DNA from: Candidatus Omnitrophota bacterium
GTDB lineage: Bacteria > Omnitrophota > Gorgyraeia > Duberdicusellales > 4484-171
Direction: 5' to 3'
Length of the DNA: 64,000 nucleotides
NCBI GenBank assembly: GCA_003154195.1
Contig: PMCS01000029.1
Span: 304,960-368,959, forward strand
In this document: positions 1 to 64,000 of the stretch, in pieces
Layout of the letters: the number at the start of each line of letters is the position of its first letter
How positions within the stretch are numbered: position 1 is the first letter of the stretch
Notes under the pieces: model-generated
The model's database searches: none
What the model was told of the DNA's origin: nothing
What the model saw: only the letters and a program-made list of their open reading frames with translations
Position numbers and translations under genes: made by a program

Positions 1-196
1 ACGGGAATTTATTCATATCGAAAGATTGGCCAATCTGAGTGCGCTGCCGCCGTTCGGGTTTAAGGTCAATTGTTTTCCGGTTAAGATAAAAAATACGGGA
101 GGCGCGTGGGCGCGGGTTGTGGCGATTGTATAGGGTAGGGGCGGGTTTATAACCCACCCTCTATGAAATTGTGGAATTGTATAATCAAAATCGGCG

Positions 197-340
197 AAAA
201 AATTTCACCACAGAGGACACAGAGAGGAACAAAACAGGAAAAATAATTTCTCACCACGAAGACGCGAAGTTCACGAAGAAGAAATAAAGACAAAAGATTT
301 TTGTCCACAGATTACACAGATTTTCACAGATTGATAAAAG
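197..340. repeat. Low-complexity CACAGAG/CACGAAG-type repeats: two forward arm copies of the TIR motif found at 12.6, 18.8 and 19.6 kb, then three CACAGATT units
   Basis: The strings aatttcaccacagaggacacagagaggaaca and tctcaccacgaagacgcgaagttcacgaagaag resemble ttaccacgaaggcacaaagaacacgaag found at 12610 and 19600. cacagatt occurs three times at 307-340. Confidence 0.6.
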
Positions 341-420
341 GGTGATAGGTTGTGAAAGATAATAAATTGGAGAAAGATTTTAACAACGAATTACGCAAAT
401 TGCACAAATTAAAATAATTT

Positions 421-1182
421 ATGATTCTTGAAAAACAGTTCGAAGGTATACTCTGTAAGTATCCGGAGCTGATAGAAGACGGTTTAAAATTCAAAGGTCG
501 GCAGATTACCCTTTATGGTAAAAGAATGGATATTTTATTCGAAGACAAGTTCGGGCAGAAACTTATCGTCGAGCTTAAAGTTCGTACCGTTGTCCGTGAA
601 CATATCGGACAAGTTATGGAGTATGAAGGCGGTGTCTTAAGCGTAGAAGATCCCACTGCTAGGATTATGCTGGTCGGCAATAGAGTGCCGCCTAATTTAA
701 AAAAGGCATTGGACCATCATGGGATAGAGTGGAAAGAGATTACCTTTTCTTATTTAAAAGAATTTTTATCTGTTCGCAACGATAGAGAGCTCGGCATTTT
801 ATTCGATGATGGCTTAACGCCGTCTACTCTGGGCGATAGCAAGGATATGGATAAAGATTTCTCAGCCGGGTTAGAGGTTAATAAAACTCAAGATAATTCT
901 GCAAATGCTACAAGAACTAAACGGCAACAGCCATCGTATGGGTCGCCAGAATGGGTAGAAAGGCGGAAAAAAACCGGCTTTCGGGACGATTGGATTGCCC
1001 GGCTGGAAGCTTTGAAGAAGGACCCAAAAAATATTGAAGAACTCTACAGGTTTTGGGGGTATCGCCCGTGGCCGGGTGGGTTTGCCAAGAGGTTACGCAA
1101 TCGGGCAAAAGTATATCCCCAGTATGCAAAGGCAATCGAGGAAGCGATTGCTTTTGTAAAGTCAGCAAAGAAAGGTTTTTGA
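421..1182 (+). CDS. PD-(D/E)xK nuclease, DUF91/NucS-like N-terminal domain with an uncharacterised C-terminal extension
   Basis: The N-terminus carries a D..E.K nuclease signature (MDILFEDKFGQKLIVELK) typical of the NucS/DUF91 fold. The ORF is 253 aa and its ATG directly follows an A-rich leader. Confidence 0.5.
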   Translation: MILEKQFEGILCKYPELIEDGLKFKGRQITLYGKRMDILFEDKFGQKLIVELKVRTVVREHIGQVMEYEGGVLSVEDPTARIMLVGNRVPPNLKKALDHHGIEWKEITFSYLKEFLSVRNDRELGILFDDGLTPSTLGDSKDMDKDFSAGLEVNKTQDNSANATRTKRQQPSYGSPEWVERRKKTGFRDDWIARLEALKKDPKNIEELYRFWGYRPWPGGFAKRLRNRAKVYPQYAKAIEEAIAFVKSAKKGF

Positions 1183-1283
1183 TATTGCTTAATACTGGAA
1201 ATATGAACAATCTGCTGAAGGAAAAATTGTTCAGATACTGTCTGAACAATTAGTTTTAAGGTTACTTTAGGCAGGCATCAATT

Positions 1284-1829
1284 ATGAAAGATAATTCAAA
1301 ACAAATCGAGGTGGTTTCAAGCGGAGTTATCGCCGGAAAGATACGTCTAATCCGCGGGAAAAAAGTCATATTTGATAGTGATCTTGCCGCTTTGTATGGT
1401 GTTGAGACGAAACAGCTAAAACGTGCTGTTAAGCGAAATATTGAGCGGTTTCCCGAAGATTTTATGTTTGAACTTACCCGCGAAGAATCAGATAACTTGA
1501 GGTGCCAAATTGGCACCTCAAGTTGGGGCGGCAAGCGCTACCTGCCGTATGCTTTTACCGAACAGGGCGTTGCCATGCTTTCCAGCGTTTTAAACAGTAA
1601 AAGGGCTATCCAAGTCAATATTGCTATTATGCGTGTTTTTGTGGCGATTAAGGAAATGCTTTTAGCGCATAAAGAATCATTGCTCAAAATTAATAAACTT
1701 GAACAGAGAATAGAACGAAAATTCGATAAATACGACAAAGACATCGAACTTATTTTCAGCGCTATTCAGCAACTTCTTGTGGAAAAAGAAAAACCCAAGC
1801 GACAAATCGGCTTTCATGTTGGTAAATAA
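1284..1829 (+). CDS. ORF6N (KilA-N-like) domain protein
   Basis: Strong match to the ORF6N family signature: IRGKKV.FDSDLAALYGVETKQLKRAVKRNIERFPEDFMFELT...TSSWGGKRYLPYAFTEQGVAMLSSVL. Confidence 0.8.
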   Translation: MKDNSKQIEVVSSGVIAGKIRLIRGKKVIFDSDLAALYGVETKQLKRAVKRNIERFPEDFMFELTREESDNLRCQIGTSSWGGKRYLPYAFTEQGVAMLSSVLNSKRAIQVNIAIMRVFVAIKEMLLAHKESLLKINKLEQRIERKFDKYDKDIELIFSAIQQLLVEKEKPKRQIGFHVGK

Positions 1830-1851
1830 GAATTTTATTTAACTTTTTTTT

Positions 1852-1889
1852 AACTTTAGGCATTTTAGGCACTTTGAACTTTAGGCATT
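1852..1889. promoter_or_regulatory. Three tandem TTTAGGCAYTTT repeats directly upstream of the SRPBCC gene RBS
   Basis: The sequence is aactttaggcattttaggcactttgaactttaggcatt. It is followed by AAGGGGG and the ATG at 1907. Confidence 0.3.
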
Positions 1890-1906
1890 AAAAAGGGGGT
1901 AATTAA

Positions 1907-2335
1907 ATGGCTCATACGGTAAATCGCATCGTGATCAACGCTCCTTACGAAAAGGTTTTTGAGATGTCTAACGATATTACCCGCTGGAAGGAATTTTTTG
2001 ACGAGTATACGGCCAGCGAAGTAGTTTCCCAGGAAGGCAACAAAATTACTTTTAAGCTAAGCCATCAAAATGGGACAAGCTGGACCAGCTATCGCCTGCT
2101 TTTTAAAGACCAGAAATTTACTTATGCCGAGCGCCTTGAGCCGAAAATGCCTTTTGTGTATATGAAGATAATCTGGCTTTACCGGGAAGTCGCCGGCGGC
2201 ATCGAAATGAGCTGGATCCAGGATTTTACGATGGATTCAAAAGCGAAATTCAACGACGCGCAGGTAGAAGAGATAATGAATAAACATTCCGCGGAAAATA
2301 TGAAACGGTTTAAGGAAATCATCGAGAAGGCATAA
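1907..2335 (+). CDS. SRPBCC (Bet v1/START-like, polyketide cyclase/dehydrase family) protein
   Basis: A 142-aa protein with a Polyketide_cyc2-like profile (NRIVINAPYEKVFEMSNDITRWKEFF...). RBS AAGGGGG. Confidence 0.6.
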   Translation: MAHTVNRIVINAPYEKVFEMSNDITRWKEFFDEYTASEVVSQEGNKITFKLSHQNGTSWTSYRLLFKDQKFTYAERLEPKMPFVYMKIIWLYREVAGGIEMSWIQDFTMDSKAKFNDAQVEEIMNKHSAENMKRFKEIIEKA

Positions 2336-2380
2336 GCATTGTTTGTAAATCACATAGCTAAACTATAAAAAAGGAGCGAG

Positions 2381-2923
2381 ATGAAAAAAAGCTTGAAACG
2401 CAAGAATCCTTCAGTTCAGCCGGCGGCCGGACCGGATATCTCTGGCCTGGTGGTTAAAATGCAGGAGCAATTGGTTAATTTGGAGCGGAAGGTAGATATT
2501 TTAATCAGCCGTCTTCCGGGAAGACCCCCGGAAGTTAAGCTTCAGCCGGTTCAACCGGTTCAACAACTGCAACAGTCCCGGCAGCCTCAACCGCCGCTTC
2601 GCCAGAATGAGATTAAGCAAAATAACGGCTTCAGGGAGAGAACCTTGTATAAAACAATCTGCGCCGATTGCCACAAAGAATGCGAAGTTCCCTTTAAGCC
2701 CAGCGGTAATCGTCCGGTATATTGTAAAGAGTGTTTTTCCCGGCGCAAGCAAAGCGGCGGTTTATTTAAAGGAAATAATAACCCTCAGCCGGGGGAAATA
2801 AAACCTGTGTCTGTCGCGGTGCCTCCGGTTTCTTCGTCACCTGCGGCCACCAAACCGGAGATCACTAAAACCAGAAAGCCCGGCGCTAAGAAAAAAACTG
2901 TTTCCCCGAAACGGAAAAAATGA
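2381..2923 (+). CDS. Pro/Gln-rich protein with a CxxC-x17-CxxC zinc ribbon
   Basis: Motif CADCHKECEVPFKPSGNRPVYCKECF, a Lys-rich C-terminus, and RBS AAAGGAG. Confidence 0.5.
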   Translation: MKKSLKRKNPSVQPAAGPDISGLVVKMQEQLVNLERKVDILISRLPGRPPEVKLQPVQPVQQLQQSRQPQPPLRQNEIKQNNGFRERTLYKTICADCHKECEVPFKPSGNRPVYCKECFSRRKQSGGLFKGNNNPQPGEIKPVSVAVPPVSSSPAATKPEITKTRKPGAKKKTVSPKRKK

Positions 2924-2929
2924 TTTTAT

Positions 2930-5113
2930 GTGATTATCAGAATACTTTTTTGGTGTGCTTTGATGAAGAAACTTTTAAAATTATTAAAGATTGCCGCAAT
3001 GGCTTTACTGGTTATTTTTATTCTGGCGTCAGCCGGTATTGTCATTTTTATTAAAACTTTTAACGCCAATAAATATAAGCCCCAGATAATTAAAGCAATC
3101 AGCCAAGCTCTCGGCCGGCCGGCGGCTATTGATGATATAAGCCTGAAAGTTTCCTTAAGGGGCGGCCTGGTTTTACAGCTTAAGGGCTTTAGATTAAACG
3201 ATGACCCGGCTTTCAGTAAAGATAATTTTTTAGAAATACCCCGGTTAGATGCTGCGATGGATATCATCGGTATTATTTTTAAGCACCGGATTTCCCTCGC
3301 GGTCATTACGATTGATGCACCTAAGACAGTGATTATTCGCGACGCTTCCGGCAGGCTTAATCTCCAAACCTTTGGCATGCCAACCGCGTCAAAACCATCG
3401 GCTTCGGCATTACCGGCAATTTTTATCAACTCATTTAAAATAAATAATGCCGCCGTAATCTTCAAGGATAAGGCCTTTTCCCCCGGGCTCTCAATCCTGC
3501 TTGATCAGCTTAACTTCGAAATAAAAGATTTTTCTCTGGATAAGCCTTTTGATGTTTTGCTGCAGGCGGCGGCGTTCAGCCCCCGGCAAAATTTCAACGC
3601 TTCCGCAAAACTCGCCTTGGATTTAATCGCCAGGGCGGTTAAAGTCTGCGATGCCCGGGCGTCGGTTGATCTCGGCTCCTTTTCTTTAGAGCAATTATCC
3701 CGTTTACCGATGATAAAACCGGGACAACTTCCCGAATTTTTATCCGGTAAAGTAGAGATAGTGTTCGCGCCGATAACCGTTTCGAAAAAAGGTTTAAGCC
3801 GGCTTTCCGCTGACATAACTTTAACTGACGGCGTGGTGGCGGCTTCTCATTTAATACCAGGTTTAGCGCTTAATCTCGGGAAGATAAACGGTTCCTTAAA
3901 GAACTTTTCTCCGGATTTTAAAAAGCCTTTTGATGCCAGCGTGAAAATGCAGTATTTAAGCGACCACCCTAATGTCAGTTTTAACGGGCAGGTAACTTTT
4001 GATCCGGTAAAAACATCAGTCCGGATAAGCAATGCCGGGATAGGGCTGGACCTGACGAATTTTTCCTTAAGCGGGCTTAAGGCCGATGTGGCCGCGCTTA
4101 AAGACGTCCCTTTGCCGGTTCAGGTAGGAGGAACCATCGACGTCTCTATCGTTAACGCGGATATCTCCGCAAAAGGGCTGGAAAGCCTGGCGGCAAAAGC
4201 TAAATTTACCAACGGTTTGGTTAAGCTTGACCAGCTTAACCAAGTGCTTTCTGGGATAAGCGTGGATGCAAGTTTAAACGAAAAAGATCTAACCATTGAT
4301 AACCTTAGCGCCGGCCTGGGAAAAGGTAGCATCCGGGCTAAGGGTGTGGTGAAGGATTATTTATCCGGCCGGGCGTTTGAGTTGGAAGCGGAAATAAAGG
4401 ATATTGAACTTGGCGAAGTAATCGAACAGTCTAAGGCGCAAATAAAGGTGAGCGGTTTAGCGGCGGGCAATTTCAAGGCCGCCGGTCATGCCGATGATTT
4501 AAAATCAATAAAAGCCGACGGCGTTTTTACGGTCAAGCCGGTTACGCTTAAGAATTTTAATATTTTAAAAACAGTTTTAGAGAAGATTTCTTTTTTGCCC
4601 AATGCCAGCGAAGGGATTAAGAACGGGTTAAGCAATAAATACGCTAAGAAGCTGGAAAGCCCCGATACCGAGATAAATAGCGCGGTGTTTACTTATGCGT
4701 TTTCGCAAGGCACGGTTCATCTTGAACCGGTGTCGATTGATGCCGATGAGTTTATCTTCAGTGGTAAAGCCGACGCGGATTTGGCTCAAGCCTATACGGT
4801 CGAAGGGAATGTGACTATTCCCGCCGAGCTTTCCGCGGCAATGGCCAAGGGTGTGGATGAACTGAAATATCTTTATGACGATAAGAACAGCATTACTATC
4901 CCGGTTTATGTCAAAGGACAGGGGGCCCAGGCGCCTAAAGTGGAAGTAACCCGGACTGCCGCACAATTAACTAAAAGTGTGGCGGTCAATAAAGGGGCGG
5001 AAGCGCTCGGCAAGTTAATCAATAAGTATACGGGAGGCGACAATGCTTCCGGTGAAGAAAATAATAACGGCAGCGAGGTCATCAAAGGCATTCTTAATAA
5101 AATTCTGAAGTAA
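2930..5113 (+). CDS. asmA: AsmA-family outer-membrane biogenesis protein
   Basis: An N-terminal TM helix followed by an AsmA-like region (AIDDISLKVSLRGGLVLQLKGFRLNDDPAFSKDNFLEIPRLDAAMDII); 727 aa. An alternative ATG lies at 2963. Confidence 0.7.
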   Translation: MIIRILFWCALMKKLLKLLKIAAMALLVIFILASAGIVIFIKTFNANKYKPQIIKAISQALGRPAAIDDISLKVSLRGGLVLQLKGFRLNDDPAFSKDNFLEIPRLDAAMDIIGIIFKHRISLAVITIDAPKTVIIRDASGRLNLQTFGMPTASKPSASALPAIFINSFKINNAAVIFKDKAFSPGLSILLDQLNFEIKDFSLDKPFDVLLQAAAFSPRQNFNASAKLALDLIARAVKVCDARASVDLGSFSLEQLSRLPMIKPGQLPEFLSGKVEIVFAPITVSKKGLSRLSADITLTDGVVAASHLIPGLALNLGKINGSLKNFSPDFKKPFDASVKMQYLSDHPNVSFNGQVTFDPVKTSVRISNAGIGLDLTNFSLSGLKADVAALKDVPLPVQVGGTIDVSIVNADISAKGLESLAAKAKFTNGLVKLDQLNQVLSGISVDASLNEKDLTIDNLSAGLGKGSIRAKGVVKDYLSGRAFELEAEIKDIELGEVIEQSKAQIKVSGLAAGNFKAAGHADDLKSIKADGVFTVKPVTLKNFNILKTVLEKISFLPNASEGIKNGLSNKYAKKLESPDTEINSAVFTYAFSQGTVHLEPVSIDADEFIFSGKADADLAQAYTVEGNVTIPAELSAAMAKGVDELKYLYDDKNSITIPVYVKGQGAQAPKVEVTRTAAQLTKSVAVNKGAEALGKLINKYTGGDNASGEENNNGSEVIKGILNKILK

Positions 5114-5170
5114 GCGGCTTGCGATGAGGCTTGGAATTTTGGGACTATCTTCTTTAAAATACAAATAATT

Positions 5171-6499
5171 ATGGATAATTTATTTCAACAATCGGAAAAA
5201 ACTTATACGGTTTTAGAATTAAACACCGCGGTGAAAAACCTTATCCGCAACGAATTTCCCGATCACGTCTGGGTCTGCGGCGAAATTCAGGATCTGCGCG
5301 ACCGGGGCGTAATAAATTTAAACCTGGTGCAGAAACACCAGAAGTTTGACGAAATCACCGCGCAGGCCAAAGCGGTAATTTTTGAAAATATCAAACCGCT
5401 GATCATGCGCCGGCTTAAAGAAGCGGACGAAACATTCGAATTAAAAAAAGATATCGAAGTAAAACTGCTTTGCCGGGTTGACCTTTACGCCAAGACCGGC
5501 CAATTCAGTTTGACGGTAGTCGATATCGACCCATATTTCACTCTGGGTAAAATCGCTGCCTCCCGCCAGAAGATCATCGAAGAATTAAAAGTTAAGGGGC
5601 TGCTGGAAAAAAATAAAAGCCTTTTCTTCCCCGAAGTCCCGTTAAACATCGGATTGGTCACTTCTTATGATTCCGCGGCGTTTCACGATTTTGTTCATGA
5701 GCTGGAACAGTCGGGGTTTGGGTTTAAGGTATCGGTATGGGATTCTTATGTGCAGGGGAAGCAGACCGAAACCGACGTGACCGTAGCGCTTAATTATTTT
5801 GGCGGCCGCCCGGCCGGAGAAATCGACGTGGTAGTGATTTCCCGCGGCGGCGGCTCAACCGCGGATTTAAGCTGGTTTGACAATAAACAGATCGCCGAAG
5901 CGATCGCCTCTTGCCCGATACCGGTGATCACTGCCCTGGGGCACCAGATCAATGTCACGGTATGCGATATTGTTTCCCATACCAGCGTTAAGACGCCGAC
6001 TAAGGCGGCGCAGTTTTTGATCGATAAAGTAAGCGATTTTAAAACGGCGATTACGCAGTTAAGCGGCACGGTTATCGCCGCGAGCGAAGATATCCTCGCC
6101 GGTTCCCGGAGTAAGCTGGCCGGCGCGGCTTCGCGCATTGAATCGTTAAGCCAGAGGTTTTTCCGGTTTCATCAACAAAACCTCGCGGAGCAGCGGGTGG
6201 GAATTTTCCGCGCCGCCGAAGAAATGGTTAAAACTAGAAAAGAAAAGATAAAAGAACAAAGCTTCCTGTTGCGGGATTCGCTAAAAAAACTCTTTAAAAA
6301 TCTGGAAAATGAGGTAAAATATATTACCGATAAGGTAAGCCTGCTAAATCCCCGTAATGTTTTAAAGCGCGGCTATTCCTTAACCCTCAAGCGAGAGAAA
6401 ACCGTTAGATCGTTAAACGATTTAGAGCGGGGCGATATCATCAAAACTATTCTTTATGAGGGTTCGGTGATTTCCCAGGTTAAAGAGAAAAATGAATAA
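5171..6499 (+). CDS. xseA: Exodeoxyribonuclease VII large subunit
   Basis: N-terminal OB fold plus catalytic domain (TVLELNTAVKNLIRNEFPDHVWVCGEI). Overlaps xseB by 8 nt. Confidence 0.9.
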   Translation: MDNLFQQSEKTYTVLELNTAVKNLIRNEFPDHVWVCGEIQDLRDRGVINLNLVQKHQKFDEITAQAKAVIFENIKPLIMRRLKEADETFELKKDIEVKLLCRVDLYAKTGQFSLTVVDIDPYFTLGKIAASRQKIIEELKVKGLLEKNKSLFFPEVPLNIGLVTSYDSAAFHDFVHELEQSGFGFKVSVWDSYVQGKQTETDVTVALNYFGGRPAGEIDVVVISRGGGSTADLSWFDNKQIAEAIASCPIPVITALGHQINVTVCDIVSHTSVKTPTKAAQFLIDKVSDFKTAITQLSGTVIAASEDILAGSRSKLAGAASRIESLSQRFFRFHQQNLAEQRVGIFRAAEEMVKTRKEKIKEQSFLLRDSLKKLFKNLENEVKYITDKVSLLNPRNVLKRGYSLTLKREKTVRSLNDLERGDIIKTILYEGSVISQVKEKNE

Positions 6500-6713
6500 A
6501 AAGGCCGTTAAATACAGAGAAGCGGTTGATGAATTAAACAATATTTTAGAGGATTTACAATCGGAAGAGATCGATGTGGACGAAGTTTCCGAGAAGGTAA
6601 AGCGGGCGGTCGAGCTGATTAAGTTATGCCGCGCGAAAATCGAAGGCACGGAATTGGAAGTGAGAAAGATCGTCAAAGAGTTCGAAGAAGAATCGGAAAA
6701 GAATAACGGTTAG
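6492..6713 (+). CDS. xseB: Exodeoxyribonuclease VII small subunit
   Basis: A 73-aa helical protein (YREAVDELNNILEDLQSEEIDVDEVSEKVKRAVELIKLCRAKI) sitting directly after xseA. Confidence 0.85.
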   Translation: MNKKAVKYREAVDELNNILEDLQSEEIDVDEVSEKVKRAVELIKLCRAKIEGTELEVRKIVKEFEEESEKNNG

Positions 6714-6907
6714 GGCTAAGCTTAAGCTCTCCTTCGCTCTTCGAGCTTCGGAGAAGTCTCGCCGGAGCAATAGCTGAGGCGGAAAGCCGGTATGGGTTAA
6801 GGCAACGGTCATGGCTTTAAAAATATTTTTAAAACCCTTACCTTTACTCTAACCAAAACCGGCATCTTTACCATTACCATAGCCCAGTTTTTAGGAGGTA
6901 ATTTCTG

Positions 6908-7864
6908 ATGTCACTAAACATACGTTTAACTTTATTATTGGCAGTGTTATTCGGCATCCTTTATATGATTGCTACGCTGATTATGCACGCCGCCGGTATT
7001 TCCAGCATGGCGGCTTATGCGGTGATGGCGTCGGTGATGCTCTTTATCCAGTACATGATTGGCCCCTGGCTGATCGGTCTTACCATGGGGGTTAAATACG
7101 TTAAGCGCCAAGATTACCCGTGGTTGTTCGAGATGGTGGAAGATCTGGCGCGTAAAGCGAAAATCCCTACGCCTAAAATCGGTATTTCGTCAATGCCGGT
7201 GCCTAACGCGTTCGCATTCGGCCGGGGCGCGCGCGACGGCCGGGTATGCGTTACTGCCGGGATTATAAATTTGGTCAACAAAGAAGAGCTGCGTGCGGTT
7301 TTGGGCCACGAAATGAGCCATCTTAAAAACCGCGACGTGCTTTTTATAACTCTTTTATCGGTAATTCCGATGATTCTCTGGTACATTGCCCGCCAGTTTA
7401 TGTTCTATGGTGGCGGCCGGCGCAACCGCGATTCCGGCAACTACACCGTTTTAATCGGAGCCGCCGCGCTTATTTTTTACTTTATTACCAACCTCTTAGT
7501 TCTATATGCGTCGCGTATCAGAGAGTATTTCGCCGATAAAGGGTCGGTCGAGCTGGGGAATCAGCCGGCGGCGCTGGCCTCGGCATTGTATAAATTAGTA
7601 GCCGGCTCCGCGAGTTTATCCGGCGCCGAGGTAAAAGCGGCGGCCGGCGCCAGGGCGTTTTTTCTCAACGATCCGACTAGGGCCCGCCGGGAAATTCGCA
7701 CCCTTGCCCAGCTTGACCCGGGCCATAGCGGGGTAATCACTATGGAGGCGCTGCGCAGTTTACGTTCCAAAGAAATTAAATTAGGGTTTGGCGATATGTT
7801 GTGGGAAGGTTTCGGCACCCATCCCAATATGCTTAAGCGGATAAAACATCTCTCCCAGCTTTAA
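6908..7864 (+). CDS. htpX: M48 family zinc metalloprotease HtpX-like
   Basis: HEMSH (HExxH) motif, multiple TM segments, RBS AGGAGG. Confidence 0.8.
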   Translation: MSLNIRLTLLLAVLFGILYMIATLIMHAAGISSMAAYAVMASVMLFIQYMIGPWLIGLTMGVKYVKRQDYPWLFEMVEDLARKAKIPTPKIGISSMPVPNAFAFGRGARDGRVCVTAGIINLVNKEELRAVLGHEMSHLKNRDVLFITLLSVIPMILWYIARQFMFYGGGRRNRDSGNYTVLIGAAALIFYFITNLLVLYASRIREYFADKGSVELGNQPAALASALYKLVAGSASLSGAEVKAAAGARAFFLNDPTRARREIRTLAQLDPGHSGVITMEALRSLRSKEIKLGFGDMLWEGFGTHPNMLKRIKHLSQL

Positions 7865-7956
7865 TTTTTCCGGCTGAATCAGGCGCAATATATATGGTTT
7901 TAATCTCACGCTTATACATTATATAGTAGAGATTATAATTTATAAACGTAAGGGAG

Positions 7957-7985
7957 TTGACAGGGGCGGAATAAAAAGGTATTAT
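7957..7985 (+). promoter_or_regulatory. Sigma70-type promoter TTGACA-17-TATTAT immediately upstream of rpsO
   Basis: TTGACA at 7957-7962 and TATTAT at 7980-7985 with exact 17-nt spacing. The rpsO ATG at 7993 lies about 7 nt after the -10, which would make the mRNA leaderless or near-leaderless. Confidence 0.5.
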
Positions 7986-7992
7986 ACTTAGT

Positions 7993-8256
7993 ATGCTTAC
8001 GAAGAAGGCAAAGAAGAATTTAATCGAACAGTTTAAGGAACACGTGGAAGATACGGGCTCGAGCCCCGTACAGGTGGCATTACTTACCGAAAGGATAAAG
8101 TATTTAAGTGAGCACCTCAAGAAACACAAAAAAGACTTCCACTCCCGGCGCGGCCTCTTGATGCTTGTAGGAAGGCGCCGCCGCCTCCTTAACTATCTTA
8201 AGAAAAAAGACCCGCAAGGTTACGGTGCGGTTTCCAAAAAACTCGAGTTGAAATAA
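7993..8256 (+). CDS. rpsO: 30S ribosomal protein S15
   Basis: Typical S15 sequence (LTERIKYLSEHLKKHKKDFHSRRGLLMLVGRRRRLLNYLKK). Confidence 0.95.
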   Translation: MLTKKAKKNLIEQFKEHVEDTGSSPVQVALLTERIKYLSEHLKKHKKDFHSRRGLLMLVGRRRRLLNYLKKKDPQGYGAVSKKLELK

Positions 8257-8257
8257 A

Positions 8258-10336
8258 ATGGCTACCTCTCTTTCTCTCTCCAATATCGGAAAGAATCCTT
8301 TGGTTTTTTCTACCGGCGATTGGGCTAAGCAGGCTGGCGGAGCGGTCAGCGCTTCTCTGGGCGATACTGTTCTTTTAGCTACGGTTTGTATGTCTCAGAC
8401 AGCCAAGGACGAGGGTTTTTTGCCCTTAATCGTCGAGTACCAGGAAAAAACTTACGCCATGGGTAAGATTCCCGGCGGCTATATCAAGCGGGAAGGCCGG
8501 CCTAAAGATAAAGAAATTCTTTGCGCCCGGCTTATTGACCGGCCGCTGCGGCCGCTTTTCCCCCAGGGGTTGACCAACGAAATTCAGATTGTGGTGATGG
8601 TGCTTTCCAGCGACGCTAAGAATGACCCGGATGTTTTAGCGATTAACGCCGCCAGCTGCGCTCTCCTCATTTCTGATATACCCTTTGACAATCCCGTCGG
8701 CGCGGTGCGCGTCGTAAAAGTCGATAACGATTTTATCGTTAATCCTACCTATGAGGAAAGAGGAAAATCTTCTTTAGAATTAGTCGTGGTCGGTACGCGC
8801 GATAAAATCGTGATGCTGGAAGGATGCTGTAAAGAAGTCAGCGAAGAAGATACTTTGGCAGCAATCAAGATTGCTCAGCCGCTTATAAAGGAAATCGTAG
8901 ATATTCAAGAGAAATTAAGACAGAATATCGGGAAGAAAAAACGAGAAGTTACCCTTTCCGTGCCCAATAAAGATATCTATAATTTAATAAAGGATAAAGT
9001 ATACGCGAAATTAGAAGGCATTTACGGCTTGGTGGGGAAAGAGGAGAGGGAAAGCGCGGTTGCCGGCGCGCTTAAATCCATCAGCGAAGAGATTTTAAAA
9101 GAGGATTCCCCGTTTACGGCGGAGGATATCGAACAGGTATTTTTCGCTTTAGAAGAAGAATTTTTCCGTCATAAAATAATCAACGAGGACAAGCGTCCGG
9201 ATTCCCGGTCGTTAAAAGATATCCGGGCGATTGATTGTAAGGTAAGAGTTTTGCCGCGCACGCACGGCTCGGCGGTATTTACCCGGGGGCAGACCCAGTC
9301 TTTAGCGATCACTACCCTGGGGACAACTTCCGATGCCCAGACTATCGAAGCGTTAGATGGAGTAAAGTCGGTGCATTTTATGCTTCACTACGCTTTCCCG
9401 CCCTTCAGCACCGGCGAAATCAAGATGATGCGAGGGCCGTCGCGCCGCGATATCGGCCACGGGGCCCTGGCGGAAAAAGCTTTAGTCAATATGATTCCTT
9501 CCAAGGATGTTTTTCCTTACACGATAAGAGTCGTTTCGGAGATTTTAGAGTCCAACGGTTCTTCCAGTATGGCGACAGTCTGTGCTACAACACTTTCCCT
9601 GATGGATGCCGGTGTGCCGATCAAAGAGCCGGTTGCCGGGATTGCCCTGGGGTTAGTCTCTGATGGCGATAAATATAAGATTCTTACCGATATTGCCGGT
9701 GTCGAAGACCACTGCGGCGATATGGATTTTAAAGTCGCCGGCACCAAAAACGGCATAACCGCGATACAACTGGATATCAAGATAAACGGTTTGACTTTTA
9801 AGATTATCGAAGACGGTTTACAGAGAGCAAAAGAAGCCCGGATGTATATTTTAGAAAAAATGAAAGAGGCGCTTTCTTTGCCGCGCGAAACGATTTCCCA
9901 GTATGCTCCTAAAATAAGGTCGATTAAGATCGATATCGAAAGAATCGGAAGCGTGATCGGGCCGGGCGGTAAGTTTATCCGCAAGATTCTCAGGGATTAT
10001 AACGTAAATATCGATATCGACGATGAAACCGGCATGGTTTCAATTGTCGCCGAGGATGAAGCGTCGCTGGAAAAAGCCGCGGCTCAGGTAACCGCTCTGG
10101 CCAGGGATATCGAGCCGGGGGATATTTATGACGCCAAGGTCGTTAAATTGATGAATTTCGGGGCGTTTTGTGAAATAGTCCCCGGCAAACAAGGCCTCGT
10201 CCACGTATCAGAAATCGCCGATACCTACGTTAAAGACGTAACCCAGTATTTAAAAGAAGGCGATATCGTAAAGGTAAAAGTTACCGGTATCGACGCGCAG
10301 GGAAAAATCAGCCTGAGCATAAAACAAGCACGATGA
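8258..10336 (+). CDS. pnp: Polynucleotide phosphorylase
   Basis: Two RNase PH domains followed by KH and S1 domains; 692 aa; located directly after rpsO. Confidence 0.95.
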   Translation: MATSLSLSNIGKNPLVFSTGDWAKQAGGAVSASLGDTVLLATVCMSQTAKDEGFLPLIVEYQEKTYAMGKIPGGYIKREGRPKDKEILCARLIDRPLRPLFPQGLTNEIQIVVMVLSSDAKNDPDVLAINAASCALLISDIPFDNPVGAVRVVKVDNDFIVNPTYEERGKSSLELVVVGTRDKIVMLEGCCKEVSEEDTLAAIKIAQPLIKEIVDIQEKLRQNIGKKKREVTLSVPNKDIYNLIKDKVYAKLEGIYGLVGKEERESAVAGALKSISEEILKEDSPFTAEDIEQVFFALEEEFFRHKIINEDKRPDSRSLKDIRAIDCKVRVLPRTHGSAVFTRGQTQSLAITTLGTTSDAQTIEALDGVKSVHFMLHYAFPPFSTGEIKMMRGPSRRDIGHGALAEKALVNMIPSKDVFPYTIRVVSEILESNGSSSMATVCATTLSLMDAGVPIKEPVAGIALGLVSDGDKYKILTDIAGVEDHCGDMDFKVAGTKNGITAIQLDIKINGLTFKIIEDGLQRAKEARMYILEKMKEALSLPRETISQYAPKIRSIKIDIERIGSVIGPGGKFIRKILRDYNVNIDIDDETGMVSIVAEDEASLEKAAAQVTALARDIEPGDIYDAKVVKLMNFGAFCEIVPGKQGLVHVSEIADTYVKDVTQYLKEGDIVKVKVTGIDAQGKISLSIKQAR

Positions 10337-12591
10337 AACAACTCTCTTCTTTTTTGAAGAGCGCTTATCTTCTTTTTGCCGCCGCCATTATCTTTCTAAG
10401 CCTGATTTCCTATTCGCCGCTCGACATCCCATTTTTAACTTATCCCACTCCGTTAAAAGTAAATAATCTGATTGGCGTTTGGGGAGGCTATTTAGCTTGT
10501 ACCCTTCGTTTTCTTTTCGGCTATGCCGCCTATTTTTTGCCGTTTTACCTTTTTTTCTTAGGCATAGCGTTTTTGGGAAAGGTTCGTTTTCATGGCCTGG
10601 CGAAGAGCCGGACAATGAGCATCTTTTCGTTTTTATTTTTTATTACATTTTTGGCGACGTTGATCGCGGTTTTCTTTGAAGGTAGAAACGCGGTTTTTGA
10701 AGCCGGCGGCCTGGCGGGATTTTTGCTTGCGGATTTTTTTAAGAAATACTTAGGGTTCTACGGCCTGGTGATTACTTCAACCTTTATTCTGGTGATTACG
10801 GCGATATTGCTGTTCGGGTTTTTCTTTGTAGATTTATTAGCGCTGGCCAAAGAAATAATCGCTGAAATTTCCGCAAGATGGGCTGATCGGAAAAACAAAA
10901 AGGAAGAAGGCGGCAAGGTAAAGCCGATAAAAATTTTCGATAAAAAACCGCAAGCGCCGGATAAGCGGGAAGAGAAACAAAAAATTACCCCGGCGGCGAT
11001 AAATAAAACGGAAGTAAAACCGGAAATCAAAGTCTACGCGCCCAAGGTTCCGGAGGCGGTAAAGCCGGCCGTCGGGCAAAACGCTCTTGCTAAAGAAAAA
11101 GTAGTAAATCCCGATGAAATTAAAAAGAAAATCGAAGCTTTGGAGAGCGGCATCAAAAATAAATTCGACCCGGCAACTTATAAATTGCCGGAAATAAGCC
11201 TCCTGAAGGTCCCGCCGCACCTTGATTACCGCGAGGTCAAGGAAGATATTGAGGCGAGCATCAAGAATCTGGAAGAAACGCTTCTGGAATTCGGCGTGGA
11301 AGCGAAAGTGGTAAGCGTGCAAAAGGGCCCGGTAGTCACGATGTATGAACTGGAGCCCTCGGCCGGCGTAAAAATACAAAAAATTTCCGCCCTGGCCGAC
11401 GATATCGCCCTGGCGATGAAGTCATCGAGCGTGCGCATTGTCGCGCCGATCCCCGGAAGAGGCACGATCGGCGTGGAAGTCCCCAATGAAAAAAAACACC
11501 TCGTTTATTTAAGGGAAGTCCTGGAAGAGAAGACCTTTATCGAAGCGGCCTCGAAACTTACCATATCAATCGGCAAGGATGTTTCCGGCAATTGCGTCGT
11601 TGCGGATTTAAAAGATATGCCGCATCTTTTGATTGCCGGGGCTACCGGCTCGGGGAAGACGGTTTGTGTCAATTCTTTGATTACCTCTGTGCTTTTTAAA
11701 GCTAAACCCGATGAGGTTAAGTTTATCCTGGTCGATCCCAAGATGGTAGAGCTCGCTCCTTTTGCCGGCATCCCCCATCTGATTCATCCGATAATCTCCG
11801 ATTCGAAAAAAGCTTTTGCCGCCCTGAATTGGGCGGTGGGAGAGATGGAGCGCCGTTATAAGATACTGGCGGCCGAGGGCGTGCGCAATATCGATAGCTA
11901 TAATAAAGGAGTAAAAAAACTGCCTTATATAATTATCGTTATTGATGAACTGGCGGATTTAATGTTGGTGGCGCGAGAGAACGTCGAAACTTCGATTCAA
12001 CGCCTGGCGCAATTATCCCGTGCAGTCGGAATTCATTTAATATTGGCCACCCAAAGGCCGTCGGTTGATGTAATCACCGGGGTTATCAAAGCTAATTTTC
12101 CGGCGCGGATATCCTTTAAAGTTTCGGCAAAAGTTGATTCGCGCACGATTCTTGATGCCATGGGCGCCGATAAACTTTTAGGTAAGGGCGATTTGTTATT
12201 TTTAAAGCCGGGGGCGATAAAAATAATACGGGCGCAAGGTTCTTTTATTGATGACGAAGATATAGATAATCTTACTGATTTTATCAGAAAGCAAGGCGGC
12301 CCGGTTTATGAAGATGGGATTGTCGAGGCGGAAAAAAAGAATATTCTGGACATCGAGGGCGATGAGTTATATGATGAAGCGGTAAAAGTTGTGATGCAGT
12401 CGCGTCAGGCTTCCGCTTCAATATTACAGCGGCGGATGCGCGTGGGGTACACCCGGGCAGCCCGGCTTCTGGATTTAATGGAGCAAAAAGGAGTAGTGGG
12501 GCCGTTTTGTGGCAGCAAAGCCCGGGAAATTCTCCTCGACCCGGAAGGTTACCTTCAAGCGGATTCACAAGCCAAAGAGGAAGGGATATGA
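10333..12591 (+). CDS. ftsK: DNA translocase FtsK
   Basis: N-terminal TM region, linker, Walker A motif (GATGSGKT) and a gamma winged-helix C-terminus. Confidence 0.9.
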   Translation: MKQLSSFLKSAYLLFAAAIIFLSLISYSPLDIPFLTYPTPLKVNNLIGVWGGYLACTLRFLFGYAAYFLPFYLFFLGIAFLGKVRFHGLAKSRTMSIFSFLFFITFLATLIAVFFEGRNAVFEAGGLAGFLLADFFKKYLGFYGLVITSTFILVITAILLFGFFFVDLLALAKEIIAEISARWADRKNKKEEGGKVKPIKIFDKKPQAPDKREEKQKITPAAINKTEVKPEIKVYAPKVPEAVKPAVGQNALAKEKVVNPDEIKKKIEALESGIKNKFDPATYKLPEISLLKVPPHLDYREVKEDIEASIKNLEETLLEFGVEAKVVSVQKGPVVTMYELEPSAGVKIQKISALADDIALAMKSSSVRIVAPIPGRGTIGVEVPNEKKHLVYLREVLEEKTFIEAASKLTISIGKDVSGNCVVADLKDMPHLLIAGATGSGKTVCVNSLITSVLFKAKPDEVKFILVDPKMVELAPFAGIPHLIHPIISDSKKAFAALNWAVGEMERRYKILAAEGVRNIDSYNKGVKKLPYIIIVIDELADLMLVARENVETSIQRLAQLSRAVGIHLILATQRPSVDVITGVIKANFPARISFKVSAKVDSRTILDAMGADKLLGKGDLLFLKPGAIKIIRAQGSFIDDEDIDNLTDFIRKQGGPVYEDGIVEAEKKNILDIEGDELYDEAVKVVMQSRQASASILQRRMRVGYTRAARLLDLMEQKGVVGPFCGSKAREILLDPEGYLQADSQAKEEGI

Positions 12592-12604
12592 AGGCAATCC
12601 ATTA

Positions 12605-12790
12605 AAACCTAAAATTTACCACGAAGGCACAAAGACACAAAGAAGATTAAGAATTATATTTTTCTTTTTTGTTGTTCTTGGTGACTCCGTCCCCTTCGGG
12701 GAGGCTTCGCTTCGCTGCGCACTGTCTTGGTGACAAAGTTTTCGGCTCTATTTTTTAGTGACTTAGTGGTGGAATCTTTACGGTTTGAAA
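12605..12790. repeat. MITE-like intergenic element with CACGAAG-type terminal inverted repeats and an internal UUCG-tetraloop hairpin core
   Basis: Left arm aaaatttaccacgaaggcacaaagacacaaagaag. Core gtccccttcggggaggcttcgcttcgctgcgcactg. Right arm cttagtggtggaatctttacgg is the reverse complement of the left arm. The element is homologous to sequences at 18725-18925 and 19596-19745. Confidence 0.7.
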
Positions 12791-12792
12791 AT

Positions 12793-13752
12793 ATGCTTGA
12801 AGAATTTTGCAAACAATTAAAAGAGAAACGCGAAGAATCAGGCTACAGCATCGAAGATGTCGTGGAAAAAACAAAACTGTATCCGGTGGCCATTCGCGAT
12901 ATCGAAGATGGCAATCTGGAAAATATAAGCCCGATTTATTTAAAGGGATTTATAAAGATTTACGCCTCTTTTCTGGGTATCGACGCAACTCAGGCCTTAA
13001 AAGATGTATCTTCGGTCAAACCCAAGCCCAAGCCTTCTTTTTTTAAGAAATTAAAAAACGATAATTTACCGAAGAAAGATACCGTAGCGCCGCCTGTTTC
13101 GGAGAAAAAAAATGCAATTGGGGAATCCGTGGTTATCGAAAAGCCGGTTGCGCCGCAAAAAAACCAGGCTGATTTTCCGGCCGTAGAGACAAAAAAATTA
13201 ACGGTTCTTTTAATCCTGGCAGTTATTTTAATGATCGGCGCGGTTTCCTTCAGCCGGTTTATCATCAAAGCAAAAGACAGCCGCCGCCGCAAACAAATCG
13301 TCGCGGAGCAGGCCGCCGGGGATGAACCGGGAGCGTTAAAGAAGGTAACGGCTAAAGAAGCGAAAAAGAACGCGCGGGATAAAATAAAGAAACCTTTGCC
13401 GAAAAACGGCGCGCTGAAAAGACATAAAAAGGAAATAAAAAACGAAGTGATGTCGCCCCGGATAAATTTAGGAAAAGATTTTTCCCAAACCGCTGAAATG
13501 ACGGTTTCCCTGACCGCTAAAAAAAATTGTTTTATTAAAGTAAAAAGCGACGGCAAACTTCTTTTTGAAGGAATCTTAAAAAAGGGAGTCGTGGAAAGCT
13601 GGCGCGGCCATAAGGTAATTGATTTGAAGACCAGCGACGGTTCGGCTTTATATATCGAATTGAACGGCCGGCCGCTTCCCGTTTTAACCGCAATGCACAA
13701 ACCCATTAAAAGCCTCAAAATCACTCCTGCCGGGATTTCTGTGGACAAATGA
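12793..13752 (+). CDS. rodZ: Cytoskeleton protein RodZ-like (HTH_XRE + TM + DUF4115)
   Basis: N-terminal HTH (SGYSIEDVVEKTKLYPVAIRDIEDGNLENISPIYLKGFIKIYASFLGID), a single TM helix, and a C-terminal DUF4115-like beta domain. Confidence 0.7.
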   Translation: MLEEFCKQLKEKREESGYSIEDVVEKTKLYPVAIRDIEDGNLENISPIYLKGFIKIYASFLGIDATQALKDVSSVKPKPKPSFFKKLKNDNLPKKDTVAPPVSEKKNAIGESVVIEKPVAPQKNQADFPAVETKKLTVLLILAVILMIGAVSFSRFIIKAKDSRRRKQIVAEQAAGDEPGALKKVTAKEAKKNARDKIKKPLPKNGALKRHKKEIKNEVMSPRINLGKDFSQTAEMTVSLTAKKNCFIKVKSDGKLLFEGILKKGVVESWRGHKVIDLKTSDGSALYIELNGRPLPVLTAMHKPIKSLKITPAGISVDK

Positions 13753-13814
13753 TTATTTTTACGAAGTAAAAATAATCATCATTCCAAAAAATGCGTTTGA
13801 AAACGCATTTTTTG
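13751..13814. terminator. Two consecutive perfect hairpins right after the rodZ stop codon
   Basis: GATTATTTTTAC-GAA-GTAAAAATAATC at 13751-13777 and AAAAATGCGTTT-GA-AAACGCATTTTTT at 13785-13814. The second is flanked by A-runs and T-runs, giving it a bidirectional character. Confidence 0.6.
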
Positions 13815-13899
13815 GGTAAAGAGACGGAACACCCACACCGGCGAATTAGCCGTACAAAAAAATGATTGACAAATAAGACCGTAGGAGTAAAGTAAGGTT

Positions 13900-14047
13900 A
13901 CAATTTGGCGTGGTGCAGTTTGAAGGAGTAAATCCGCCACGTTCCGCCAAGAGCGGACCAGCCTGTAAAAAACATCAAGGAAGCTGGAAAACAACAAAAA
14001 CCTTCGTTTGATTGTGCACGGTACAATTAGGCGAAGGTTTTTTTATT
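13900..14047 (+). ncRNA. Putative small RNA ending in a strong intrinsic terminator
   Basis: Promoter-like TTGACA at 13866 with TAAAGT 16 nt downstream, and TACAAT at 13899. No ORF is present. Internal hairpins are CCGC-CAAGA-GCGG and CCAGC...GCTGG. The terminator is AACCTTCG...CGAAGGTT followed by TTTTTTT at 13999-14047. Confidence 0.35.
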
Positions 14048-14070
14048 TTCTTTGCAATTATTTGGGTTTA

Positions 14071-14194
14071 TTCTTTGCAGAGAAAATGACCCGCCGACGA
14101 ATTGTGGCGGGTATATATGCCCGCAGTTGTATAGGCTTATTCCTTGCAGGTAAAATTACCCGTCAAAGGGTTGCGGCGGGTTATTTAGAGGTGA
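14071..14194 (+). repeat. Two tandem ~55-nt direct repeats, each with a GC hairpin and possible alternative pairing
   Basis: TTCTTTGCAGAGAAAATGACCCGCC-GACGAATTGT-GGCGGGT is duplicated as TTCCTTGCAGGTAAAATTACCCGTC...GCGGCGGGT. GGCGGG can pair either with the upstream ACCCGCC or with the downstream GCCCGC, which gives the region an attenuator-like look. Confidence 0.5.
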
Positions 14195-14276
14195 GGACGA
14201 ACAAATAGGTTTATAGGGAAAAATTGGAAGTCACAGATTGCGACTTCCAATTAAAATAAAGACAGGAGAATGATAT

Positions 14277-15350
14277 ATGAAACTTGAGTTAAGGCATGAC
14301 GGGAATTATATAAAATGGTTGGCGGCTATCAAGCTCAAAATTCGACAAGTACAGCTTAAGGCGGCGGTAAAAGTAAATACCGAACTTTTAACTTTTTATT
14401 GGGAACTCGGGGTGGATATTGTACAAAAACAAGCTGAAGCAAAATGGGGCGATGGTTTAATCGGGCAATTAAGCAAGGATCTATCTGCTGAATTTCCCGA
14501 TATAAAAGGTTTCTCTCGAACAAACCTCTTATATATCCGTCAATGGTATATGTTTTATTTCGAAAATTTTAAGAAAATCCCACAGGCTGTGGGACAAATG
14601 AGTAATGCATTTGTTAAAGAAATTTTTCAGGTTCCCTGGGGGCATAATAGAGAAATTGTCGCCAAATGTAAAACATTAGAAGAAGCTGTTTTTTATGTTC
14701 GTAATACAATCAAACACAATTGGAGCCGCGCGGTATTAGTGCATCAGATAGAATGGGGGCTTTTCCGCAGAGAGGGAAAAGCTGTCAATAATTTTGCGTT
14801 GACGTTGCCGAAGCCTCATTCGGATTTAGCTATGCAAACTCTCAATGACCCGTATATTTTTGACTTCTTGGCTATGACAAAAGATTATGACGAGAGAGAA
14901 CTGGAAAAGGCTTTGACTGGGCATATAACAACATTCTTATTGGAATTGGGTACCGGTTTTGCTTATGTGGGCCGGCAAATCCCGCTGCATGTTGGTGAAA
15001 GTGAATTTTTTATAGATTTGCTTTTTTATCATTTAAAGCTCCGTTGTTATGTGGTGATAGAGTTGAAAACGGTAGCGTTTCAGCCGGAGTTTGCCGGCAA
15101 ATTGAATTTCTACGTAACGGCCGTGGACCGTCGGTTGCGGAATGAATTAGACCGGCAAACGATTGGTATCTTCATATGTAAAACAAAAGATAAAGTCGTA
15201 GCCGAATACTCTTTAAGCGATATCAAAAAGCCCCTCGGCATTTCTGAATACCGCTTAACACAATCTCTGCCGAAGAAGTTTAAGTCAAGCTTGCCTTCGA
15301 TTCAGGAGATTAAGGCAGGGTTGAGTGGAGATGGAAACAAGGAAAAATGA
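14277..15350 (+). CDS. DUF1016 / YhcG-like PD-(D/E)xK nuclease family protein
   Basis: A C-terminal PDDEXK core (FIDLLFYHLKLRCYVVIELK) and an N-terminal YhcG-like helical domain. RBS AGGAG lies 8 nt before the ATG, which is preceded by a 9-bp hairpin at 14229-14252. Confidence 0.75.
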   Translation: MKLELRHDGNYIKWLAAIKLKIRQVQLKAAVKVNTELLTFYWELGVDIVQKQAEAKWGDGLIGQLSKDLSAEFPDIKGFSRTNLLYIRQWYMFYFENFKKIPQAVGQMSNAFVKEIFQVPWGHNREIVAKCKTLEEAVFYVRNTIKHNWSRAVLVHQIEWGLFRREGKAVNNFALTLPKPHSDLAMQTLNDPYIFDFLAMTKDYDERELEKALTGHITTFLLELGTGFAYVGRQIPLHVGESEFFIDLLFYHLKLRCYVVIELKTVAFQPEFAGKLNFYVTAVDRRLRNELDRQTIGIFICKTKDKVVAEYSLSDIKKPLGISEYRLTQSLPKKFKSSLPSIQEIKAGLSGDGNKEK

Positions 15351-15593
15351 ACATATTGAAAAGGCGTTAATTATGGCGAATTCGCCATATTAAAAAATGA
15401 AGCTACTGACAAAACATAAAGGATTGAGGCGGTTGGAATAAAGCTATTTAAAACTCCAACAACTTGTTGGAGAAATTAACTGGAAAAATATCTGCCCATT
15501 ATGCAAGGAGCTGATAGACCCATTGGAATGGTTTTTTATGAACAGTTTTGAGTTTGTTGAGGTGAGCTTGAAGCAGTCGTTAGGGTTTACCAG

Positions 15594-15632
15594 AAAAAAA
15601 TTTTAACAACGAATATCGCAAATCGCGCGAAT
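15594..15632. repeat. ~37-nt motif TTTTAACAACGAATNTCGCAAATNGCNCNAAT, second copy (first copy at 374-410 upstream of the DUF91 nuclease)
   Basis: aaaaaaattttaacaacgaatatcgcaaatcgcgcgaatg here matches gaaagattttaacaacgaattacgcaaattgcacaaatt at 374-410. Confidence 0.55.
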
Positions 15633-15668
15633 GTTTCTTTCGATGGGATGGAGCAGGAAGGCGGGGAA

Positions 15669-15914
15669 TTAAGTGAGCTGTCCCCCGAATCCCCCGATTG
15701 TTTCCTCTTCGCGCAGCCAATAAGAAAACCCCGCCGGTTTTTTGTTTACCCGGAGTACGTCGATTTTCGTATGAGGGATATTGAGCGATTCTATTGCATC
15801 CTTGAGGGAAGGGGTACCTTTAACCTGACAGGATAATCCTTTTGCGCAACGGTTCTTTGGTAAAAATATCTTAAGATTGCCGTGGAAACGAAATTTTACC
15901 GTAATTTCGTCCAT
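15669..15914 (-). CDS. Mut7-C ubiquitin-like (MoaD/ThiS-fold) domain protein, stand-alone
   Basis: Matches the Mut7-C_ubiquitin pattern FRF.G.L..FLP.........S.KD.IE.L.IPHT.ID...VN.K...FSY.L. No RNase (DUF82) domain is attached. Confidence 0.6.
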   Translation of the reverse strand: MDEITVKFRFHGNLKIFLPKNRCAKGLSCQVKGTPSLKDAIESLNIPHTKIDVLRVNKKPAGFSYWLREEETIGGFGGQLT

Positions 15915-17149
15915 CGTAATTTTGCTGCCCCCATGCCGGCTTCATGGTTAATTCCCGGGTCGCTGACACGGCCCATGAATAAAATCGTATTCGTAGTGTT
16001 ATCTTTAATCACAAAAATAAAAGGGTGGTCGGCTTGAAAAAACACCGATTCCGAATCCGTGTGCATTAACGCTTCTCCTGTGGCTGCGGCAGCTTCGGTA
16101 CCTTCCTCGTTAACTTCCACAAAAGCCTTGTGAAAAATATCACCGATATATAGAACGCCTTTCTCCACATTAGCCATACCGCTGAAATCAGCCCTTGTAT
16201 TGCTGAAAGTTTCTTTCATGCCCAAGGATACCAGGGATTTTTTTAAGGGAATTTCTGGGGCAGTTTTGAATTTAGGCAGGTAAACTATTACTTTTCGGGA
16301 ATCAGGCAAAGTGATTAAATCATTCAACTTGCCGGAATCTAAAGCATTTTCCACCGCATTAATGCCGTTTTTTTCTTTGGGTAAAATCACCACCATCGAT
16401 AATTTTTCGCCCCGGTAAGGCAGGGCCAATATCTGGACGTCATTGGTTTCTTTGTAGGCGTACTCTCTGTTTTGGGTCATCATTGTTGCGTTTATGGGAT
16501 TATCCGGGGTCAAGTAAAAAGGCATGTCTTTGGTATCTTCTTTTTTGAATTCCGCGGCCCACTTGCCTTTGAAATAAATAGCGTTGGTTAAAACCAGGTG
16601 GGCTTGGTCATTCAGAGATCCCCCCGGCAGTAAATCTTTGATGCGTCGTTTAGTTTTTTCTTCTACCCAGGAGTTGATGCGTATCCTTACTTGTTCATAG
16701 TCATGTTTAAAATCTACCTTTTCCAGGGCATTGGCGTAGTTAATTTTAACCAACTCGAGATATTGGTGGTAAAAATCAAACGACTGTTCCGCCCAAAGCG
16801 AGTTGGCGATATTCAACTCGATATCGCCGAAAGCGGCAGCTTGATTGAGCGTCTCGTTTAAGGCTTTAAAGCCGGGGTGGATATTCTGGCCGCAAGCGTA
16901 GTGCATTACTCCGGCGATTTCCTCCGCCGTGGTAGTTTTTGCTCCGGCATAAGCCATGGCCATGCAGCCGGAGATACTGTAGGGAGAAAAGAAGATATTG
17001 CCGGGTTCACTCCGGGCTTGGTTATATAAATCCAAGGCAAAAGCGTTGATGGCTTGGCCGGCGTCTTTAGCCGTCGCGCTTTGCGCCGGAGCTGAAGGGC
17101 AAAATAAAAGAAACATTGCGGCTAATGCGCCCAAGGTTTTATTTTTCAT
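15896..17149 (-). CDS. Serpin (serine protease inhibitor) with N-terminal signal peptide
   Basis: Signal peptide MKNKTLGALAAMFLLFCPSAPAQSA. Serpin hinge and reactive-centre-loop region (FHKAFVEVNEEGTEAAAATG...FFQADHPFIFVIKDNTTNTILFMGRVSDP). Confidence 0.85.
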   Translation of the reverse strand: MKNKTLGALAAMFLLFCPSAPAQSATAKDAGQAINAFALDLYNQARSEPGNIFFSPYSISGCMAMAYAGAKTTTAEEIAGVMHYACGQNIHPGFKALNETLNQAAAFGDIELNIANSLWAEQSFDFYHQYLELVKINYANALEKVDFKHDYEQVRIRINSWVEEKTKRRIKDLLPGGSLNDQAHLVLTNAIYFKGKWAAEFKKEDTKDMPFYLTPDNPINATMMTQNREYAYKETNDVQILALPYRGEKLSMVVILPKEKNGINAVENALDSGKLNDLITLPDSRKVIVYLPKFKTAPEIPLKKSLVSLGMKETFSNTRADFSGMANVEKGVLYIGDIFHKAFVEVNEEGTEAAAATGEALMHTDSESVFFQADHPFIFVIKDNTTNTILFMGRVSDPGINHEAGMGAAKLRWTKLR

Positions 17150-17395
17150 AGAGTTACCCCTTTTATCATTGCAGCATGTGAAGGATACCGTTTCCCAGAA
17201 AAGATTATTATCACACTTTTTTTTGGGCAGACAATAATTTTCTTTGCCCCTGATTATTTCGCGGCAAGCCGCGAAAGAATCAGAATTAAAAATTTTTAGA
17301 AGCCGATTGGCGGCATTTTGGGTTAAAATAACCTAAAAACAAGCGTATTGGTATGCTATAATATTAACCGGAAATTAGAAAATTATCTTATCTGA

Positions 17396-17422
17396 GATCC
17401 CGCAGCCTGTGGCTTCGGGATC
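17396..17422 (+). promoter_or_regulatory. 7-bp perfect hairpin in the rimO 5' leader
   Basis: GATCCCG-cagcctgtggctt-CGGGATC. An extended -10 (TGCTATAAT) lies at 17354-17362. Confidence 0.3.
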
Positions 17423-17462
17423 AAGGAAAATATGCCTGAAAGGCAGATTTTTCTTGAATAAT

Positions 17463-18710
17463 ATGCCCCAAAAAACCTTCTCTTTTATTTCCTTAGGTTG
17501 TTTCCGCAACACTTACGATTCGCAGGCTATTGCCCAAAGATTCAGCGACAGCGGGTATCGCTTTGTCGGCGAAGGTGAGCCTTGTGATACGCTGGTCGTC
17601 AATACCTGCGGGTTTATTACTGACGCCAAAAAAGAGTCATTGGGAGTTATTGAAGAAGCAATCGGATTGAAGAAAAAAAGAAAAGTAAAACAGATCATTG
17701 TGGTTGGCTGTCTGGTCGAGCGGTATCGTAAAGATTTAGAAAAAAGTTTTCCTCAAGTGGATGAGTGGCGGGGGGTGGAAGAGTTTAACCGGAAATTTAA
17801 GCCGGGAAAAAATGTTTTCTTACCTAAGCACATCGGTTTTTTAAAAGTTTGCGAAGGTTGTTTTAACCATTGCAGTTACTGCGCCATCCCTCTCATCAAA
17901 GGAAAATTCCGCAGCCGGCCGCTAAAGGAATTAATAAAAGAGGCTCGATTTATGGAAAGAAGCGGTGTTCGGGAATTAAATATTATTGGCCAGGATATCA
18001 CCGGCTGGGGAAGAGATTTAGGCGCAAAACAAGATTTAACGCTTTTGGTGAGAGGTATTTTAAAAAACACGAAAAATATACCATGGATAAGAATGATTTA
18101 CACCCACCCGAAACATTTTTCTCATTCTCTCATCGATTTAATCGCCGGAGAACCGCGAATCTGTAAATATATTGATTTGCCTATCCAGCATATCAACGAC
18201 CGGATCCTGAAATTAATGAATCGGGGTGTAACAAAAAAAGAAATAAAAACTCTTATCGAAACGATAAGAAAGAGAATTCCCGGCTGCCACATCAGGACTT
18301 CTTTGATCGTCGGTTTTCCTTCGGAGACGCAAAAGGAATTCAACGAACTTGTTGATTTTGTTGAAGAAATAAAGTTTGAAAAATTAGGCGTATTTACCTA
18401 TTCGCGGGAAGAGGGTACGCCGGCTTTTCGTTATAGCGGCCAAATCCATCAGAAGACAAAAGAGGCGCGACGCGACGCGATGATGACTATACAAAAAGAA
18501 ATATCGCTGAAAGTAAACGAAAAATTTATCGATAAAGAAACCACGGTTTTGGTTGACGAAAAAAATAAAGACTCCTGTATTGGCCGCACTCAATATGACG
18601 CTTATGAAGTGGACGGAGCGGTTATCCTGCCCGCAGGAGGATTTATCCCCGGAAAATTTTATAAAGTTACCGTAACCGACGCGCTGGAATATGATTTGGT
18701 TGCGGGCTAA
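17463..18710 (+). CDS. rimO: Ribosomal protein S12 methylthiotransferase RimO (MiaB-family radical SAM + TRAM)
   Basis: MTTase N-terminal domain (FISLGCFRNTYDSQ), radical SAM motif CEGCFNHCSYC and a C-terminal TRAM domain. The ORF extends upstream to 17409. Confidence 0.8.
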   Translation: MPQKTFSFISLGCFRNTYDSQAIAQRFSDSGYRFVGEGEPCDTLVVNTCGFITDAKKESLGVIEEAIGLKKKRKVKQIIVVGCLVERYRKDLEKSFPQVDEWRGVEEFNRKFKPGKNVFLPKHIGFLKVCEGCFNHCSYCAIPLIKGKFRSRPLKELIKEARFMERSGVRELNIIGQDITGWGRDLGAKQDLTLLVRGILKNTKNIPWIRMIYTHPKHFSHSLIDLIAGEPRICKYIDLPIQHINDRILKLMNRGVTKKEIKTLIETIRKRIPGCHIRTSLIVGFPSETQKEFNELVDFVEEIKFEKLGVFTYSREEGTPAFRYSGQIHQKTKEARRDAMMTIQKEISLKVNEKFIDKETTVLVDEKNKDSCIGRTQYDAYEVDGAVILPAGGFIPGKFYKVTVTDALEYDLVAG

Positions 18711-18724
18711 ACCCCGGCTTTAAA

Positions 18725-18925
18725 ACTTTTTGCCACAAAGCGCAGTGCGGAGTGAAGCGTAGCCTCCCCGAAGGGGACAGAGCTCACGGAGTAAGAAGAA
18801 ATATTTGAAATCAATAGTTTTTTGTTCCCTTCGGGGAGGCTACGCTTTATTACGCACTGTGATTAGCTATTGAATTTTATCTCTGTGTTCTCTGTGTCCT
18901 CCGTGGTGGAATATCTTTCTGTTCG
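18725..18925. repeat. Two head-to-head copies of the MITE-like element (UUCG/GAAG hairpin core + CACAGAG arm)
   Basis: gcgcagtgcggagtgaagcgtagcctccccgaaggggac is the reverse-complement homolog of the 12680-12720 core. gttcccttcggggaggctacgctttattacgcactgtg is the forward homolog. Together they form a ~140-bp palindrome, with arm ctctgtgttctctgtgtcctccgtggtggaatatcttt. Confidence 0.7.
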
Positions 18926-19026
18926 TATTTCCAAAAAACAGGGGAAGTCCTCCGTTAGTTTTCTCTTGTTTGCCTGCCGCGATAGCGGTAAAATAATTAT
19001 CCCCGCGTATACGCGGGGATAATTAT

Positions 19027-19593
19027 ATGAATATTGCCAACCAGCTTACCATCTTACGGATTTTGCTTGCCTTTATCGCAATGGCGCTTATTTTAAAAAA
19101 TACCCCTTTTTCTTTGTCGTGCGCGTTCGTGGTTTTTCTCATCGCTTCGTTCACCGACTTTTTGGACGGTTTTTTGGCGAGGAAAAAAGAGATAATCTCC
19201 GATTTGGGTAAAATCCTCGACCCTATCGCCGATAAAATTCTTATTATCGGCGTTTTTCTCGCTTTTCTCGAGTTGAATATAGTAAATATCTGGATGGTGA
19301 TAGCGATCATGCTCAGGGAATTTATCATTACCGGCCTGCGCTTGTCGGTTTTAAATAAAGGCGTCGTTTTGGAGGCGCGGTTCCTGGGAAAAAATAAGAC
19401 GGTTTCTCAAATGGCCGGCATTATTTTGATTTTTGTTACGCTGATTTTGTATAAAATTTATCCGGGGAATAAAGTGGTGTTTTTTACTTATTTAAAAATT
19501 ATCCCCGCGGTAATGTGGTATGTCGTGGTGATTACCATTTTTTCCGGCGTGCATTATTTATGGGTGAACCGTAAGCTCATAAAAACATTCTAA
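19027..19593 (+). CDS. pgsA: CDP-diacylglycerol--glycerol-3-phosphate 3-phosphatidyltransferase
   Basis: CDP-alcohol phosphatidyltransferase motif DGFLARKK...GKILDPIADK. Confidence 0.85.
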   Translation: MNIANQLTILRILLAFIAMALILKNTPFSLSCAFVVFLIASFTDFLDGFLARKKEIISDLGKILDPIADKILIIGVFLAFLELNIVNIWMVIAIMLREFIITGLRLSVLNKGVVLEARFLGKNKTVSQMAGIILIFVTLILYKIYPGNKVVFFTYLKIIPAVMWYVVVITIFSGVHYLWVNRKLIKTF

Positions 19594-19595
19594 AT

Positions 19596-19745
19596 ACATT
19601 TTTACCACGAAGGCACAAAGAACACGAAGACAAGATATGATTTTAAATCTTTTTATTTTTCTTAATGCTTCAGATGTTAAAAATCTTTATAGTTTTGGAT
19701 TTTTGATTTTCGTGGCTTAGTGCCTTGGTGGTAAAATCTTTATGG
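19596..19745. repeat. MITE-like element variant with terminal inverted repeats only (no UUCG core)
   Basis: Left arm ttttaccacgaaggcacaaagaacacgaag. The reverse complement of right arm cgtggcttagtgccttggtggtaaaatcttt is aaagattttaccaccaaggcactaagccacg. Confidence 0.65.
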
Positions 19746-19802
19746 TTTTGTTTTTATATTTTTCCGGGAATAGAAGAACTTTTAATCTAGGAGGTAAATT
19801 GA

Positions 19803-20297
19803 GTGGCGATGGATTCTGACAAAAAATTGGGAAACTTATCGTTTATCGATAAAACGAGCTTGGTTATTTCAACCGTTTTCGGTATCGGTTATACCCCTTT
19901 ATGTCCGGGCAGCGCTGCCTGCGTCGCCGCGGTTTTAGTTTTTCTTATCATTAAGAACCAAACATTTTTTTTAATTTTTACCGCCGCGAGCATTATTTTA
20001 GCTTTTGTTTTTCCCGGCCGCGCCGAAAAAATTTACGCGAAAAAAGACGATAAGCATATTGTTATCGATGATTTTTCCGGCATGCTTTTATCCTTTTTAT
20101 TTATTCCCCGCGATGTTCCTTTTGCCGTCGTCGGTTTTTTTCTTTTCCGGATGTTCGACATGCTGAAAATTCATCCGGCCGACCGAGTCGAAAAATACCC
20201 CGGCGCCATCGGCATCACCAGCGATGATTTGATCGCCGGTGCCTACGCCAATATTATCCTGCAAATCGTAAGGCATCTTCCCGGTGTTTCATCGTAA
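19803..20297 (+). CDS. pgpA: Phosphatidylglycerophosphatase A
   Basis: PgpA family (VFGIGYTPLCPGSAACVAAVLVFLI). AGGAGG lies 8 nt before the GTG at 19803, and an ATG sits at 19809. Confidence 0.8.
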   Translation: MAMDSDKKLGNLSFIDKTSLVISTVFGIGYTPLCPGSAACVAAVLVFLIIKNQTFFLIFTAASIILAFVFPGRAEKIYAKKDDKHIVIDDFSGMLLSFLFIPRDVPFAVVGFFLFRMFDMLKIHPADRVEKYPGAIGITSDDLIAGAYANIILQIVRHLPGVSS

Positions 20298-20478
20298 GAT
20301 TGAAATTTTTTCAATACGAAGTTGAAAAATCCCGTAAAAAATGTTATATTTAAACCGGGAAGGAAGGGCTGATTGGTTTAACTGTAAAAATATGCCGGAG
20401 AGTATTTTCCGGTTGATATCTAAAGGTTGAAACGCAGATTCTTTATAATTCTTCAAAGCGTAAAATAGGGTTACCTAT

Positions 20479-20967
20479 ATGGCTAAAATGAGACCTTTGC
20501 CGGTTAAAAAAAGCATTACTTTGGCGGAAATGCTGCTTGCTACGGCGATAACCGCTTTTGCGATTTGTAATATATTGGTAATGTACACAGCTTGTTTTGA
20601 CCTGATTGGAACAGCGAAAAATATGAATATTGCAACCAACGCCGCGCAGGGGTTGATCGAAGGAATGCGCAATAGCACCTTTCAGCAAATTGACGATACT
20701 TATGGCGTTAATCCTACTGCCGATGCCGACATATCCTATAGTAATTTTGTTGTTAACGCGATACCATCGAGCATGGGTGTGGTGTATATAAACGACACTA
20801 ATCCGGAATTGCTGCAAGCTACGGTAAGTGTCTGCTGGCGTCAAAAAAACAGAGTTATCGGAGAAGATAAAAATTTAAACGGCGCCCTCGACGCGGGAGA
20901 GGACGCTAACGGCAACAAGATAATCGATTCGCCTGTTGAATTGACTACCTTAATCGTTAATCGGTGA
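20479..20967 (+). CDS. Type IV pilin-like / pseudopilin protein with atypical prepilin N-terminus
   Basis: A hydrophobic N-terminal helix (KKSITLAEMLLATAITAFAICNILV) that resembles the methylation motif but lacks the conserved Gly. Confidence 0.5.
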   Translation: MAKMRPLPVKKSITLAEMLLATAITAFAICNILVMYTACFDLIGTAKNMNIATNAAQGLIEGMRNSTFQQIDDTYGVNPTADADISYSNFVVNAIPSSMGVVYINDTNPELLQATVSVCWRQKNRVIGEDKNLNGALDAGEDANGNKIIDSPVELTTLIVNR

Positions 20968-20971
20968 GAAT

Positions 20972-21565
20972 ATGAATAATTTTAGCCATGAATTGCAAGG
21001 TCGCTTTCTACTGGAGTGCGGCCGCCCGAAAGAGGAAGCCATAATAGCAGGGCGGCGGGGTTTCACTCTGGTGGAGATTATCGTTGCTTTTTCCCTTATG
21101 GTTGTTATTTCGGGGATGCTGGTTATTGTTTTTTCTGCAGGGCAGCGGGCGTGGTTTACTGCCGATGCCACAGTTGCGTTGCGCGACCAGACGATGCGTT
21201 TAGCCAGGACGATGGGAAAAGAATTGAGTCTGACCCGGCCGTCAAAAACCAATTTAGACCTCGGCGCGTCAAACAGCGTCTTGACCTTTCCTTTGCCACA
21301 GGATAATAACGGAGACGGCACTATTTTGGATGCTTCCGGTAATGTAGAATGGTCGGCAACGATCACCTATTCCCTGAATGGTTCGGGCCAGGTTGTGCGT
21401 AATTTTGCGGGAGCGGATTCAATAATCGGGATTAACATCTCGTTTTTACGCTTTACCCGTATCCAGGATACACTTATGCAAATCGATATTACCGCCCAGA
21501 AAACGGTTCGCCAGGGACAGCTTATCCAGGATACGGAACAGGTCAAAGTAAAAATGAGGAATTGA
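20972..21565 (+). CDS. Prepilin-type N-terminal cleavage/methylation domain protein (minor pilin)
   Basis: RRGFTLVEIIVAFSLMVVISGMLVIV is a classic GFTLxE motif. Confidence 0.7.
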   Translation: MNNFSHELQGRFLLECGRPKEEAIIAGRRGFTLVEIIVAFSLMVVISGMLVIVFSAGQRAWFTADATVALRDQTMRLARTMGKELSLTRPSKTNLDLGASNSVLTFPLPQDNNGDGTILDASGNVEWSATITYSLNGSGQVVRNFAGADSIIGINISFLRFTRIQDTLMQIDITAQKTVRQGQLIQDTEQVKVKMRN

Positions 21566-22917
21566 TTATGGCTAGACTAAAACTAAGCGCAAAAAGAAGA
21601 AAAGGGGCAATTCTGGTCCTGGTTTATATGGTCATCGTGTCGCTGGCTATTTACGCGGTAGCGTTTTTAAACCGCGGCGTCTATCATTACCGGGCTGTTA
21701 CTTTTTCTAAAGAGTATACTCAGGCATTCGATTTAGCCGAAGCCGGCCTGGATCGCGCAATCTCCTGGCTCAGGGTACAACCGTCCTACCCCAATGGTAA
21801 TTATACTAATCCGTGGCCGGGAGGAGTACAGAATCTGGGGACGGGCAATAACATTATCGGTGATTATACCGTTTCTATTTTTGATTTAGGCGCTCCTTCG
21901 GGGGGCTCGGGGATGAAAAGGTATAAGGTAACGTCCACGGGGGTCGCAGGAGCGATAAAGCGAACGCTGACTAATTATCTGCAGACCGATAATTATGCCC
22001 GGTTCATCTGGTTTACCGACCAGGAGAATTACGGCACATCCGAGGTCTGGTTTTGGACGCAGGACTATTTAGACGGTCCTACGCATACCAATACGCATTT
22101 TAATGTATTTGGACAGCCGACTTTTGACGGAGAAGCGGAATCAGCCGATGAGTTTTTGAAATTTTATAACAACGGCCATGAAAAGACGGGAAATGACGGC
22201 CAGATAAATAATACGCCTTACGACAAACCGAATTTTAACGCCGGGATGACTTTTGGCGTCAACCAGACCGCTATGCCGTCAAAGGCCGCAAATTTAAGGG
22301 CCGCGGCCGCTACCGACAGCGGAATGTGGTTTCAGGGCGATACGACGATTGTGTTGAACTCCAACAGCACGATGACGGTCACTAACAGTAAAAAAGGATG
22401 GACCAATCATAATGGGCCTTTACCTGCCAACGGCGCGCTTTTTGTCACAACCGATAGCAAGGGCAATGGCGGCAATTTGAATATTTCCGGGGCTTTAAAC
22501 GGTAGGCTAACGGTCGGCGCGGCCCGAGATGTGAATATACCGGGTAACCTGACCTATGTTCATGATCCCCGGGTTAATGCTACTTCAACCGATACTATGG
22601 GGATAATTTCGGAGCAGGATGTCGTGATTGATTCCAATGCCCCGACCAATCTGGAAATCGACGCTTCGATTATGGCGCTGAAAAGCTCCTTTATGCTTGA
22701 TAACTGGGATTCCGGTTCTCCTAAAGGTAATCTTACGGTTTATGGAGGGATTATCCAGGATCAGCGAGGCCCGGTAGGGACGTTTAACGGCGCCACCGGC
22801 CAGAAACTGACCGGCTATTCGAAAAACTATTCGTATGATGAGCGCTTGCTTACCAGCCCGCCGCCTTTTGTTCCTACGACGGGAGATTTCATTACTTTAT
22901 CCTGGGAGGAGGATTAG
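21562..22917 (+). CDS. PilX-like large minor pilin
   Basis: PilX_N-type N-terminus (RRKGAILVLVYMVIVSLAIYAVAFL) and a large Thr/Asn/Gly-rich beta domain; translationally coupled to the neighbouring genes. Confidence 0.55.
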   Translation: MIMARLKLSAKRRKGAILVLVYMVIVSLAIYAVAFLNRGVYHYRAVTFSKEYTQAFDLAEAGLDRAISWLRVQPSYPNGNYTNPWPGGVQNLGTGNNIIGDYTVSIFDLGAPSGGSGMKRYKVTSTGVAGAIKRTLTNYLQTDNYARFIWFTDQENYGTSEVWFWTQDYLDGPTHTNTHFNVFGQPTFDGEAESADEFLKFYNNGHEKTGNDGQINNTPYDKPNFNAGMTFGVNQTAMPSKAANLRAAAATDSGMWFQGDTTIVLNSNSTMTVTNSKKGWTNHNGPLPANGALFVTTDSKGNGGNLNISGALNGRLTVGAARDVNIPGNLTYVHDPRVNATSTDTMGIISEQDVVIDSNAPTNLEIDASIMALKSSFMLDNWDSGSPKGNLTVYGGIIQDQRGPVGTFNGATGQKLTGYSKNYSYDERLLTSPPPFVPTTGDFITLSWEED

Positions 22918-22920
22918 CGC

Positions 22921-23358
22921 ATGAAAAATAAATTATTATTTATTTTAGTGATATTGTTAATCCCCCTGGCCAGTATTATTTTTTTCTTTAATCCCGGGAG
23001 TTTAGTGCCGACCGCCGTGCTTCCCGAACCAAAAATCGAAAAGGAAAAAATAGCAAAAGAAATCCAATTTCCTGTTTCATCTCCGGCATCTCCGTTACCG
23101 CAGGCAATAACGATGATTACGCCGCCGCGTAAGGAAAAAAGGGCTAAGCCGGAGGCCGCTGTCGTTAAAAATATGGTAAAAAAGGAAGCAGAAGTTGCTT
23201 CTTCGCCGGAAAGCGCCGAGCCGCCTGTCGGGATAGAAATTACTTCGCCCGAATCTCGAAATAACCCTTCCCAATCCGGCTCCGGTAATAAAATTAATAA
23301 AAAAATTACCCCAGTGCAGCAGGAAGAAATGAAGACAAAAGGGATAATGATTTACTAA
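22921..23358 (+). CDS. Pilus-operon membrane-anchored Pro/Glu/Lys-rich protein
   Basis: N-terminal TM helix followed by a low-complexity periplasmic tail; last gene of the pilin operon. Confidence 0.4.
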   Translation: MKNKLLFILVILLIPLASIIFFFNPGSLVPTAVLPEPKIEKEKIAKEIQFPVSSPASPLPQAITMITPPRKEKRAKPEAAVVKNMVKKEAEVASSPESAEPPVGIEITSPESRNNPSQSGSGNKINKKITPVQQEEMKTKGIMIY

Positions 23359-23371
23359 CCGCAAAAATGCG

Positions 23372-23929
23372 TTACGGTATTTTTCCGGTTAAGGGTTGCG
23401 AGAAAATTTCTTCGTAGGTTGGTCTCTGGGCAGATAAGATACTTTTGAACAATACAATCTCGCCTATCGTAAATTCGTCCCGCGGTTTTAAAATTTCAAT
23501 TTTTTTCGCAAGTTTTTCTATATTTTCCGGGTTCTTTATCCGCGCCAGGGTAATGTGAGGTTTAAACCTGTTCTCTCGGACAAACCCCGATTTTTCTAAA
23601 TTTTTCTCCAAGGTTCGCGCGATTATCCCTAAGCGCGTTTCATTATCGGTAGCGATAAAAAAAATTTTCGGCCGTCGTTCATGGGGGAAAAATCCCCAAT
23701 CGGTCAAACGGACGTTCACCGCGCTGAATCCGCGCGCGGTATTTCCCATAGCCGCCTTGATGCTTTCGAGGCCCCGTGGCTCAACTTCGCCCAAAAATTT
23801 TATGGTGAGATGCAGATTTTGCGCTCTAACAAAACTCGCTTTCACGCCGCAATATTTTATCGTTTCCATGCACCGTCCAAGAATGGTTTTGATCTTTTCC
23901 GGTAAGGGGAAGGCGATGAATAAACGCAT
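23372..23929 (-). CDS. thpR: RNA 2',3'-cyclic phosphodiesterase (2'-5' RNA ligase family)
   Basis: Two H-x-T/S-x motifs (HLTIKFLG and HITLARI). The ORF may extend upstream to 23956. Confidence 0.8.
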   Translation of the reverse strand: MRLFIAFPLPEKIKTILGRCMETIKYCGVKASFVRAQNLHLTIKFLGEVEPRGLESIKAAMGNTARGFSAVNVRLTDWGFFPHERRPKIFFIATDNETRLGIIARTLEKNLEKSGFVRENRFKPHITLARIKNPENIEKLAKKIEILKPRDEFTIGEIVLFKSILSAQRPTYEEIFSQPLTGKIP

Positions 23930-23980
23930 ATTAATAATCCTGTAGGGGCGAGGCATGCCTAGCCCGATAATCTTTAATCA

Positions 23981-24469
23981 TTATTTTTTAACGGGCCGGG
24001 CATGCCCGGCCCCTACCTGGTTATAAATCATTTCTATCAGTATCATACTTGCTTCTTTCCGTACTTTATCCCGGCTTCCTTTTATCATTACTTTTTTAAC
24101 CGACGTTTTATTTCGGTAAGAAACGCTTAAGAAGACCTGCCCTACATTTTTTCCGGCCGGCCCGGCAAATCCGGTGAGCGCGGCGCCAACGTCGGTATTT
24201 AAGATATTCTTTACGCGCCTGGCTAGTAAAGAGGTAATTTTTCTTGATACACCCTGGGTTTGCCGCAAAATTGCCGGAGGTATTTTGAAAAACTTAGTTT
24301 TTGCTTCCAAGGAGTAAACGACAATACTGCCCCGGAAGATTCGGGAGCTGCCGGGTATTTTTGTTAAAAGATAGGAAACGTATCCGCCGCTTGCCGATTC
24401 AGCGCAGGCCAGCGTAAGTTTTTCTTTCCCAAGCTTATCGATCAATTTTCGAAGGGTTTTCATAATCAT
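23981..24469 (-). CDS. pncC: CinA C-terminal domain protein (nicotinamide-nucleotide amidohydrolase PncC-like)
   Basis: CinA_C signature LTLACAESASGGYVSYLLTKIPGSS...GAALTGFAGP. Confidence 0.75.
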   Translation of the reverse strand: MIMKTLRKLIDKLGKEKLTLACAESASGGYVSYLLTKIPGSSRIFRGSIVVYSLEAKTKFFKIPPAILRQTQGVSRKITSLLARRVKNILNTDVGAALTGFAGPAGKNVGQVFLSVSYRNKTSVKKVMIKGSRDKVRKEASMILIEMIYNQVGAGHARPVKK

Positions 24470-24480
24470 ATTGTATCAGA

Positions 24481-24509
24481 GTTTATTTTTTGCGCAGTAA
24501 AAAATAAAC
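24481..24509. promoter_or_regulatory. AT-rich perfect palindrome GTTTATTTTTTGC-GCAG-TAAAAAATAAAC (copy 1 of 3)
   Basis: Inverted repeat seen by eye. The same core is found at 25727-25759 and 26581-26605. Confidence 0.5.
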
Positions 24510-24676
24510 TAAAAATAACTATTTGACTGCCGAAGCGGTTTATGTTAAAACTAAAGATAATTTCCGGATTTTCTCTTGTTACGCCGCGAAGGAGCCAACG
24601 TTAATATTATTGATAAACTCGACGGCTGTTTTTGGAGCATTTATAAAAGCTGCTGCAATGGCCCTTAACGGTAACC

Positions 24677-24838
24677 ATGCCTATGGAAACTTTGCATCCT
24701 AAGATAGGTATCATCGGCGGGGGTAATGTAGGCATACGTTATGCCTGCGGCCTGATGATCAATGGCCTGGCGCGTTCGATCATCATCGTTGATTTGGATA
24801 AGAAGCGTTCTCAGGGTGAGGCGAAGTATTGCGCTTAA
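24677..24838 (+). pseudogene. Remnant of the N-terminus of an L-lactate/malate dehydrogenase (NAD-binding Rossmann start), 53 codons then stop
   Basis: Translation MPMETLHPKIGIIGGGNVGIRYACGLMINGLARSIIIVDLDKKRSQGEAKYCA* matches the LDH/MDH N-terminal signature KIGIIGAGNVG...LIDI...GEA. No continuation follows. Confidence 0.55.
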
Positions 24839-24914
24839 ACCTTAATGAAGAAGAAGGGGAAAATTTTGAGAAGTCGGCGCAAACGCTGAAAAATATTATA
24901 AGAGGGGTAGGTTT

Positions 24915-25727
24915 ATGATTGTGGAAGCTAAGTTGATAAAGAGAATACCCCGGACTGCCAACGTGGAAAGCTTCAGATTTGTTCTTTTAAGTAAGGTTGA
25001 TAATAAACCGTTGAGCCAAAATGTGAATTCGGTGCTGCCTTCCCCCGCCGCCGCGCCTTTTTCCGCCAAAACCGGCGTCGGCAGTTCTTTAAACCAAAGG
25101 TTTAATTTTTTCCCGGGTCAATTTGTCCAGGTGATTTTTGACCGGACGAATATCAGCAATGCTTTATTTAATAAATATCTTTCTTTTTCCTCTTCGCCTA
25201 CCAAAGATTACATGGAGGTCACCAAAAAATTAAGCGAAAGCCAATTTTCCCAGAAACTTAAGAATTTAAAAATAGACGATACAGTCTTTTTAAACGGGCC
25301 GCTGGGCAATTGCGTATTCAGGGACAATGACGACAGGCTGTGTTTTCTTGTTGGAGGAATAGGAGTAACCCCGGCAATTTCCATTATCGAATACGTGATG
25401 GAAAAAAAGCTGGGCACGGATATTACGCTTATTTATTCCAATAAAACGGAAGGCGACATCGCTTTCAAGAGAGAATTGGATGTATGGCAGGCCATAAATA
25501 AGAAGGTAAGGGTTGTATATATTGTAACGGAAGCAAGGCCGGAAGACAAATCGTGTTTGTGGGGGGTACTCAACAAAAATTTATTGATCCGCGAAGTTAA
25601 AGACATAGATAAGAGGGTTTTTTTTATTTTCGGCCCGCCGGTAATGGTTACGGCAATGAAGAATTTATGCGTCGAAGCCGATTGCCCAGGCAGGAGCATC
25701 AGGGCAGAGAATTTTATCGGGTACTAA
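24915..25727 (+). CDS. FAD/NAD(P)-binding oxidoreductase of the ferredoxin-NADP reductase (FNR/PyrK-like) family
   Basis: FPGQFVQVIF...FLVGGIGVTPAISII...FIFGPPVMV. RBS AGAGGGG. Confidence 0.6.
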   Translation: MIVEAKLIKRIPRTANVESFRFVLLSKVDNKPLSQNVNSVLPSPAAAPFSAKTGVGSSLNQRFNFFPGQFVQVIFDRTNISNALFNKYLSFSSSPTKDYMEVTKKLSESQFSQKLKNLKIDDTVFLNGPLGNCVFRDNDDRLCFLVGGIGVTPAISIIEYVMEKKLGTDITLIYSNKTEGDIAFKRELDVWQAINKKVRVVYIVTEARPEDKSCLWGVLNKNLLIREVKDIDKRVFFIFGPPVMVTAMKNLCVEADCPGRSIRAENFIGY

Positions 25728-25775
25728 TGTTTATTTTTTGCGGCGCAAAAAATAAACATCGGCCGCTTCGCGGAT
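25727..25775. promoter_or_regulatory. AT-rich palindrome ATGTTTATTTTTTGCG-G-CGCAAAAAATAAACAT plus GCCGCTTCGCGGAT box (copy 2 of 3)
   Basis: A 16-bp perfect stem, followed by catcggccgcttcgcggat. Lies between the FNR-like stop and the nfu-like gene. Confidence 0.55.
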
Positions 25776-25816
25776 AAAGAAAAATAAACAATAAATCAAA
25801 AAATGGAGATAAGGAC

Positions 25817-26041
25817 ATGAAAGAAAAAGTCGAAAAAGCCTTAAAAAAAATCAGGCCGTTTCTGGAAGCGGAAGGCGGCAACGTTGAGCTGGTTGACGTT
25901 ACGGATGATGGCGTGGTCAAGTTGCGCTTAAGCGGCGCATGCGGGTGTTGCCCGATGAGTGCTTATACCTTGAAAATGGGGATTGAGCAGAAACTTAAAG
26001 AGGAAGTGCCGGAAGTCAAGAGCGTGGAGCAGGTAAAGTGA
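25817..26041 (+). CDS. NifU-like (Nfu) Fe-S cluster assembly domain protein
   Basis: [37 protein letters not shown]. Confidence 0.8.
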
Positions 26042-26092
26042 AAACGCAACGCACATCTTTTGAGAGTATGGCAAAAAGAAAAAGGAGGAACT

Positions 26093-26578
26093 ATGGATAA
26101 GAAATTATATGAGGCGATTAATGACCAGATTAACAATGAGTTGGCTTCAGCGTATTTGTATTTGTCGATGGCGTCATATTTCGATTCAATGAACCTTGGT
26201 GGTTTCGCGCATTGGATGAAGAAGCAGGCTAAAGAAGAGCATAAACACGCGATGAAGTTTTATGAATTTTTGAACGATCGGAATGAAAGGGTAGTTTTAA
26301 AAGCGATTGCTCAGCCAGCGACGGAATTTTCTTCCGCCTTGGAAGTATTTAAGAAGACGCTTGAGCATGAAAAAAAAGTTACTGCTTTAATCGATAATAT
26401 TTATGCGATTGCCAAAAAAGTTAACGATAACTCCGCGGAAGTAATGTTGCATTGGTTTATTAATGAGCAAGTGGAAGAGGAAAAGAGTCCCGCGACGATT
26501 TTGGAAACACTTAAGATTATTAAGGCGGAAGGCGCGGCATTGATTATGTTGGATAGGGAATTGGCCAAGAGAGAATAA
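26093..26578 (+). CDS. ftn: Ferritin
   Basis: Ferritin di-iron ligand pattern (E..AS..Y...A......GFA.W...QA.EE..HA). RBS AAAGGAGG lies 6 nt before the ATG at 26093; the ORF is open from 26060. Confidence 0.8.
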   Translation: MDKKLYEAINDQINNELASAYLYLSMASYFDSMNLGGFAHWMKKQAKEEHKHAMKFYEFLNDRNERVVLKAIAQPATEFSSALEVFKKTLEHEKKVTALIDNIYAIAKKVNDNSAEVMLHWFINEQVEEEKSPATILETLKIIKAEGAALIMLDRELAKRE

Positions 26579-26580
26579 TA

Positions 26581-26625
26581 TTATTTTTTGCTGCGCAAAA
26601 AATAAATGGCATCTGCTTCGCGGAT
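26581..26625. promoter_or_regulatory. AT-rich palindrome TTATTTTTTGC-TGC-GCAAAAAATAA plus CTGCTTCGCGGAT box (copy 3 of 3)
   Basis: The same bipartite motif as at 25727-25775. Located directly after the ftn stop and upstream of the Cys-rich peptide and the ArsP-HMA gene. Confidence 0.55.
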
Positions 26626-26685
26626 GGGGGCAAAGAAATAAGGAATAAATCCTTTAGAATATTTAAGAAAAGAGGAAGTTAAGAA

Positions 26686-26823
26686 TGAAAAAAAAGAAAG
26701 CTAAAAAAACAAAAACTAACGTTTGTTCGGTTTGCTGCGGCGTAAGCGCTAAAAAATCCAAATCAAAAACTAAATGTTGTCCGACTTCGATGACTTCCCG
26801 GGATAGAGGAAGTTGGAATATTT
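26686..26823 (+). CDS. Small (45 aa) Lys- and Cys-rich peptide
   Basis: MKKKKAKKTKTNVCSVCCGVSAKKSKSKTKCCPTSMTSRDRGSWNI, with RBS AGAGGAAG 6 nt upstream. It is missing from the supplied ORF track (below 60 aa) but has a good translation context. Confidence 0.4.
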
Positions 26824-26892
26824 AATGAGATTTGCACCGCGTACTACTAATTAAGCTAGCGCGGTACGAGTGTAGTCAAACTGCGGTGGATA

Positions 26893-28113
26893 ATGAATTT
26901 GTTTAACGCCTTCCTCTCCGAAATAATCAATCTCTGGCTTGACGTGTCGCCGTATTTGTTACTGGGTATTGTTATTGCCGGGTTCATGCATTTATCCGTC
27001 GGCAGGGAATTCATTACCCGGCAGCTCGGCAAGGGCGGTCCGGCTTCGATTATCAAAGCTACGCTGATCGGTATACCATTGCCGGTTTGTTCCTGCGGGG
27101 TTATTCCTTTAGCCGCGGCTTTACGCAAAGACGGTGCGCATAGATCAAGCGTGCTTTCCTTTATGGTGTCCACGCCTACCACCGGTATCGATTCGATCAT
27201 GGCGACCTATTCGCTTTTGGGGCCGCTGTTCGCGTTTTTTCGGCCCCTGGCGGCCCTTGTATCGGGAATTTTAGTAGGTCTGGCTGATTATTTTATTGAA
27301 GGCAGGAAAGAAAAAAACATTCCGTTTATTAAACATGAGCACGTCAAAATAAAACCGGTGTTTAAACTGAAAGAATTTTTTAGATATTCGTTTGTGGAAA
27401 TACCGCAGGATATCGGCAGATGGTTGATCATCGGCACAATTATCGGCGCGGCCATTTCCGCATTCATCCCTAAAGGACTATTTTCACATTACCTGGGTTT
27501 TCCTCTTGATTATCTTGCGGCAATCGGCATCGGTATCCCTTTGTATGTTTGCGCTAGTGGTTCTATCCCTATCGCGGTTTCGTTGATGGCTAAAGGTATT
27601 TCCGCCGGCGCGGTACTGGCTTTTTTGATTACCGGCCCGGCTACCAACGCGATTACCCTTTCTTTCGTTCGCGCTAAACTGGGCAAAAAATCTTTCTATA
27701 TTTATCTGGCCAGTATTATTTTTACGGCAGTCACCTTAGGGTTGATTTTCGATAAGTTGTGGATTATTTTTCGCGGCAATCCCGGGTTTTTCGCGCCGGG
27801 CGGGGAGATGGTGGCGATGCCGTTTAAATCAGTTTGCGGGATATTTTTGTTGATAATTATTATTAATTCCCTGTTTAGAAAAGAACAGTGCGCGATTAAA
27901 CCGGATATTGTTATTTACGTGGACGATATTCATTGCCGGCAGTGTAAAATCGCTTTAGAAAGTAAAATCAGCGAATTAGCGGGGATCGAAGAGGTTTTCG
28001 TCGATATCGGAAACAAAAAGATAATTATGCGCGGAATTGTCGAGAAAGAAAAAGTTTTCGAAAAAATAAAAGAAGCGGGGTACCATCCTAATCCGGATAG
28101 ACCGCAACGATAA
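26893..28113 (+). CDS. ArsP/DUF318-family permease fused to a C-terminal heavy-metal-associated (HMA) CxxC domain
   Basis: ArsP signature PLPVCSCGVIPL within a polytopic membrane core. C-terminal HMA-like fold with HCRQC (VIYVDDIHCRQCKIALESKISELAGIEEVFVDIGNKKIIMRG). Confidence 0.65.
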   Translation: MNLFNAFLSEIINLWLDVSPYLLLGIVIAGFMHLSVGREFITRQLGKGGPASIIKATLIGIPLPVCSCGVIPLAAALRKDGAHRSSVLSFMVSTPTTGIDSIMATYSLLGPLFAFFRPLAALVSGILVGLADYFIEGRKEKNIPFIKHEHVKIKPVFKLKEFFRYSFVEIPQDIGRWLIIGTIIGAAISAFIPKGLFSHYLGFPLDYLAAIGIGIPLYVCASGSIPIAVSLMAKGISAGAVLAFLITGPATNAITLSFVRAKLGKKSFYIYLASIIFTAVTLGLIFDKLWIIFRGNPGFFAPGGEMVAMPFKSVCGIFLLIIIINSLFRKEQCAIKPDIVIYVDDIHCRQCKIALESKISELAGIEEVFVDIGNKKIIMRGIVEKEKVFEKIKEAGYHPNPDRPQR

Positions 28114-28148
28114 AGGAAAAAACTCATTCCGGTTGGTTGACAGAATTT

Positions 28149-30782
28149 CTATACCGTTAAAGTAATTTCTATGAAAATTTCTTTTTTATTCAATTTTTCG
28201 ATATCTTCTTTTTTAATAACGCATTGACTTCCGGTTCCGGCGATGATTTTTCCTTCCAGGCTTATATTTTTAATCCGCAATATCCCCAGTTTTTTGTTTT
28301 CCGCTGTTAACCGGAAATTATATTTTTTGCCGTCGCATTCAAACGATACCCCGATATTTTTTTTAAAAAAGTTTTTCCCGGTAAGTTTCGGTTCAATGGC
28401 TAAATCGCCCATCAAAAATTTTATCCCGATTATCTCCTCAATAAGGGTATAGACATACCAGCTGGCCGAGCCGGTGAGGAAAAAGTAAAGGCCTTTTCCC
28501 TGACGGTTGAAATATTCGGGAATCATTGGATAAATCCTGCCGCTTGTCGTCGACATTTTGTAGATAGAGTTGATTACTTCGAAACCTTCTTTGATATAAC
28601 CCTGCTTGTAGAGGGCATGGGCGAACATTACGGCCATGTGGCTGAAGACAGCGCCGTTTTCCTTGTCGCCGTAAGAAAAACCGAAGGCCCGGCCTAAATC
28701 CATATAAACATCGCCGAAATCGGTGTTGAGTCTGAACCCGCCGAATTTTTTGTCGAGAAGGTATTTTTTCGCCGCTTGCCACATTCTAGGGATTTGGTCC
28801 GGGCCGGCGACGCCGCTCATAATGGCAAAAACCTGCGGCGGCAGCATCATGTTTATTCTCTTACCGGTTTGGCCTTCCACGCGTATGCCTTTGTTGTCGT
28901 AATAGCCGTTAAAGAATCCCGGTTCAACCCATTCGTGTTCTTTGAGCCAACGGGAAGAATGCTCTCCCTTTTTTTCCAAGTCGGCGATCAGCGTGTTGAC
29001 GGAGATATCGATTTTTTCTCCGCTGGGTAATTCCGAAGCATGGAAATAGTCGTTGAGCCGGTTTTGTTTTTCCTGGACGCAGTCATAATTTATAGGCGTA
29101 TTCAAAGTGTCTAGAAGAATGATTAATTCTTTGGATATTTTCATAATATTTGTTTTTTCTTGGAGTTTTTTCAAGAAAAAACAAATATCTTTTAAATTAT
29201 CGCTGTACATAAAACTGAAGGTCACGCTTTCGCCCAAGTCCGGCGCCATGTCCAGACCGTCGTTCCAGTCGGCATTTTCCAGGCGCGTAACATTATGGTT
29301 ACCGACATTAAAAAATTGGACCAGCTGTTGAAGCAGGACATGTTCTAAGACGCTTGATTTTAAAACGTTCCCTCCCGCGTCGCGCTGTAAAAAATCCTTT
29401 TGGATAAATGAAGCGTCAATTTTTTTCGCCCGGTGAAGCTGATGGTCGCGAAAATAAGGTATTTCTTCAAGCAAGAGGTTTAAGTCCCGTGTCCGGTTGA
29501 GATACGATTTGAGCGTAAGATACGGCCAGACGCCGTGGTCCATCCATACCCGCGATATTTTGTTCCGGTCGGCAATAAAGTTTCCTTCCTGGGAGATAAT
29601 GGTTGCGTTGGAGCCGTCCAGCCGGACGCCGGAAAAATTATTTAATATTAACGCCCGCGCTTTTTCCGGTTCGGTCAATAATAAAGTTAAAGCGTCCTGC
29701 CATAAATCGCGCCAGCCCCGGCCGCCTTTGCCGTAATCAAAATGCGGCAGGAACGAACAGCCGAATAGTTTACGTAACGTCGGTTGGAATTTTACCCACA
29801 TCAGCCAGCCGTTAAAATCGCGGTTGGAGAAATCAAAGCTTATTTTGGCGAGATAATCAAGCCAGTATTTTTTAGTTTCCTCGAACGATCCGGCTATTTT
29901 TTCCGGATAAAAGAATCGTTTGGTCAGCCGATTGATTTCTTCATGGGATTGGGCGATGCCCATGATTAAAAAATAAGTTGTTGTTTCACCTTTTTTTAAA
30001 GTTTTTTCGGCAAAGCGTAACCCTGCGCAAATTTCTTTTCCGGCAAATTCGGCTTTATCTTTTTTCTGAGGTTTTATATTCTTATATACCGCGTCGGGCG
30101 TCATTATATCACTTTCGCCCAGGAAAATATCGAGCGTAGGGAATTGTCCTTGCGGCGCGACGGCATTATCCTGATAGCCAAAAACAAAATAACTGGTCCG
30201 GTTTTTACTATGGCCTTTTTCGTCAAAGACCATTGTCGGCGTTAAGACTATGCCGTTTTTAGTCAGCTGGACGCGATTAAGCAGGGAGCTCACGTGACGA
30301 TGGTCGCGCAGATTTTTTTCGCCGCGGCCGAATAAAGGCAGAAATGAGGTCGGCAATAATTTGAGGGTATTTTTTGAGATATTTCTTATTTTTATCTGCA
30401 TTATTTCGCAAGAGGTATCATGGGGAACGAAGTTGGTTATTTCCGCGGCAATATTTTTTGTTTTTTTGATGATTTTATGATAAAGAAAACCGGCTTCCAG
30501 CGTGTCTTCGTCCCACGCTTGGGATAAACGCAGAATTTCATTATTATTTATTTTTAAGAAGAAATCACGGCGGCAGAGAGGGCTGCAGCGCAGGTCTTCG
30601 CTGCTCGCGGGTACCGTAAGAAAGGTGGCGTTATTTTTTTTGATATCCCCGGATAGATTGGGGCCGATGGCGCTTAAAATATTCCCGTTTTTATCAGTAA
30701 GGGGAAAATAAAGGTTATATTTTAACGGATTTTTTACGATAAATGTTCCCTTGTCGTCGATAAATTTATAAATCATTTGCAC
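28149..30782 (-). CDS. GH94-like glycoside phosphorylase (cellobiose/chitobiose phosphorylase family)
   Basis: The N-terminus MIYKFIDDKGTFIVKNPLKYNLYFPL matches the GH94 start Y(G)FDD..REYVI..P.TP.PW.NYL. The 877-aa length fits the family. Confidence 0.55.
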   Translation of the reverse strand: MQMIYKFIDDKGTFIVKNPLKYNLYFPLTDKNGNILSAIGPNLSGDIKKNNATFLTVPASSEDLRCSPLCRRDFFLKINNNEILRLSQAWDEDTLEAGFLYHKIIKKTKNIAAEITNFVPHDTSCEIMQIKIRNISKNTLKLLPTSFLPLFGRGEKNLRDHRHVSSLLNRVQLTKNGIVLTPTMVFDEKGHSKNRTSYFVFGYQDNAVAPQGQFPTLDIFLGESDIMTPDAVYKNIKPQKKDKAEFAGKEICAGLRFAEKTLKKGETTTYFLIMGIAQSHEEINRLTKRFFYPEKIAGSFEETKKYWLDYLAKISFDFSNRDFNGWLMWVKFQPTLRKLFGCSFLPHFDYGKGGRGWRDLWQDALTLLLTEPEKARALILNNFSGVRLDGSNATIISQEGNFIADRNKISRVWMDHGVWPYLTLKSYLNRTRDLNLLLEEIPYFRDHQLHRAKKIDASFIQKDFLQRDAGGNVLKSSVLEHVLLQQLVQFFNVGNHNVTRLENADWNDGLDMAPDLGESVTFSFMYSDNLKDICFFLKKLQEKTNIMKISKELIILLDTLNTPINYDCVQEKQNRLNDYFHASELPSGEKIDISVNTLIADLEKKGEHSSRWLKEHEWVEPGFFNGYYDNKGIRVEGQTGKRINMMLPPQVFAIMSGVAGPDQIPRMWQAAKKYLLDKKFGGFRLNTDFGDVYMDLGRAFGFSYGDKENGAVFSHMAVMFAHALYKQGYIKEGFEVINSIYKMSTTSGRIYPMIPEYFNRQGKGLYFFLTGSASWYVYTLIEEIIGIKFLMGDLAIEPKLTGKNFFKKNIGVSFECDGKKYNFRLTAENKKLGILRIKNISLEGKIIAGTGSQCVIKKEDIEKLNKKEIFIEITLTV

Positions 30783-30953
30783 CCCCTGTTATTTTAAATT
30801 GGACATTGAGCATCTATTAATTATTATTAAGCAGAGAAGTTTATTTTTTTTCGCCCAGGATAAAATAAATTTGGCCGGAATAGGAGTTTATAAGGCCGAA
30901 TTTATTTTACACCAAATTTGCTATTTTTCATTAATATTTTTTGCTAATTCGCC

Positions 30954-30982
30954 TTGACAAGCGGCGTATTATGTTTTATAAA
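30954..30982 (+). promoter_or_regulatory. Sigma70-type promoter TTGACA-17-TATAAA upstream of pilin gene A
   Basis: TTGACA at 30954-30959 and TATAAA at 30977-30982 with 17-nt spacing, about 95 nt before the pilin ATG. Confidence 0.5.
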
Positions 30983-31075
30983 TAAAGGGGGAATACTAAG
31001 TTGCCCTCATTATATAATTACTACCCCTCGGAAAAACGTAAGTGTTATCGCACTCAATAAAGGCGGTATGGGCCA

Positions 31076-31447
31076 ATGATGGTAAATTTCTGCAAAAAAC
31101 ATAAAAAAACAGCTTTTTTAAAGGGGTTTACCCTTATCGAATTGATTAACGTTATCGTGATTATCGGGATTCTTGCCGCAATCGCGGTTCCCCGGTTTCT
31201 CAACTTTCGCGATCAGGCTACGTTAGCAAGAGACCAGGGAGTTTTAGCGGCCTTAAGGTCGGCAATCTATCTTTATTATGTGCAAAGCGCCGCCCAGTGT
31301 AATGCTTCTTCTTCCTGCGACGCTTTCTATCCGCCCAACACCACTGTTTTGGTCGGCCTTGTCCACTGGGATCCTCCCGACCTCGCTTGTCAATATAATT
31401 GGACTCTTACTGACGGGTCGCTGGCCAAACCTACCTTTTGCCCATAG
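31076..31447 (+). CDS. pilA: Type IV major pilin (PilA-like), prepilin
   Basis: KGFTLIELINVIVIIGILAAIAVPRF is the canonical class III signal peptide and cleavage/methylation site. Cys pair in the C-terminus. Confidence 0.85.
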   Translation: MMVNFCKKHKKTAFLKGFTLIELINVIVIIGILAAIAVPRFLNFRDQATLARDQGVLAALRSAIYLYYVQSAAQCNASSSCDAFYPPNTTVLVGLVHWDPPDLACQYNWTLTDGSLAKPTFCP

Positions 31448-31873
31448 GCCGGCAGGGTTTTTTCCCTTTCGCAAACGTTTAAATAAAACTTTAAACTGAG
31501 ATTATTTGCGGTTGCCTGTTACCGATTGCCTTGACTTTCAGCAAAAAATATGTTACATTTTAAGTGAAGAAAAAGGCCGTTCTTTACAATCAGGCGAATG
31601 TTTTATAAATACATAATACTCGATAAGAGCAAACTCCGGGTAACCGGAGGACGCAAAGCTACGGATCCTTTGCAAAATACCAAAGAACCTAAAAACTAAA
31701 TAACAAAAATGCTTTAATCTTATATCTTAGTTTTTGGTTCTTTAATCGCCCAGGTTTTAAGTTTTTTGGTATATGCCGTAAGGATTGCCGGGTTGCCGAA
31801 AGTGTTTTTAGCTTAACGGTGAGAATCTATGCGCCGGACTGCTTTTAGTTGAGTGGCCCGGCATTTTTTATTT

Positions 31874-32025
31874 AATGAGACTTCGCCGTAATGAAACTTG
31901 CCCGGTACCCAGGGCTTAGTTGAATTAGCAAGCCCGAAGGGCGTAGCGGGAGGCGGTAGTCGAATCAATGAAACTAAGTCCCGCCGTATTCGGCGGGCCA
32001 AGTTTCATTGCCCCGAAGGGGGTTT
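31874..32025. repeat. Nested-palindrome repeat element, AATGAGACTTCGCCGTAATGAAACTTGCCCGG family (full copy)
   Basis: aatgagacttcgccgtaatgaaacttgcccggtacccagggcttagttgaatta...ggcgggccaagtttcattgccccgaaggggg. The arm taatgaaacttgcccgg pairs with ccgggccaagtttcatt. Related copies lie at 32596, 44236 and 62367. Confidence 0.7.
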
Positions 32026-32050
32026 GAGATCGTTGGGAAAATAAAAAAAC

Positions 32051-32078
32051 TTGACAAATCGGCTATTACTGCTATCCT
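32051..32078 (+). promoter_or_regulatory. Promoter-like TTGACA-16-TATCCT upstream of pilin gene B
   Basis: TTGACA at 32051-32056 with a weak -10 element. RBS AGGAGG at 32145-32150. Confidence 0.35.
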
Positions 32079-32158
32079 TAAAATAAGGGTGTGTTCTTAT
32101 TATATATTAACCATATTTCCCTGCAGGGGTAGGGAAATAAAAAAAGGAGGTGGGTCAG

Positions 32159-32539
32159 ATGCTTAAGTTTAGAAAGAGCAAAGGTTTTACTCTCATTGAG
32201 TTGATCATGGTCATCGTTATCATCGGTATTTTAGCGGCAATCGCGGTTCCTCGGTTTGTAAACTTACGTAAGGACGCGAGAAAGGCCCAGTGCGAAGGCA
32301 GCGTAGCGGCAATCAGGGCGGCGCTTTCCAATTATTTTGCTTATTGGTCGGTTAACAGCGCTCATTATAACGGCAATTTTCCTGCCAGCATTGGTGCTCT
32401 TGATAATTATTTTCAAGATAAGGCAGAGCCGTCGTCTCCCGGTTGGCTCAATGCTACTGCTACTTGGAATAGCTATTATACTTCAGGCCAGACCGGCACG
32501 ATGAACCAAAGTGCCGCATGCGACGTAAACAACTTCTAA
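32159..32539 (+). CDS. pilA: Type IV major pilin (PilA-like), prepilin
   Basis: MLKFRKSKGFTLIELIMVIVIIGILAAIAVPRF. AGGAGG lies 8 nt before the ATG at 32159. A GTG at 32150 (the track start) is less likely. Confidence 0.85.
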   Translation: MLKFRKSKGFTLIELIMVIVIIGILAAIAVPRFVNLRKDARKAQCEGSVAAIRAALSNYFAYWSVNSAHYNGNFPASIGALDNYFQDKAEPSSPGWLNATATWNSYYTSGQTGTMNQSAACDVNNF

Positions 32540-32566
32540 CGACATTTAGGGAGTTATTTTTAAAAA

Positions 32567-32595
32567 GCCCCGCATTTTATGCGGGGCTTTTTTTT
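32567..32595 (+). terminator. Canonical rho-independent terminator after pilin gene B
   Basis: GCCCCGCA-tttta-TGCGGGGC followed by TTTTTTTT. Confidence 0.8.
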
Positions 32596-32665
32596 AATGA
32601 GACTTCACCGTAATGAAACTTGCCCAGTACCCCGGCTTAGTTTTATTGCCCAGCGCTAATTCTGC
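32596..32665. repeat. AATGAGACTTC-family repeat, partial copy
   Basis: aatgagacttcaccgtaatgaaacttgcccagtaccccggcttagtttta. Confidence 0.65.
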
Positions 32666-32986
32666 GCAGTAAGATAGAGGGATGCAGCCAATTTTTTCTC
32701 GGACCGAAAAAACGGCAACCTGCTTCGCAATTCTTGAGAAACAGTTTGAACGCAGGTGTTTTTGTGGCCCAAAACAACGCTAAAAAATTTTTATCCATGT
32801 TTTTTTAATCCTGAGCGCCGGATTTTTGGTATATAGTAATTATCTGTCCGGTAAATTTGTCTGGAACGATAAGGTTTTGATAGGGGTAACACCTATTTAA
32901 GAAACTGGTCTAAGTAAGCGGTTAAGCGGGGAGTTAAACTTTACCGCAGGTTTCAGTTGTTCGGCGGTTATCAGGATTTACAATAG

Positions 32987-34645
32987 TTAACGCTGACGAT
33001 ATTTTTTCAGGTCTTCGGAGAATTGGGAGGTTGGTTTTGATCCTAATTCGGCCGCCCTGTCGCAATGCTTTATGGCTAAATTATATTTTTTCTGTTTATA
33101 ATAAAGCGCTGCCAAGTATTGATGCGCGTTGGCGTTGCCGGGTTTTTTCTTCAAGAGTTTTTCAAAAGCGTTTATCGCCTCTTCTATCCTGCCCGTTTGA
33201 AAGTAAACTATACCCATGTTATTAATATTATCCGGATATTCGGGATTTATCGCAAACGCTGTTTCAAAAGAAATAATCGCTTCTTTATATTTCCCTAAAT
33301 TAGAGTAGATGACTCCCAAATTATTGTAGGCGTTTACCAGCTGCGGTTCGATTTCTATTGCTTTTTTGTAAAAAGTCACAGCCTCTTGATATCGGCCAAG
33401 CTGATTATATTCATTGGCAAGGTTAAAATAGGGCCTGGCGCTACGGGGCGAATATTTTATCGTTTGCCGATAAAATCCTATCGGTTCCCGCCAATAGTAA
33501 TTTTGCCGGGCTGTTAAATAACAATAGGCGATTATTAGTAAAATAGCCGCTCCGGCCGTTATTATTTTGTATTGCCGGTTGCTGTAAATTTGGGTAAACC
33601 ATTTTCCCAGAATAAGGAAAAAGCCTACGGAAGGGACATATAAAAAATGTTCTGCCATATAAAAAGTAAGGGGAGGATAAATATTCGCGACCGGGATAAG
33701 CGTTATAAAAAACCATAAAACGGCAAACGATACTAAGGGGTTTGTGTTTTTTCTGCGCCCGGCATAGGCGATAAGGCAAATTGTTGCGCCTACGCCGGCA
33801 ATTGCCTGAGGGTGGCTGAATTTGAATAACTGGTTGCCGTATTCCATGTGCAGGTTCCAGGGAAGAAACAGCAACCGCAAATAGCCGGCTATGGCCACAA
33901 AGAAGCCCGGTGTCCTTTTCCAGGCGCCGGCAAGCAGGGATAAAGGAATGGCCGCCGATTTAGACACCGCAAGCCTTAAAAAAAGATAAACCGACAGTGT
34001 CGTTATTATCAAAAGAAACGCTTTGCCGTTGATTTTTCTTTTAAAAACGACGTGGTAGAGTAATATCAAAGCAGGAAAGACGATGCTGCCTTCTTTTGAT
34101 AACAGCGCCAATCCGTAAGTTAAAAAAGTTAGAAGATAAAGGGACGCGCCGGTAAGCCTGATATAGCAAATAAAACAAAGCAACATAAACAGCAACGCTA
34201 AAGAATCTGCCCGACCGGAGATATAACTTACTGCTTCCGTGTGTATGGGGTGAACAACAAAAAGCAAAGCGGTCAAAAAAGCAAGGAGCCTGTCGCCGAA
34301 GAGGCAGGCAACCAGCCGGAATAAAGCCAAAGCGGTTAAAATGTGCAAAAGAAGATTGGTTATATGGTAGCCGACGGGATTAAAGCCCCATAAGCGGTGA
34401 TCAAAGCTGTAGCTAAGCAGTTGCAGCGGGCGGTAAAAATAAGAAGGCGCATCGGTGTCCCCGATAGTTTTGGTAAAAACGGATTTTATGCCCGGACCGC
34501 CGCGGAGCGCGGGGTTGTTTTTAACTAAAGTTGTGTCATCCCACAAAAATTGGCCTTGAAATGAATTGTAGTAAGCGATAACAGCGGCGGCGATGATAAG
34601 CAAGGAAAAAAAAGTATAAGTTTTGTTTAATCCGAAAACTGCCAT
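32987..34645 (-). CDS. TMTC-like transmembrane glycosyltransferase (PMT_2/DUF1736 N-domain + C-terminal TPR repeats), paralog 1
   Basis: FLWDDTTLVKNNPALRGG (PMT-like loop DD motif), about 10 TM helices including a DUF1736-like region, and C-terminal TPR repeats (AINPEYPDNINNMGIVYFQTGRIEEAINAFEKLL). Confidence 0.7.
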   Translation of the reverse strand: MAVFGLNKTYTFFSLLIIAAAVIAYYNSFQGQFLWDDTTLVKNNPALRGGPGIKSVFTKTIGDTDAPSYFYRPLQLLSYSFDHRLWGFNPVGYHITNLLLHILTALALFRLVACLFGDRLLAFLTALLFVVHPIHTEAVSYISGRADSLALLFMLLCFICYIRLTGASLYLLTFLTYGLALLSKEGSIVFPALILLYHVVFKRKINGKAFLLIITTLSVYLFLRLAVSKSAAIPLSLLAGAWKRTPGFFVAIAGYLRLLFLPWNLHMEYGNQLFKFSHPQAIAGVGATICLIAYAGRRKNTNPLVSFAVLWFFITLIPVANIYPPLTFYMAEHFLYVPSVGFFLILGKWFTQIYSNRQYKIITAGAAILLIIAYCYLTARQNYYWREPIGFYRQTIKYSPRSARPYFNLANEYNQLGRYQEAVTFYKKAIEIEPQLVNAYNNLGVIYSNLGKYKEAIISFETAFAINPEYPDNINNMGIVYFQTGRIEEAINAFEKLLKKKPGNANAHQYLAALYYKQKKYNLAIKHCDRAAELGSKPTSQFSEDLKKYRQR

Positions 34646-34816
34646 CGGGCGTCGTTTTATCCTTAACCCATGGGGTTTTTTAAGTTATAGAGAAACCGGT
34701 TGTATCCCCAAAGTCTAAATGTTTTTCGGTCGATATTGAAAAATCCCTTTAAGTTTTAGATTGATTTGATATACTTATTAATAATAAATCTAAATAATAA
34801 GGGTGTCAAATAAATT

Positions 34817-36673
34817 ATGGAAATAATCACGGCTTTGGGGTCAGTTTTATTTATTATTTTATCGGCTGACGCGCTTGGCCGCCTGCCGCCAAGCGCTATT
34901 TTAAAAGATATATATGAGGCACGAATCGGCCTGGGGCTGGCGGTTATTTCCTATTTTATTTTTTTTCTCGGTATTTTTAAATTACTTAATTCCCCCGTTA
35001 TACTATTCTCGTCATTGCTTATTTTTTTACCGCTATTTTTCGCCAATTTAAAAAATTATAAATCTACCCTGCGGCGAACTGCAAGATATTTTTATCAACA
35101 AATCTGCTCGATGCCGATGTTCGATAAATTTATATTTTCTGTTTTAAGTGTTTACTTTGTTTTACTCTTTTTAAATACGCTGACGCCGCCCACCTGCCGT
35201 GATTCTTTGACTTACCATTTATATTTGCCTAAAATATGGCTGAAAGAACAACGGATATTTTCTTTACCAGAAAATATTTATTCATTTTTTCCGCATTTTT
35301 GGGAAATGCTTTATGCTTACGCTTTGCTTCTCGGCGGCGATATCGGCGCAAAGCTCCTGCATTTGTTTACCATTTTCCTAAGCGCGAGGCTCATCGCGAG
35401 AATCATTAAATTGTTGTACCCGCGGATAGAACGCCGGTATATTCTGCTGAGCATTCTTGTTTTTGTTTCCACTCCTACAATCGGCAAAATCGCCACCTGG
35501 GCATACGTCGATCTCGCCCAGACTTATTATCTTTTACTTTCTTTTTATTTCCTGTTTTTGTTCCTGCGGGGAGAAAGGAAAATAACGTTTTATTTGTCGG
35601 CCATCTTTTTAGGTTGCGCCTTAGCCATAAAATACCTTTCGTTGGTATGGCTTTTGTTTTTGCCGTTTTTGATTCTGGAGAAAAAGATTGAAGAAAAGAA
35701 AGGAAAAGAAGCTTTATTTTTGATCGGCGCTTATGTCACTACGGCTTTATCGTGCGCCTTACCTTATTATCTCAAAAATTATTTTGATACCGGCAACCCT
35801 TTTTATCCTTTTTTTTACGGTATCTTCGGCGGTCGATTCCTTGATGCCGGAAAAAGCGTGCTGCTTGACGGGTATTTTAAAAGTTTCGGCTATGGCAATG
35901 GGCTGGGTGATTTATTGTTTTTACCGATAAGATTGGCGTTTTTTTCACGGTTTGAAAACCATCAAAAGTTTGACGGCGAAATCGGGATAATTTATTTGTT
36001 GCTGGCGGTTATCTTTATATGTAAATATAAAAAAATAGATTTGTGGAAGTCTTTAATCTATCTACCCTTTATCGGCGTTTTATTATGGTTCGCGGCCAGC
36101 CAGCAGGTACGATTTTTAATTCCTTTGCTGGCGGTTTTTATCATAATCGCCATAGGGCCGCTGGGACGGGTAAATAAATTTTATTTAAATCTGGTTTTAG
36201 CGATAATCAGCGCTTTATATTTATATTACCCGACCAGGCAATTCATCGAAGCCAGGCCTTACAATTTTATTTTAAACAGGGAAAGCCGCCCGGCCTATTT
36301 AGTAAGAAGCTATCCGATTGTTTATCCCTTGATTGAGAAGATAAACCGGTATGTTCCCCGCGATTCAAAAATAATGCTTTTAATGACCGGACAGATCGCT
36401 TATTTGTTCCAACGCGATGTTTATCAAGAGGTAATCTTTGAAGATTACTCTTTAAGAAAAGCGCTACGGAAAGGGGTAGGCGAAACCATGGGATTTTTTA
36501 AAAATAACCGAATAACCTTTATACTTATTAACGAATCGGCGGTCGCCGGATATTTCGATGAATATGCCGGGAAACAGGTTATTTTTAATTACCTTGAGCT
36601 GAGAAGGAAATATTTAAAGCCGGTTTACCGGCAAAATGGTTTTGGTGTTTATGAAATTATTTTTCCGCGTTAA
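34817..36673 (+). CDS. Large polytopic membrane protein, putative GT-C fold glycosyltransferase
   Basis: 618 aa with at least 12 TM helices, a periplasmic-loop motif RDSLTYHLYLPKIW, and a C-terminal soluble domain. Confidence 0.4.
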   Translation: MEIITALGSVLFIILSADALGRLPPSAILKDIYEARIGLGLAVISYFIFFLGIFKLLNSPVILFSSLLIFLPLFFANLKNYKSTLRRTARYFYQQICSMPMFDKFIFSVLSVYFVLLFLNTLTPPTCRDSLTYHLYLPKIWLKEQRIFSLPENIYSFFPHFWEMLYAYALLLGGDIGAKLLHLFTIFLSARLIARIIKLLYPRIERRYILLSILVFVSTPTIGKIATWAYVDLAQTYYLLLSFYFLFLFLRGERKITFYLSAIFLGCALAIKYLSLVWLLFLPFLILEKKIEEKKGKEALFLIGAYVTTALSCALPYYLKNYFDTGNPFYPFFYGIFGGRFLDAGKSVLLDGYFKSFGYGNGLGDLLFLPIRLAFFSRFENHQKFDGEIGIIYLLLAVIFICKYKKIDLWKSLIYLPFIGVLLWFAASQQVRFLIPLLAVFIIIAIGPLGRVNKFYLNLVLAIISALYLYYPTRQFIEARPYNFILNRESRPAYLVRSYPIVYPLIEKINRYVPRDSKIMLLMTGQIAYLFQRDVYQEVIFEDYSLRKALRKGVGETMGFFKNNRITFILINESAVAGYFDEYAGKQVIFNYLELRRKYLKPVYRQNGFGVYEIIFPR

Positions 36674-37358
36674 ATTTTCCCATTACCCTTACCGGCTTTT
36701 TTCCGGCCAGGGGATATTAGGGTTATGTTTTTTTTCCTCTTTGCTATGGGAAAATTACCTGGTTAAATCAGGCAAGCCCACGGCAAGAGCCGTGCTGATA
36801 TTTTTATGCGCTTATCTTTTAATTTTTCACAGTACCTTTAGTTTCCGGGGAGGTCGGCCTGGATTAAATATTTTCAACTCCACCTACGCTCATTTTTTTA
36901 AAGCCGATATGGATAAATTGCTGGAGTTTAAGTCTATTTTTTATCCCGCCGATTATTACCCGATTGTCGATGTTATTAAAAAACATACCCGGCCGCAGGA
37001 GATTATTTCTTCCAATATCGATATGATGACCGGAGTTTTTTCCGCGTTATCCGGCCGGCCCGCGGCTAATTCGATGTTTTATGAAATAAAGGCCCGGAGG
37101 GCTATTTTCGAAGAGTATGTTTTTGCCCGGTTGATTGTCTGGATCAAACCGCCGGACAAAACTCTTTATTTTTTAAAAAACCGTTTGAAATGGCAAAAGA
37201 TTTATGAAAATAAAATCGCGATTGTTTTTGAGAATCCCAATGCTTCCCGCCGTATCTATCCCGCAAAAGCAGTAATCCCGTTTAAATATATCGGCGTAAT
37301 CTTAGCGATTATTTTTATGTTTTTGGCTTTTGATTTATTTTTGCGGAATAAAAAATAA
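36636..37358 (+). CDS. Hypothetical membrane-associated protein
   Basis: 240-aa ORF overlapping the previous gene by 38 nt in a different frame. Hydrophobic N- and C-termini. The start is uncertain; an internal ATG lies at 36912. Confidence 0.3.
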   Translation: MVLVFMKLFFRVKFSHYPYRLFSGQGILGLCFFSSLLWENYLVKSGKPTARAVLIFLCAYLLIFHSTFSFRGGRPGLNIFNSTYAHFFKADMDKLLEFKSIFYPADYYPIVDVIKKHTRPQEIISSNIDMMTGVFSALSGRPAANSMFYEIKARRAIFEEYVFARLIVWIKPPDKTLYFLKNRLKWQKIYENKIAIVFENPNASRRIYPAKAVIPFKYIGVILAIIFMFLAFDLFLRNKK

Positions 37359-37359
37359 A

Positions 37360-38967
37360 ATGAAATTATTGCATATTATTATAATAATAGTTCTCGGTTT
37401 AGTAATTTACTCTAATTCGCTGGCCGGTCGGTTTGTCTGGGATGATTATACCTTAGTGGAGGCAAACACTTACCTGAGGAGCTGGTCCCATGTGCCCGAT
37501 ATTTTTACCAGAGATATGGGTTCTGGCGCCGACGTAAAATATTATTTTTACCGCCCTTTGCAGATATTTATTTACCGCCTAATCTATTCCTTGGCGAAAT
37601 TAGATGTAAGATTTTACCATTTCGCCAATATTTTTTTTCATATCGGCGCTGCTTTATGCGTTTATGGATTAGCGGTTATGATTTTTAGCGATAGCTTGCC
37701 GGCTTTTTTTACGGGGATTCTCTTTTTGGTTCATCCGATACAAACCGATGCTGTTTGCTATATTTCCGGAATAGCTGACCCTCTCTGCGCGGTATTTTTG
37801 CTCTTGTCTTCTATATTTTATATAAAATTTATCCATTGCGATAATAATTTTCAATCCGGTGCCGGCCGCAAACGGATAATCTTTTATGTTTTAGCGCTAA
37901 TAAGCTGTAATCTAGCTCTTTTGTCCAAAGAAATTGGTTTGGTTTTTCCGCTTATACTTTTATTGTGCCATTATACGTTTAAGAAAAAACTAGAAGGTAA
38001 ATATTTTTTGCCATTTTTGATTATCGTTTTTAGTTACCTATTATTTCGCAATTCAATCGTCGGCAACAATGCCCCGTTTAGTTTTACCGCCGCAGTATTG
38101 AGAATTCCCGGATTTTTTGCCGCGCTCGCCGATTACGCCCGGCTTTTGCTGCTCCCTTTCGGTTTGCATGCGGATTACGGGAACAAGCTATTCAGTTTTT
38201 TTCAGCCCGTGACGATACTGGGATTGAGTATTGTACTTTTTTTGCTGGTTCTGGCGTTCAAGAAAAAAAATAAAAACAATATTCTATTCTTTTCCGTAAT
38301 GTGGTTTTTTATCACGCTTTTACCGGTTTCCGGGATATACCCTATTTTACGTTTTTATATGGCCGAACATTATTTATACCTGCCGTCGCTGGGATTCTTT
38401 TTAATTTTTGCCGACATCCTAAATCGTGCCTGCCGAGTTGACAAATTTAAAATTGCCGGCCGTATTTTAATAATATTTTTAGTCGGTTTTTATTCTTATT
38501 TGACCGTTAAACAGAATAATTACTGGCGGGAACCGGTAACATTTTATAAAAGGACGGTTAAATATAATCCTCTAAGCGTCAGGATGTGGATGATGCTTGG
38601 CGAGATCTATTTTGCCGGGGCCAGGTATGATGAGGCGGAGGCGGTATTCAAAAAGGTCGTAGAGATTAATCCCAACCATTCAGCCGGTTACTTTACCTTA
38701 GGCAATATCTATGCAAGGAGGGGGCAGTTTAAGGATGCCGCTTTTTATTTTGAAAAAGCCATCGAAGTTAACCCTGAGCACGCCGCGGCTTATAATAATC
38801 TGGCTAACCTTTTCAGGCAAATCGGCAGAAAAAATATCGCGGTATCTTTGTACAAAAAAGCTATCGAAGTTGATGCTCATCTTGAATCGGCTCGCGCCAA
38901 TCTTGCCGATATTTCTCATAATCTGGACGAGCCGGAACCAAAAAAGAAAAAAAATCGTCCAGATTAG
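37360..38967 (+). CDS. TMTC-like transmembrane glycosyltransferase with TPR repeats, paralog 2
   Basis: FVWDDYTLVEANTYLRSW, DUF1736-like TM core, and C-terminal TPRs (INPNHSAGYFTLGNIYARRGQFKDAAFYFEKAIEVNP). The ORF is open from 37330. Confidence 0.7.
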   Translation: MKLLHIIIIIVLGLVIYSNSLAGRFVWDDYTLVEANTYLRSWSHVPDIFTRDMGSGADVKYYFYRPLQIFIYRLIYSLAKLDVRFYHFANIFFHIGAALCVYGLAVMIFSDSLPAFFTGILFLVHPIQTDAVCYISGIADPLCAVFLLLSSIFYIKFIHCDNNFQSGAGRKRIIFYVLALISCNLALLSKEIGLVFPLILLLCHYTFKKKLEGKYFLPFLIIVFSYLLFRNSIVGNNAPFSFTAAVLRIPGFFAALADYARLLLLPFGLHADYGNKLFSFFQPVTILGLSIVLFLLVLAFKKKNKNNILFFSVMWFFITLLPVSGIYPILRFYMAEHYLYLPSLGFFLIFADILNRACRVDKFKIAGRILIIFLVGFYSYLTVKQNNYWREPVTFYKRTVKYNPLSVRMWMMLGEIYFAGARYDEAEAVFKKVVEINPNHSAGYFTLGNIYARRGQFKDAAFYFEKAIEVNPEHAAAYNNLANLFRQIGRKNIAVSLYKKAIEVDAHLESARANLADISHNLDEPEPKKKKNRPD

Positions 38968-38974
38968 TCATTTG

Positions 38975-40558
38975 TTAAAGCCGGTAGACCGACATTATTT
39001 TCAAGCCGTTTACGGTAAGCGAGTAATACTCGTTTTTAAGCGGATAATCTTTTTCGCGAAGGGAATAATTGCTTATAAAATAGTCAGCCTCATCGATTTT
39101 GTCAACGAAGCGTATGCGCTGCCGGTCTTCAGGCAGCAGGATAGGATAATTCCATTTACCGCCGTAATTAGCCGCGCATATTTTTATAATATTCCGCTTG
39201 TCGGTTTGCATGATGTACTCCAGCCCTTGGCGGTAGGATAAACCCCAGTAGTCCACCTCAAAATTATTTTTGATATTTTGAGGTTTTCCTGCCAGCGCGT
39301 TAAAATAAATATCCTGATAGGGATGGGCAACGGCCATGAACCAGGCCGTTTCCGCCAGATTAATTGTAATCAGCGCCGCGATAGCAATATCAAAAGTGCA
39401 TTTTGTCCCGCCGGTAAATCTTATCTTAATAAATTCTCTGAGAGCGGTTACCCCTTTTAAAGCAAAGAGCAAAACGGCCGGGTAGATAAAAAACATGTGG
39501 CGCCAGGAGTTATAAAGCGTTGGGCGGTATATGATCGCCGTTGTCATAGGAAAAAAGAGCCAGAGGAGAAAAATTAAATAATCACGGTGTCGCCGGTAAA
39601 ATTCCCGGAAACTAAAAATCATATTTTTAATAACCGCCGCCAGGCCGATTAGGAAAAGTACGAGATAAACCAGGGGTGTAGAAACAGCAATCCATACCGG
39701 TGTATAATGCCAGGGTGGATGGTTTATCTCGATGTAATTTCCTAAATATAAAATTTTTCCAGCCACGGGGAATTTTGTCATCAGCTTGAGCGATGCCATA
39801 AAATTAGAAAGCGGATTCTGCCATAGAATCGGCCAAAAAAGGATAGTAAGCAAAACCAGTAGCCCGGCATACAGCGCAAAGCTTAAAAATACGTTTGCTT
39901 GCTTTTTATCCGGCGGTAAAAGTATTTTTCCGATTGACTCGCTAAAAACAAAAATAACGGTGAAAAAAGGAACAATTACCCCGATTACCCGTAAATCGAT
40001 AAGCAGAGCGCAGGCCAGAGCGTGAAAAAATATACGCCCGAGAGTTCTTTTATCCAAATATCTTAGCAGGGTATAAATACTGATGATAAACATGGCCAGG
40101 AAAGGTATGTCTTTGGGATTATAAAAGGAATGAGCGAACAGTCGTGGGCTTAAGACCAGAAAGAGAGCGCCGAGCAATCCGGCCTTCCAATCGCCGAAGT
40201 GGTATTTACATAATCGGTAGAAGAAAAATACCCCCAGGTAAAATATTAAAAAATTTGCCAGGTGCCGGGCAAAGCATATATCTCTTGAATCTTGTAAATG
40301 TAAAATTTTCTCCGTGGCGATAAGGGTAACCTCAAAGATCGAGCCGTAGTGCCTATCGCGATTTTTAAGAAGTTCCTTGTTGCCTTTTACAATATAGCTA
40401 TAGGTTTCTTTTCCCAGGGTTCTTTGAAACTTTTCATCCCAGGAAACTCCGTAATCAGTGAATACTTTTATCCCGATTAAGAGATATACGGCAAAAAATA
40501 ACAGGACGATAACCCGGCGGTTGTTGTCAATTAAGCTTATAATTTTATATTTTGTCAT
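38975..40558 (-). CDS. GT39/ArnT-PMT-like polytopic glycosyltransferase
   Basis: First-loop D-E motif (YGVSWDEKFQRTLGKETYSY), about 12 TM helices, and a C-terminal periplasmic domain. Overlaps the upstream TMTC-like gene by 14 nt, indicating an operon. Confidence 0.55.
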   Translation of the reverse strand: MTKYKIISLIDNNRRVIVLLFFAVYLLIGIKVFTDYGVSWDEKFQRTLGKETYSYIVKGNKELLKNRDRHYGSIFEVTLIATEKILHLQDSRDICFARHLANFLIFYLGVFFFYRLCKYHFGDWKAGLLGALFLVLSPRLFAHSFYNPKDIPFLAMFIISIYTLLRYLDKRTLGRIFFHALACALLIDLRVIGVIVPFFTVIFVFSESIGKILLPPDKKQANVFLSFALYAGLLVLLTILFWPILWQNPLSNFMASLKLMTKFPVAGKILYLGNYIEINHPPWHYTPVWIAVSTPLVYLVLFLIGLAAVIKNMIFSFREFYRRHRDYLIFLLWLFFPMTTAIIYRPTLYNSWRHMFFIYPAVLLFALKGVTALREFIKIRFTGGTKCTFDIAIAALITINLAETAWFMAVAHPYQDIYFNALAGKPQNIKNNFEVDYWGLSYRQGLEYIMQTDKRNIIKICAANYGGKWNYPILLPEDRQRIRFVDKIDEADYFISNYSLREKDYPLKNEYYSLTVNGLKIMSVYRL

Positions 40559-42407
40559 AACGGTGAGGCGCTAAGGCCTTTAAAAATCCCGAGTGTATTT
40601 TATATCCCAGTTTTATCGCCTGATCGCAATGTTTTATTGCCAGGCTATATTGTTTTTTAGCATAATAGATTATCGAAAGATTATTATGGGTTTCGGCCAG
40701 TTCGGGATTTATTTCCAGAGCCTTGAGAAAAAATCGGACAGCTGGCTCGATTTGTCCTATATCTTTGAAGATAATCCCCAGGCTATTATAGGCGTCGGCA
40801 AAATCAGGATTAATCTTTACGGCCATGCTTAATGAATCTACGGCATTTTTTATATCCGATATTTTTCGATAAGTAAGGCCGAGGCTGTAATATGTCCGGC
40901 TGTCGCCGGGATTTATTTGAAGCGCTTTTTTATATAAAGTTATTGCTTCGGCGTATTCCCGTTCTCCATAGTAGACAGCCGCTAAGCTGAGATAAGCATC
41001 GGCGTAACGGGGATTTATTTCCACCGCTTTCTTAAAAAATTTCTTAGCCTCATTTTTTTTGTTCAGGCTTTCGTAAACCTTGCCCGCGTTTAAATAAGCC
41101 TGGGTGTAGCCGGGGTTATCTTTGGTCGCTGTCGTGAAAGATGTGATTGCTTCTTCTTTTTCCCCTTTAGCGTAATAGGCCGCGCCGAGATTGTAGTAAA
41201 GCTTTGCCTGGTCGGGAGAATATTTTAAAGTTCTTTGGTAAAAGGCAATCGGTTCTTTCCAGTAGTTGTTTTGTTCGATGGTCAAACAAGAATAAAAAAA
41301 CAATAAACTTATCGATAAAGAAACGGCAAGCAATTTGAATCTATCTATTTTAAATAAGTCGTTTATCTTTTTCGCGAGAATAAAAAAGAATCCCAGGGAA
41401 GGGAGATAAAGGAAATGCTCTGCCATATAGAAAGATATAGGGTAGATATTCGAAGCGGGAATAATACTTACAAAAAACCACAAGATAGAAAATGATAAAA
41501 TCGTGCGGTGTTTGTTTCTAAAGGCATAAACCAGCAAAAAGATAAGAATAACCATGCCGATTATTGCCTGGGGGCGGCTAAAAGGAAAAAATTCCCGGCC
41601 ATAATCCATATGAAGAGAAAACGGTAAAAACAGAAGTTTTATATAATTTGTTATCGCCGTAAAAAATCCCGGTATTCTTTCCCATGAAGAGGCGACGGGA
41701 GAAAGGGAGAGCCGGCCGTATTCCAGCAGAGTAAAACGCAGGGTAAGATAGGCCGCGCCCAACGCGCATAGCAGCAAGAATGGTTTTATCCGTATATTTT
41801 TGCGAAAAACGTAGTGATAGGCTAATAATAATCCCGGAAGAACCAGACTGGTTTCTTTAGAGAGGAGCGCAAGGATGTAGCTCGACGCCATCACAAACCA
41901 GAGCGAAAAACTTTTTGGCGATAGGGAAAGCTTTATATAAACAATAAAGCAAGTCAGCATAAATATGGCGGCTAACGAATCGGTTCTCCCCGATATGTAG
42001 GATACGGCTTCCGTATGAATGGGGTGGACTACAAATAAGCTTGCGGCAAGAAGAGCCAGGGTAAGATCGTTAAAAAGAATGATTGCCAGCCGCCAAGCGC
42101 ATAATGCGGCCAGGATATGTAAAATTATGTTGGTAAGGTGGTAGCCTTTAACATTCAGCTTCCATAAAGAATAGTCAAGATTATAAGTCAGTATTTGCAG
42201 CGGCCGGTAAAACATCACTCCTGTTTCATCGCCGGCTTTAAAATTTTCGCTGAAAATCTTCGGCGCCAGCGCCCAGCTTTTTACGTAGGCATTATCTTTG
42301 ATCAAAAGATTATCGTCCCAGATGAATTCTCCGTCCAGAGAGTTAGCGTAGGCAATAATTCCCAGGAGAGTTATCAAGGCAATGGAAAAGATAGTATTTT
42401 TTTTCAC
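40545..42407 (-). CDS. TMTC-like transmembrane glycosyltransferase with TPR repeats, paralog 3
   Basis: FIWDDNLLIKDNAYVKSW and at least 7 C-terminal TPR repeats. Confidence 0.7.
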   Translation of the reverse strand: MKKNTIFSIALITLLGIIAYANSLDGEFIWDDNLLIKDNAYVKSWALAPKIFSENFKAGDETGVMFYRPLQILTYNLDYSLWKLNVKGYHLTNIILHILAALCAWRLAIILFNDLTLALLAASLFVVHPIHTEAVSYISGRTDSLAAIFMLTCFIVYIKLSLSPKSFSLWFVMASSYILALLSKETSLVLPGLLLAYHYVFRKNIRIKPFLLLCALGAAYLTLRFTLLEYGRLSLSPVASSWERIPGFFTAITNYIKLLFLPFSLHMDYGREFFPFSRPQAIIGMVILIFLLVYAFRNKHRTILSFSILWFFVSIIPASNIYPISFYMAEHFLYLPSLGFFFILAKKINDLFKIDRFKLLAVSLSISLLFFYSCLTIEQNNYWKEPIAFYQRTLKYSPDQAKLYYNLGAAYYAKGEKEEAITSFTTATKDNPGYTQAYLNAGKVYESLNKKNEAKKFFKKAVEINPRYADAYLSLAAVYYGEREYAEAITLYKKALQINPGDSRTYYSLGLTYRKISDIKNAVDSLSMAVKINPDFADAYNSLGIIFKDIGQIEPAVRFFLKALEINPELAETHNNLSIIYYAKKQYSLAIKHCDQAIKLGYKIHSGFLKALAPHRYDKI

Positions 42408-42490
42408 ATCCGTCTTCTTCTTCTTCTTCTTCGGGTATTTTCTACATAATAAACTTTCAGGCTATTTATATTTATGCATTTCCTGAAAGT

Positions 42491-44191
42491 TTATTCGGTA
42501 ATCGCGAAAACAATTTGTTTTCTTTGGTTATAGATAAATTTTTTAACCCTGTATTTTAATTTACTTATGATATATTTACGATTTTCATTTATTGATTCAT
42601 AATAATCCACTACAAATAACGTTCGGCCGTCATGCCGGTAGCATTCATCTTCCGCTTTATCGTATACAACGTATTTATCCATCTTCGCGGTTTTACGAAA
42701 TTGTCCAGGATTGATTTTGGCAAAAAATAAAACATAAACATAAGCGTACCGGCTGGAAAGTAAAACTACGCGGTCATATCTTTGCGAATTATCCCGGGCG
42801 TATTCGATGGCCTCTTTCCACCCGTAGCTGAACCAATCCTGGGATACGGGAGGGTATATCACAAAATAGGCGTGTAAAAAGAATAAGATGTTGGCAAGAA
42901 TTAATGTAATCATTACAATTTTTATCGCGATATTCCGAATATTTTTCAATAAATAAAATACGCCGGCCGCCGCGATAATCTCGACGAACGGTACACCGGT
43001 TATCGCCCGCAGGGCATGGGGTATTTTATCGTTAGTGAGCGACGCGGGGATAAGCCCAGCCAGGAATAAAATAGCCAGGAGGATAATATTTTTATCCCGT
43101 AGCGGGAATACCCCCGCCGGTAGGCGTGGGGTGAGAGCAGGGCGGGACGTCGCCCCACGGGGGCGTATATAATAGAGGTACCACGGGCGTAAGCCCGTGG
43201 GGCCCCAGTCGCGCCGGGTAAAGACAAGGTAAAATGAGTAAATTATAAACGGCGATAAAAATATCATGATTTTACCGAAACCGGGGATGCCGTGACGCAG
43301 ATTGTAATCGCCGTTAACAAAAATAAAATTGGGCGATAGATGAGCCAGGAAGTTTATAAAAAATTGAGATAGGGGGTGAGCGGAGTTGAAGACCGAGATG
43401 GAATTAAACCTTCTGCTGCCTTGCCCTGATAAAAAAAGTTCATAGGGGGGAAGAGAAATCAATAAAAAAATCAACCCTGCGGCAAGAAAAAATCCGGCGG
43501 CATTCCGTTCCGATTTTAAAAGCGCGGCTATTTGTTTGAGGTAAAACAAAGAAACGATAATGATCGCCAGGGGGATAAAAACTTTCATGACCGGATAAGC
43601 ATATAAAGAAAGGCCGAAGGTAATTGCCGCGGGAATCGCCCATTTCGCGCTATGAAAACTTTTGAGTAATAAAAATAATCCCAGGGTAGTAAAAAATGGT
43701 ACTAAACTTGCTTCGTGCCCCCATCTCGTAATCGGGAGGTGCCATGGCGAAACGGCAAGCAGGAACGCGGCGACGATTCCGATATTCTTATTGAATAATT
43801 TTTTGGCAAAAAAATAGGTGGTTATGGTGGTCAGCGTTCCGATTATCGCCGCGGATAATCTTACCGCGAAGATATTTAGACCGAATAAAAAGATGAAAGG
43901 CGCGGTTAGGTATGTATACATTGCTTCCATGTAGCTCAGGTCGAATCTCTGGGTGTAAAAAGGGAGGAATTTCGCGTGCGTGTCATAGCCGGTTTTAATG
44001 ATGCTAAAAGCGTCATAACCGGCGGCGGCTTCGTCGCAAAAAAATCCGTCGGGGATGGCCGCCAATTTATATAATCTAAGGCTCAGGGCAAAGAGCGCGA
44101 TGAGGGTGAGAACCAAAACGTAACGCTTGGCGGCTAGGAACACAATAATTTTGTTCATCAGAAAGTATTCTACCGTAAAAGTATAAAGCAA
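42491..44191 (-). CDS. GT39/ArnT-PMT-like polytopic glycosyltransferase
   Basis: PDGFFCDEAAAGYDAFSIIKTGYD (DE motif in the first loop), about 12 TM helices. Alternative start at 44158. Confidence 0.55.
   Translation of the reverse strand: MLYTFTVEYFLMNKIIVFLAAKRYVLVLTLIALFALSLRLYKLAAIPDGFFCDEAAAGYDAFSIIKTGYDTHAKFLPFYTQRFDLSYMEAMYTYLTAPFIFLFGLNIFAVRLSAAIIGTLTTITTYFFAKKLFNKNIGIVAAFLLAVSPWHLPITRWGHEASLVPFFTTLGLFLLLKSFHSAKWAIPAAITFGLSLYAYPVMKVFIPLAIIIVSLFYLKQIAALLKSERNAAGFFLAAGLIFLLISLPPYELFLSGQGSRRFNSISVFNSAHPLSQFFINFLAHLSPNFIFVNGDYNLRHGIPGFGKIMIFLSPFIIYSFYLVFTRRDWGPTGLRPWYLYYIRPRGATSRPALTPRLPAGVFPLRDKNIILLAILFLAGLIPASLTNDKIPHALRAITGVPFVEIIAAAGVFYLLKNIRNIAIKIVMITLILANILFFLHAYFVIYPPVSQDWFSYGWKEAIEYARDNSQRYDRVVLLSSRYAYVYVLFFAKINPGQFRKTAKMDKYVVYDKAEDECYRHDGRTLFVVDYYESINENRKYIISKLKYRVKKFIYNQRKQIVFAITE
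43105..43220. repeat. GC-rich hairpin-dense ~115-bp segment embedded in-frame inside the GT39-like gene
   Basis: Local GC spike in an AT-rich gene. Perfect hairpin CCACGGGC-GTAA-GCCCGTGG at 43181-43200, plus CGTGGGG...CCCCACG pairs. Encodes the Pro/Arg-rich stretch IRPRGATSRPALTPRLPAGVFPLRD. Confidence 0.45.
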
Positions 44192-44235
44192 GCCATAATT
44201 TTCTATTAGTAAATTTTTGGTGTGATAAAATAATT

Positions 44236-44335
44236 AATGAGACTTAGCCGAAATCAAGCCCGAAGGGCGCAGATTGAGGCGGTAGCCGAATTACCCAGCA
44301 CTAATTTTGCCGTAGCAAAATTAGTGCTGGGTAAC
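44236..44335. repeat. AATGAGACTT-family repeat variant with a 17-bp perfect hairpin
   Basis: aatgagacttagccgaaatcaagcccgaagggcg...gaggcggtagccgaatta, followed by CCCAGCACTAATTTTGC-cgta-GCAAAATTAGTGCTGGG. Confidence 0.6.
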
Positions 44336-44368
44336 GTAAATCGCCGGCTTCGTCGGTGGTAATTAACT

Positions 44369-46063
44369 ATGCGTAATAGTATTATCTATTTATTAATCTT
44401 TCTTGCTGTTTTAGGAGTGCTTAGCCCTATTGTATTTCTACGTACCTGGCCCCTGACCCATGATACTTCCCGGTATATTGTCCTTTTGGACCATTTTCGC
44501 GCGGCATTTCTCCAGGGGATAATCTATCCTCGTTGGCTTCCCAATCTATACGGCGGTTATGGGTACCCTACTTTTTTATTTTACCAGCCGGGATTTTTCT
44601 ATTTTGCTCTCCCTTTTACTTTTCTTCCCGGGTATCCGGAAAATGCCATACCCCTGGCGGTAATTTTCTTATTCTTTCTCGGCACCGCCGGCGCTTACCG
44701 CCTTTGTAAGGAAATATCTTCCGATAACATGACCGCGCTGTTTTGTTCGCTTTTATTTTTGTTAACGCCCTATCTCTACGTAAATTTTTATGTCCGCGGC
44801 GATTTAAGCGAATTAATGGCGATGTTGCTGTGCCCCTGGCCTTTATATTTTTTGATCAAGCTGAAGAAAAATATTTTTTCGCTTAAATACACAATCAGTT
44901 TGCTTGCTGCTTTAAGCATGGTTTTTATTTCTCACCCGGCAACCGCTTTATTTTTTATCTTGGTTTTTTGCGTTTTTGTCATAGCGCTTTTTTTTGATCT
45001 GCCTTTGGCTTCGCGTAAAAGTTTTCTCATCAACGCGGCGTTTGTGGCTATTGCCGCCGGGATTTTAACTTCGCCGTACTGGTTCACCATATTTAAAATG
45101 AAACCCTATGCTAATATTGAGGTAGTAACCGAAAATTATTTTTTGTGGGAACGCCATTTTGTCTCTGTCCCCCAATTATTTTTGCGCTACCGGGAATTTA
45201 GCGCTTCAGTCCCGGGCCGGGCTGACGTGTCTTTTCAACTGGGAGCATTCCATTTTCTTTTTGCCTTATGCGGTTTTGTAGCCATGCGGCGTAAAAAGGT
45301 TATTGCAGTATCTTTTTTTCTGTATCTATTTTTAATTTTTCTGATGACGCCTTACAGCGCGCCATTATGGCGATGTATTCCTTTTATGAAGTTTGTACAG
45401 TTCCCCTGGAGGATTTTATCGGTTACCGCCACCTTACAGGTTATTTGTGCTTGCGGTATCGCCGCGCTTTTCTCCACGAGTTTTTCCTCCGGGCGTAAAG
45501 TAAGCCTGATGGTGATGTTGCTGGCGCTGATGTTGTTATGGTATTCCCCGCAGTTTAAAATATCCGGCACGCTGGATATCGACGCTTCTCTACGCGAGGC
45601 AAAGATCCCGGAAATTACGCGGTTTGATACCTATACGGCATATAATGAATTTTTACCTAAAGCGGCGCTGGGGAAAACTTTTTTATCCAGCCGTTTCAAT
45701 ACGGGGATGCTTTCGCTAAGCGGATCAGCAAACTGTATTCCTTTTAAAGATAATAGCGAATACCGGCTTCATTATCAAGTCAAGGCTGCCTCGAGGGTAG
45801 TGGCGCGGATTAACCAGCTTTATTTTCCGGGTTGGAAGGTTATGGTTAATGGTAAAACTATTTCGTCTCTATTTCTGGAGAAGAATATTTCAGAAGACCC
45901 GCGGATATTCTTCGTTTTACCCGGGGCCGGAGATTATGAGATTGAAGCATTTTACGACGGCCCGCCGGGTCATTTTAAACATAATATTATAAACGCTTTT
46001 TTAATGACGGTACTAGGCGTTGTTTTAGTTTATTACCGACGGGAGTTGTCAGCTAAGGCCTAA
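44369..46063 (+). CDS. Large polytopic membrane protein, putative GT-C-like glycosyltransferase
   Basis: 564 aa, at least 12 TM helices, conserved-looking loop RWLPNLYGGYGYPTFLFYQPGFFY, and a C-terminal beta-rich domain. Confidence 0.4.
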   Translation: MRNSIIYLLIFLAVLGVLSPIVFLRTWPLTHDTSRYIVLLDHFRAAFLQGIIYPRWLPNLYGGYGYPTFLFYQPGFFYFALPFTFLPGYPENAIPLAVIFLFFLGTAGAYRLCKEISSDNMTALFCSLLFLLTPYLYVNFYVRGDLSELMAMLLCPWPLYFLIKLKKNIFSLKYTISLLAALSMVFISHPATALFFILVFCVFVIALFFDLPLASRKSFLINAAFVAIAAGILTSPYWFTIFKMKPYANIEVVTENYFLWERHFVSVPQLFLRYREFSASVPGRADVSFQLGAFHFLFALCGFVAMRRKKVIAVSFFLYLFLIFLMTPYSAPLWRCIPFMKFVQFPWRILSVTATLQVICACGIAALFSTSFSSGRKVSLMVMLLALMLLWYSPQFKISGTLDIDASLREAKIPEITRFDTYTAYNEFLPKAALGKTFLSSRFNTGMLSLSGSANCIPFKDNSEYRLHYQVKAASRVVARINQLYFPGWKVMVNGKTISSLFLEKNISEDPRIFFVLPGAGDYEIEAFYDGPPGHFKHNIINAFLMTVLGVVLVYYRRELSAKA

Positions 46064-46105
46064 TTATCTGATAATTACTTGCGCAGATTACCGTAGCGCA
46101 GTAAA

Positions 46106-48154
46106 ATGAATTCTATGAATTTTTTTCAAAAAGAAAACAGAGACCACATAGTTATTGTTTTTCTTATTTTTTACGCCGTCCTCTTGTATTCCAGCTCTCT
46201 GCAGGCGCCTTTTTATTTTGACGATTCGCACATGATCGCGAATAATCTTTTTATTAAAAACCCCAGGTATCTCATCTGGATTTTAAAAGGTTATGTTACC
46301 AGCTTTACTATCGCTAAGGGGATGATGCTCCGGCCGTTGCTGATGGTTACTTTTGCCGCAAATTACTGGACCGGCGGCTTGAATCCCGTCGGCTATCATA
46401 TTTTCAATATTCTTTTCCATTTCTTATGCGCCGTTTTTCTTTACCTTTTTTTAAAATTCCTGAAAAAAGACGCGCCGGCCGGGCTGATATTTCTTATCAC
46501 TCTTTTATTCCTGGCGCATCCCTTGAATACGGAAGCCGTTACTTATTTATCCAGCCGTTCCGATTTGATGGTCACTTTGTTTATTGGGTTAGCATTTTTA
46601 CTTTACCTTAAAGGTAAAGCCGTGGCGGCCGTTTTATGCTATCTGTGCAGTTTGCTTACTAAAGAAACTGGTTTATGCTTGCCCCTGCTTGCTTTAGCCT
46701 ACGATTTTATTTTCGCGTCGTCCGCCGCCGATTGCCGCGGGCCGACAGCGGTTTCCCCGGGGCGTGATGTTCTTAAATCGGGGAAAGAAAAAAAGTGGTA
46801 TTTTTACGCGTTTCTGGTTTTGACCACAGTTCTTTATCTTTTTTATAAGAAGACATTTTTTGCTGAGCCTCTCTCGACGCCGCTGCGTTCTTATTATTCC
46901 AACATTCTTATCCAGTCCGCTGTTACTTTTTTTTATCTTAAATTATTCTTCTGGCCTCACCCTTTGATTCTGGTGCATAATTTTCCGGAATTTAACAATA
47001 TCCTCGATCCTATTGCTTTTCTATCGTTTTTGGGGATAGTCGTTTTGGTTATTTTAATTTTTGCCGCAAGAAAGGAATATCCCCTTTTTTCTTTCGGCCT
47101 GGCCTGGTATTTGATTTGCCTTCTTCCTAAATTTTACGCCCGGCTCAATTATACCGCCTGCGAGCACCATTTCTATCTTCCTTCCCTGGGCATCTACATC
47201 ATCCTGCTGGCTGTTTTGCAAAAACTATATGTAAAATACAAACGTTATTTTTTATATCCCGCAGCCGGGATTATTATTATTTGCACACTGCTGGTTTGGC
47301 TAAGAAATTATGAATGGAGTGATGAGTTTCGGTTTTGGAAATTAACGGCCTTGCGCGAACCGCTGTCCAGTAACGCCCACAGTCAATTGGGGGTAGAATA
47401 TATTCGAAGAGGGTTTGTCGACGAGGCTAAGGGTGAGTTTGAAACGGCCCTGCGTTTATCCGATAAATTACCCAGTATTATTAATAATAAAGGCAATCTT
47501 GCGGGTATCTACCGCAGGAAGAAAGATTACACGAAAGCTATATCTTTATTGAACGAACTTACTAAAATTTATCCGGCGCCGCCCAGGGTATATGAAAATA
47601 TGGGGATTATTTATATGGAAATGGGCAGGGAGTCGGAGGCTTTGCGCGCGTGGGTGAAAGAGTTAAGAAATTACCCCCAGTCTCCGGGAATTTATGTCAT
47701 GCTGGGGTTGTATGAGCTTGATCACAAGAAGAATGTGGACCGGGCGCAAAAACTTTTTCAAGAAGCTTTGCGCTTAGAACCGGATGATTATCTGGGTTAT
47801 TATGGCTTGGGGAGAGTGGAGGATAATAGAGGAAATATCGCGCAAGCCGTCGCTTACTACACCAAATCTATTTTCCTGGCTCCCTACTTTTTTGACGCCC
47901 ATTACGCTTTAGGTTTTGTTTATTCCCGAATGGGAGATTTGCGCGCTATAGAGGAATTTAAAACAGCGATTAAGCTCGACCCTTCCGCCGGCCGGGTTTA
48001 TAACGATTTAGCGGTTTTTTACGCCTCCCTTAAAGAGCCGGATTGGCTGTCGGCAAACGTTTATGCTCAAAAGGCAAAACTATCGGGATATTCCGTGAGC
48101 GGCGAATTTTTGGAAATAGTCGATAAAAATCTTAAAAAACAAAATTTGCGCTAA
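46106..48154 (+). CDS. TMTC-like transmembrane glycosyltransferase with TPR repeats, paralog 4
   Basis: FYFDDSHMIANNLFIKNP, DUF1736-like core, and a long C-terminal TPR array. Confidence 0.65.
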   Translation: MNSMNFFQKENRDHIVIVFLIFYAVLLYSSSLQAPFYFDDSHMIANNLFIKNPRYLIWILKGYVTSFTIAKGMMLRPLLMVTFAANYWTGGLNPVGYHIFNILFHFLCAVFLYLFLKFLKKDAPAGLIFLITLLFLAHPLNTEAVTYLSSRSDLMVTLFIGLAFLLYLKGKAVAAVLCYLCSLLTKETGLCLPLLALAYDFIFASSAADCRGPTAVSPGRDVLKSGKEKKWYFYAFLVLTTVLYLFYKKTFFAEPLSTPLRSYYSNILIQSAVTFFYLKLFFWPHPLILVHNFPEFNNILDPIAFLSFLGIVVLVILIFAARKEYPLFSFGLAWYLICLLPKFYARLNYTACEHHFYLPSLGIYIILLAVLQKLYVKYKRYFLYPAAGIIIICTLLVWLRNYEWSDEFRFWKLTALREPLSSNAHSQLGVEYIRRGFVDEAKGEFETALRLSDKLPSIINNKGNLAGIYRRKKDYTKAISLLNELTKIYPAPPRVYENMGIIYMEMGRESEALRAWVKELRNYPQSPGIYVMLGLYELDHKKNVDRAQKLFQEALRLEPDDYLGYYGLGRVEDNRGNIAQAVAYYTKSIFLAPYFFDAHYALGFVYSRMGDLRAIEEFKTAIKLDPSAGRVYNDLAVFYASLKEPDWLSANVYAQKAKLSGYSVSGEFLEIVDKNLKKQNLR

Positions 48155-48205
48155 CTTAAAAAATTACCACAGACAAGCCGCCGTCCGGGGAATGCCTGTT
48201 TGGTT

Positions 48206-48230
48206 GCCTCGCTTTGCGGTCGAAGCGGGC
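48206..48230 (+). promoter_or_regulatory. Conserved hairpin motif GCCTCGCTTTGCGGTCGAAGCGGGC (copy 1 of 2)
   Basis: The stem CGCUUUG/CGAAGCG carries a U-G wobble where the copy at 55531 has a C-G pair. Sits in the 5' region of TMTC-like paralog 5. Confidence 0.5.
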
Positions 48231-48274
48231 CGTCAGGCAAGCGCGGCACATTTTCCCGGTTGAGGAATAGAAAA

Positions 48275-49954
48275 ATGAACCGCAGCAAATACACCGCTAT
48301 TTTTTTTATATCAATATTGGGTATCATCGGCTACGTTAATTCCTCCAACGGTAGATTTATCCTCGACGATAAGATGTTGGTGAGGGACAATGCGTATATA
48401 AGAAGTTTTTCCCGCTTTCCCAGTCTTTTTGCTTCCGATATCGGTTCCGGCGCAGGCTGCACCGCAGGCTACTTTCGTCCCATCCCGATGTTAAATTATA
48501 CACTGGACTATCATTTATGGAAGCTGGATCCCCGCGGGTATCATTTAAGCAATATTATCCTGCATATTCTTGTCGCGCTTTGCGCGTATTGGTTGGCTGA
48601 TATTATTTTTGCCGAAAATATTCTTTCAACGCTGGTGGGAATATTTTTTGTAATTCACCCTATCCAGACCGAAGCCGTGTCTTATATTTCTTCGCGTTCG
48701 GAATTATTGATGGGATTGTTTTCATTCCTTTGTTTTATTTTCTATCTAAAATATTCCGTAAGTGAACCGGCGAAACGGTTGTCAAGTATTGGTTTCTTTT
48801 CCCTCATGTCGCTAAGTTATATTATCGCTCTTCTTTCCAAAGAGACGGCCTTGGTTGTCCCCGTGTTGATTTTGCTTTATAGCTGCGCCTTCGGCAAAAA
48901 AACTAAAAAAAATGCCCTGGCGGGTTTATTGATCGCAGCTATTCTTTACGTAATTTTTAGATCAACCATTTTTCAATCCGTGCCTGTCCATATGGATAGA
49001 TTTGCTACCGTTGTCCCGAGAATTCCGGGAATATTTGTCGCCCTGGTCAAGTATCTTTCGCTGTTGTTATTTCCTTTCGGCACGCATATGAATTATGGAC
49101 TTAAGTTTTTTAGCTTTTTCGACCCGAATGTGCTTGCCGCTGCTATTATCGTCGCCGTTTTAATAATATATACGATAAAAAAAAGGAAGCTTTACCCGCT
49201 TTTATTTTTTTCAGCCGGATGGTTTTTCGTCACGCTGCTGCCCGCTTTAAATATTTATCCGCTCGATTCTTACATGGCGGAACGCTATCTATACCTGCCG
49301 TCTTGGGGATTTTTTTTAGCCCTTGCCTGGGGCTTGAGCCGTTTGTACAAAAATAATAAACTATGGTGTTTGGGCTTGAGCGCATTTTTAATCGTGTCTT
49401 ATTCATTCCTGACTATTAAACAAAATAACTACTGGAAAGATCCGATCAGCCTTTATGGGGCGACGCTTAGGCAGGAACCGGATAACTACCGTATTCATGA
49501 GGCGCTTGCCGGAGAATACTATCTTGAAGGAAGAGTGAATAAAGCCATAGAGGAGTATCTGAAAGCGATAGAAATCAATCCCGGTTATGGCCGGGCATAT
49601 GGTAATCTCGGTAATGTTTTTTGCAAACAGGGAAAAATTAAACAGGCGGTTTTTATGTACATGAAGGCAATAAATTCCCGTTCAGAAAAAGACGTTATCG
49701 GCGCGGCGTATTATAATCTGGGTAATTTATATCTTTCGATAGGAAAAGACAGCCAGGCAGTTGAATTATATAGAAAAGCCGTGGAAATCATCCCCGCCAT
49801 GGCCGCGGCGCATAATAATTTAGCCGTGCTTTATTATTATAACAAAGACTACGGGCTTGCGGTTAAGCATTATAACCAGGCAAGGAAGCTCGGCTATAAT
49901 GTTCATCCGGACTTTAAAAAGGCAATCGATAATTATGCGGGTACAACTCGTTAG
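48275..49954 (+). CDS. TMTC-like transmembrane glycosyltransferase with TPR repeats, paralog 5
   Basis: FILDDKMLVRDNAYIRSF and C-terminal TPRs. The ORF is open from 48200; the first Met before the TM segment is at 48275. Confidence 0.65.
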   Translation: MNRSKYTAIFFISILGIIGYVNSSNGRFILDDKMLVRDNAYIRSFSRFPSLFASDIGSGAGCTAGYFRPIPMLNYTLDYHLWKLDPRGYHLSNIILHILVALCAYWLADIIFAENILSTLVGIFFVIHPIQTEAVSYISSRSELLMGLFSFLCFIFYLKYSVSEPAKRLSSIGFFSLMSLSYIIALLSKETALVVPVLILLYSCAFGKKTKKNALAGLLIAAILYVIFRSTIFQSVPVHMDRFATVVPRIPGIFVALVKYLSLLLFPFGTHMNYGLKFFSFFDPNVLAAAIIVAVLIIYTIKKRKLYPLLFFSAGWFFVTLLPALNIYPLDSYMAERYLYLPSWGFFLALAWGLSRLYKNNKLWCLGLSAFLIVSYSFLTIKQNNYWKDPISLYGATLRQEPDNYRIHEALAGEYYLEGRVNKAIEEYLKAIEINPGYGRAYGNLGNVFCKQGKIKQAVFMYMKAINSRSEKDVIGAAYYNLGNLYLSIGKDSQAVELYRKAVEIIPAMAAAHNNLAVLYYYNKDYGLAVKHYNQARKLGYNVHPDFKKAIDNYAGTTR

Positions 49955-51323
49955 ATACCAGGATCTGGCAAATATAAACACGCGGTTGGCGCAAAGTTTG
50001 AATAAACACCAGGGCGTCTTACCTCCTTTGGGTATAGCCTATATTGCCTCTTCTCTCGAAAAAGCGAATCATGACGTTGATATCATTGATGCAATCGCGC
50101 TTAAAATGTCAAGAGATCAGGTGCGGCGCCGGATAAGAGAATTCCACCCGGATGTTGTCGGGATTACGGCAATGACCCCTACTTTTCCAGGCGCGAAAGA
50201 AGCCGCGTGGCTGGCGAAACAAGAAGGCGCGATAACCGTGATGGGCGGCGTGCATATGGCGATTTTTGCCGAAGAAACATTATCTTATGATTATGTTGAT
50301 TTTGGCGTAATCGGAGAAGCCGAGGAAACGATTGTTGAGCTGTGCGCCGCGATAGAAAATAAACAGCCATTCGAGCCGATCAAAGGGTTGGCTTTTAAAA
50401 AAGACGGCAAGATTATTGCCGGCCGGCCGAGAATCATAGAAGATTTAGATAGTTTGCCGATGCCGGCGTACCATCTTTTGCCGATGGATAAATATTCTTC
50501 CATCATCGGTTTGCACCCTGTTTCTACCATGATGGCTTCGCGCGGCTGCCCTTACCGGTGTGGTTTTTGTTATAAGACCCCTTCGGACGTCAAGCATCGT
50601 TATCGAAATTACGCGCAGGTTGCCGATGAGATGGAATTTCTTATCAAAAATTATCGCGTCAAAGAAATAATGTTCTATGATGACCTGATGATGCCGCAAT
50701 TTGTGGAAAACTTATGCAATGAGATTTTAAAACGTAAGTTAAAAATCGCCTGGCAGTCTCCCCAAAGAGTAAATTTAGTAACCTTCCCCTTGCTGAAGTT
50801 GATGAAAAAAGCGGGATGCCGTATGCTCAGGTATGGTATCGAGCAGGGCGATCCGGAAATGATGCGGCTGATTGAAAAAAATATTACTTTGCAAGGGGCA
50901 AAAGATGCGTTGCGCTGGACGCATCAGGCCGGCATAGAGACTTTTACTTATTATATTATCGGATATCCCGGCGAAAACGAAAGAACGGTTAGGGCGACGA
51001 TCAACCTTGCCAAGGAGTTGGATTCGCGTTATGCTATGTTCACTAAAGCGGTGCCTCTACCGGGAACAAAATTAATGGAATCGGCGGCTGGGAAGGGGCT
51101 GGTTGAACAAGATTATTGGCGTAAATTCATTTTGGGGCAAAATGTTAAACCGCTGCCTGATTTTATCCCGGGAACGGAAAAGTGGGTAGAGCGCGCGTAT
51201 AAAGAATTTTATTTGCGGCCGGCTAAAATAATAAAACAAATCGCGAGCATTCGCGGGTGGGAGGATATTAAAAAAAGTATCGCCGGTTTTATGGGGTTGG
51301 TAAATTTTAAAATGAGAGAATAA
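49935..51323 (+). CDS. B12-binding domain radical SAM enzyme (class B radical SAM family)
   Basis: N-terminal cobalamin-binding-like Rossmann domain (IAYIASSLEKANHDVDIIDA) and the radical SAM cluster motif CPYRCGFC. The ORF is open from 49857, so it overlaps the upstream gene. Confidence 0.75.
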   Translation: MRVQLVRYQDLANINTRLAQSLNKHQGVLPPLGIAYIASSLEKANHDVDIIDAIALKMSRDQVRRRIREFHPDVVGITAMTPTFPGAKEAAWLAKQEGAITVMGGVHMAIFAEETLSYDYVDFGVIGEAEETIVELCAAIENKQPFEPIKGLAFKKDGKIIAGRPRIIEDLDSLPMPAYHLLPMDKYSSIIGLHPVSTMMASRGCPYRCGFCYKTPSDVKHRYRNYAQVADEMEFLIKNYRVKEIMFYDDLMMPQFVENLCNEILKRKLKIAWQSPQRVNLVTFPLLKLMKKAGCRMLRYGIEQGDPEMMRLIEKNITLQGAKDALRWTHQAGIETFTYYIIGYPGENERTVRATINLAKELDSRYAMFTKAVPLPGTKLMESAAGKGLVEQDYWRKFILGQNVKPLPDFIPGTEKWVERAYKEFYLRPAKIIKQIASIRGWEDIKKSIAGFMGLVNFKMRE

Positions 51324-52204
51324 TGAGTATTGTAAAATATTTATTTTTATCTATACGGCCGAAGCAGTGGATCAAAAATTTGTTTATCATCTTACCGTTG
51401 ATCTTCGGCAGGAAACTTTTTTTTTACCCGGACAATGGCAGGGCTTTTTTAGCGCTTTTACTTTTTTCTTTAACCAGTAGCGCCGTCTATCTATTGAACG
51501 ATATTATTGATATTGAGAAAGATAAGTTCCATCCGGTTAAATCAAGCCGGCCGCTCGCTTCCGGAAAAATCAGCGTAAGAGATGCCGCTATTGTTTCAGC
51601 CCTATTGGGAATTGTTTCTACTTTTTTTTCTTTTGTCCTGGATATCGGCTTGGGATGGACAGTCATCGCCTATCTTGGCGTTAACCTTTTCTACTCTCTT
51701 TTTCTGAAGAATATAGTAATCATTGATATATTTTGCGTGGGTTGTTTTTTCCTTTTGCGTATCCTGGCCGGCGGTTTTGCCGCGCATGTTTTAATATCTC
51801 ACTGGATTATAATTATGACTTTTTTTCTCGCGCTTTTTTTAGGCTTTGTCAAAAGGCGCCAGGAGTTAATCATGCTGGAAGAAAACTCTGCTTATCATCG
51901 AACAGTTTTAAGCAAATATAATTCTTATTTTATCGACCAGTTGATAACAGTAATCGTTTCTTCAATTGTGGTGAGTCATATGTTGTATACCGTAGACGCC
52001 AGGACGGTAAAGGAATTCGGTAGCCGGCATTTGCTTTACAGCGTTCCTTTTGTTTATTATGGAATTTTTCGTTATCTTTATCTAATACATAAGGCTAAAA
52101 CCGACGGCGATCCTACGAATATTTTATTGTCGGATAGGCCGCTGCAGGCCGCGGTTATTTTTTGGGTTATTGTTTGTATCGCGGTGGTTTATTTTGGCCT
52201 CTAA
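51323..52204 (+). CDS. UbiA-family prenyltransferase, decaprenyl-phosphate phosphoribosyltransferase (DPPR synthase)-like
   Basis: RPKQWIKN...SAVYLLNDIIDIEKDKFHP...RPLASGKIS...RILAGGFAA...VKRRQEL closely parallels the mycobacterial Rv3806c-type sequence pattern, including the NDxxDxxxD motif. Confidence 0.7.
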   Translation: MSIVKYLFLSIRPKQWIKNLFIILPLIFGRKLFFYPDNGRAFLALLLFSLTSSAVYLLNDIIDIEKDKFHPVKSSRPLASGKISVRDAAIVSALLGIVSTFFSFVLDIGLGWTVIAYLGVNLFYSLFLKNIVIIDIFCVGCFFLLRILAGGFAAHVLISHWIIIMTFFLALFLGFVKRRQELIMLEENSAYHRTVLSKYNSYFIDQLITVIVSSIVVSHMLYTVDARTVKEFGSRHLLYSVPFVYYGIFRYLYLIHKAKTDGDPTNILLSDRPLQAAVIFWVIVCIAVVYFGL

Positions 52205-52385
52205 TTAAAATTATTTATCGAAACGGGCGCAGTTTTTTGATTTTGTCAAAGGCGGGGAATGGAGTATAATATACTGGAAGAGGCTAAAGGCGCTTCGCTT
52301 AATTCTCATGGGACATTAAGCGTGGTGGGTTTAGCTGAAAGAAATAATTGTGGCGGGCGACCGGGTTTCATTGAGGAGGCGAATA

Positions 52386-52973
52386 ATGAAAGGAAGAATT
52401 TTAAGAAGGAAATACCTGATTCATCCCTCGAGCCAGCTTAAATATATTGCCATGAGCATCTTGCCTACTTTATTGGTAAGCATTTTTGGGATATACTTTT
52501 TAGTCAGAAGCGGGGAGTTTATTTTTTTGATTGAGAAGGAGCAATTTTCTGCCGGAACGTCTTCTATCGATTTGACTATTCAGCAGCTGGAACGTGAAGC
52601 TTATCCTCGCGAAGCGGTGACCAAAATCAAAGTGTTAAAGAGTGACTTGCTTTCTTTGCGCAGCCTCTTAGATACTTCTTATTATGACGCCGTAAAAAAA
52701 TGGAACGATACAAAATCGGCGATGATACTTATTTTAGCCGCAGTTATCGTTTTTTCCGCGGTATTATCCCTTCTGTATTCCCATAGAATTGCCGGGCCGA
52801 TTTTCCGGTTGCGCCGGTCGATTGACATGCTCAGCCAGGGCCAGGATATACCGCCGGTTCACGTTCGCCGCTACGATGAATTTAAAGAATTGGCCGAATC
52901 GGTAGAACAATTGCGGGAAACCCTTAAAAAAAAGGGTATCCTGGGCTGGAGGGAAGATTCCAGCCATCGCTGA
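52386..52973 (+). CDS. Membrane protein with a HAMP linker domain and no obvious output domain
   Basis: Two TM helices flanking a periplasmic segment, then HAMP-like RIAGPIFRLRRSIDMLSQGQD. RBS GAGGAGG before the ATG at 52386. Confidence 0.5.
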   Translation: MKGRILRRKYLIHPSSQLKYIAMSILPTLLVSIFGIYFLVRSGEFIFLIEKEQFSAGTSSIDLTIQQLEREAYPREAVTKIKVLKSDLLSLRSLLDTSYYDAVKKWNDTKSAMILILAAVIVFSAVLSLLYSHRIAGPIFRLRRSIDMLSQGQDIPPVHVRRYDEFKELAESVEQLRETLKKKGILGWREDSSHR

Positions 52974-53011
52974 TAGTTTTATTTAAAATAATTTCTTTAA
53001 AAATATGAAGG

Positions 53012-54517
53012 TTGCCGATGGGGAAGATAAAAGACGGCATATCGCATAATTTAGCTTTGTTTATCGCTGTTTGTTTTGTTGTCGCTTATTTTGCTTTTCT
53101 TCAATTTCTCTCGCCGGCTTTATACTGTCCCGATAGCTACTATCATATCAGCGTCTCCCGGTTTATAAAAGATTACGGCCCGCGCTACGATTTTCACTGG
53201 GCTCAAATTTCCACGTTTAAATATGCCTTCTCCGATAAGGACTTTTTATTCCACGTTTTAAGTATACCTTTTTTGTATCTTTCGAAAAATATAATTTTCG
53301 CGGGAAAATTGGCGGTGGTTTTCTTTAATATCTTTTTTGTATTTAGCTATGTTTTTATTTTGCGAAAATATGTCCAGCCTTTTTTAGCCGCCTGCATTTT
53401 AATCCTGCCGTTATCTTCTTATTTATTTTCCATTTACTTTCTATATCTCCGCAGCATCACTCTGGCTAATATTTTTATGATTTTTAGTATCTATTTTCTT
53501 ATCAATAAAAAGTGGATTACAGTTTTTGTCCTGGCTTTATTGTATCCGCTTGCCCATATTTCTTTTTTTACCGTAATAATTTTTGCTTTTATTTGCGAAA
53601 TAATAAGATATTTTTGCAAAAAAGAATTTTTTTCTCATAACCTCTATGCGGTTATCCTGGGCTCGGTTTTAGGATGTTTTATCCATCCCAATTGCCCCAA
53701 CAATTTACTATCGTTTTATCTCAACGGTTTTTTAGTGCCTTTGCATACGTTAAATAATACCGGTGCAGATTTAGCCAGGGAGCTTTTTTCTTCCCCGGCA
53801 CGTGCTATTTTTATCGACAATTTCGCCGTATTCTTCACCATCAATCTTGTTTTTTGGCTCTTGTTCTGCCTAAAGATAAACGTAAGTTTTTCGACTCTGG
53901 TATGGTGGGGATGCACGACGATCTATCTGGTATTGGGTTTTTGGTCAAACCGCTACTGGTATCAGGTAAACATTTTATTTTTTATTTTTTTTGCCTCGTT
54001 CATAAAAGACTGGGGTATAGAAAAGAACCGGCAAAATTTTTCAAAAAGAATAAATATTCTCCTTGTCGCGTATTTTGCGCTGATTTTTATAGCAAGCTCC
54101 GCGGGTTTTGAAGATTTAAAAATTTCTATGCGACACAAAATAGCAGACCATATTTATTATGAAGATATCAGCCGCTGGATGGAGAAAAATATCCCCGCCG
54201 GCGAGACAATTTACCATACGGCGGTAAGCGATTCCCCATTTTTTATATGCTTAAATCCCAAGAATAATTATTTCGTTGTTTTAGACCCCATTTACATGTA
54301 TTATCCTTACCCCAAAATTTATGCGCTTTATCGCGATTTAGGGAACGGGAAGGTGCGCGTTCCCGCCGAGGTTTTAAGAAAAGTGTTTAACGTTGGCTAC
54401 GGGTTCGTCAGGAAGGATAGGGCGTTATGCGGACAAATTAAAAACGATCACGTTAATTTCAAAATTCTTTACGAGAATGAGATAGGTATTGTTTTCAAAA
54501 TAAATAAAACTTGCTAA
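53012..54517 (+). CDS. Large polytopic membrane protein, putative GT-C-like glycosyltransferase
   Basis: 501 aa with at least 11 TM helices, a first-loop motif YCPDSYYH, and a C-terminal soluble domain. Confidence 0.35.
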   Translation: MPMGKIKDGISHNLALFIAVCFVVAYFAFLQFLSPALYCPDSYYHISVSRFIKDYGPRYDFHWAQISTFKYAFSDKDFLFHVLSIPFLYLSKNIIFAGKLAVVFFNIFFVFSYVFILRKYVQPFLAACILILPLSSYLFSIYFLYLRSITLANIFMIFSIYFLINKKWITVFVLALLYPLAHISFFTVIIFAFICEIIRYFCKKEFFSHNLYAVILGSVLGCFIHPNCPNNLLSFYLNGFLVPLHTLNNTGADLARELFSSPARAIFIDNFAVFFTINLVFWLLFCLKINVSFSTLVWWGCTTIYLVLGFWSNRYWYQVNILFFIFFASFIKDWGIEKNRQNFSKRINILLVAYFALIFIASSAGFEDLKISMRHKIADHIYYEDISRWMEKNIPAGETIYHTAVSDSPFFICLNPKNNYFVVLDPIYMYYPYPKIYALYRDLGNGKVRVPAEVLRKVFNVGYGFVRKDRALCGQIKNDHVNFKILYENEIGIVFKINKTC

Positions 54518-54625
54518 AGGAAAAAAATAGTTTATCATAAAAAATATGAACCCCGTTAGACCTTTGCGCAAAAAAATATGCGCAATTTCCTTGATTTTTC
54601 AAAGTCTAACGGGGGGTAATCTTGC

Positions 54626-55510
54626 ATGGCAAGAAGGAGGCCTAACGGGGTGAAGATAAGCGTTGTTTTACCGGCTTATAACGAGGCGGAAAATTTAAAG
54701 AATATATTGCCCGGAATTCGTAAGACCATGGGCGATGCGGCAGAAATCATCGTAGTGGACGATGCGTCGAGCGACCAAACGGCGCTCGTTGCCAGGGACT
54801 TTGGCGCGACGGTGATAAAAAATCCCTATAATATGGGTAACGGCGCCGCGGTCAAGCGCGGTATCCGCAGGGCCGGCGGCGACATTATCGTGTTGATGGA
54901 TTCTGACGGCCAGCACCGGCCGCAAGATATACCCCTGCTTTTAAAAGAATTGGACGATTTCGATATGGTTATCGGCGCGAGAACCAATTCCCAACAGGTT
55001 TGGTGGCGTAAATCTGCCAACGCGCTTTATAACTGTTTAGCTTCCTATGTTACGGATGTCAAGATCGACGATTTAACTTCGGGATTCCGGGTATTTAAAA
55101 AAGCGCAGGCGCTGAAATTTCTTTATTTGCTGCCTAATACTTTTTCTTACCCCTCAACGTTAACGCTGGCATTTATTAAGGCTTCTTATCCGGTTAAATT
55201 TGTTCCCGTGAATGTTCTTGCTCGGAGCAGGGGGGAAAGCAAGATAAATCTGATTAAAGACGGTTCGCGTTTCCTTTCGATTATTATGAAAATCAGCGTT
55301 TTTTTCGCGCCGCTGAAAGTATTTTTACCGGTTTCTCTGCTTTTCTTTTTTACCGGCCTCGGCTATTATAGTTATACTTTTTTTCTTTTCCACCGTTTTA
55401 CCAACATGAGCGCTCTGCTTTTTACCGCTTCCATTATCATCTTTATGCTTGGGCTTATTTCCGAACAAGTCGCTTCCTTAAAGATGGAAAAGATAGACGA
55501 AGAATCTTAA
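54626..55510 (+). CDS. GT2 polyprenol-phosphate sugar synthase (ArnC/GtrB/DPM1-like) with C-terminal TM anchor
   Basis: ISVVLPAYNEAENL...VVDDASSD...DSDGQH (DxD) with C-terminal TM helices. AAGGAGG lies 11 nt before the GTG at 54650, which may be the true start. Confidence 0.8.
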   Translation: MARRRPNGVKISVVLPAYNEAENLKNILPGIRKTMGDAAEIIVVDDASSDQTALVARDFGATVIKNPYNMGNGAAVKRGIRRAGGDIIVLMDSDGQHRPQDIPLLLKELDDFDMVIGARTNSQQVWWRKSANALYNCLASYVTDVKIDDLTSGFRVFKKAQALKFLYLLPNTFSYPSTLTLAFIKASYPVKFVPVNVLARSRGESKINLIKDGSRFLSIIMKISVFFAPLKVFLPVSLLFFFTGLGYYSYTFFLFHRFTNMSALLFTASIIIFMLGLISEQVASLKMEKIDEES

Positions 55511-55530
55511 CCGGAAAAATACCCCTGCTC

Positions 55531-55556
55531 GCCTCGCTTCGCGAGTCGAAGCGGGC
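55531..55556 (+). promoter_or_regulatory. Conserved hairpin motif GCCTCGCTTCGCGAGTCGAAGCGGGC (copy 2 of 2)
   Basis: CGCTTCG-cgagt-CGAAGCG perfect stem, near-identical to 48206-48230. Confidence 0.5.
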
Positions 55557-55573
55557 TCGCCCGGTTCGACTCA

Positions 55574-55672
55574 TCTCGCTCGCCTCTCGGCGTCCGCCTC
55601 GGCGAGCTTTCGGCCCTCGGCTTTGTCCACCTCGGCAAGTCTTTGGCGAGACGGGCCGAGAGGCGAGCGAGA
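55574..55672. repeat. GC-rich long palindrome with 18-bp terminal stem and internal CTCGGCNAG triplicate
   Basis: TCTCGCTCGCCTCTCGGC at 55574-55591 pairs perfectly with GCCGAGAGGCGAGCGAGA at 55655-55672. The interior holds ctcggcgagcttt / ctcggctttgtcc / ctcggcaagtcttt. Confidence 0.6.
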
Positions 55673-55711
55673 CGGGAAGCTGATGTCGATTCACTTAAAG
55701 AGGATATGGAG

Positions 55712-57205
55712 CAAAAAAAATATAAATTGCCCCTGGTGTTTTTATCGTTGATCTTCTGGGTTTTTATTTTTATCAATATCTCCGGGGATTTTGTTAACTT
55801 CGGCGGCGACAGCAGCCAATACATAATCCTGGCGGAAAGCCTTGCGAGAGGTACGGGGTATCACGCGATCAATCAGCCCGGTTCGCCGTCATTTTTCTAT
55901 TATCCGCCTGTTTTTCCTTTGATTATTTCCCCGATTATTTATTTTTTTGGAAGAAACTTCTATTTAATGTATTTATTGATTGCTGTTTTCGGTTATTTAA
56001 GCTTGATTTTTCTTTACTATTTTTTTAAAACGCAGGCAGGAAGGGATATCGCATTTTTTTCCACGGCCTATTTAGCGTTGAACAACATCTTTATTTTTTA
56101 TTCTTCCGGGGTGATTTTATCGGAAATACCGTATTTATTTTTTTCGTCTTTTGCCCTTTACGCCGCTCATAAATATTTTTACGCGCCGGTATGCTTCGGC
56201 AAAGAAGCGATTTTACTTATCCTGGGTTTAATTGCCGCCTATCTCACGCGTTATATCGGGATAGTTTTATTTCCGGCCACGGTTATTTTTTTGTTCTTCT
56301 CCTGGGATAAGCGAAAGGCAGTTTTTGTCGCTTCTTCTTTTATCGCTTTTTTTATTCTTTGGCAAACTGTTATTAAAGCCGGAGGCGCATCTTCGAGCCT
56401 CCACTATCAACAATTGCTTTTAATCGATCCCTACCGGCCGTTTTTGGGAAATATCTTAACCAACCCGGGTTTTCTTCTTCTCCGTTTTATTGAAGGGATT
56501 AACTATTACGCCTATCTCACCGGAAGCATTTTCCTGCCGGTTTTTTTAAAAGGTTTTTGGGCGCGCAGTTTCTATCCGCCGGCGGTGTTTATTGTGATTA
56601 TTTATGGTGTATGCTGCGATTTTTTCGGGAACCGCAGCCGCTTGCTTCCTTCCTATTTTATTTTTTATTTTCTCCTTACCGTTTTATGGCCGTTTAAGGA
56701 AGGCGTAAGATTTTTAGTGCCTATTTTACCGTTTTTTGTTTACTATATTTTTATTGCGCTTAAATCTTTGACGTCATTTTTAAAAAGCCAGATGATCGCC
56801 CGGTATATTTTTTACGTGCCGGCAATTTTTATTATTTTTTTTTCCAATACCCCGGCTTTCCCCATTAAGCAATACGCTTACCAGGATTTATCTAAGGAGC
56901 TTAAGAATTTTATCGCGCTGCACCTATGGATCAAAAACAATATTCCCGCAAACAGTATTATTGCCGGCCGCAAGCCTACCCTTACTTATTTTTATACCGG
57001 ACGGCAGGCTTTGGACTATCCTTTTACTCTCAACGATGAAGAAATGAAGCAATTCTTCGTCGACAACCATGTTGATTATGTGATCATCGACGAATTTTCT
57101 CAGGAAACCCGCAGCTATCTTCTGCCGTTTTTAAAAAAGTATAACCGTAGTTTCAAGCTAACGTATCGTGTAGGAAATACATTGTTGTTGGAAAAGATAA
57201 AATGA
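55712..57205 (+). CDS. GT39/ArnT-PMT-like polytopic glycosyltransferase
   Basis: GGDSSQYIILAESLARGTGYH first-loop motif and at least 11 TM helices. RBS AAGAGGA before the ATG at 55712. The track ORF starts at 55643, inside the palindrome. Confidence 0.55.
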   Translation, partial: QKKYKLPLVFLSLIFWVFIFINISGDFVNFGGDSSQYIILAESLARGTGYHAINQPGSPSFFYYPPVFPLIISPIIYFFGRNFYLMYLLIAVFGYLSLIFLYYFFKTQAGRDIAFFSTAYLALNNIFIFYSSGVILSEIPYLFFSSFALYAAHKYFYAPVCFGKEAILLILGLIAAYLTRYIGIVLFPATVIFLFFSWDKRKAVFVASSFIAFFILWQTVIKAGGASSSLHYQQLLLIDPYRPFLGNILTNPGFLLLRFIEGINYYAYLTGSIFLPVFLKGFWARSFYPPAVFIVIIYGVCCDFFGNRSRLLPSYFIFYFLLTVLWPFKEGVRFLVPILPFFVYYIFIALKSLTSFLKSQMIARYIFYVPAIFIIFFSNTPAFPIKQYAYQDLSKELKNFIALHLWIKNNIPANSIIAGRKPTLTYFYTGRQALDYPFTLNDEEMKQFFVDNHVDYVIIDEFSQETRSYLLPFLKKYNRSFKLTYRVGNTLLLEKIK

Positions 57206-57220
57206 TGTTATGGTGAATTT

Positions 57221-59374
57221 ATGGCACAGCCGGTTTTTCTTTCGATAATAATCCCTGCTTTTGATGAGGAATGTCGTATTGCCGATTCCCTCAAGGCTCT
57301 TTTTGATTATCTGGGGCGCCGGCCGTTTACCTATGAGGTCATCGTCGTGGATGACGGGTCAAGGGATAATACCGTCAGTCTGGTTAATAATTTCGATAAA
57401 GATTATCATCTAGTTTTGCGTCTGATTGAAAACCATGCCAATCGCGGCAAAGGCTATTCAGTCCGGCAGGGGGTATTAATGAGCGCCGGCGAGTTCGTTA
57501 TCTTTACCGATGCCGATCTCTGCTGCCCGGTGGAAGAGATAGATAAATTAGTCGGTTTACTCCAGGAAGGCAACGATATCGTTATCGGCTCGCGGGCGGT
57601 CAAAGGCGCGAATTTAGTCATCCGGCAGCCATGGTGGCGAGAGGCCATGGGAAGGTGCTTTAACCTTTTAGTGCAAGCGTTTGTTCTTCCGGGAATTTGG
57701 GATACGCAATGCGGTTTTAAAGGGTTCCGGGGGAGCGTGGCCAGGGAGATTTTTTCTAAAGCGTTGATCGATCGTTTTGGTTTCGATGTGGAGATTCTTC
57801 TGTTCGCCCGGCAAAAGGGGTATAAGATTATTGAGGTCGGCGTGGCTTGGCGACACTCCTCTCCTTCCAAGGTCGCCGCTTTGCGCGATTCGCTGCGCAT
57901 GCTTATAGAGTTAGCGCGGATAAAAATGAAATTTAAAAAAGAAAATTTAAATACAAAGAATTTTTCCGGCATAATCTATAAATTATATATTTTTATCATT
58001 GCTTACATTTTACTGGCGGCGTTACCGTTGTTTTTGTACTTAAGCTATCGGCATTCGTTGGGAGCTTATCGGATGATGTGGCTTAATCTGTGGGGAGCAC
58101 ATTATAATTTTTTTCTGGAAACGCCTAAACCGCTGATGGCTTTTTTCGCCGGAGTTATCGGGCCGTCATATTTGTATTTATTCGCCTGTTTGTTTGGAGC
58201 GTTGCTTGTAGTATGCTGGGCGGAGATTTCTTTAGGCATTACGGGAAGTATATGGCACGGTGTGGTTGCTTCTTTCCTGTACTTTTTTACCAGCAAAGAA
58301 GTTTTGATTAATTTCCTTCTGCCGGTTTCCTGGGGTATATTCTATATACCTTTGATATGGTGGTCGGTAACCTTGTTGATACTCCGGCGTTACCGGCCGG
58401 CGGCGGCCATAATGTTTTTATCCGGTTTGTTGAGGCCGGAAAGCTGGCTTTTCGGCATTTTAATGCTCGTCTGGTTCCGGCTGCGCCGCATACCTTTACG
58501 GCCGGTATATTGGCTCGCGGCTTTTGCCCCTTTTATCTGGATGTTGTTTGACTGGCGCATCACCGGTAACCTTTTCGCTTCAGCGTTGATCACGAAACAA
58601 TATGGTGCTTTAACCGGTTTTCCGATTACCACCTTCACGTCGTTTTGGCCGATGCTTATAATGATTACGCCGTATTTATATAACCCGCCGATTTTATTAT
58701 GCGGTTCAATCGGTTTGGGCACCTATGTTTTTCAGAGTATCCGACGCAAGCATCTTTCTGATTACGATATTATTTTTATTTTATCCGCCGCTACCTTAAT
58801 CGGGTATTGGTTGGTAACTATCGGACAGAATATTGTGATATTTCCCAGATTTTTGGTTTTTCCCTACAGTGCGATTTATTTGTTCGCCGGTTTGATGCCG
58901 GCTTTTTTATCGCGGCGGTATATTTTAGGATATTTATTGCTTGCCTTATTATTTATCGCCGCCCGGCCCGAGAAGCTTTTAATCAACGCTGCTCGTAAAT
59001 ACGGCAACGCGCAATCGTCGGCTGATGCCATGCGCGAGGCCGGTGATTTTCTTGAGGGGTATTTTAAACGCCGCCCTTCGCGCGGTAAAATTTTATGCGA
59101 AGCCGGCGCGGATTATTTATCGCTGCGTTTCGGCGAAGATTTTTCCCGCCGGATTATTTTTTTTCGTGAAATCGGCAGCGCGGCGGAATTTGATAAAACG
59201 CAAGTTGGCCTTGCCATATATCAATATTGGAGCGAAATGCCGGTCCACGGCAAATTTTTATTCCTCGGCGGCGGCCGGCGCGTTGTTTTAAATAACCGGT
59301 ATATTTTTACGCCGGTTTTTATCAGCCGGAACCGCTTGGCGATCGTGTATGAAATAAACCGCAAAAGTTTTTAG
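57221..59374 (+). CDS. Fusion protein: N-terminal GT2 polyprenol-phosphate sugar synthase (DPM1-like) + C-terminal ~480-aa polytopic membrane domain
   Basis: LSIIIPAFDEE...VVDDGSRDNT...FTDADL (DxD), then a TM domain whose conserved block MWLNLWGAHYNFFLETPKPLMAFF is paralogous to the protein at 62453-63895. Confidence 0.7.
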   Translation: MAQPVFLSIIIPAFDEECRIADSLKALFDYLGRRPFTYEVIVVDDGSRDNTVSLVNNFDKDYHLVLRLIENHANRGKGYSVRQGVLMSAGEFVIFTDADLCCPVEEIDKLVGLLQEGNDIVIGSRAVKGANLVIRQPWWREAMGRCFNLLVQAFVLPGIWDTQCGFKGFRGSVAREIFSKALIDRFGFDVEILLFARQKGYKIIEVGVAWRHSSPSKVAALRDSLRMLIELARIKMKFKKENLNTKNFSGIIYKLYIFIIAYILLAALPLFLYLSYRHSLGAYRMMWLNLWGAHYNFFLETPKPLMAFFAGVIGPSYLYLFACLFGALLVVCWAEISLGITGSIWHGVVASFLYFFTSKEVLINFLLPVSWGIFYIPLIWWSVTLLILRRYRPAAAIMFLSGLLRPESWLFGILMLVWFRLRRIPLRPVYWLAAFAPFIWMLFDWRITGNLFASALITKQYGALTGFPITTFTSFWPMLIMITPYLYNPPILLCGSIGLGTYVFQSIRRKHLSDYDIIFILSAATLIGYWLVTIGQNIVIFPRFLVFPYSAIYLFAGLMPAFLSRRYILGYLLLALLFIAARPEKLLINAARKYGNAQSSADAMREAGDFLEGYFKRRPSRGKILCEAGADYLSLRFGEDFSRRIIFFREIGSAAEFDKTQVGLAIYQYWSEMPVHGKFLFLGGGRRVVLNNRYIFTPVFISRNRLAIVYEINRKSF

Positions 59375-59491
59375 TTACTTTTTATTTGAACCGCGGAAAT
59401 CCGCCGAATTTATCCGGTGCGCCTGCCCGCGGCAGGTAGGCAGCTGGAATTTTTAAAAAAATTAAAGAAATAGCGGCATTTTTTGGGTTAA

Positions 59492-61096
59492 TTGATTGTT
59501 ATGGCTATATTAGAAAATTTAACTAAACCGGTTTCCCGCAAAACGCAAGGGGCGATCATACTTGGCCTGATCCTTATGCTGTCGTTTCTCGCCAGGCTTC
59601 CTTTTTTAAATGTCCCCTTAGACGGCGACAGCGGAGTTTTTACGGCAATCGGCCGGCTGATTGCCCGGCATGGCCTTCTGCTTTACCGCGATCTTTTCGA
59701 AATTAAACCTCCGGGAATATATTTTTTGTTTGCCGCCTTATTCAAGGTCATTGATTTAGACCTGTTTGGTGTTAACGTGTTCACCGCTTGCTGGAACACG
59801 GCGAATGTATTTTTGGTCTACCTTCTGGCGAAGCGCTTATTTAATAAAAAAACTGCTTTAATCGCGGCATTTTTTTACGGTTTGTTTTCCTCGAGCCCTG
59901 TAATCTCTGGCACTTTTCCTCTCACCGAAAATTTTATGATAACCTTTACAGTGATGGGAGCTTTTTTTGTAATTAAATCAATACAAGAAAACCGCAATTT
60001 TTATTTTCTCGCCGGATTATTTTACGGTGTTGGTTTTCTTTTTAAGCAGATTGCCGCCATGGAGATGTTTGCCGCCGTCATTTTGCTATTTCTGGCATCA
60101 TTCAGGCCGGGGGGGAAAGTAGAAATAAAATATTTTTTACGCGGTTTATTATTTTACTCTGGCGGTCTTATCCTCATCTTCGGCATAAGCGCTTTATATT
60201 TTTTTATAAAAGGCGCCTACAATGATTTTATCTTCTGCGCGCTTATTTATAATTTTAAGTATATAAGCGTAGGCTATCGCAGCCTTAGCAGCTATTGGCT
60301 TCATTTCTTTAATGCTAATTTTGCTATTTTTCGCGCTACGGCGCTATTATGGATAACAAGCGCGATATTTATGGCAGAGACATTTAAGGATATTTTTACG
60401 AAACGCCCGGCCGCCGGAGAAAAACAGGCGGTTCTAAACCGTATTTTTTTGTTAGTTTGGATTATTTTTGCGTTTATAGGCGTTTGTTTAAGCGGCCAAT
60501 TTATCGTCCACTACTATATTGTTTTAATGCCCCCTTTTAGCATAGCTTGCGCCGCGGCTTTAACCCGGCCGTGGGCCGCGCGGCGTAATAGTTTTTATAA
60601 TGCCGTGATGTATATTTTAACGGCCGTATGCGTTATCTACGCGATAGCCGTCCATTATCGGTATTATTTTACCTATAAACCTGAGGAGATTGCGATTAAT
60701 GTTTTTGGGGATTCGCCTTTTAATGAGGCGCGTCAGGTGGGATTATATTTACGCCGGCACACTACCCCCGGCGATTATATTTATAATTGGTCGAAAGAGC
60801 CGGAGATATTCTTTTATACCCGGGCTAAGCCGACAAGCCGTTATCTTTGGTTGTCCCACTACACTGTTTATTATCGCCCCGGCGCGGTAGACGAAGTGGC
60901 TCATGCCTTGGCCGAGCACCCGCCAAAATATATCGTCATCGATACGCATATTGGCCACTGGATACATGAGCCGATATTTAAACCGATCAAAGATTTTTTT
61001 GACCGGAATAAATATATTCCGGAAAAGGATTTTTCCGTAGTGCGAAACGGCAAATTCCAATATAATTTTTTAGTTTCCCGGCGTATAGAAAGGTAA
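59492..61096 (+). CDS. GT39/ArnT-PMT-like polytopic glycosyltransferase
   Basis: LDGDSGVFTAIGRLIARHGLLLYRDLFEIKPPGIYFL matches the D-x-G-x-Y-A-x-I-G-R-x-M-x...-KPPL-x-YWL first-loop pattern of ArnT/PMT_2-like enzymes; about 12 TM helices. Confidence 0.55.
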   Translation: MIVMAILENLTKPVSRKTQGAIILGLILMLSFLARLPFLNVPLDGDSGVFTAIGRLIARHGLLLYRDLFEIKPPGIYFLFAALFKVIDLDLFGVNVFTACWNTANVFLVYLLAKRLFNKKTALIAAFFYGLFSSSPVISGTFPLTENFMITFTVMGAFFVIKSIQENRNFYFLAGLFYGVGFLFKQIAAMEMFAAVILLFLASFRPGGKVEIKYFLRGLLFYSGGLILIFGISALYFFIKGAYNDFIFCALIYNFKYISVGYRSLSSYWLHFFNANFAIFRATALLWITSAIFMAETFKDIFTKRPAAGEKQAVLNRIFLLVWIIFAFIGVCLSGQFIVHYYIVLMPPFSIACAAALTRPWAARRNSFYNAVMYILTAVCVIYAIAVHYRYYFTYKPEEIAINVFGDSPFNEARQVGLYLRRHTTPGDYIYNWSKEPEIFFYTRAKPTSRYLWLSHYTVYYRPGAVDEVAHALAEHPPKYIVIDTHIGHWIHEPIFKPIKDFFDRNKYIPEKDFSVVRNGKFQYNFLVSRRIER

Positions 61097-61261
61097 ATAA
61101 CCTGGATAACTGCCTATACGCCGGGGAAGTCTAAGGTAGAGCCGGGATGGCCGCTTTCAGCGGCTGACTTGCCCGTTTATAAGGAACTTAGCTTTGGCAT
61201 CCATGGTTTTACCGTAAGGAGGGTTTAATCTTTGTCAATTTGCCGCAGGCAAATTAGCGGA

Positions 61262-61298
61262 TAAATTCACCTCGCGGTAAACTGCGAGGTGAATTTAT
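61262..61298 (+). promoter_or_regulatory. 13-bp perfect hairpin enclosing the Shine-Dalgarno of the GT4 gene
   Basis: AAATTCACCTCGC-ggtaaact-GCGAGGTGAATTT. GAGGTG lies in the 3' arm, 8 nt before the ATG at 61299. Confidence 0.5.
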
Positions 61299-62417
61299 AT
61301 GAAAGTGCTTTTTATCAGCCGCAGTTTTCCTCCCTTAAGGGGGGGGATGGAAAAAGTAGCCCATAATCTTTATACCGATTTTTCGGCTAAGGCAAGCGTT
61401 ACGCTTATAAAATGGAGTGGTTCAAAGAAATGGCTTGTGTTCGTTTTGCCGGTTTTTTTTATGAAAAGCGCATGGTATCTTTTGTGTAAAAAAATCGACG
61501 TAATCTATTTATGCGACGGTTTTCTTTCTCTCTTGATACCGTTTTTAAGAATTTTTAAAAAACCGATTATAGTTACCGTTCACGGTTTGGATATAACCTA
61601 CAAAAATAAATCTTATCAGGCGATTATCCCCAAAAAAATAGCCTTAGCGGACAGGGTAGTTTGCGTAAGCCGCGCGACTGCCGGCGAGTGTTTAAAAAGG
61701 AATATCCCGGAGGAAAAGATTTGTATCGTGCCTAACGGTATAAAAGATGAGTTTTATCTGGCCGGGGGTAGGGGAAATTTAAAAGCCGCGCTTGAACGCA
61801 AATTAAAAATAAATATCGGTAACAAAAAAGTGCTGCTCTCCGTGGGGAGGCTTATCGAGCGTAAAGGGATCCATTGGTTTATTAAAGAAATCGTGCCTAA
61901 GATTAAAGCGGATTGCGCCGATTTCGTTTATTTGGTCGCCGGATGCGGCAAAATGGCCGAAGATATCCGGGCGATTATTAAAAATAATGCTTTAGAGAAT
62001 TGGGTGGTTATGGTTGGAGAAGTAAGCGACGAGGAGCTGAAAATTTTATACAACGCGGCTGATATCTTTGTGATGCCTAATATTCCCGTCGCGGGCGATT
62101 TTGAAGGGTTTGGCATTGTGATTCTGGAAGCAGCGAGCTGTGGCCTGGCGGTGGTAGCTTCTGACATGGAAGGCATCAGGGACGCGCTTGGGGATGGAGA
62201 CTGGGGGGTTTTAATTGAGCCGCTTAACGCCGCTAAATTTAGCGGGGAGATTTTGAATTTAATGAGAGATGATGATAGAAGAGCCAACTTGGCTACGCGC
62301 GCCCGGGCCGGCGTAATTGATGTTTTTAATTGGCCGGGCGTCGCGCAAAAATATTTGGATATTTTTAATGAGACTTCGTCGATAATGAAACTTGCCCGGT
62401 ACTCCGGGCCTAGTTGA
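61299..62417 (+). CDS. GT4-family glycosyltransferase (GT-B fold)
   Basis: EX7E-type motif FVMPNIPVAGDFEGFGIVILEAASCGLAVVAS. The last ~17 codons (SSIMKLARYSGPS) are translated from the AATGAGACTT repeat, so the annotated C-terminus is repeat-derived. Confidence 0.75.
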   Translation: MKVLFISRSFPPLRGGMEKVAHNLYTDFSAKASVTLIKWSGSKKWLVFVLPVFFMKSAWYLLCKKIDVIYLCDGFLSLLIPFLRIFKKPIIVTVHGLDITYKNKSYQAIIPKKIALADRVVCVSRATAGECLKRNIPEEKICIVPNGIKDEFYLAGGRGNLKAALERKLKINIGNKKVLLSVGRLIERKGIHWFIKEIVPKIKADCADFVYLVAGCGKMAEDIRAIIKNNALENWVVMVGEVSDEELKILYNAADIFVMPNIPVAGDFEGFGIVILEAASCGLAVVASDMEGIRDALGDGDWGVLIEPLNAAKFSGEILNLMRDDDRRANLATRARAGVIDVFNWPGVAQKYLDIFNETSSIMKLARYSGPS

Positions 62418-62440
62418 ATTATCCCGGAGGGGATAGCCGG
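62367..62440. repeat. AATGAGACTTC-family repeat copy overlapping the GT4 3' end
   Basis: aatgagacttcgtcgataatgaaacttgcccggtactccgggcctagttgaatta, then a cccggagggg hairpin. Confidence 0.65.
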
Positions 62441-62452
62441 ATTAATAAACCG

Positions 62453-63895
62453 ATGACAAAAAATAAATTTTTCCCAACGGGCATAATCTTCGCAGGGTCA
62501 TTTCTTTTCTTCTTTTTCTTGCCCCATATTTTTTATTTGCGCTTTAAGCCGTCGTGGGAACCGTTTATCATGATGTGGCTTAATGTTTGGGGGGCGCACT
62601 ATAACTTTTTGATTGAAACCCCTAAGCCTTTGATGGCGTTTTTAAGCGCAATCTTGCCGCAAAAGTTTTTATATCTTTTTCTGCCTTTGTTCTGCGCTTT
62701 ATGGTGCACGGTGTTAGTTGAGTTGTCAAAAGAGATAACCGGCAAGCGTATCTTCGGGTTATTTGCTGTATTTTTTTGTTTTTTTTGTAACGCGGAGATA
62801 ATCGCCGCCGTTTTTTCCGGAGAGTGGACGGTTATTTATCCGCCTCTCGTGTTTTTCGCTCTTTTATTTTTTATGAGGCAGAAGTATTTTTTGTCTTCGC
62901 TGATTATGCTTTTTGCCGGTTTACTCCGGCCGGAAAGTTGGTTGTACAGCGCATTTTTTCTAATCTGGATGAAATCGCAGAAGAAACACCTGAAGCCGTT
63001 ATATTTTATATCCTTGCTCGCGCCTTTTTTATGGGCGTTGTTTGATTGGCGGCTTTCCGGAGATTGGTTTTATTCTTATCACGCGACGGCAAGGCATGCC
63101 GCGGTCAGCGGTTTTCCCGTGACGACCTTTTTTAATTTTTGGCCGGCCGTCGCCAGGAATACATTTTTACTCTATAATCGGGTAATCTTAAGTTGTGGGA
63201 TAATCTTTGTTTTGATGGATTTATTGAGAAGCTATAAAAAGCAAGGAGAAAAGCATGGTAATTTAATGATGGTTATGGTGATTTTGCCTTTTTTGTTTTA
63301 CTGGGCGCTATCGTTAAAAGGTTCAATCGTCGTTTATCCCCGTTTTTTTGCTTTTTCCTATGCCGTAATATATTTTTGCGCGGTATTGCTTCCCTGGTTG
63401 ATTTTTAAGGAACGTAAAATTTTGACCATATTTTTTCTGGTATTGCTGGCGTTGGTTTCTTTTTCCCGGGATAATCTGGGTTTTGCTGTTACCAAAAGAA
63501 TTTATGATGATAAAATAGATAAAACCTCGCGAGAGTTGGGTGATTTTCTGCAAGGCTATCTGGCTAACCATAAAGTAACCGGTAGGGTATTGGCGGGGAA
63601 TAACGCGTGGTATTTTTCTTTGCGGCTGGGCGAAGAATTTTCTCAAAAAATCATCATGTTTCGCGAGGCCGGGACATATCCGGAGTTGTTAAAAGAAATC
63701 CCGCCGGGTTTGGCCGTATATCAGAAATGGGGTGAGGCGGGAGCCGGCGAAAAGTTTGATTTCTTGCGGCGGCCGCGAAAGTTTGTCGTTAAAAATAAAT
63801 ATATTTTTAACCCCCTATTCGTGACCGGCGACAAATGCGGCATAGTTTATGAAGTTTTTCTAAAGGCAGCGGATAATAAACTTGCTTCTCAATGA
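62453..63895 (+). CDS. Polytopic membrane protein paralogous to the C-terminal domain of the GT2 fusion (putative lipid-linked sugar utilising transferase)
   Basis: MMWLNVWGAHYNFLIETPKPLMAFLSAIL and LLRPESWLY / LAPFLWALFDWRLSGDW blocks are shared with 57221-59374. The ORF is open from 62414. Confidence 0.5.
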   Translation: MTKNKFFPTGIIFAGSFLFFFFLPHIFYLRFKPSWEPFIMMWLNVWGAHYNFLIETPKPLMAFLSAILPQKFLYLFLPLFCALWCTVLVELSKEITGKRIFGLFAVFFCFFCNAEIIAAVFSGEWTVIYPPLVFFALLFFMRQKYFLSSLIMLFAGLLRPESWLYSAFFLIWMKSQKKHLKPLYFISLLAPFLWALFDWRLSGDWFYSYHATARHAAVSGFPVTTFFNFWPAVARNTFLLYNRVILSCGIIFVLMDLLRSYKKQGEKHGNLMMVMVILPFLFYWALSLKGSIVVYPRFFAFSYAVIYFCAVLLPWLIFKERKILTIFFLVLLALVSFSRDNLGFAVTKRIYDDKIDKTSRELGDFLQGYLANHKVTGRVLAGNNAWYFSLRLGEEFSQKIIMFREAGTYPELLKEIPPGLAVYQKWGEAGAGEKFDFLRRPRKFVVKNKYIFNPLFVTGDKCGIVYEVFLKAADNKLASQ

Positions 63896-64000
63896 AACGA
63901 TTGAAAAATTCAGCCATGCTTTATAATTTAAAATTTACTCAATTTGAAAATATTCGCCGGAGCCGGAATTGGTTGAACGATAAGGAAAATTTATTGTTTG

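Follow-up and report, generated by a model that had tools for sequence, protein, structure and literature searches.

A conserved family of small four-cysteine proteins that recurs beside PF03773 permeases in iron and oxidative-stress gene clusters

The mechanism and the physiological substrates of the PF03773 permease family are barely known. The SO_0444 family (NF033936) has a PF03773 core with a CSC signature, and there is evidence for its role in soft-metal tolerance. SO_0444 of Shewanella is needed under Zn/Cu stress, based on mutant fitness and complementation (PMC3219624), and a member of the same family in Nitratiruptor is induced by Cd/Cu. ArsP of Campylobacter jejuni (TC 2.A.119), which is responsible for methylarsenite/roxarsone efflux, is likewise a PF03773 protein, composed of two 4-TMS repeats. 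HMA domains of the CopZ type are either free-standing or located on a P1B-ATPase, and their motif is GMTCxxC.

Rubredoxin and desulforedoxin (Dx) are the described proteins that the small protein reported here most resembles. The first knuckle of rubredoxin is [KR]-x-Y-V-C-x-V-C-G and the second is CPxCG. Dx and the N-terminal domain of desulfoferrodoxin (PF06397, TIGR00319; 1DXG/1CFW) are ~40 aa in length, contain CxxCG...CCGxxM, and are found in oxidative-stress operons of anaerobes. The metal-binding pattern of Dx is CXXCX15CC (PMC3116461).

The stretch of DNA analyzed here (the window) is 64,000 nt of contig PMCS01000029.1 from a Candidatus Omnitrophota bacterium. It includes a cluster of five genes on the same strand, which encode an FNR-like reductase, NifU, ferritin, a small cysteine-containing protein (S) and a permease (P). 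S and P are the last two genes (Table 1). The flanks of the cluster are a CinA gene (-, divergent) and GH94. The gene neighborhood of P is different from that of SO_0444, whose neighbor is a ZntR-like regulator.

Table 1. Positions of the genes, domains, motifs and DNA elements in the window
Feature	Position	Strand	Basis or remark
FNR-like FAD/NAD(P)H oxidoreductase, first gene of the cluster	24915..25727	+	NAD_binding_1 6e-13, FAD_binding_6 4e-05
NifU-like Fe-S scaffold or carrier domain protein, 74 aa	25817..26041	+	NifU 1.5e-28
Ferritin (non-heme); alternative start 26093 gives 161 aa	26060..26578	+	Ferritin 1.1e-42
Shine-Dalgarno site AGAGGA of the S ORF	26671..26676	+	8 nt before ATG
S, small Cys4 protein, 46 aa, MKKKKAKKTKTNVCSVCCGVSAKKSKSKTKCCPTSMTSRDRGSWNI	26685..26825	+	conserved family, weak desulforedoxin/rubredoxin-type similarity
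P, SO_0444-family PF03773 permease with C-terminal HMA domain, 406 aa	26893..28113	+	Pfam, NCBIfam, alignment of relatives
Codons of Cys66-Ser67-Cys68 of P, CSC motif of repeat 1	27088..27096	+	invariant in alignment of relatives
HMA domain of P, residues 340-398, invariant C348-x-x-C351	27910..28086	+	Pfam and PDB matches
Palindrome copy 1, TTATTTTTTGC-GCA-GTAAAAAATAA, stem extends to 14 bp	24483..24507	.	divergent region, cinA (-) to operon
Palindrome copy 2, perfect 11-3-11, stem extends to 15 bp	25731..25755	.	4 nt past reductase stop, 61 nt before NifU start
Palindrome copy 3, perfect 11-3-11	26581..26605	.	3 nt past ferritin stop, 79 nt before S ORF
Sigma-70-like promoter match TGGATA-18-AATAAT	26550..26579	+	consensus match only, abuts palindrome copy 3

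The permease and its HMA domain

P matches ArsP_1 (PF03773) at residues 5-286 with an E-value of 5.1e-43 (Pfam). The start of P is TTG at 26899 in the public gene calls, which gives 404 aa. P consists of two homologous halves, with PLPVCSCGVIP in repeat 1 and PLYVCASGSIP, which includes C220, in repeat 2. The first of these includes the signature PVCSCGVIP, on which an earlier reading from the sequence alone (the sequence-only reading) had based the assignment to this family. The repeats and the hydropathy segments fit the topology of two 4-TMS repeats. The central loop between the halves is basic and contains a conserved HxH. In a 34-sequence alignment of relatives, C66, S67, C68, C220, C348, and C351 of P are invariant.

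The C-terminal HMA-like CxxC domain seen in the sequence-only reading was recovered with Pfam. The score against HMA (PF00403) is 33.8 bits (E 4.4e-08), above the cut-off of 24.8, and the match covers model positions 1-62 of 62. Solved HMA domains are also matched, with E-values between 2e-06 and 9e-03. They are the metal-binding domains of ATP7A/B, 2kyz, and 2aj0, and represent Cu-ATPases and bacterial heavy-metal-binding proteins. CopZ-type models of NCBIfam match P below their cut-offs. The CxxC is at the canonical position, as in CopZ-type metallochaperones, whereas the motif of P is DIHCxxC, precisely DIHCRQCK with C348 at 27934-27936 and C351 at 27943-27945. Unlike the CopZ-type domains, the HMA domain of P is fused to a permease of the secondary-transporter type. 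This architecture, PF03773+PF00403, is found in >100 relatives. The hydropathy and the positive-inside rule give an ambiguous side of the membrane for the HMA domain, because the helices of P are low in hydrophobicity.

The score of P against NF033936 is 318.8 bits (E 4.3e-95), and the equivalog cut-off is 300. The permeases of three other loci (L177, L178, and L093) score 329-333 bits. The next-best NCBIfam model for P is SaoE, with 144.9 bits versus a cut-off of 325. The NF033936 model has 351 positions and excludes the C-terminal HMA domain carried by P. Judged from these comparisons, P is an ordinary member of the SO_0444 Cu/Zn efflux family, and its most likely function is the export of a thiophilic metal cation, either divalent or monovalent. 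The experimental record of the family points to Cu/Zn/Cd, and from the gene context Fe(II) may also be a substrate of P. The sequence-only reading called the locus an uncharacterized module. This cannot be kept for P, considering its score above the SO_0444 cut-off, the evidence from Shewanella and the commonness of the HMA fusion.

PF03773 is named ArsP_1 and corresponds to TCDB family 2.A.119, and the membrane motif of P contains vicinal-type cysteines. From these facts it could be proposed that P is an ArsP-type efflux permease for methylarsenite/roxarsone, with S as a thiol peptide that binds arsenic, in line with the organoarsenical link drawn in the sequence-only reading. We consider this very improbable. 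The best curated model for P is that of SO_0444, P has an HMA domain, and accessory domains such as HMA and YHS bind cations. Besides, none of the annotated clusters with S or P shows ars genes, and the annotated neighbors are iron/redox genes. What P needs is only a corrected label, SO_0444-type metal efflux instead of organoarsenical ArsP.

A family of small proteins with four invariant cysteines

The S ORF has an ATG start, 46 codons and a TAA stop. The sequence-only reading placed the start one nucleotide downstream, at 26686, and counted 45 codons, but the peptide that it gives is 46 residues long. Its other observations on the ORF agree with ours: a good ribosome-binding site is present (Table 1), and the peptide is very basic (net charge +13, pI 10.2) with CxxCC and CC motifs. 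The five cysteines in the 46 residues are arranged as C14-x-x-C17-C18 and C31-C32.

The window S peptide has no Pfam or NCBIfam match, and a word-indexed protein search with the S peptide alone finds only itself. Homologues were obtained by tblastn on loci, then with a 2-sequence profile, and then by an exhaustive HMM search. The profile finds homologues at E 4e-10 among 5.8 billion proteins, and the HMM finds five at E <= 1e-10 among 1.84 billion representatives; the E-values of the homologues span 4e-10 to 2e-13. The conservation of the small ORF, proposed as a check in the sequence-only reading, is thereby established. The long matches in the exhaustive search were rejected as single-knuckle, motif-level resemblance and not homology.

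The family contains ~20 homologues of 42-58 aa. Besides the invariant motif CxxC-X9-14-CC-x3-M, they have in common an N-terminus rich in lysine and the tail KGSWN. The spacer is X13 in the window copy. In a 21-sequence alignment, C14, C17, C31, C32, and M36 are invariant and G42 is nearly invariant; the conserved parts are the Cys core and the C-terminus. The net charge varies between +2 and +16 among the members. No model of Pfam or NCBIfam covers the family, and its public records, where checked, are "hypothetical" or unnamed. S belongs to a family of small proteins without a name in any database.

The DNA of the S ORF is A-rich and of low complexity with an internal in-frame repeat. This, together with the self-match in the first word-based search, might suggest a non-functional ORF: a chance ORF in an A-rich spacer, a leader peptide, a metallothionein, or a RiPP precursor. 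Such an origin is scarcely credible, and is essentially refuted by the conservation. The differences at third codon positions exceed those at first and second positions in all three pairs compared, and a Shine-Dalgarno site is found 5-10 nt upstream of S in 10/10 loci. In two loci (L172 and L178), S starts within the 3' end of the preceding gene. These facts indicate that the S ORF is a real gene. A hairpin in the S-P spacer (26826-26895) was considered as an attenuator or terminator and rejected, since it is no better than those of shuffled sequences (z -0.6). The sequence-only reading had offered a metallothionein-like peptide or a RiPP-like precursor as the nature of S. The former does not fit because only four cysteines are conserved in the family. 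Against the latter speak the conservation of the core and the lack of any maturase-type neighbor in the ten annotated S loci. The third suggestion of that reading, a metallochaperone, may be right.

The four conserved cysteines most likely constitute one mononuclear metal site of the desulforedoxin/rubredoxin type, with Fe or Zn. This assignment comes from sequence resemblance, and every score between S and desulforedoxin is below the curated thresholds. In the profile search against PDB, desulforedoxin 1CFW is the only match that spans the whole S motif (Dx residues 4-36), at a below-threshold E-value of 0.032. Alignment of the S family with Dx by hhalign gives a probability of 84.5% over 27 columns. 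PF06397 is the commonest weak Pfam match, seen in eight of the 21 members with a best E-value of 0.0074; for P0123 the score is 11.5 bits (E 0.25), against a gathering threshold of 23 bits. TIGR00319 and NF033497 are the top weak matches in NCBIfam. AlphaFold2 models of S are of low confidence, with pLDDT of 48 from 3 sequences and 56 from 21 sequences.

S differs from Dx in several respects. The order of cysteines in CXXCX15CC is present in S, but the spacer is shorter (13 in the window, 9-14 in the family). Where Dx has hydrophobic beta strands, the linker and the N-terminal tail of S are rich in lysine. The conserved tail EKGSWN is extra in S. Besides, a canonical Dx gene is present alongside S in L172. 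With rubredoxin, S shares a nearly identical first knuckle, K-x-Y-V-C-x-V-C-G-K, which also resembles C2H2 knuckles. The second knuckle of S is CC instead of CPxCG, and S is ~10 aa shorter than rubredoxin and has no aromatic core. Eukaryotic C2H2 arrays and rubredoxin dominated the PDB profile searches, but these are single-knuckle, motif-level matches and were not accepted as homologues.

Gene neighborhoods and the possible roles of S

The S family is consistently located in operons concerned with iron and oxidative stress, both in Omnitrophota and in related uncultured anaerobes. In six of ten S loci (the window, L093, L172, L173/L174, L177, and L178), S shares its same-strand cluster with a PF03773 permease. 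The pairing of a small Cys-rich ORF with the permease, observed in the sequence-only reading for this locus, therefore recurs in other uncultured anaerobes. The simplest case is L177, where S and an HMA-containing permease are 6 nt apart and form a bare two-gene unit with no other related gene nearby. No permease is seen in L171, L176, and L179, whose contigs are only 1-2.8 kb, or within 4 kb downstream of S in L175. In the opposite direction, S is found in only one (L093) of ~160 permease loci surveyed, which indicates that the permease is generally independent of S.

The neighbors of S and P include FUR, NAD_binding_1, NifU, Dx, rubredoxin, rubrerythrin, SOR, ferritin, VIT1, Grx, TrxR, and AhpC. 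NifU genes are present in half of the ten S loci. The FNR-like reductase gene is also seen in the related clusters L089, L172, L173, and L178. A FUR-family regulator is at the operon head in L172 and L178.

The recurrence of S in clusters with PF03773 permeases, once as a bare pair, leads us to infer that S works with the permease. It is probable that S is a Cys4 metal-binding mini-protein which works with the soft-metal efflux permease P in an iron/oxidative-stress operon. S would be a cytosolic or membrane-peripheral metal-binding partner of P. It could be a donor or a buffer for the metal-binding domain of P, or a redox helper for the cysteines of P, in the setting of an oxidative-stress and iron-detoxification regulon. 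Docking of the basic S on the HMA domain by electrostatic attraction was considered and dropped; with a mean net charge of -0.3, the HMA domains are close to neutrality, so that there is no electrostatic case for it.

It is less likely, but possible, that S instead acts on its own in superoxide/peroxide defense, as an electron carrier with a desulforedoxin-like Fe(Cys)4 site, reduced by the FNR-like reductase and feeding SOR or rubrerythrin, and that its adjacency to the permease merely reflects a shared regulon. The weak whole-length similarity of S is to Dx. In L179, S lies 4 nt downstream of a 1Fe-SOR without its own Dx domain. In L173, S is the first gene of an operon that also encodes reductase, rubredoxin, rubrerythrin, and SOR, and in L172 it lies between rubrerythrin genes, with SOR and Rd genes also around. 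On the other hand, the bare pair in L177 is accompanied by no redox enzymes, and a canonical Dx or rubredoxin is already encoded in L172 and L173. Rubredoxin and Dx are acidic proteins, while S is strongly basic throughout the family, and the lysine-rich linker takes the place of the hydrophobic strands of Dx.

If S is a partner of the permease, other small proteins beside related permeases might be compared with it. In 11 loci, a homologous permease has a canonical rubredoxin gene at a distance of up to ~2 kb on its own strand, and in five of them this gene is <=100 bp downstream. In seven loci, the examined ones being Bacteroidales, homologous permease-HMA genes are preceded at 46-85 bp by a gene for a small Lys/Cys-rich protein of PF12669. 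This protein carries a transmembrane anchor and bears no similarity to S in sequence. In both loci checked, the PF12669 gene follows feoAB, its usual partner. This indicates that the PF12669 protein is primarily the partner of FeoB, and the analogy to S is weak.

It can be speculated that the S family consists of single-site metalloproteins dedicated to PF03773 permeases, and that the HMA/YHS permease clades of anaerobes handle ferrous iron rather than Cu/Zn. The permeases would then be an export route or safety valve in oxidative stress, and a small Fe(Cys)4 protein would serve them, which would be S in Omnitrophota and rubredoxin in other groups. This would explain why permeases are beside ferritin, VIT1, NifU, and rubrerythrin in Omnitrophota, beside rubredoxin in other lineages, and directly after feoAB in Bacteroidales. 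We regard this extended proposal as doubtful.

As a conserved family of ~45 residues with an invariant four-Cys site, S is often beside a PF03773 permease. If S binds Fe or Zn and communicates with the permease, the permease family gains a partner protein, and S would be an extra component of the peroxide and iron defense of anaerobes. With 46 residues, S can be chemically synthesized and is cheap to test.

Palindromes in the cluster

The window contains three copies of a palindrome at this cluster (Table 1), while 0.01 matches are expected in 64 kb. They are relevant to another reading of S, as a tiny Zn-ribbon-like nucleic-acid binder. In this reading, S would control the operon as a metal/redox-responsive regulator or as an RNA binder, and the three palindromes may be its sites. 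The palindromes are specific to the operon, the lysine content of S is extreme (pI ~10), and its first knuckle matches C2H2 and rubredoxin-type knuckles. S is also the first gene in the units of L173 and L177, as is often the case with autoregulators. We nevertheless find this reading improbable. The palindrome was searched for in relatives and is absent from them, including those carrying S. The operons of L172 and L178 already have their FUR-family regulators, and S matches no DNA-binding fold or family. A role of S together with P remains the preferred reading.

An Rfam scan of 24000-31000 at E <= 1 reveals no riboswitch or leader RNA, with one chance match to a miRNA model. The sigma-70-like promoter match is the sole one in 25700-28400, and the count there is lower than in shuffled sequences. 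As RNA, the palindromes are predicted to fold with -11.7 kcal/mol (z -5.1) for copy 1, -15.5 kcal/mol (z -5.7) for copy 2, and -8.2 kcal/mol for copy 3. Downstream of copies 2 and 3 lies the sequence GCTTCGCGGAT, which is common to both.

A family of small Cys4 proteins

The sequence-only reading had described a Cys/Lys-rich peptide before an ArsP-HMA permease and proposed the two as an uncharacterised metal or metalloid module. The observation stands, while the interpretation is right only in part. The ORF of the small Cys4 protein (S; product MKKKKAKKTKTNVCSVCCGVSAKKSKSKTKCCPTSMTSRDRGSWNI) is present. It has 46 codons with an ATG start, one codon more than had been counted, and lies one base away from the position proposed. 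An AGAGGA Shine-Dalgarno site is seen 8 nt 5' of the ATG. The permease (P, 406 aa) follows after a 67-nt spacer and contains both motifs attributed to it, PVCSCGVIP and HCRQC. S and P are the 3' end of a same-strand cluster (reductase, NifU, ferritin, S, and P), flanked by a divergent cinA on one side and a convergent GH94 gene on the other. Rfam finds no RNA family in window 24000–31000. An identical copy of S is recorded in 14 contigs, among them GCA_003154645.1 (PMEA01000109.1).

A first word-indexed protein search with S returned no match except S itself, and no comparable ORF is found directly upstream of the permease in 80 genome loci of P relatives. At the best syntenic relative, locus L089, a VIT1-type gene stops 3 nt before the permease start. 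Tblastn of S against all loci in the comparison reveals a homologue, MKQRVTKKTKPYVCVVCGKKKKTSKKGKCCGKNMLSEDKGIGAM, at L093 between NifU and the ferritin-like/VIT1 gene, with the permease-HMA gene next. The two-sequence profile detects a third member (E 4e-10), and an exhaustive HMM search of 1.84 billion representatives yields about 20 whole-length small proteins (42–58 aa), five with E <= 1e-10. The long matches in this search are C2H2 zinc-finger arrays, matched at only one knuckle, and were rejected.

In the 21-sequence alignment, C14, C17, C31, C32, and M36 (window numbering) are invariant and G42 is nearly so. C18, an extra cysteine of the window protein, is not conserved. The consensus is a K-rich tail, [YF][VI]CxVCG, a K-rich linker, CCGxxM, and xSxEKGSWN[L]. 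Among the three first-found members, differences are more frequent at third codon positions (24–25) than at first (15–18) and second (10–16), and about half of the conserved residues are written with different codons. A GGAGG-type site lies 5–10 nt upstream of S in all ten loci, and in L172 and L178 the gene ahead of S extends past the S start. The whole-length homologues, invariant residues, codon-position pattern, and Shine-Dalgarno sites indicate that S is a real gene and a genuine member of a conserved Cys4 mini-protein family unnamed in any database. No Pfam or NCBIfam model reaches threshold with the family, and the ten clusters checked are named "hypothetical protein" or nameless.

Within S, an imperfect direct repeat (D1/D2, 48–54 nt apart) is in frame and encodes K-x-K-T-x-x-C twice. 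The repeat hints at an internal duplication as the origin of the two Cys knuckles, or may be plain A-rich low complexity.

Coordinates of features in the window and in loci fetched for comparison
Locus	Feature	Coordinates	Strand or group
Window	Palindrome copy 1	24483-24507	
Window	Ldh-like ORF, 53 aa	24677-24838	+
Window	FNR-like FAD/NAD(P)H oxidoreductase	24915-25727	cluster strand
Window	Palindrome copy 2	25731-25755	
Window	NifU-like protein	25817-26041	cluster strand
Window	Ferritin	26060-26578	cluster strand
Window	Palindrome copy 3	26581-26605	
Window	S	26685-26825	+
Window	Direct repeat D1/D2	26700-26783	
Window	P	26893-28113	+
L049	Porin(OprB-type)-FeoAB-PF12669-permease	1242-5239	same strand; Bacteroidales
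L070	Porin(OprB-type)-FeoAB-PF12669-permease	1253-5254	same strand; Bacteroidales
L089	Ferritin-like/VIT1 fusion	1445-2317	
L093	Ferritin-like/VIT1 fusion	1569-2438	
L093	Permease ORF	2492-3550	
L172	DUF5661 gene	2459-2743	
L178	DUF5661 gene	4726-5004	

The permease and its relatives

P matches Pfam ArsP_1 at residues 5–286 (E 5.1e-43). The proposed C-terminal HMA domain is borne out by Pfam HMA at residues 340–398 over the whole model length (E 4.4e-08, 33.8 bits, cut-off 24.8) and by matches to solved structures of HMA domains, from ATP7A/B and from bacterial heavy-metal-binding proteins. The membrane core has no sequence match among solved structures. With 318.8 bits, P passes the equivalog cut-off (300) of NCBIfam NF033936, "SO_0444 family Cu/Zn efflux transporter"; the second-ranked model, SaoE, is far under its cut-off. 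Shewanella oneidensis SO_0444 was called a copper/zinc efflux protein based on transposon fitness under ZnSO4 and CuCl2 and complementation (PMC3219624). In Nitratiruptor, a member of the family is among the genes with the strongest Cd and Cu induction (PMC10092412). The module had been considered uncharacterised, but P is, judged by its sequence, an ordinary member of a family with an experiment-based name. The organoarsenical link, a role from which the Pfam name ArsP_1 derives, is without support here, and no ars genes are seen in annotated clusters.

Protein search yields 4313 relatives of P, the nearest labelled mostly Candidatus Omnitrophota. Nearly all of the best 120 combine PF03773 with PF00403 as P does, which indicates that the HMA fusion is a common architecture, already catalogued; some relatives carry the JGI name "YraQ (UPF0718)/copper chaperone CopZ". 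Residues invariant in the alignment of 34 permeases include C66-S67-C68, C220 in the second-repeat motif PLYVC(A/S)TGSIP, and C348 and C351 in the HMA domain. Two histidines in the basic central loop, H148 and H150, are almost invariant. Three aligned permeases (P0060, P0074, and P0085) have an extra Cys-rich tail past the HMA domain, e.g., ...SDACSDPSCACA. The L093 permease ORF (352 aa) ends within the HMA domain, just past DIHCKH, and may be a frameshift, an assembly error, or a truncated gene.

Further close relatives of P have other redox or iron genes for neighbours. They lie beside thioredoxin with NifS/IscU; beside flavodiiron protein, rubrerythrin, Grx, TrxR, and PNPOx; and beside NAD_binding_1, NifU, and VIT1. 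From the permease side, the link to S is weak; S is found in one of about 160 surveyed permease loci (L093). Other small Cys proteins occur at these loci in its place. Canonical rubredoxin is encoded on the same strand within ~2 kb of permease-HMA homologues at 11 of the ~160, <100 bp downstream at five (L071, L072, L136, L151, and L157) and on the permease strand at the remaining six (L007, L010, L101, L107, L126, and L130). A PF12669 "FeoB-associated Cys-rich" ORF lies 46–85 bp upstream of the permease at seven loci (L049, L070, L051, L061, L064, L147, and L152); those examined are from Bacteroidales. It comes after a fused feoAB gene in both such loci checked, and is thus FeoB's own partner. 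The porin-FeoAB-PF12669-permease order ties this permease clade to a ferrous-iron uptake locus.

In L089 and L093, the closest syntenic relatives, the position of the window ferritin is held by a ferritin-like/VIT1 fusion (~290 aa), whose domain order recalls a membrane-bound ferritin-type iron exporter.

Genomic context and possible role of S

Gene orders at the ten distinct loci carrying S
Locus	Gene order	Remark
Window	reductase-NifU-ferritin-S-P(HMA)	
L093	SufBD-NifU-S-VIT1-P(HMA)	
L177	S-P(HMA)	alone, 6 nt apart; unrelated opposite-strand genes on both flanks
L172	FUR-reductase-NifU-Dx-rubrerythrin-DUF5661-S-rubrerythrin-?-P(YHS)	
L173/L174	S-reductase-rubredoxin-rubrerythrin-SOR-rubrerythrin-glutaredoxin-P(YHS)-TrxR	
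L178	FUR-reductase-NifU-DUF5661-S-transaldolase/rubredoxin-rubrerythrin-Grx-TrxR-PNPOx-P	
L171	VIT1-S-AhpC	2.2-kb contig
L176	ferritin-S-?	1-kb contig
L175	S-DsbH-like thioredoxin	
L179	NifU-1Fe-SOR-S-Ldh-nitroreductase-OsmC	2.8-kb contig; bin Aenigmatarchaeota

The link of S to PF03773 permeases and to iron/oxidative-stress operons of anaerobes is reproducible. A PF03773 permease belongs to the same-strand cluster of S in six of the ten loci; three of the four others are on contigs <3 kb. In L093, L177, and L178, the permease scores above the SO_0444 cut-off; those of L172 and L173 bear YHS and belong to a more distant PF03773 subfamily (~115 bits with the SO_0444 model). The DUF5661 gene (92–94 aa) directly before S in L172 and L178 overlaps its start and may be a further conserved partner.

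S resembles both rubredoxin and desulforedoxin (Dx). Its first knuckle differs little from the N-terminus of rubredoxin, and its second, CCGxDM, is the Dx signature. With the 21-sequence profile, Dx (1CFW/1DXG; E 0.032, Dx residues 4–36) is the sole PDB match spanning the entire motif, and hhalign against two Dx sequences gives 84.5% probability over 27 columns. PF06397, the commonest weak Pfam match, hits 8 of the 21 members (E 0.0074 at best); weak NCBIfam matches are a rubrerythrin-like rubredoxin-type model (7/21) and the desulfoferrodoxin FeS4 domain (4/21). All these scores are sub-threshold. Dx is defined by CXXCX15CC (PMC3116461), whereas the spacing is X13 in the window and X9–14 across the S family. 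A lysine-rich linker replaces the hydrophobic strands of Dx, and the conserved EKGSWN tail is extra. S was not filed as a Dx member. AlphaFold2 models of S have pLDDT 48 and 56.

S probably binds one metal ion through its four cysteines, in a single Cys4 site of the rubredoxin/Dx type. P would export a thiophilic cation: Cu, Zn, or Cd from the family evidence, with Fe(II) allowed by the context. S might serve the permease as metal donor or buffer, or keep the permease cysteines in working state. In the chief rival reading, S is just one more electron carrier in the SOR/rubrerythrin system, as the gene context in L179 and L173 would suggest. The bare S-P pair at L177 makes an electron carrier less likely, as do the basic charge of S (net +2 to +16) and its coexistence with true Dx or rubredoxin; L172 encodes a canonical Dx as well as S. 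A Fur/PerR-type regulator could control the S-P cluster. L172 and L178 have a FUR-family gene at the head of the cluster, but none is found beside the window cluster.

A repeated palindrome in the operon

The palindrome TTATTTTTTGC-N3-GCAAAAAATAA, cited in the sequence-only reading, is copy 3 of an element whose AT-rich 14-3-14 form is GTTTATTTTTTGC-N3-GCAAAAAATAAAC. All three copies are confined to intergenic gaps of the S-P operon, with none elsewhere in the 64 kb (0.01 expected), and the palindrome is not found in related loci. It is an operon-specific cis element. Two candidate roles are an operator and an intercistronic RNA hairpin. The stems of copies 1 and 2 reach 14–15 bp (-11.7 and -15.5 kcal/mol). 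Copies 2 and 3 start 3–4 nt past a stop codon, leave 61 and 79 nt to the following start codon, and share GCTTCGCGGAT downstream. The sole sigma-70-like match of the region stops 2 nt short of copy 3.

The 53-aa ORF upstream of the operon (MPMETLHPKIGIIGGGNVG...) resembles the N-terminal Rossmann part of lactate/malate dehydrogenase (Ldh_1_N, E 1e-4, under cut-off) and is probably a decayed gene remnant. A full Ldh gene comes after S in L179.

Follow-up and report, generated by a model that had tools for sequence, protein, structure and literature searches.

Arabinosylation of group IV pilins in Pseudomonas aeruginosa involves TfpW together with PsPA7_6245–6249 (Kus 2008; Harvey 2011; Villela 2020, bioRxiv 10.1101/2020.04.19.049825). 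In this system, a DPPR-synthase homologue supplies a polyprenyl-phosphate-pentofuranose donor to a single GT-C transferase. Three-component extracytoplasmic pentofuranose systems, occurring with or without an epimerase, combine a polyprenyl phosphoribose synthase (PPPRS), a flippase and a GT136 GT-C enzyme (Kelly et al. 2024, PMC11127046); their known acceptors are O-antigen polysaccharides, whereas the candidate acceptor at the present locus is a pilin. Here, we analyzed a 64,000-nt window from the genome of an uncultured Candidatus Omnitrophota bacterium, in which two prepilin genes neighbor a large glycosyltransferase (GT) block containing a DPPR-synthase homologue. As the pairing of pilin and transferase is repeated in related genomes, the pili are probably sugar-coated, by analogy with the TfpW route of Pseudomonas; such pilin glycosylation was previously undescribed in Omnitrophota, a different phylum whose pili are of the MSHA type. 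That the region as a whole constitutes an extracytoplasmic protein-glycosylation island serving the MSHA-type pilins PilA1 and PilA2 is our leading, if tentative, reading.

Both PilA-like prepilin genes called by a preceding sequence-only reading were borne out. PilA1 (31076–31447, + strand, 123 aa) and PilA2 (32159–32539, + strand, 126 aa; the ORF opens with a GTG at 32150, yielding 129 aa) score 24.5 and 36.0 bits, respectively, against the prepilin motif PF07963 (Pfam cut-off 21.2), match NCBIfam TIGR02532 and carry G/FTLIEL followed by a hydrophobic helix. PilA1, which also has GspG/PilA N-terminal matches, is a divergent paralogue with four cysteines, and PilA2 is an MSHA-type major-pilin orthologue. 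The pilA2 leader harbors a c-di-GMP-I (GEMM-I) riboswitch aptamer (31618–31801, + strand; Rfam RF01051, 56.4 bits vs. a gathering score of 35, E = 2.4e-8), the alignment of which contains a 107-nt insertion. The pilins had been described as lying immediately upstream of the GT cluster. In an operon sense this does not hold: the next gene (32987–34645) is convergent with pilA2, the UbiA gene is 19 kb distant, and pilA2 has a riboswitch leader of its own; the two pilin genes are transcription units apart from the GT block.

The GT block extends over 31 kb, from 32987 to at least 63895, rather than ending at 52204 as previously assumed. GT-C enzymes are indeed present near the pilins, yet in greater number than first reported: five paralogues with a TPR domain (GT-C/TPR hereafter) accompany at least seven further polytopic proteins resembling PMT_2, PMT or STT3, i.e. 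a dozen GT-C genes vs. one in the TfpW system. Many GT-C paralogues in one locus using lipid-phosphate monosaccharide donors are also a feature of mycobacterial arabinan and mannan synthesis. The block begins with GT-C/TPR paralogue 1 (32987–34645, − strand; TPR and weak PMT_2 matches, FLWDD after the first transmembrane segment [TM1]), which is 38–42% identical to paralogues 2, 3 and 5. It continues on the + strand with a polytopic GT-C-like protein of 618 aa (34817–36673; eleven hydrophobic segments, weak PMT_2 match with E = 1.7e-3), a two-TM protein of 240 aa lacking Pfam matches (36636–37358), and paralogue 2 (37330–38967; TPR matches, FVWDD after TM1, assigned by paralogy). On the − strand follow a 527-aa PMT_2-type GT-C (38975–40558; 27.6 bits vs. 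a cut-off of 26.1), paralogue 3 (40545–42407; TPR matches, FIWDD after TM1), and a GT-C with PMT_2 and an STT3 N-terminal region (42491–44191; 37.2 and 34.4 bits, respectively; lacking WWDxG).

The remainder, from 44369 to 63895, is a run of 13 + strand genes with intergenic gaps of at most 202 bp. A polytopic PTPS_related-like protein (44369–46063; PF10131 at 24.3 bits, below the cut-off) opens the run, followed by paralogue 4 (46106–48154), our candidate pilin glycosyltransferase, and paralogue 5 (48200–49954; TPR matches, FILDD). Directly downstream of the latter are genes for a B12-binding radical SAM enzyme (49857–51323; PF02310 and PF04055) and a UbiA-family polyprenyl-phosphate 5-phosphoribosyltransferase of the DPPR-synthase type (51323–52204). 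Next come a small two-TM membrane protein with HAMP (52350–52973; PF00672 at 23.7 bits, below the cut-off of 25), a polytopic 501-aa protein of GT-C-like size and topology (53012–54517; ~13 hydrophobic segments, no Pfam match), and a GT2 enzyme (54626–55510; PF00535). The run is completed by a PMT/PMT_2-type GT-C (55643–57205; PF02366 at 27.3 bits vs. a cut-off of 22.7), a second GT2 that continues into a polytopic C-terminal domain (57221–59374; PF00535 at 102.9 bits, six hydrophobic segments after residue 257), a PMT_2-type GT-C (59492–61096; PF13231 at 56.4 bits), a GT4 (GT-B) glycosyltransferase (61299–62417; PF00534 at 117.6 bits), and a polytopic 493-aa protein (62414–63895; eight hydrophobic segments, no Pfam match). 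The window yielded no phosphatase, flippase or epimerase, and thereby differs from the TfpW system (GtrA-like flippase, Rv3807c/6245-like phosphatase), the three-component systems (MATE or SMR flippase) and the ArnC/ArnT and Gtr systems (ArnE/F or GtrA-type flippase).

Conserved neighborhoods in relatives connect these genes to pili. Orthologues of PilA2, at 58–82% identity in one set of matches and 52–60% in another, occupy the final position in MSHA-type T4P operons, which contain secretin, MshEN+T2SSE, AAA_22 and T2SSF genes. Four PilA2-orthologue loci have sequence beyond the pilin, and in three of them orthologues of 46106–48154 come directly after it: a same-strand GT-C/TPR gene and then a GT2 in L178; two convergent GT-C/TPR genes in L177; and, behind two tandem pilins, two convergent GT-C/TPR genes, then GGDEF, B12-radical-SAM and GT2 genes in L176. 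No GT-C was found downstream of the PilA2 orthologue in L173. The pilin-adjacent proteins best match 46106–48154 (327–579 bits vs. ≤186 for the other paralogues), which in the window itself stands 13.5 kb from the pilins. Since the pilins of these three genomes are only about 50% identical, the repeated adjacency would be difficult to account for if the genes were not functionally coupled. The orthologue group co-travels with GT2 rather than UbiA in other genomes, the GT2 genes downstream in L176 and L178 being orthologues of 54626–55510 (332–437 bits). The latter enzyme has ArnC (1e-19), DPMS (1e-18) and GtrB (1e-14) as best PDB matches, aligning to all three including the C-terminal hairpin of two TM segments, and is predicted to make a second lipid-linked donor; such a second donor synthase as conserved partner has no counterpart in the TfpW system. 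The acceptors of the ArnC/ArnT and Gtr systems, in contrast, are lipid A or O-antigen.

UbiA genes, too, occur beside pilus genes. A module of UbiA, SDR epimerase, GT-C/TPR and phosphatase adjoins pilB, pilC and a pilin in two relatives. In L009 it is located between pilC and the pilin (pilB-pilC-UbiA-SDR-GT-C/TPR-PAP2-pilin-pilMNO-pilQ, all on one strand), while in L104 UbiA-SDR-GT-C/TPR is convergent with pilB-pilC-pilin-HAD. Pilin, transferase and donor genes are likewise clustered in the TfpW systems of P. indica and K. denitrificans, and the PAP2 and HAD phosphatases are reminiscent of the three-component systems. The GT-C/TPR proteins of L009 and L104 share only 24–26% identity with those of the window, the L009 protein matching 48200–49954 best (1.5e-29). 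Among Omnitrophota-like UbiA loci, which numbered 52 (532 kb), two were pilus-linked and the other 50 were not near pilins. The idea of pilin pentofuranose modification, originally drawn from co-location, is supported in part: the conserved pilin–GT-C/TPR adjacency and the pilus-linked UbiA modules strengthen the connection to pilins, but that the UbiA product, rather than the GT2 product, would be the one to reach them is more tentative, GT2 being the conserved donor partner and most UbiA homologues lying in glycan clusters away from pilins.

In the mechanism we propose, the UbiA enzyme would move ribose-5-phosphate from PRPP to polyprenyl phosphate, with dephosphorylation yielding polyprenyl-phosphate-ribofuranose, which the coupled radical SAM enzyme may modify. 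The GT2 (54626–55510) would make a polyprenyl-phosphate-hexose or -amino-sugar donor. Once donors were flipped to the periplasmic face, GT-C/TPR enzymes, with 46106–48154 as the leading candidate, would bind the pilin and place single sugars on Ser/Thr, and other GT-C paralogues might extend or branch the glycan.

Alternatively, the pilins could be glycosylated solely by a 46106–48154-type GT-C/TPR and the ArnC/GtrB-like GT2, leaving the module of UbiA, radical SAM and paralogue 5 and most GT-Cs to decorate a different target, be it a surface polysaccharide, a glycan anchored to lipid or other proteins of the envelope, as in three-component side-chain systems (Kelly et al. 2024). The pilin units of L176 and L178 fit this division of labor, as they have the GT2 orthologue but no UbiA in either of the 10-kb flanks retrieved around the pilin gene, as do the UbiA homologues of L001 and L003, whose clusters are of the polysaccharide type (Bac_transf, Wzy_C, GT4, PMT_2), and the O-antigens modified by known systems (PMC11127046). 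However, UbiA, radical SAM, GT2 and 46106–48154 share one tight same-strand run, L009 and L104 indicate that UbiA modules dedicated to pili are possible in the phylum, and the window ORFs scanned included no initiating phosphoglycosyltransferase, Wzx or Wzy; overall, we regard this alternative as rather unlikely. Nor do we favor, and consider a little less probable still, that pilin adjacency is incidental and the island builds or decorates a non-pilin envelope glycoconjugate using lipid-phosphate-linked sugars throughout, much as batteries of GT-C enzymes assemble mycobacterial arabinan and mannan, with the TPRs recognizing other substrates or partners. With 20,483 cluster representatives at E ≤ 1e-10, the GT-C/TPR family is very large, and it includes pilin-free copies of the window type (tandem arrays in L170 and L172, a stand-alone copy in L171), a prepilin lay within 10 kb in only one of the 86 UbiA loci of our first survey, and the pilins are separately transcribed. 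Yet incidental proximity fits poorly with the direct adjacency to PilA2-family pilins retained in three further genomes, or with the pilins of UbiA-centred loci all being next to, or one gene from, a GT-C/TPR gene.

The island reading presupposes that the GT-C/TPR proteins are glycosyltransferases. No Pfam model, including PMT, PMT_2 and DUF1736, matches the membrane domain of 46106–48154, but its structural model predicts a PMT/ArnT-like GT-C fold: over 304–372 residues, the polytopic domain (400 residues) can be superposed on Pmt2, Pmt4, STT3B, ALG12 and ArnT. An Asp-Asp pair (D39-D40) directly after TM1, where GT-C enzymes have their catalytic acid, is invariant in 90 homologues. Architecture and predicted fold thus resemble those of TfpW, likewise a GT-C of ~550–700 aa whose first periplasmic loop contains a DDx motif, which ends in a TPR domain and whose gene neighbors that of the major pilin (in L178, the GT-C/TPR gene is the next one after the pilin, in the same orientation); the TPR domains of both resemble OGT, as reported for TfpW, and the membrane domains of both ArnT. 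As to TfpW-like motifs, the Asp-Asp and the C-terminal TPR were thus recovered, whereas the proline motif YX6PFX7P was absent from the window proteins. TMTC1–4 also combine a GT-C domain with a following, lumenal TPR domain. Similarly, PMTs (GT39) of eukaryotes and actinobacteria have an acidic pair after TM1 and transfer sugars from lipid-phosphate donors to Ser/Thr, but the window proteins lack a MIR domain, and mannose is not expected to be their sole donor sugar. Unlike the transferases of three-component systems, they carry TPRs instead of a carbohydrate-binding module.

It is highly improbable that these TPR membrane proteins are instead pilus assembly or stability factors like PilF, PilW or MshN. 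Such a role would explain their location beside pilins, JGI gives one homologue the name PilW, and the membrane domain of 46106–48154 escapes Pfam; the superposition on known glycosyltransferases, the invariant Asp-Asp, the co-occurrence with lipid-sugar donor synthases and a separate MshN-like TPR protein of ~200 aa in the MSHA-type operons of relatives all speak against it.

The UbiA protein had been likened to DPPR synthase, and its sequence corroborates this. Pfam UbiA gives it 80.8 bits and NF008977 (NCBIfam decaprenyl-phosphate phosphoribosyltransferase; cut-off 234) 253.9 bits, and its best PDB match, aligned over the full length, is mycobacterial Rv3806c (8j8j; E = 7.7e-39 over residues 6–292, the next family following at 6e-4). 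Ten of 12 substrate-binding residues of Rv3806c, as listed in PMC10994848, are identical (R22, K28, Y70, N73, D77, K87, R90, Y138, K143 and K191), Q135 being replaced by N and Y157 by F, the latter a natural variant. The phosphoribose-specific K28 and Y70 are not conserved across other UbiA enzymes (PMC10994848). An aromatic prenyltransferase of the MenA, UbiA, heme O or chlorophyll synthase type without a role in sugar donor supply, as UbiA superfamily membership and the JGI label “4-hydroxybenzoate polyprenyltransferase” on many homologues might suggest, is effectively refuted by the presence of both residues and by its 16–50 bits against NCBIfam models for heme O synthase, UbiA, chlorophyll synthase and the like (cut-offs 180–313). 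The N-D-x-x-D-x-x-x-D loop and R-x-x-E are shared with the synthases of three-component systems, where GT-C transferases use the lipid-phosphate-pentofuranose outside the cytoplasm, but the window enzyme lacks a fused HAD (PRP) domain.

The mycobacterial DPA pathway (Rv3806c, Rv3807c, DprE1/E2, Emb/Aft GT-Cs) thus shares an orthologous first enzyme with the locus. It differs in its epimerase pair and Emb/Aft-type sequences, neither of which is matched in the window, which belongs to a Gram-negative-type cell with pili. The absence of DprE1/DprE2, another difference from the TfpW system, was confirmed, with no FAD_binding_4-type, DprE2-type or SDR protein among the large window ORFs scanned. 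D-Araf is therefore not expected, consistent with a donor of the ribofuranose rather than the arabinofuranose type, or possibly a derivative.

As in three-component systems, where the epimerase is optional, a GalE-like SDR directly adjoins the synthase in 42 of the 146 loci surveyed. Whereas relatives have this SDR in place of DprE1/DprE2, the window has the B12-radical-SAM gene in the corresponding position. The best PDB match of the enzyme is AprD4, its true start is probably near 49935, and its stop overlaps the UbiA start (TAATG), indicative of translational coupling. Orthologues with 48–51% identity adjoin UbiA in L003/L004 and L130.

The best homologues of the proteins encoded in the region all stem from Omnitrophota MAGs, and public contigs show the identical gene order. 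The glycosylation cluster that the sequence-only reading had placed downstream of the pilin genes was recovered, but had been drawn too small: an unbroken block of 21 genes for membrane glycosylation runs from 32987 to 63895, including a same-strand run of 13 genes (44369-63895) with gaps of at most 202 bp. Five paralogues in this block combine a polytopic domain of ~400 residues with subsequent TPR repeats (GT-C+TPR paralogues 1-5; 32987-34645, 37330-38967, 40545-42407, 46106-48154 and 48200-49954, with the first and third on the minus strand). At least seven more polytopic proteins match the Pfam families PMT_2, PMT, STT3-N or PTPS_related, or none, and the remaining enzymes comprise a B12-binding radical SAM protein (rSAM; 49857-51323), a UbiA-family protein (UbiA; 51323-52204), two GT2 enzymes and a GT4 enzyme. 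Directly after UbiA, the run also encodes a small protein with two transmembrane segments (52350-52973, plus strand), whose sole domain is a HAMP domain without an output domain.

The resemblance of UbiA to DPPR synthases, proposed from the sequence, held up against profile and structure databases. UbiA scored 253.9 bits with the NCBIfam model for decaprenyl-phosphate phosphoribosyltransferase (NF008977; cut-off 234), as opposed to 16-50 bits with those for heme O, UbiA, chlorophyll and DGGGP synthases, far below their cut-offs (180-313). Its closest solved structure is the mycobacterial DPPR synthase Rv3806c (8j8j; E=7.7e-39 over residues 6-292), with the next family at 6e-4. Residues contacting Mg2+, PRPP and decaprenyl phosphate in Rv3806c (PMC10994848) were transferred via the alignment of the two proteins: R22, K28, Y70, N73, D77, K87, R90, Y138, K143 and K191 are retained as R12, K18, Y56, N59, D63, K73, R76, Y124, K129 and K177, while Q135 is conservatively replaced by N121 and Y157 by F143. 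The latter exchange also occurs naturally in some mycobacteria; of the ligands, K28 and Y70 touch the 5-phosphate, and other UbiA enzymes do not conserve the residues that bind phosphoribose (PMC10994848). All equivalents in UbiA are invariant across 23 Omnitrophota homologues. These comparisons fully confirm UbiA as a predicted member of the decaprenyl/polyprenyl-phosphate 5-phosphoribosyltransferase family (DPPR synthase, PPPRS).

Enzymes of this family supply two known types of pathway. In P. aeruginosa group IV, the gene directly following pilA encodes TfpW, a 646-aa GT-C that has a DDx motif in periplasmic loop 1, a proline-rich YX6PFX7P motif in periplasmic loop 4 and, at its C-terminus, a TPR domain. 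The enzyme transfers D-Araf from a polyprenyl-phosphate donor, itself produced by homologues of Rv3806c, DprE1 and DprE2 (Kus 2008; Harvey 2011; Villela 2020, bioRxiv 10.1101/2020.04.19.049825). In the widespread three-component systems, polysaccharides receive pentofuranose side chains through a polyprenyl phosphoribose synthase, in some cases fused to a phosphatase, together with a flippase and a GT-C; a GalE-like SDR or DprE1/E2 determines whether Ribf, Xylf or Araf is used (Kelly 2024, PMC11127046). Among the window ORFs scanned we found no DprE1, DprE2 or any SDR, in agreement with the absence of DprE1/DprE2 reported in the sequence-only reading; the D-Araf donor pathway of the TfpW system was thus not found in the window. 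The PPPRS is present there, with neither a HAD nor a PAP2 phosphatase detected, and six-frame phmmer searches of the window with the PAP2 and SDR proteins of a related pilus locus (L009, see below) likewise returned neither. MATE, SMR or GtrA-like flippase families of Pfam were not detected among the window ORFs scanned, a search that covered ORFs below 80 aa non-exhaustively.

Scanning an alignment of UbiA homologues against GTDB species genomes and JGI metagenomes yielded 160 loci, whose ORFs were called and then labelled with phmmer. The commonest UbiA neighbour was a GalE-like SDR, encoded directly downstream; 42 loci had the SDR without an rSAM gene within three genes of UbiA, and four more had both. 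Relatives of the window locus carry this GalE-like SDR instead of the DprE1/E2 of the TfpW system. UbiA genes of Omnitrophota are often flanked by 520-630-aa polytopic proteins with weak PMT_2, PMT or GtrII matches as well. As judged from predicted gene content, the arrangement of SDR and polytopic proteins around UbiA is that of the Kelly scheme, often within polysaccharide-type clusters. Two further arrangements emerged from the survey. In ~18 loci from other phyla (Ignavibacteria, Zixibacteria and others; e.g. L028, 10881-11969), a DUF362 protein of ~370 aa is encoded directly downstream of the UbiA homologue as a conserved pair. In L005 (7306-11656) and L101, the UbiA homologue is preceded by a Rieske/FMN_red protein and followed by an SDR and an HI0933-like flavoprotein; these flanking proteins could form an alternative oxidase/reductase epimerisation pair.

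In the window, the rSAM stop and UbiA start codons overlap (TAATG), i.e. the two genes are translationally coupled. Orthologues of rSAM with 48-51% identity lie beside UbiA in two other Omnitrophota loci (L003/L004, with coordinates 10990-12426 in L003, and L130, 1090-2523), where no SDR is encoded within three genes of UbiA; in L003, the rSAM gene occupies the usual SDR position immediately downstream. Omnitrophota UbiA loci also repeatedly contain B12-rSAM genes of more distant kinship. Among solved structures, rSAM comes closest to AprD4, a radical SAM enzyme that modifies sugars, with cobalamin-dependent methyltransferases ranking next. We infer from this that rSAM may modify the lipid-linked pentose, which would possibly constitute a new type of radical-SAM modification.

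Even at E<=10, Pfam gave no match to the membrane domain of paralogue 4, paralogue 5 or the L009-type protein, so that assignment to GT-C enzymes required structure prediction; PDB sequence searches with the membrane domain of paralogue 3 and with the whole polytopic protein 42491-44191 returned nothing meaningful. An AlphaFold2 model of paralogue 4 (46106-48154), built on 90 homologues, reached a pLDDT of 88.9 and a pTM of 0.87 and predicts, as in TfpW, a GT-C fold with a DDx motif in periplasmic loop 1. The comparison with the motifs of TfpW, as suggested in the sequence-only reading, gave a divided outcome. An Asp-Asp directly after TM1 is invariant across the family and present in all five window paralogues, and the C-terminal TPR domain was recovered by multiple Pfam TPR families, with the OGT TPR domain as closest structural match. 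The proline motif YX6PFX7P, however, was not found by regular expression in any window GT-C+TPR protein; the L009-type protein has the PFX7P part only, and the family conserves YMAEHxLYLPSxG in its place. When the GT-C+TPR profile was compared with single window GT-C sequences by hhalign, the best result was a weak match to the PMT_2-type protein 59492-61096 (E=8e-4), and a tblastn search of plasmids for TfpW gave one irrelevant match only, to archaeal Haladaptatus. A search of 1.84 billion cluster representatives with the membrane domain of paralogue 4 (46106-47362) returned 56,981 relatives at E<=1e-3, and 20,483 when the threshold was E<=1e-10; named ones (from Planctomycetota, Latescibacterota and Gemmatimonadota) are labelled only 'tetratricopeptide repeat protein'. 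The GT-C assignment would give this very large family a likely function. Other Omnitrophota carry GT-C+TPR paralogues in tandem arrays, six in L172 (CP070807.1, 10001-22169) and three in L170 (6649-11890), with neither a pilin nor a UbiA gene nearby.

The two PilA-like prepilins named in the sequence-only reading were verified as tandem genes on the plus strand. PilA1 (31076-31447) and PilA2 (32159-32539, with an ORF opening at 32150) scored 24.5 and 36.0 bits, respectively, with the N_methyl family PF07963 (cut-off 21.2) and also matched TIGR02532; both have a class III signal peptide with G(-1), F(+1) and E(+5) and a hydrophobic alpha-1 helix, as in MSHA-type major pilins. The window ORFs scanned yielded no genes for pilus assembly. 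The two pilin genes are separated by 703 bp, and this gap contains, in the pilA2 leader, a c-di-GMP-I (GEMM-I) riboswitch aptamer (31618-31801, plus strand; Rfam RF01051, 56.4 bits, gathering score 35) with a 107-nt insertion in one hairpin loop. This riboswitch fits the c-di-GMP-binding MshEN and PilZ proteins of orthologous MSHA-type operons and was not found in six related pilin loci.

Orthologues of PilA2 form a family at 58-82% identity with a wider tier near 50%, and those with 52-60% identity are encoded by the terminal gene of MSHA-type operons. In a pilin-centred survey, five PilA2 orthologues were located on longer contigs, four of them with downstream sequence. The pilin gene ends an MSHA-type pilus operon in all five cases, with genes for a secretin, an MshN-like TPR protein, an MshEN+T2SSE ATPase, AAA_22, T2SSF, a response regulator, and PilZ or MshEN proteins. 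In L176, two tandem pilins precede two convergent GT-C+TPR genes, beyond which a GGDEF protein, a B12-rSAM and a GT2 are encoded; in L177, a single pilin precedes two convergent GT-C+TPR genes; and L178 has the pilin, a same-strand GT-C+TPR gene and then a GT2, sharing with the pilA-tfpW arrangement the order of pilin and same-strand GT-C+TPR genes. The exception is L173, without a glycosyltransferase downstream of the pilin. In the window, paralogue 1 lies convergent to pilA2, 448 bp past it. All five pilin-adjacent GT-C+TPR proteins of the related loci are orthologues of paralogue 4 (327-579 bits vs. at most 186 bits for the other four paralogues). As the pilin-free members of the family occur in tandem arrays or stand-alone, the pilin link is specific to this one orthologue group rather than to the whole family. 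The GT2 proteins of L176 and L178 are orthologues of the window protein 54626-55510 (332 and 437 bits), which aligns to ArnC (1e-19), Dol-P-Man synthase (1e-18) and, including its C-terminal TM hairpin, GtrB (1e-14) and is thus a predicted polyprenyl-phosphate glycosyltransferase.

Approached from UbiA, prepilins are rare neighbours (one of 86 loci in the first survey, a figure that counted against a pilin link until the pilin-centred survey; two of 52 Omnitrophota-like loci overall). In these two loci, however, a complete pentofuranose module lies beside pilus genes. In L009 (16-12969), it is located inside the pilus operon, with pilB, pilC, UbiA, SDR, a GT-C+TPR protein of 606 aa, a PAP2_3 phosphatase, the pilin, pilM, pilN, pilO and pilQ on one strand, while in L104 (1-8428), UbiA, SDR and GT-C+TPR genes are convergent with pilB, pilC, the pilin and a HAD hydrolase. 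Their GT-C+TPR proteins share 70% identity, and the phosphatase slot is filled by different families (PAP2 vs. HAD). As a caveat, L009-type GT-C+TPR proteins are only 24-26% identical to those of the window.

The most economical reading of these gene contents is a TfpW-like, GT-C-based pilin glycosylation that would use two lipid-phosphate sugar donors and be greatly elaborated by GT-C paralogues. We regard it as likely that the pilins are an acceptor of the island, and as plausible, if just short of an even call, that they carry a UbiA-derived pentofuranose. That they carry a GT2-derived sugar only is unlikely by our estimate. In L176 and L178, the GT2, not UbiA, co-occurs with pilin-linked GT-C+TPR genes, which marks it out as the conserved enzyme supplying a donor for the pilin modification presumed here. 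The L009 and L104 modules indicate that pilus-dedicated UbiA modules exist in Omnitrophota. About as unlikely is an incidental adjacency of the pilins. Counting against the TfpW-like reading, the pilins are transcribed separately, paralogue 4 is 13.5 kb away from them, the window has no detected phosphatase, flippase or epimerase, and most UbiA homologues serve non-pilin glycans; against this, pilin and GT-C+TPR genes lie side by side in four of five lineages, window included, despite a pilin identity of only ~50%. N-glycosylation, considered due to an STT3 match of 42491-44191 and NxS/T sequons in PilA1 (three) and PilA2 (two), was rejected because no cluster protein has WWDxG and orthologous pilins lack sequons.

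To our knowledge, TfpW, from Pseudomonas group IV strains and a small number of further Proteobacteria, so far represents the only GT-C glycosylation of pilins from lipid-phosphate monosaccharide donors. TfpW-type glycosylation shields pili from phages. Omnitrophota are a candidate phylum of ultra-small cells whose type IV pili are thought to serve in host attachment (PMC10066038). TfpW, the three-component pentofuranose systems and ArnC/ArnT already provide the components and logic of the TfpW-like pilin glycosylation proposed here. We found no literature on pilin glycosylation in Omnitrophota. If the reading holds, its novelty would lie in the phylum and in the MSHA type of pilus, in two donors being supplied, in an SDR or radical-SAM partner standing in for DprE1/E2 and in the expansion to a dozen GT-C genes; also new would be the insight that the huge 'TPR protein' family appears from the structural model to carry a GT-C domain. 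Our results suggest a conserved, elaborated counterpart of TfpW-type glycosylation in Omnitrophota, which would extend the 2024 three-component concept from polysaccharide to protein acceptors. In a further-reaching version, which we consider improbable as a whole, some Omnitrophota would use a cobalamin-dependent rSAM in place of the SDR or DprE1/E2 to turn polyprenyl-P-ribofuranose into a new lipid-linked pentofuranose (e.g. C-methylated, deoxygenated or epimerised), and TfpW-like GT-C+TPR enzymes would then attach this sugar to type IV pili used by ultra-small, probably epibiotic cells for host contact.

Upstream of the pilins, the window harbors other genes of potential interest. A GH94-family glycoside phosphorylase of 877 aa (28149-30782, minus strand) is encoded directly upstream of and divergent from pilA1, an adjacency that recurs on further contigs of the same organism. 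A series of small genes lying 8 kb before the pilins (20479-23358, plus strand) encodes, among others, a protein with a prepilin motif (20972-21565) and one of the DUF4900 type (21562-22917), and probably represents a set of minor pilins or pseudopilins. Farther upstream, the minus strand encodes a full-length bacterial serpin (15896-17149; Pfam Serpin, E=6e-116).

Follow-up and report, generated by a model that had tools for sequence, protein, structure and literature searches.

The window analysed here, a 64-kb stretch from the genome of an uncultivated Omnitrophota bacterium, carries four copies of a dispersed, structured, non-coding and multi-copy element family. On balance we favour the reading that these are non-autonomous, REP/BIME-like mosaic hairpin elements which would be mobilised as folded single-stranded DNA by a Y1 transposase. 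A REP/BIME-type or MITE-like nature had been proposed in the first-pass annotation and proved essentially right; a candidate Y1 mobilising enzyme is encoded nearby, and therefore the REP-like reading is favoured over a classical MITE with terminal inverted repeats.

Copies in the window and at other loci

A search of the whole window with TTAATGAGACTTCGCCG, allowing up to 3 mismatches, gave matches only at 31872, 32594, 44234 and 62365, all on the + strand (4 observed against 0.30 expected; 4 was reached in 0 of 100 shuffles). The invariant head TTAATGAGACTT is common to all four, and repeat finding recovered the same copies as one family (D1). Both searches thus bear out the four places annotated at first pass, although the extents had to be changed: copy 3 is longer than it had been drawn and the other boundaries were adjusted. 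A covariance-model (CM) scan of the whole window with filters off found no fifth core copy. The fullest array is copy 1 (~31872-32031, + strand, CM 34 bits), in which the head TTAATGAGACTTCGCCG (31872-31888) is followed by a nested mini-hairpin module UAAU-GA-AACU…AGUU-GA-AUUA (31889-31927), then by the core apex GCCCGAAGGGC and the 3′ arm GGCGGTAGTCGAAT (together 31928-31965), and next by a hairpin CAATGAAAC…GTTTCATTG (31966-32010) and the CCCCGAAGGGGG hairpin (32011-32022), all on the + strand; the GCCCGAAGGGC and CCCCGAAGGGGG hairpins noticed earlier are both present. It starts immediately 3′ of the T-run trailing a c-di-GMP riboswitch, and stretches of 62-68 nt are 93-97% identical to copies at unrelated loci. 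Copy 2 (32594 to ~32661, + strand) is truncated and decayed, scores only 14.5 bits with the CM, and lacks the core 3′ arm. What is left is the head, a nested module in degenerate form and, from the long-hairpin module, the 5′ half; the copy starts immediately 3′ of the terminator hairpin and T8 run of the pilin gene. Copy 3 (44234-44368, + strand; CM 85.3 bits, E ~1e-18) lies in a divergent intergenic region. Its core rod hairpin of 60 nt (44234-44293) is uninterrupted; after it come a perfect hairpin of 20 bp (44291-44334, counted earlier as 17 bp) and, adjoining the ATG at 44369, the terminal hairpin module CGTAAATCGCCGGCTTCGTCGGTGGTAATTAACT (44335-44368), these parts likewise on the + strand. 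Copy 4 (62365-62446, + strand, CM 30 bits) is made of the head, the nested mini-hairpin module, a small hairpin TCCC-GGA-GGGA and TAGCCGGATTAAT; it occupies the entire spacer between the GT4 glycosyltransferase gene and the next gene, and 59 nt of it are ~90% identical to the copies at L029, L031 and L035. An isolated 30-nt sub-module CTCGCCTCGCTTCGCGAGTCGAAGCGGGC without the core is also present in a GC-rich structured spacer (55527-55556, + strand) and is identical to the apical insert of the L019 arrays.

Outside the window at least 25 further arrays are spread over no fewer than 10 metagenome contigs, at least 20 of them in a single sample, and two more lie just beyond the window end, within the next 10 kb. 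A pattern scan of the metagenome contigs gave ~17 true copies on at least 10 contigs, most of which come from that sample, and covariance model R1 gave 37 matches in 199 kb. Loci whose flanking genes are unrelated share stretches of 60-70 nt at 93-97% identity. It may be noted that the contigs with most copies are assigned to the genome of the window by inference, on the basis of shared samples, similar GC and near-identical modules. The arrays in L027, L019 and L023 run head-to-tail on one strand and share linkers. With respect to flanking genes of the same direction, ~11 elements are sense and ~11 antisense, with at least 8 loci where an antisense copy adjoins a start codon. Gene 3′ ends, given earlier as the location of the family, are not its sole location: at the other loci about half of the copies are antisense and sit just before start codons.

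Every element has an A/T-rich 5′ flank. On comparing 28 such flanks, the base directly 5′ of the element (position -1) is T in 23, and G+C at positions -5 to -1 occurs in 1-5 of 28 against a background of 44%, with no fixed tetranucleotide in the set. Two results speak against mobility of this kind: no empty site or presence/absence polymorphism was found in the contigs retrieved, and the orientation of the elements showed no correlation with local GC skew (14 concordant, 10 discordant). No consistent promoter was found in the elements.

A strand-specific fold and the readings it bears on

The core is an imperfect palindrome of ~60 nt that forms a rod hairpin UAAU-GA-RACU…AGUY-GA-AUUA, with the layout UAAU-GA-RACU-stem-(GA)-stem-AA/GYA-GCCC GAA GGGC, on one strand only. 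It has conserved tandem G·A mismatches and GNA triloops, and optional hairpin modules are either nested inside the core or appended after it. In the core alignment 90.4% of cells are paired, with compensatory changes at 16 of the 21 pairs; covariation scores 0.288, compared with 0.103 for shuffled alignments (the observed value was reached in 0 of 500) and at most 0.082 when the partners are slid. Folding is far better than that of shuffles for copy 1 (-70.9 kcal/mol, z -4.6) and copy 3 (z -7.5), and no better than that of shuffles for copy 2 (z -1.0). The tandem GA/GA loop beside the foot is kept in nearly every copy and a U·G pair is conserved in 20 rows of the alignment; on the other strand these would read TC/TC and A·C, which makes them strand-specific features.

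The strong folding and covariation, together with the strand-specific G·A and U·G pairs, would also suit a structured RNA motif acting in transcripts, for instance to stabilise or terminate 3′ ends, to mark a processing site or as a small RNA; its hairpins would then be kept for their role in RNA, and its copies would regulate the flanking operons. Consistent with this, copies 1, 2 and 4 have the same orientation as the upstream gene, terminator-like hairpins precede copies 1 and 2, and copy 1 lies in the read-through path of the c-di-GMP riboswitch. Yet we consider an RNA motif unlikely, since the elements are as often antisense as sense to their co-directional neighbours and repeatedly antisense at start codons, copies extend over the ends of coding sequences, copy 2 has decayed to a fragment, and G·U and A·C are equally frequent (22 each) apart from the single conserved U·G. 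Rfam also gives no family for the repeats: the c-di-GMP-I riboswitch (31618-31800) is the one match of Rfam 15 at gathering score anywhere in the window, and relaxing the threshold to E = 10 brought no meaningful match over the repeats. As DNA mini-hairpins show, GNA triloops and Py-GA-Pu tandem mismatches suit single-stranded DNA just as well as RNA, which also counts against the RNA motif.

The same mismatches bear on a second reading, that the element is a classical MITE, i.e. a deletion derivative of an IS with a DDE transposase, moved as double-stranded DNA via terminal inverted repeats and leaving a target-site duplication such as TA or TTAA. The element ends TAATGAGACT and AGTCGAATTA do form an 8/10 inverted repeat, the flank is A/T-rich, the element starts with TTAA, and the family is multi-copy, non-coding and intergenic. 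But the inverted repeat has invariant GA/GA mismatches, the same two positions in nearly all copies while the surrounding stems covary, and a DDE transposase needs none; pairing is constrained throughout the interior, an uncommon feature for MITEs of this type, and the arrays are head-to-tail with linkers in common. A check for target-site duplications found none apparent in the 28 5′ flanks or at the junctions of the nested module, the 3′ boundaries of the arrays being fuzzy. If the nested module had inserted in this way, the sequence before insertion would be CGCCG-TA-TCAAG, whereas uninterrupted cores read CGCCG-AAA-TCAAG. No DDE transposase with matching ends turned up at any locus, and we give the MITE reading a low probability. 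Integron attC sites were considered separately and rejected: the R″/R′ boxes (RYYYAAC…GTTRRRY) are absent from the copies, the flanking genes encode housekeeping or glycosylation proteins of 370-720 aa, and the gene tables contain no integrase.

Repeat-encoded ends of coding sequences

Copy 4 supplies the last 16 amino acids of the GT4 glycosyltransferase. The ORF (61299-62417, + strand) ends in translation as ...KYLDIF|NETSSIMKLARYSGPS*, where the 16 codons after F356 (62367-62414) and the TGA stop (62415-62417), the latter within AGTTGAATTA of the element, are repeat-encoded. The frame therefore runs into the repeat as first annotated, with a count of 16 residues instead of about 17. Some 120 GT4 homologs end 1-15 unrelated residues past the conserved W..I..YL..F motif and the tail is absent from all of them. 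A comparison of orthologs had been set beforehand as the test that could refute an insertion; no homolog has the same tail, so the insertion reading stands. The replacement of the native gene end is thus supported; that it was recent is not, since the insertion is present in all 18 of the 18 contigs (from several metagenomes) that carry the exact GT4 protein, and its identity to other copies is ~90%. That the tail is native coding sequence, with a coincidental likeness to the repeat or with the repeat derived from it, draws on a length only slightly above the range of the homologs; this reading is effectively refuted, as the same sequence is found in non-coding contexts and other reading frames at more than 25 loci, no homolog carries it, and the element runs 29 nt beyond the stop codon. 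A second repeat-encoded tail, of 28 residues, ends a 549-aa gene just outside the window. The head TAATGA has stop codons in only one of three frames, and so an insertion that clips the 3′ end of a gene can leave the ORF reading into the element.

A Y1 transposase gene and known repeat systems

Outside the window, 5.9 kb past copy 4 on the downstream side, lies a gene encoding a Y1 (HUH) transposase with an HTH domain. The 313-aa ORF (L053 15728-16669) scores 36.7 bits against Pfam Y1_Tnp, where the cut-off is 23, and 59.8 bits against NCBIfam REP_Tyr_transpos, under the cut-off of 80; its C-terminus is HTH_23-like. Across 10 orthologs neither the HUH motif (NHLHILL) nor YIHLNP varies. A weak profile match reaches the HUH region of ISDra2 TnpA, and a sequence search gave no significant match to any solved structure; the classification of the enzyme is uncertain. 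The neighbours of the gene are identical in every contig retrieved, and there is no other Y1 gene in the window or in 23 loci (~260 kb). In the genome of the window it is flanked by AATAAGAC… and TAATGAAAC…GTCTCTTA repeats, TAATGAAAC being also the head of the nested module, and is bracketed by inverted copies of a ~20-nt sequence TAAGA(GA)CAAAACAAGTCAGAC. The immediate flanking repeats ACAAAACAAGTCWGAC occur only at this gene and nowhere else in the ~270 kb examined, and share with the abundant family just the foot of 8-9 nt (AATGAAAC/AATAAGAC). Family arrays come no closer than ~0.9-1.1 kb on the upstream side and 3.3 kb on the downstream side, and genes intervene. Because ACAAAACAAGTCWGAC is not the abundant family, the classical picture of a RAYT flanked by its own abundant REP is not seen in this genome. 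In Ca. Velamenicoccus archaeovorus the Y1 ortholog has 52% identity, and five palindromes TAATGAGAC-N-GTCTCATTA lie within 1.6 kb of its gene with none elsewhere in 20 kb. Several of them begin with TAATGAGACTT, identical to the invariant head of the family, and the foot TAATGAGAC(TT) is identical between these palindromes and the family head.

On comparison with known systems, the family resembles REP/BIME repeats and their RAYT enzymes (TnpA_REP; E. coli, Pseudomonas, Stenotrophomonas) in several ways. Its units are short imperfect palindromes that lie between genes, frequently at gene ends, in both orientations and probably in many copies; they are built into mosaics; the hairpin itself is conserved and not just its sequence; and the genome probably has just one Y1 HUH transposase gene. 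The family differs in a longer core (~60 nt), in a foot TAATGARAC with tandem G·A instead of GTAG plus stem, in arrays that are head-to-tail or nested and do not alternate in orientation as in BIMEs, in a Y1 gene not directly flanked by the abundant repeat, in the C-terminal HTH of the enzyme and in its host phylum, Omnitrophota. The family is also like the REPIN-RAYT system (Bertels & Rainey 2011; Bertels et al. 2017, PMC5581495) as a non-autonomous hairpin population with near-identical copies at unlinked loci, and probably in its association with one vertically inherited Y1 transposase. But each REPIN pairs two REPs in inverted orientation, both of them palindromes, and its RAYT is flanked by abundant 16-mers that are frequent genome-wide (PMC5581495), whereas the unit here is one long hairpin without an inverted doublet and the abundant sequence is absent from the immediate flanks of the Y1 gene. 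TnpA_REP subclass 2.1/TIRYT (Quentin et al. 2018, PMC6006769; Di Nocera et al. 2013 as cited there) shares the Y1_Tnp domain with an HTH_23-like C-terminus and a gene bracketed by inverted ~20-nt copies. The TIR consensus of that subclass is GGGG[AT][CG]A[CG] and its proteins with a C-terminal HTH were found to have no REP association (PMC6006769); the flanks of our Y1 gene differ from this consensus, and a large hairpin family shares their foot.

Elements of the IS200/IS605 group and their miniature derivatives (PATEs, cyanobacterial Nezha) have similar strand-specific subterminal hairpins with functional mismatches, and they transpose as single-stranded DNA by a Y1 HUH enzyme, inserting beside a short target without duplication; the likeness of our enzyme to ISDra2 TnpA is confined to the weak match in the HUH region. 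In contrast to them, the Omnitrophota loci showed neither tnpB nor a full-length multi-copy IS, the 5′ flank is merely A/T-rich and T-ending instead of a fixed tetra- or pentanucleotide, and the element is one whole-length hairpin instead of separate left-end and right-end hairpins. ERIC/IRU, pneumococcal BOX, Neisseria Correia and mycobacterial MIRU repeats are also modular or imperfect-palindrome repeats between operon genes in either orientation that can extend or overlap neighbouring ORFs, and the MIRU likeness includes TAATGA with overlapping stop/start signals. Yet the family has no sequence similarity to any of these; Correia elements have 26-bp TIRs, a TA duplication and promoters, unlike the present elements with no consistent promoter, and BOX and ERIC have no linked Y1 enzyme.

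We infer from the sequence features that the Y1 enzyme mobilises the elements and acts on single-stranded DNA. In the mechanism proposed, the top strand would fold when exposed as single-stranded DNA, and the conserved foot TTAATGARAC with its tandem G·A would be recognised by what is probably the single Y1 HUH transposase of the genome, a RAYT/TIRYT-like protein with a C-terminal HTH. The enzyme would then cut the element and paste it beside A/T-rich, T-ending tracts. Terminator T-runs offer such tracts on the sense strand, and the A-rich spacers that precede start codons offer them on the antisense strand. Insertions that clip a gene end can extend its ORF, as happened in GT4 (16 residues) and the 549-aa gene (28 residues).

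Copies of the family in the window and in metagenomes

When the 17-mer head TTAATGAGACTTCGCCG was searched with up to 3 mismatches, only four occurrences were found in the whole window (31872, 32594, 44234 and 62365), all on the + strand, against 0.30 expected and never reached by shuffles. An independent repeat-finding puts the same four copies together as family D1, so that the four places named by the first-pass annotation are borne out, and an exhaustive covariance-model scan gave no further core in the window. Copy 1 (31872 to ~32031, + strand) is the most complete of the four, while copy 2 (32594 to ~32661, + strand) is truncated and its folding is no longer better than that of shuffled sequence. 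Copy 3 (44234-44368, + strand) has an uninterrupted core followed by a 20-bp perfect hairpin and then a terminal hairpin that runs up to the ATG at 44369; its presence had been noted correctly, with an end placed short of 44368. Copy 4 covers 62365-62446 on the + strand. The spacing at copies 1-4 is identical in every contig of the species (several metagenomes), and no empty site was found among them. Also, an isolated 30-nt sub-module (55527-55556) is identical to the apical sub-module of the arrays in metagenome locus L019 and has no core hairpin; it is held in a GC-rich, highly self-complementary spacer (55520-55680) between the ORFs 54626-55510 and 55643-57205.

The pattern TTAATGAGACTTNNNCGN{1,2}AATNAA was used to scan for the family elsewhere. 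Among 185,579 species-representative genomes it gave 14 matches, all of them due to chance or to an unrelated Moorena transposon end, hence the family is not present in that collection in recognisable form. In JGI metagenome contigs 23 loci were found, of which about 17 are true copies; these sit on at least 10 contigs and stem mostly from sample Ga0182021. We infer that the copy-bearing contigs belong to the genome of the window from their shared samples (Ga0182017 holds both), their similar GC content (0.41-0.49 vs 0.43) and their near-identical modules (for example 95.6% identity over 68 nt between loci). The common core, as read from the metagenome copies, is exemplified by TTAATGAGACTTCGCCGAAATCAAGCCCGAAGGGCGCAGATTGAGGCGGTAGTCGAATTA. 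To this may be added a nested mini-version (TAATGAAACTT-GC hairpin-AGTTGAATTA), two further hairpins inserted apically, 3′ hairpins of several kinds, and a head-to-tail arrangement in arrays with linkers such as GGGTAATGAGCTTGAGACTT between the units.

Two other kinds of repeats occur in the window. A separate AT-rich palindrome family, TTTATTTTTTGCGnnGCAAAAAATAAA, lies at gene ends (24481-24509, 25729-25799, 26579-26649, 30842-30870 and 37332-37360), in many cases with a CTTCG-loop GC hairpin following, and is presumably the first repeat family of the first-pass annotation; the motif directly abuts arrays of the second family in three metagenome loci (L029, L030 and L033). Direct repeats of 61-115 nt with 73-77% identity (33602-33666 / 41370-41434, 38352-38412 / 49267-49327 and 58032-58146 / 62529-62643) sit within the many genes for 500-700-aa PMT_2/TPR membrane glycosyltransferase-like proteins and appear to be segments of paralogous genes, not mobile repeats.

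Fold of the core and strand-specific features

The core forms a rod, UAAU / GA / GACU-U-NNCC / GA / AAUC / AA / GCCC-GAA-GGGC / GYA / GAUU / GA / GGNN-G-U / AGUC / GA / AUUA. A covariance model built from eight simple cores gave 37 matches in the 199 kb searched, and 90.4% of cells in the resulting alignment are paired. Both-sided changes are seen in 16 of the 21 pairs (CGCC/GGCG, GGCC/GGCC, AGCC/GGCU and CACC/GGUG, for instance) and whole stems may be replaced, as in GGGCUUUU/AAAAGCCC. The covariation score is 0.288 as compared to 0.103 for shuffled alignments (0 of 500 reach 0.288) and at most 0.082 with slid partners; it may be noted that fitting the alignment to the model tilts the result somewhat toward the structure. 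Even so, the compensatory changes can be read directly from the raw sequences. In the foot-adjacent loop, UAAU-GA-RACU / AGUY-GA-AUUA, the tandem G·A is kept in nearly all copies and persists where the adjoining pairs covary (UAGU-GA-AACU / AGUU-GA-ACUA); Watson-Crick pairs may replace the second GA/GA loop. Both G·A loops have the Py-GA-Pu context, and GNA triloops with a closing C-G pair (GAA, GUA, GGA) are frequent among the hairpin loops. Such tandem G·A and C-G-closed GNA triloops are very stable in single-stranded DNA, as in RNA.

If the hairpin acted in transcripts, the elements would be expected to be co-oriented with transcription. Between co-directional genes we counted about 11 sense and about 11 antisense elements on crude ORF calls, the antisense ones lying next to convincing N-termini (MKTKIGIVGCGS and MNIAVFASGNGT, for instance). 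No match of the repeats to Rfam was found at the gathering score or at E up to 10, and the Rfam matches near 32560 fall on the pilin terminator in every case. On reading the sequence, a hammerhead ribozyme (core unsatisfied, G5 replaced), a CsrA sponge (a GGA loop in copy 4 only) and an attC site (R boxes absent) were also rejected. Conserved strand-specific mismatches in the absence of a transcriptional orientation bias point instead to the folding of one DNA strand, a situation known from the IS200/IS605 and RAYT families of Y1 (HUH) transposases. Three further comparisons did not separate the strands: G·U and A·C wobbles are equal (22 each) outside a single conserved U·G, GC skew is concordant with element orientation in 14 cases and discordant in 10, and folding with DNA parameters gave nearly equal energies for the two strands, since the tandem G·A receives no credit in the nearest-neighbour model.

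Insertion context and remodelled gene ends

Over the 12 nt ahead of the head, 28 arrays show an A/T-rich flank, with T at position -1 in 23 of the 28 and G+C in just 1-5 of the 28 at each position from -5 to -1, against a background of 44%. These A/T tracts come from sense-strand terminator T-runs (copies 1 and 2 directly follow hairpin-plus-T-run structures) or, for antisense elements, from the antisense reading of the A-rich spacer that precedes start codons. At 8 metagenome loci (L019 7523, L028 11714, L029 3855 and 11156, L030 7370, L033 8619, L034 1696 and L035 4613) the head lies 2-15 nt, with a mode of 6-7, upstream of the opposite-strand ATG of a housekeeping-type gene, which leaves no room for a Shine-Dalgarno sequence. 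Donation of an outward promoter by the antisense element, or production of leaderless mRNAs, was examined, and the 8 loci show no consistent -35/-10 pair.

Beside copy 1 we observed a c-di-GMP-I riboswitch aptamer at 31618-31800 (+), with flanks at 31531-31872, scoring 56.4 bits against a gathering score of 35, with an AT-rich hairpin of about 109 nt as an unusual insert in the second stem. A promoter-like TTGACT-17-TACATT precedes the aptamer, and a hairpin with a T-run (about 31836-31872) follows it. A type IV pilin-like gene lies on either side of the riboswitch (31076-31447 and 32150-32539); copy 1 and another promoter-like site (32051) separate it from the downstream one, and the riboswitch may act as a gate for read-through out of the first pilin gene into the second. 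Given the stereotyped 6-7-nt spacing between head and ATG, along with the position of one copy in the read-through path of this riboswitch, the folded element might have been co-opted by the host, with a role in initiating translation or punctuating operons.

The elements also supply protein ends. The ORF 61299-62417 encodes a GT4/GT-B glycosyltransferase (Pfam Glycos_transf_1, 117.6 bits; Glyco_transf_4, 50.5 bits) whose translation ends ...NWPGVAQKYLDIF|NETSSIMKLARYSGPS*. Codon 357 opens on the third base of the invariant head (62367), and the TGA stop falls within the AGTTGAATTA of copy 4. The comparison with orthologs suggested by the first-pass annotation, for which a shared tail would have indicated native coding sequence, was run, and the tail is absent from all the GT4 homologs among the 120 listed (46-56% identity, mostly Omnitrophota and CPR), which have 1-15 unrelated residues after the conserved W..I..YL..F motif. 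The C-terminus is thus repeat-derived as had been proposed. The exact 372-aa protein with its tail is found on 18 contigs from several metagenomes and one NCBI MAG, so the insertion is fixed in the population and its supposed recency is not demonstrated. For the gene downstream, an exact-protein match was found with a start at 62570 and none with the ATG at 62453. A second case, just outside the window, is a gene for a 549-aa protein at 13023-14672 of locus L053, whose called C-terminus of 28 codons (...LMRLRRVQARSAPGEAVVKLIPPQRGGM*) comes from another copy read in a different frame from that of GT4. The TAATGA of the head gives stops in one frame only (TAA TGA), which explains why an ORF cut short by an insertion frequently continues into the element.

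A candidate Y1 transposase and the REP-like reading

Matches of window proteins assign the window to the genome of the NCBI MAG GCA_003154645.1 (contig PMEA01000153.1). About 5.9 kb downstream of copy 4, outside the window, lies a gene for a 313-aa protein that matches Pfam Y1_Tnp (36.7 bits, cut-off 23) and has an HTH_23-like C-terminus; on the NCBIfam model 'REP-associated tyrosine transposase' it scores 59.8 bits, under the cut-off of 80. Across 10 aligned orthologs neither the HUH motif (NHLHILL) nor the tyrosine motif YIHLNP varies. A single-sequence search against solved structures was without a match, and a profile search gave one weak match alone (E = 0.22), to the HUH region of ISDra2 TnpA. 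Its neighbours do not differ between the contigs retrieved, no second Y1 gene was found in the window or the 23 metagenome loci, and orthologs with 45-64% identity are widespread in Omnitrophota.

Upstream of the gene stands AATAAGACAAAACAAGTCAGAC, and the hairpin TAATGAAACAAAACAAGTCTGAC-TTGTTTTGTCTCTTA spanning its 3′ end doubles as an inverted copy of this repeat. The two inverted TAAGA(GA)CAAAACAAGTCAGAC copies (L053 15657-15680 and 16620-16655, about 6.9 kb beyond copy 4), the downstream one forming its hairpin within the last codons, bracket the gene in a TIRYT-like arrangement. Classically, a RAYT is flanked by the abundant repeat (PMC5581495); this is not the case here, since the flanking 16-mers have no other occurrence in the sequence examined, and what the flanks and the family have in common is the foot TAATGAAAC, the head of the nested module. 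Stronger evidence for the link than these flanks is provided by Ca. Velamenicoccus archaeovorus (CP019384), where five palindromes of the form TAATGAGAC-N7-YCWGR-N7-GTCTCATTA surround an ortholog with 52% identity. None of the five is more than 1.6 kb from the gene and the rest of the 20-kb locus has none, one overlaps the transposase stop codon, and several start with TAATGAGACTT, the invariant head of our family. Other orthologs have flanking palindromes with a similar loop, AAGTCWGAC, and differing outer stems. Y1 proteins with a C-terminal HTH form subclass 2.1, near whose genes no REP-like sequences were reported (Quentin et al. 2018, PMC6006769); this subclass is probably the 'TIRYT' group.

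We favour, with some confidence, a REP/BIME-like non-autonomous hairpin family for which the resident Y1+HTH transposase would be the mobilising enzyme, acting on folded single-stranded DNA. That it is a dispersed non-coding selfish or commensal hairpin repeat, and not an RNA gene or native coding sequence, is a much safer conclusion than mobilisation. The REP/BIME-type interpretation of the first-pass annotation is retained, with the refinements that recency is not demonstrated, that elements also lie antisense ahead of start codons and that there is a candidate Y1 enzyme. The family works like REPs, but differs from REPIN/RAYT systems in its foot motif and enzyme architecture, and it has neither a gene flanked by the abundant repeat nor a doublet organisation. 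To our knowledge, the characterised REP/REPIN-RAYT systems come almost entirely from Proteobacteria, and we know of no substrate repeat reported for HTH-bearing Y1 transposases. It would be a bold and rather improbable joint claim that this is the first REP-like population tied to an HTH-bearing Y1 (subclass 2.1/TIRYT-like), with a TAATGARAC-foot code and elements possibly co-opted by the host. If true, the recognition code would be the TAATGARAC foot with its tandem sheared G·A, and HTH-bearing Y1 transposases would gain a dispersed partner repeat, none having been reported before.

The covarying hairpin family and the nearby candidate enzyme make a testable substrate/enzyme pair in an uncultivated Omnitrophota lineage, to which the orthologous gene-plus-palindrome arrangement in the complete genome of V. 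archaeovorus adds. For annotation, the elements give real genes (GT4 and the 549-aa protein) repeat-encoded C-termini and produce spurious small ORFs, such as a 41-aa call between the flanking genes of copy 3 (284-409 of metagenome locus L015). For compact genomes, the case records how insertions remodel gene ends and intergenic spacers.
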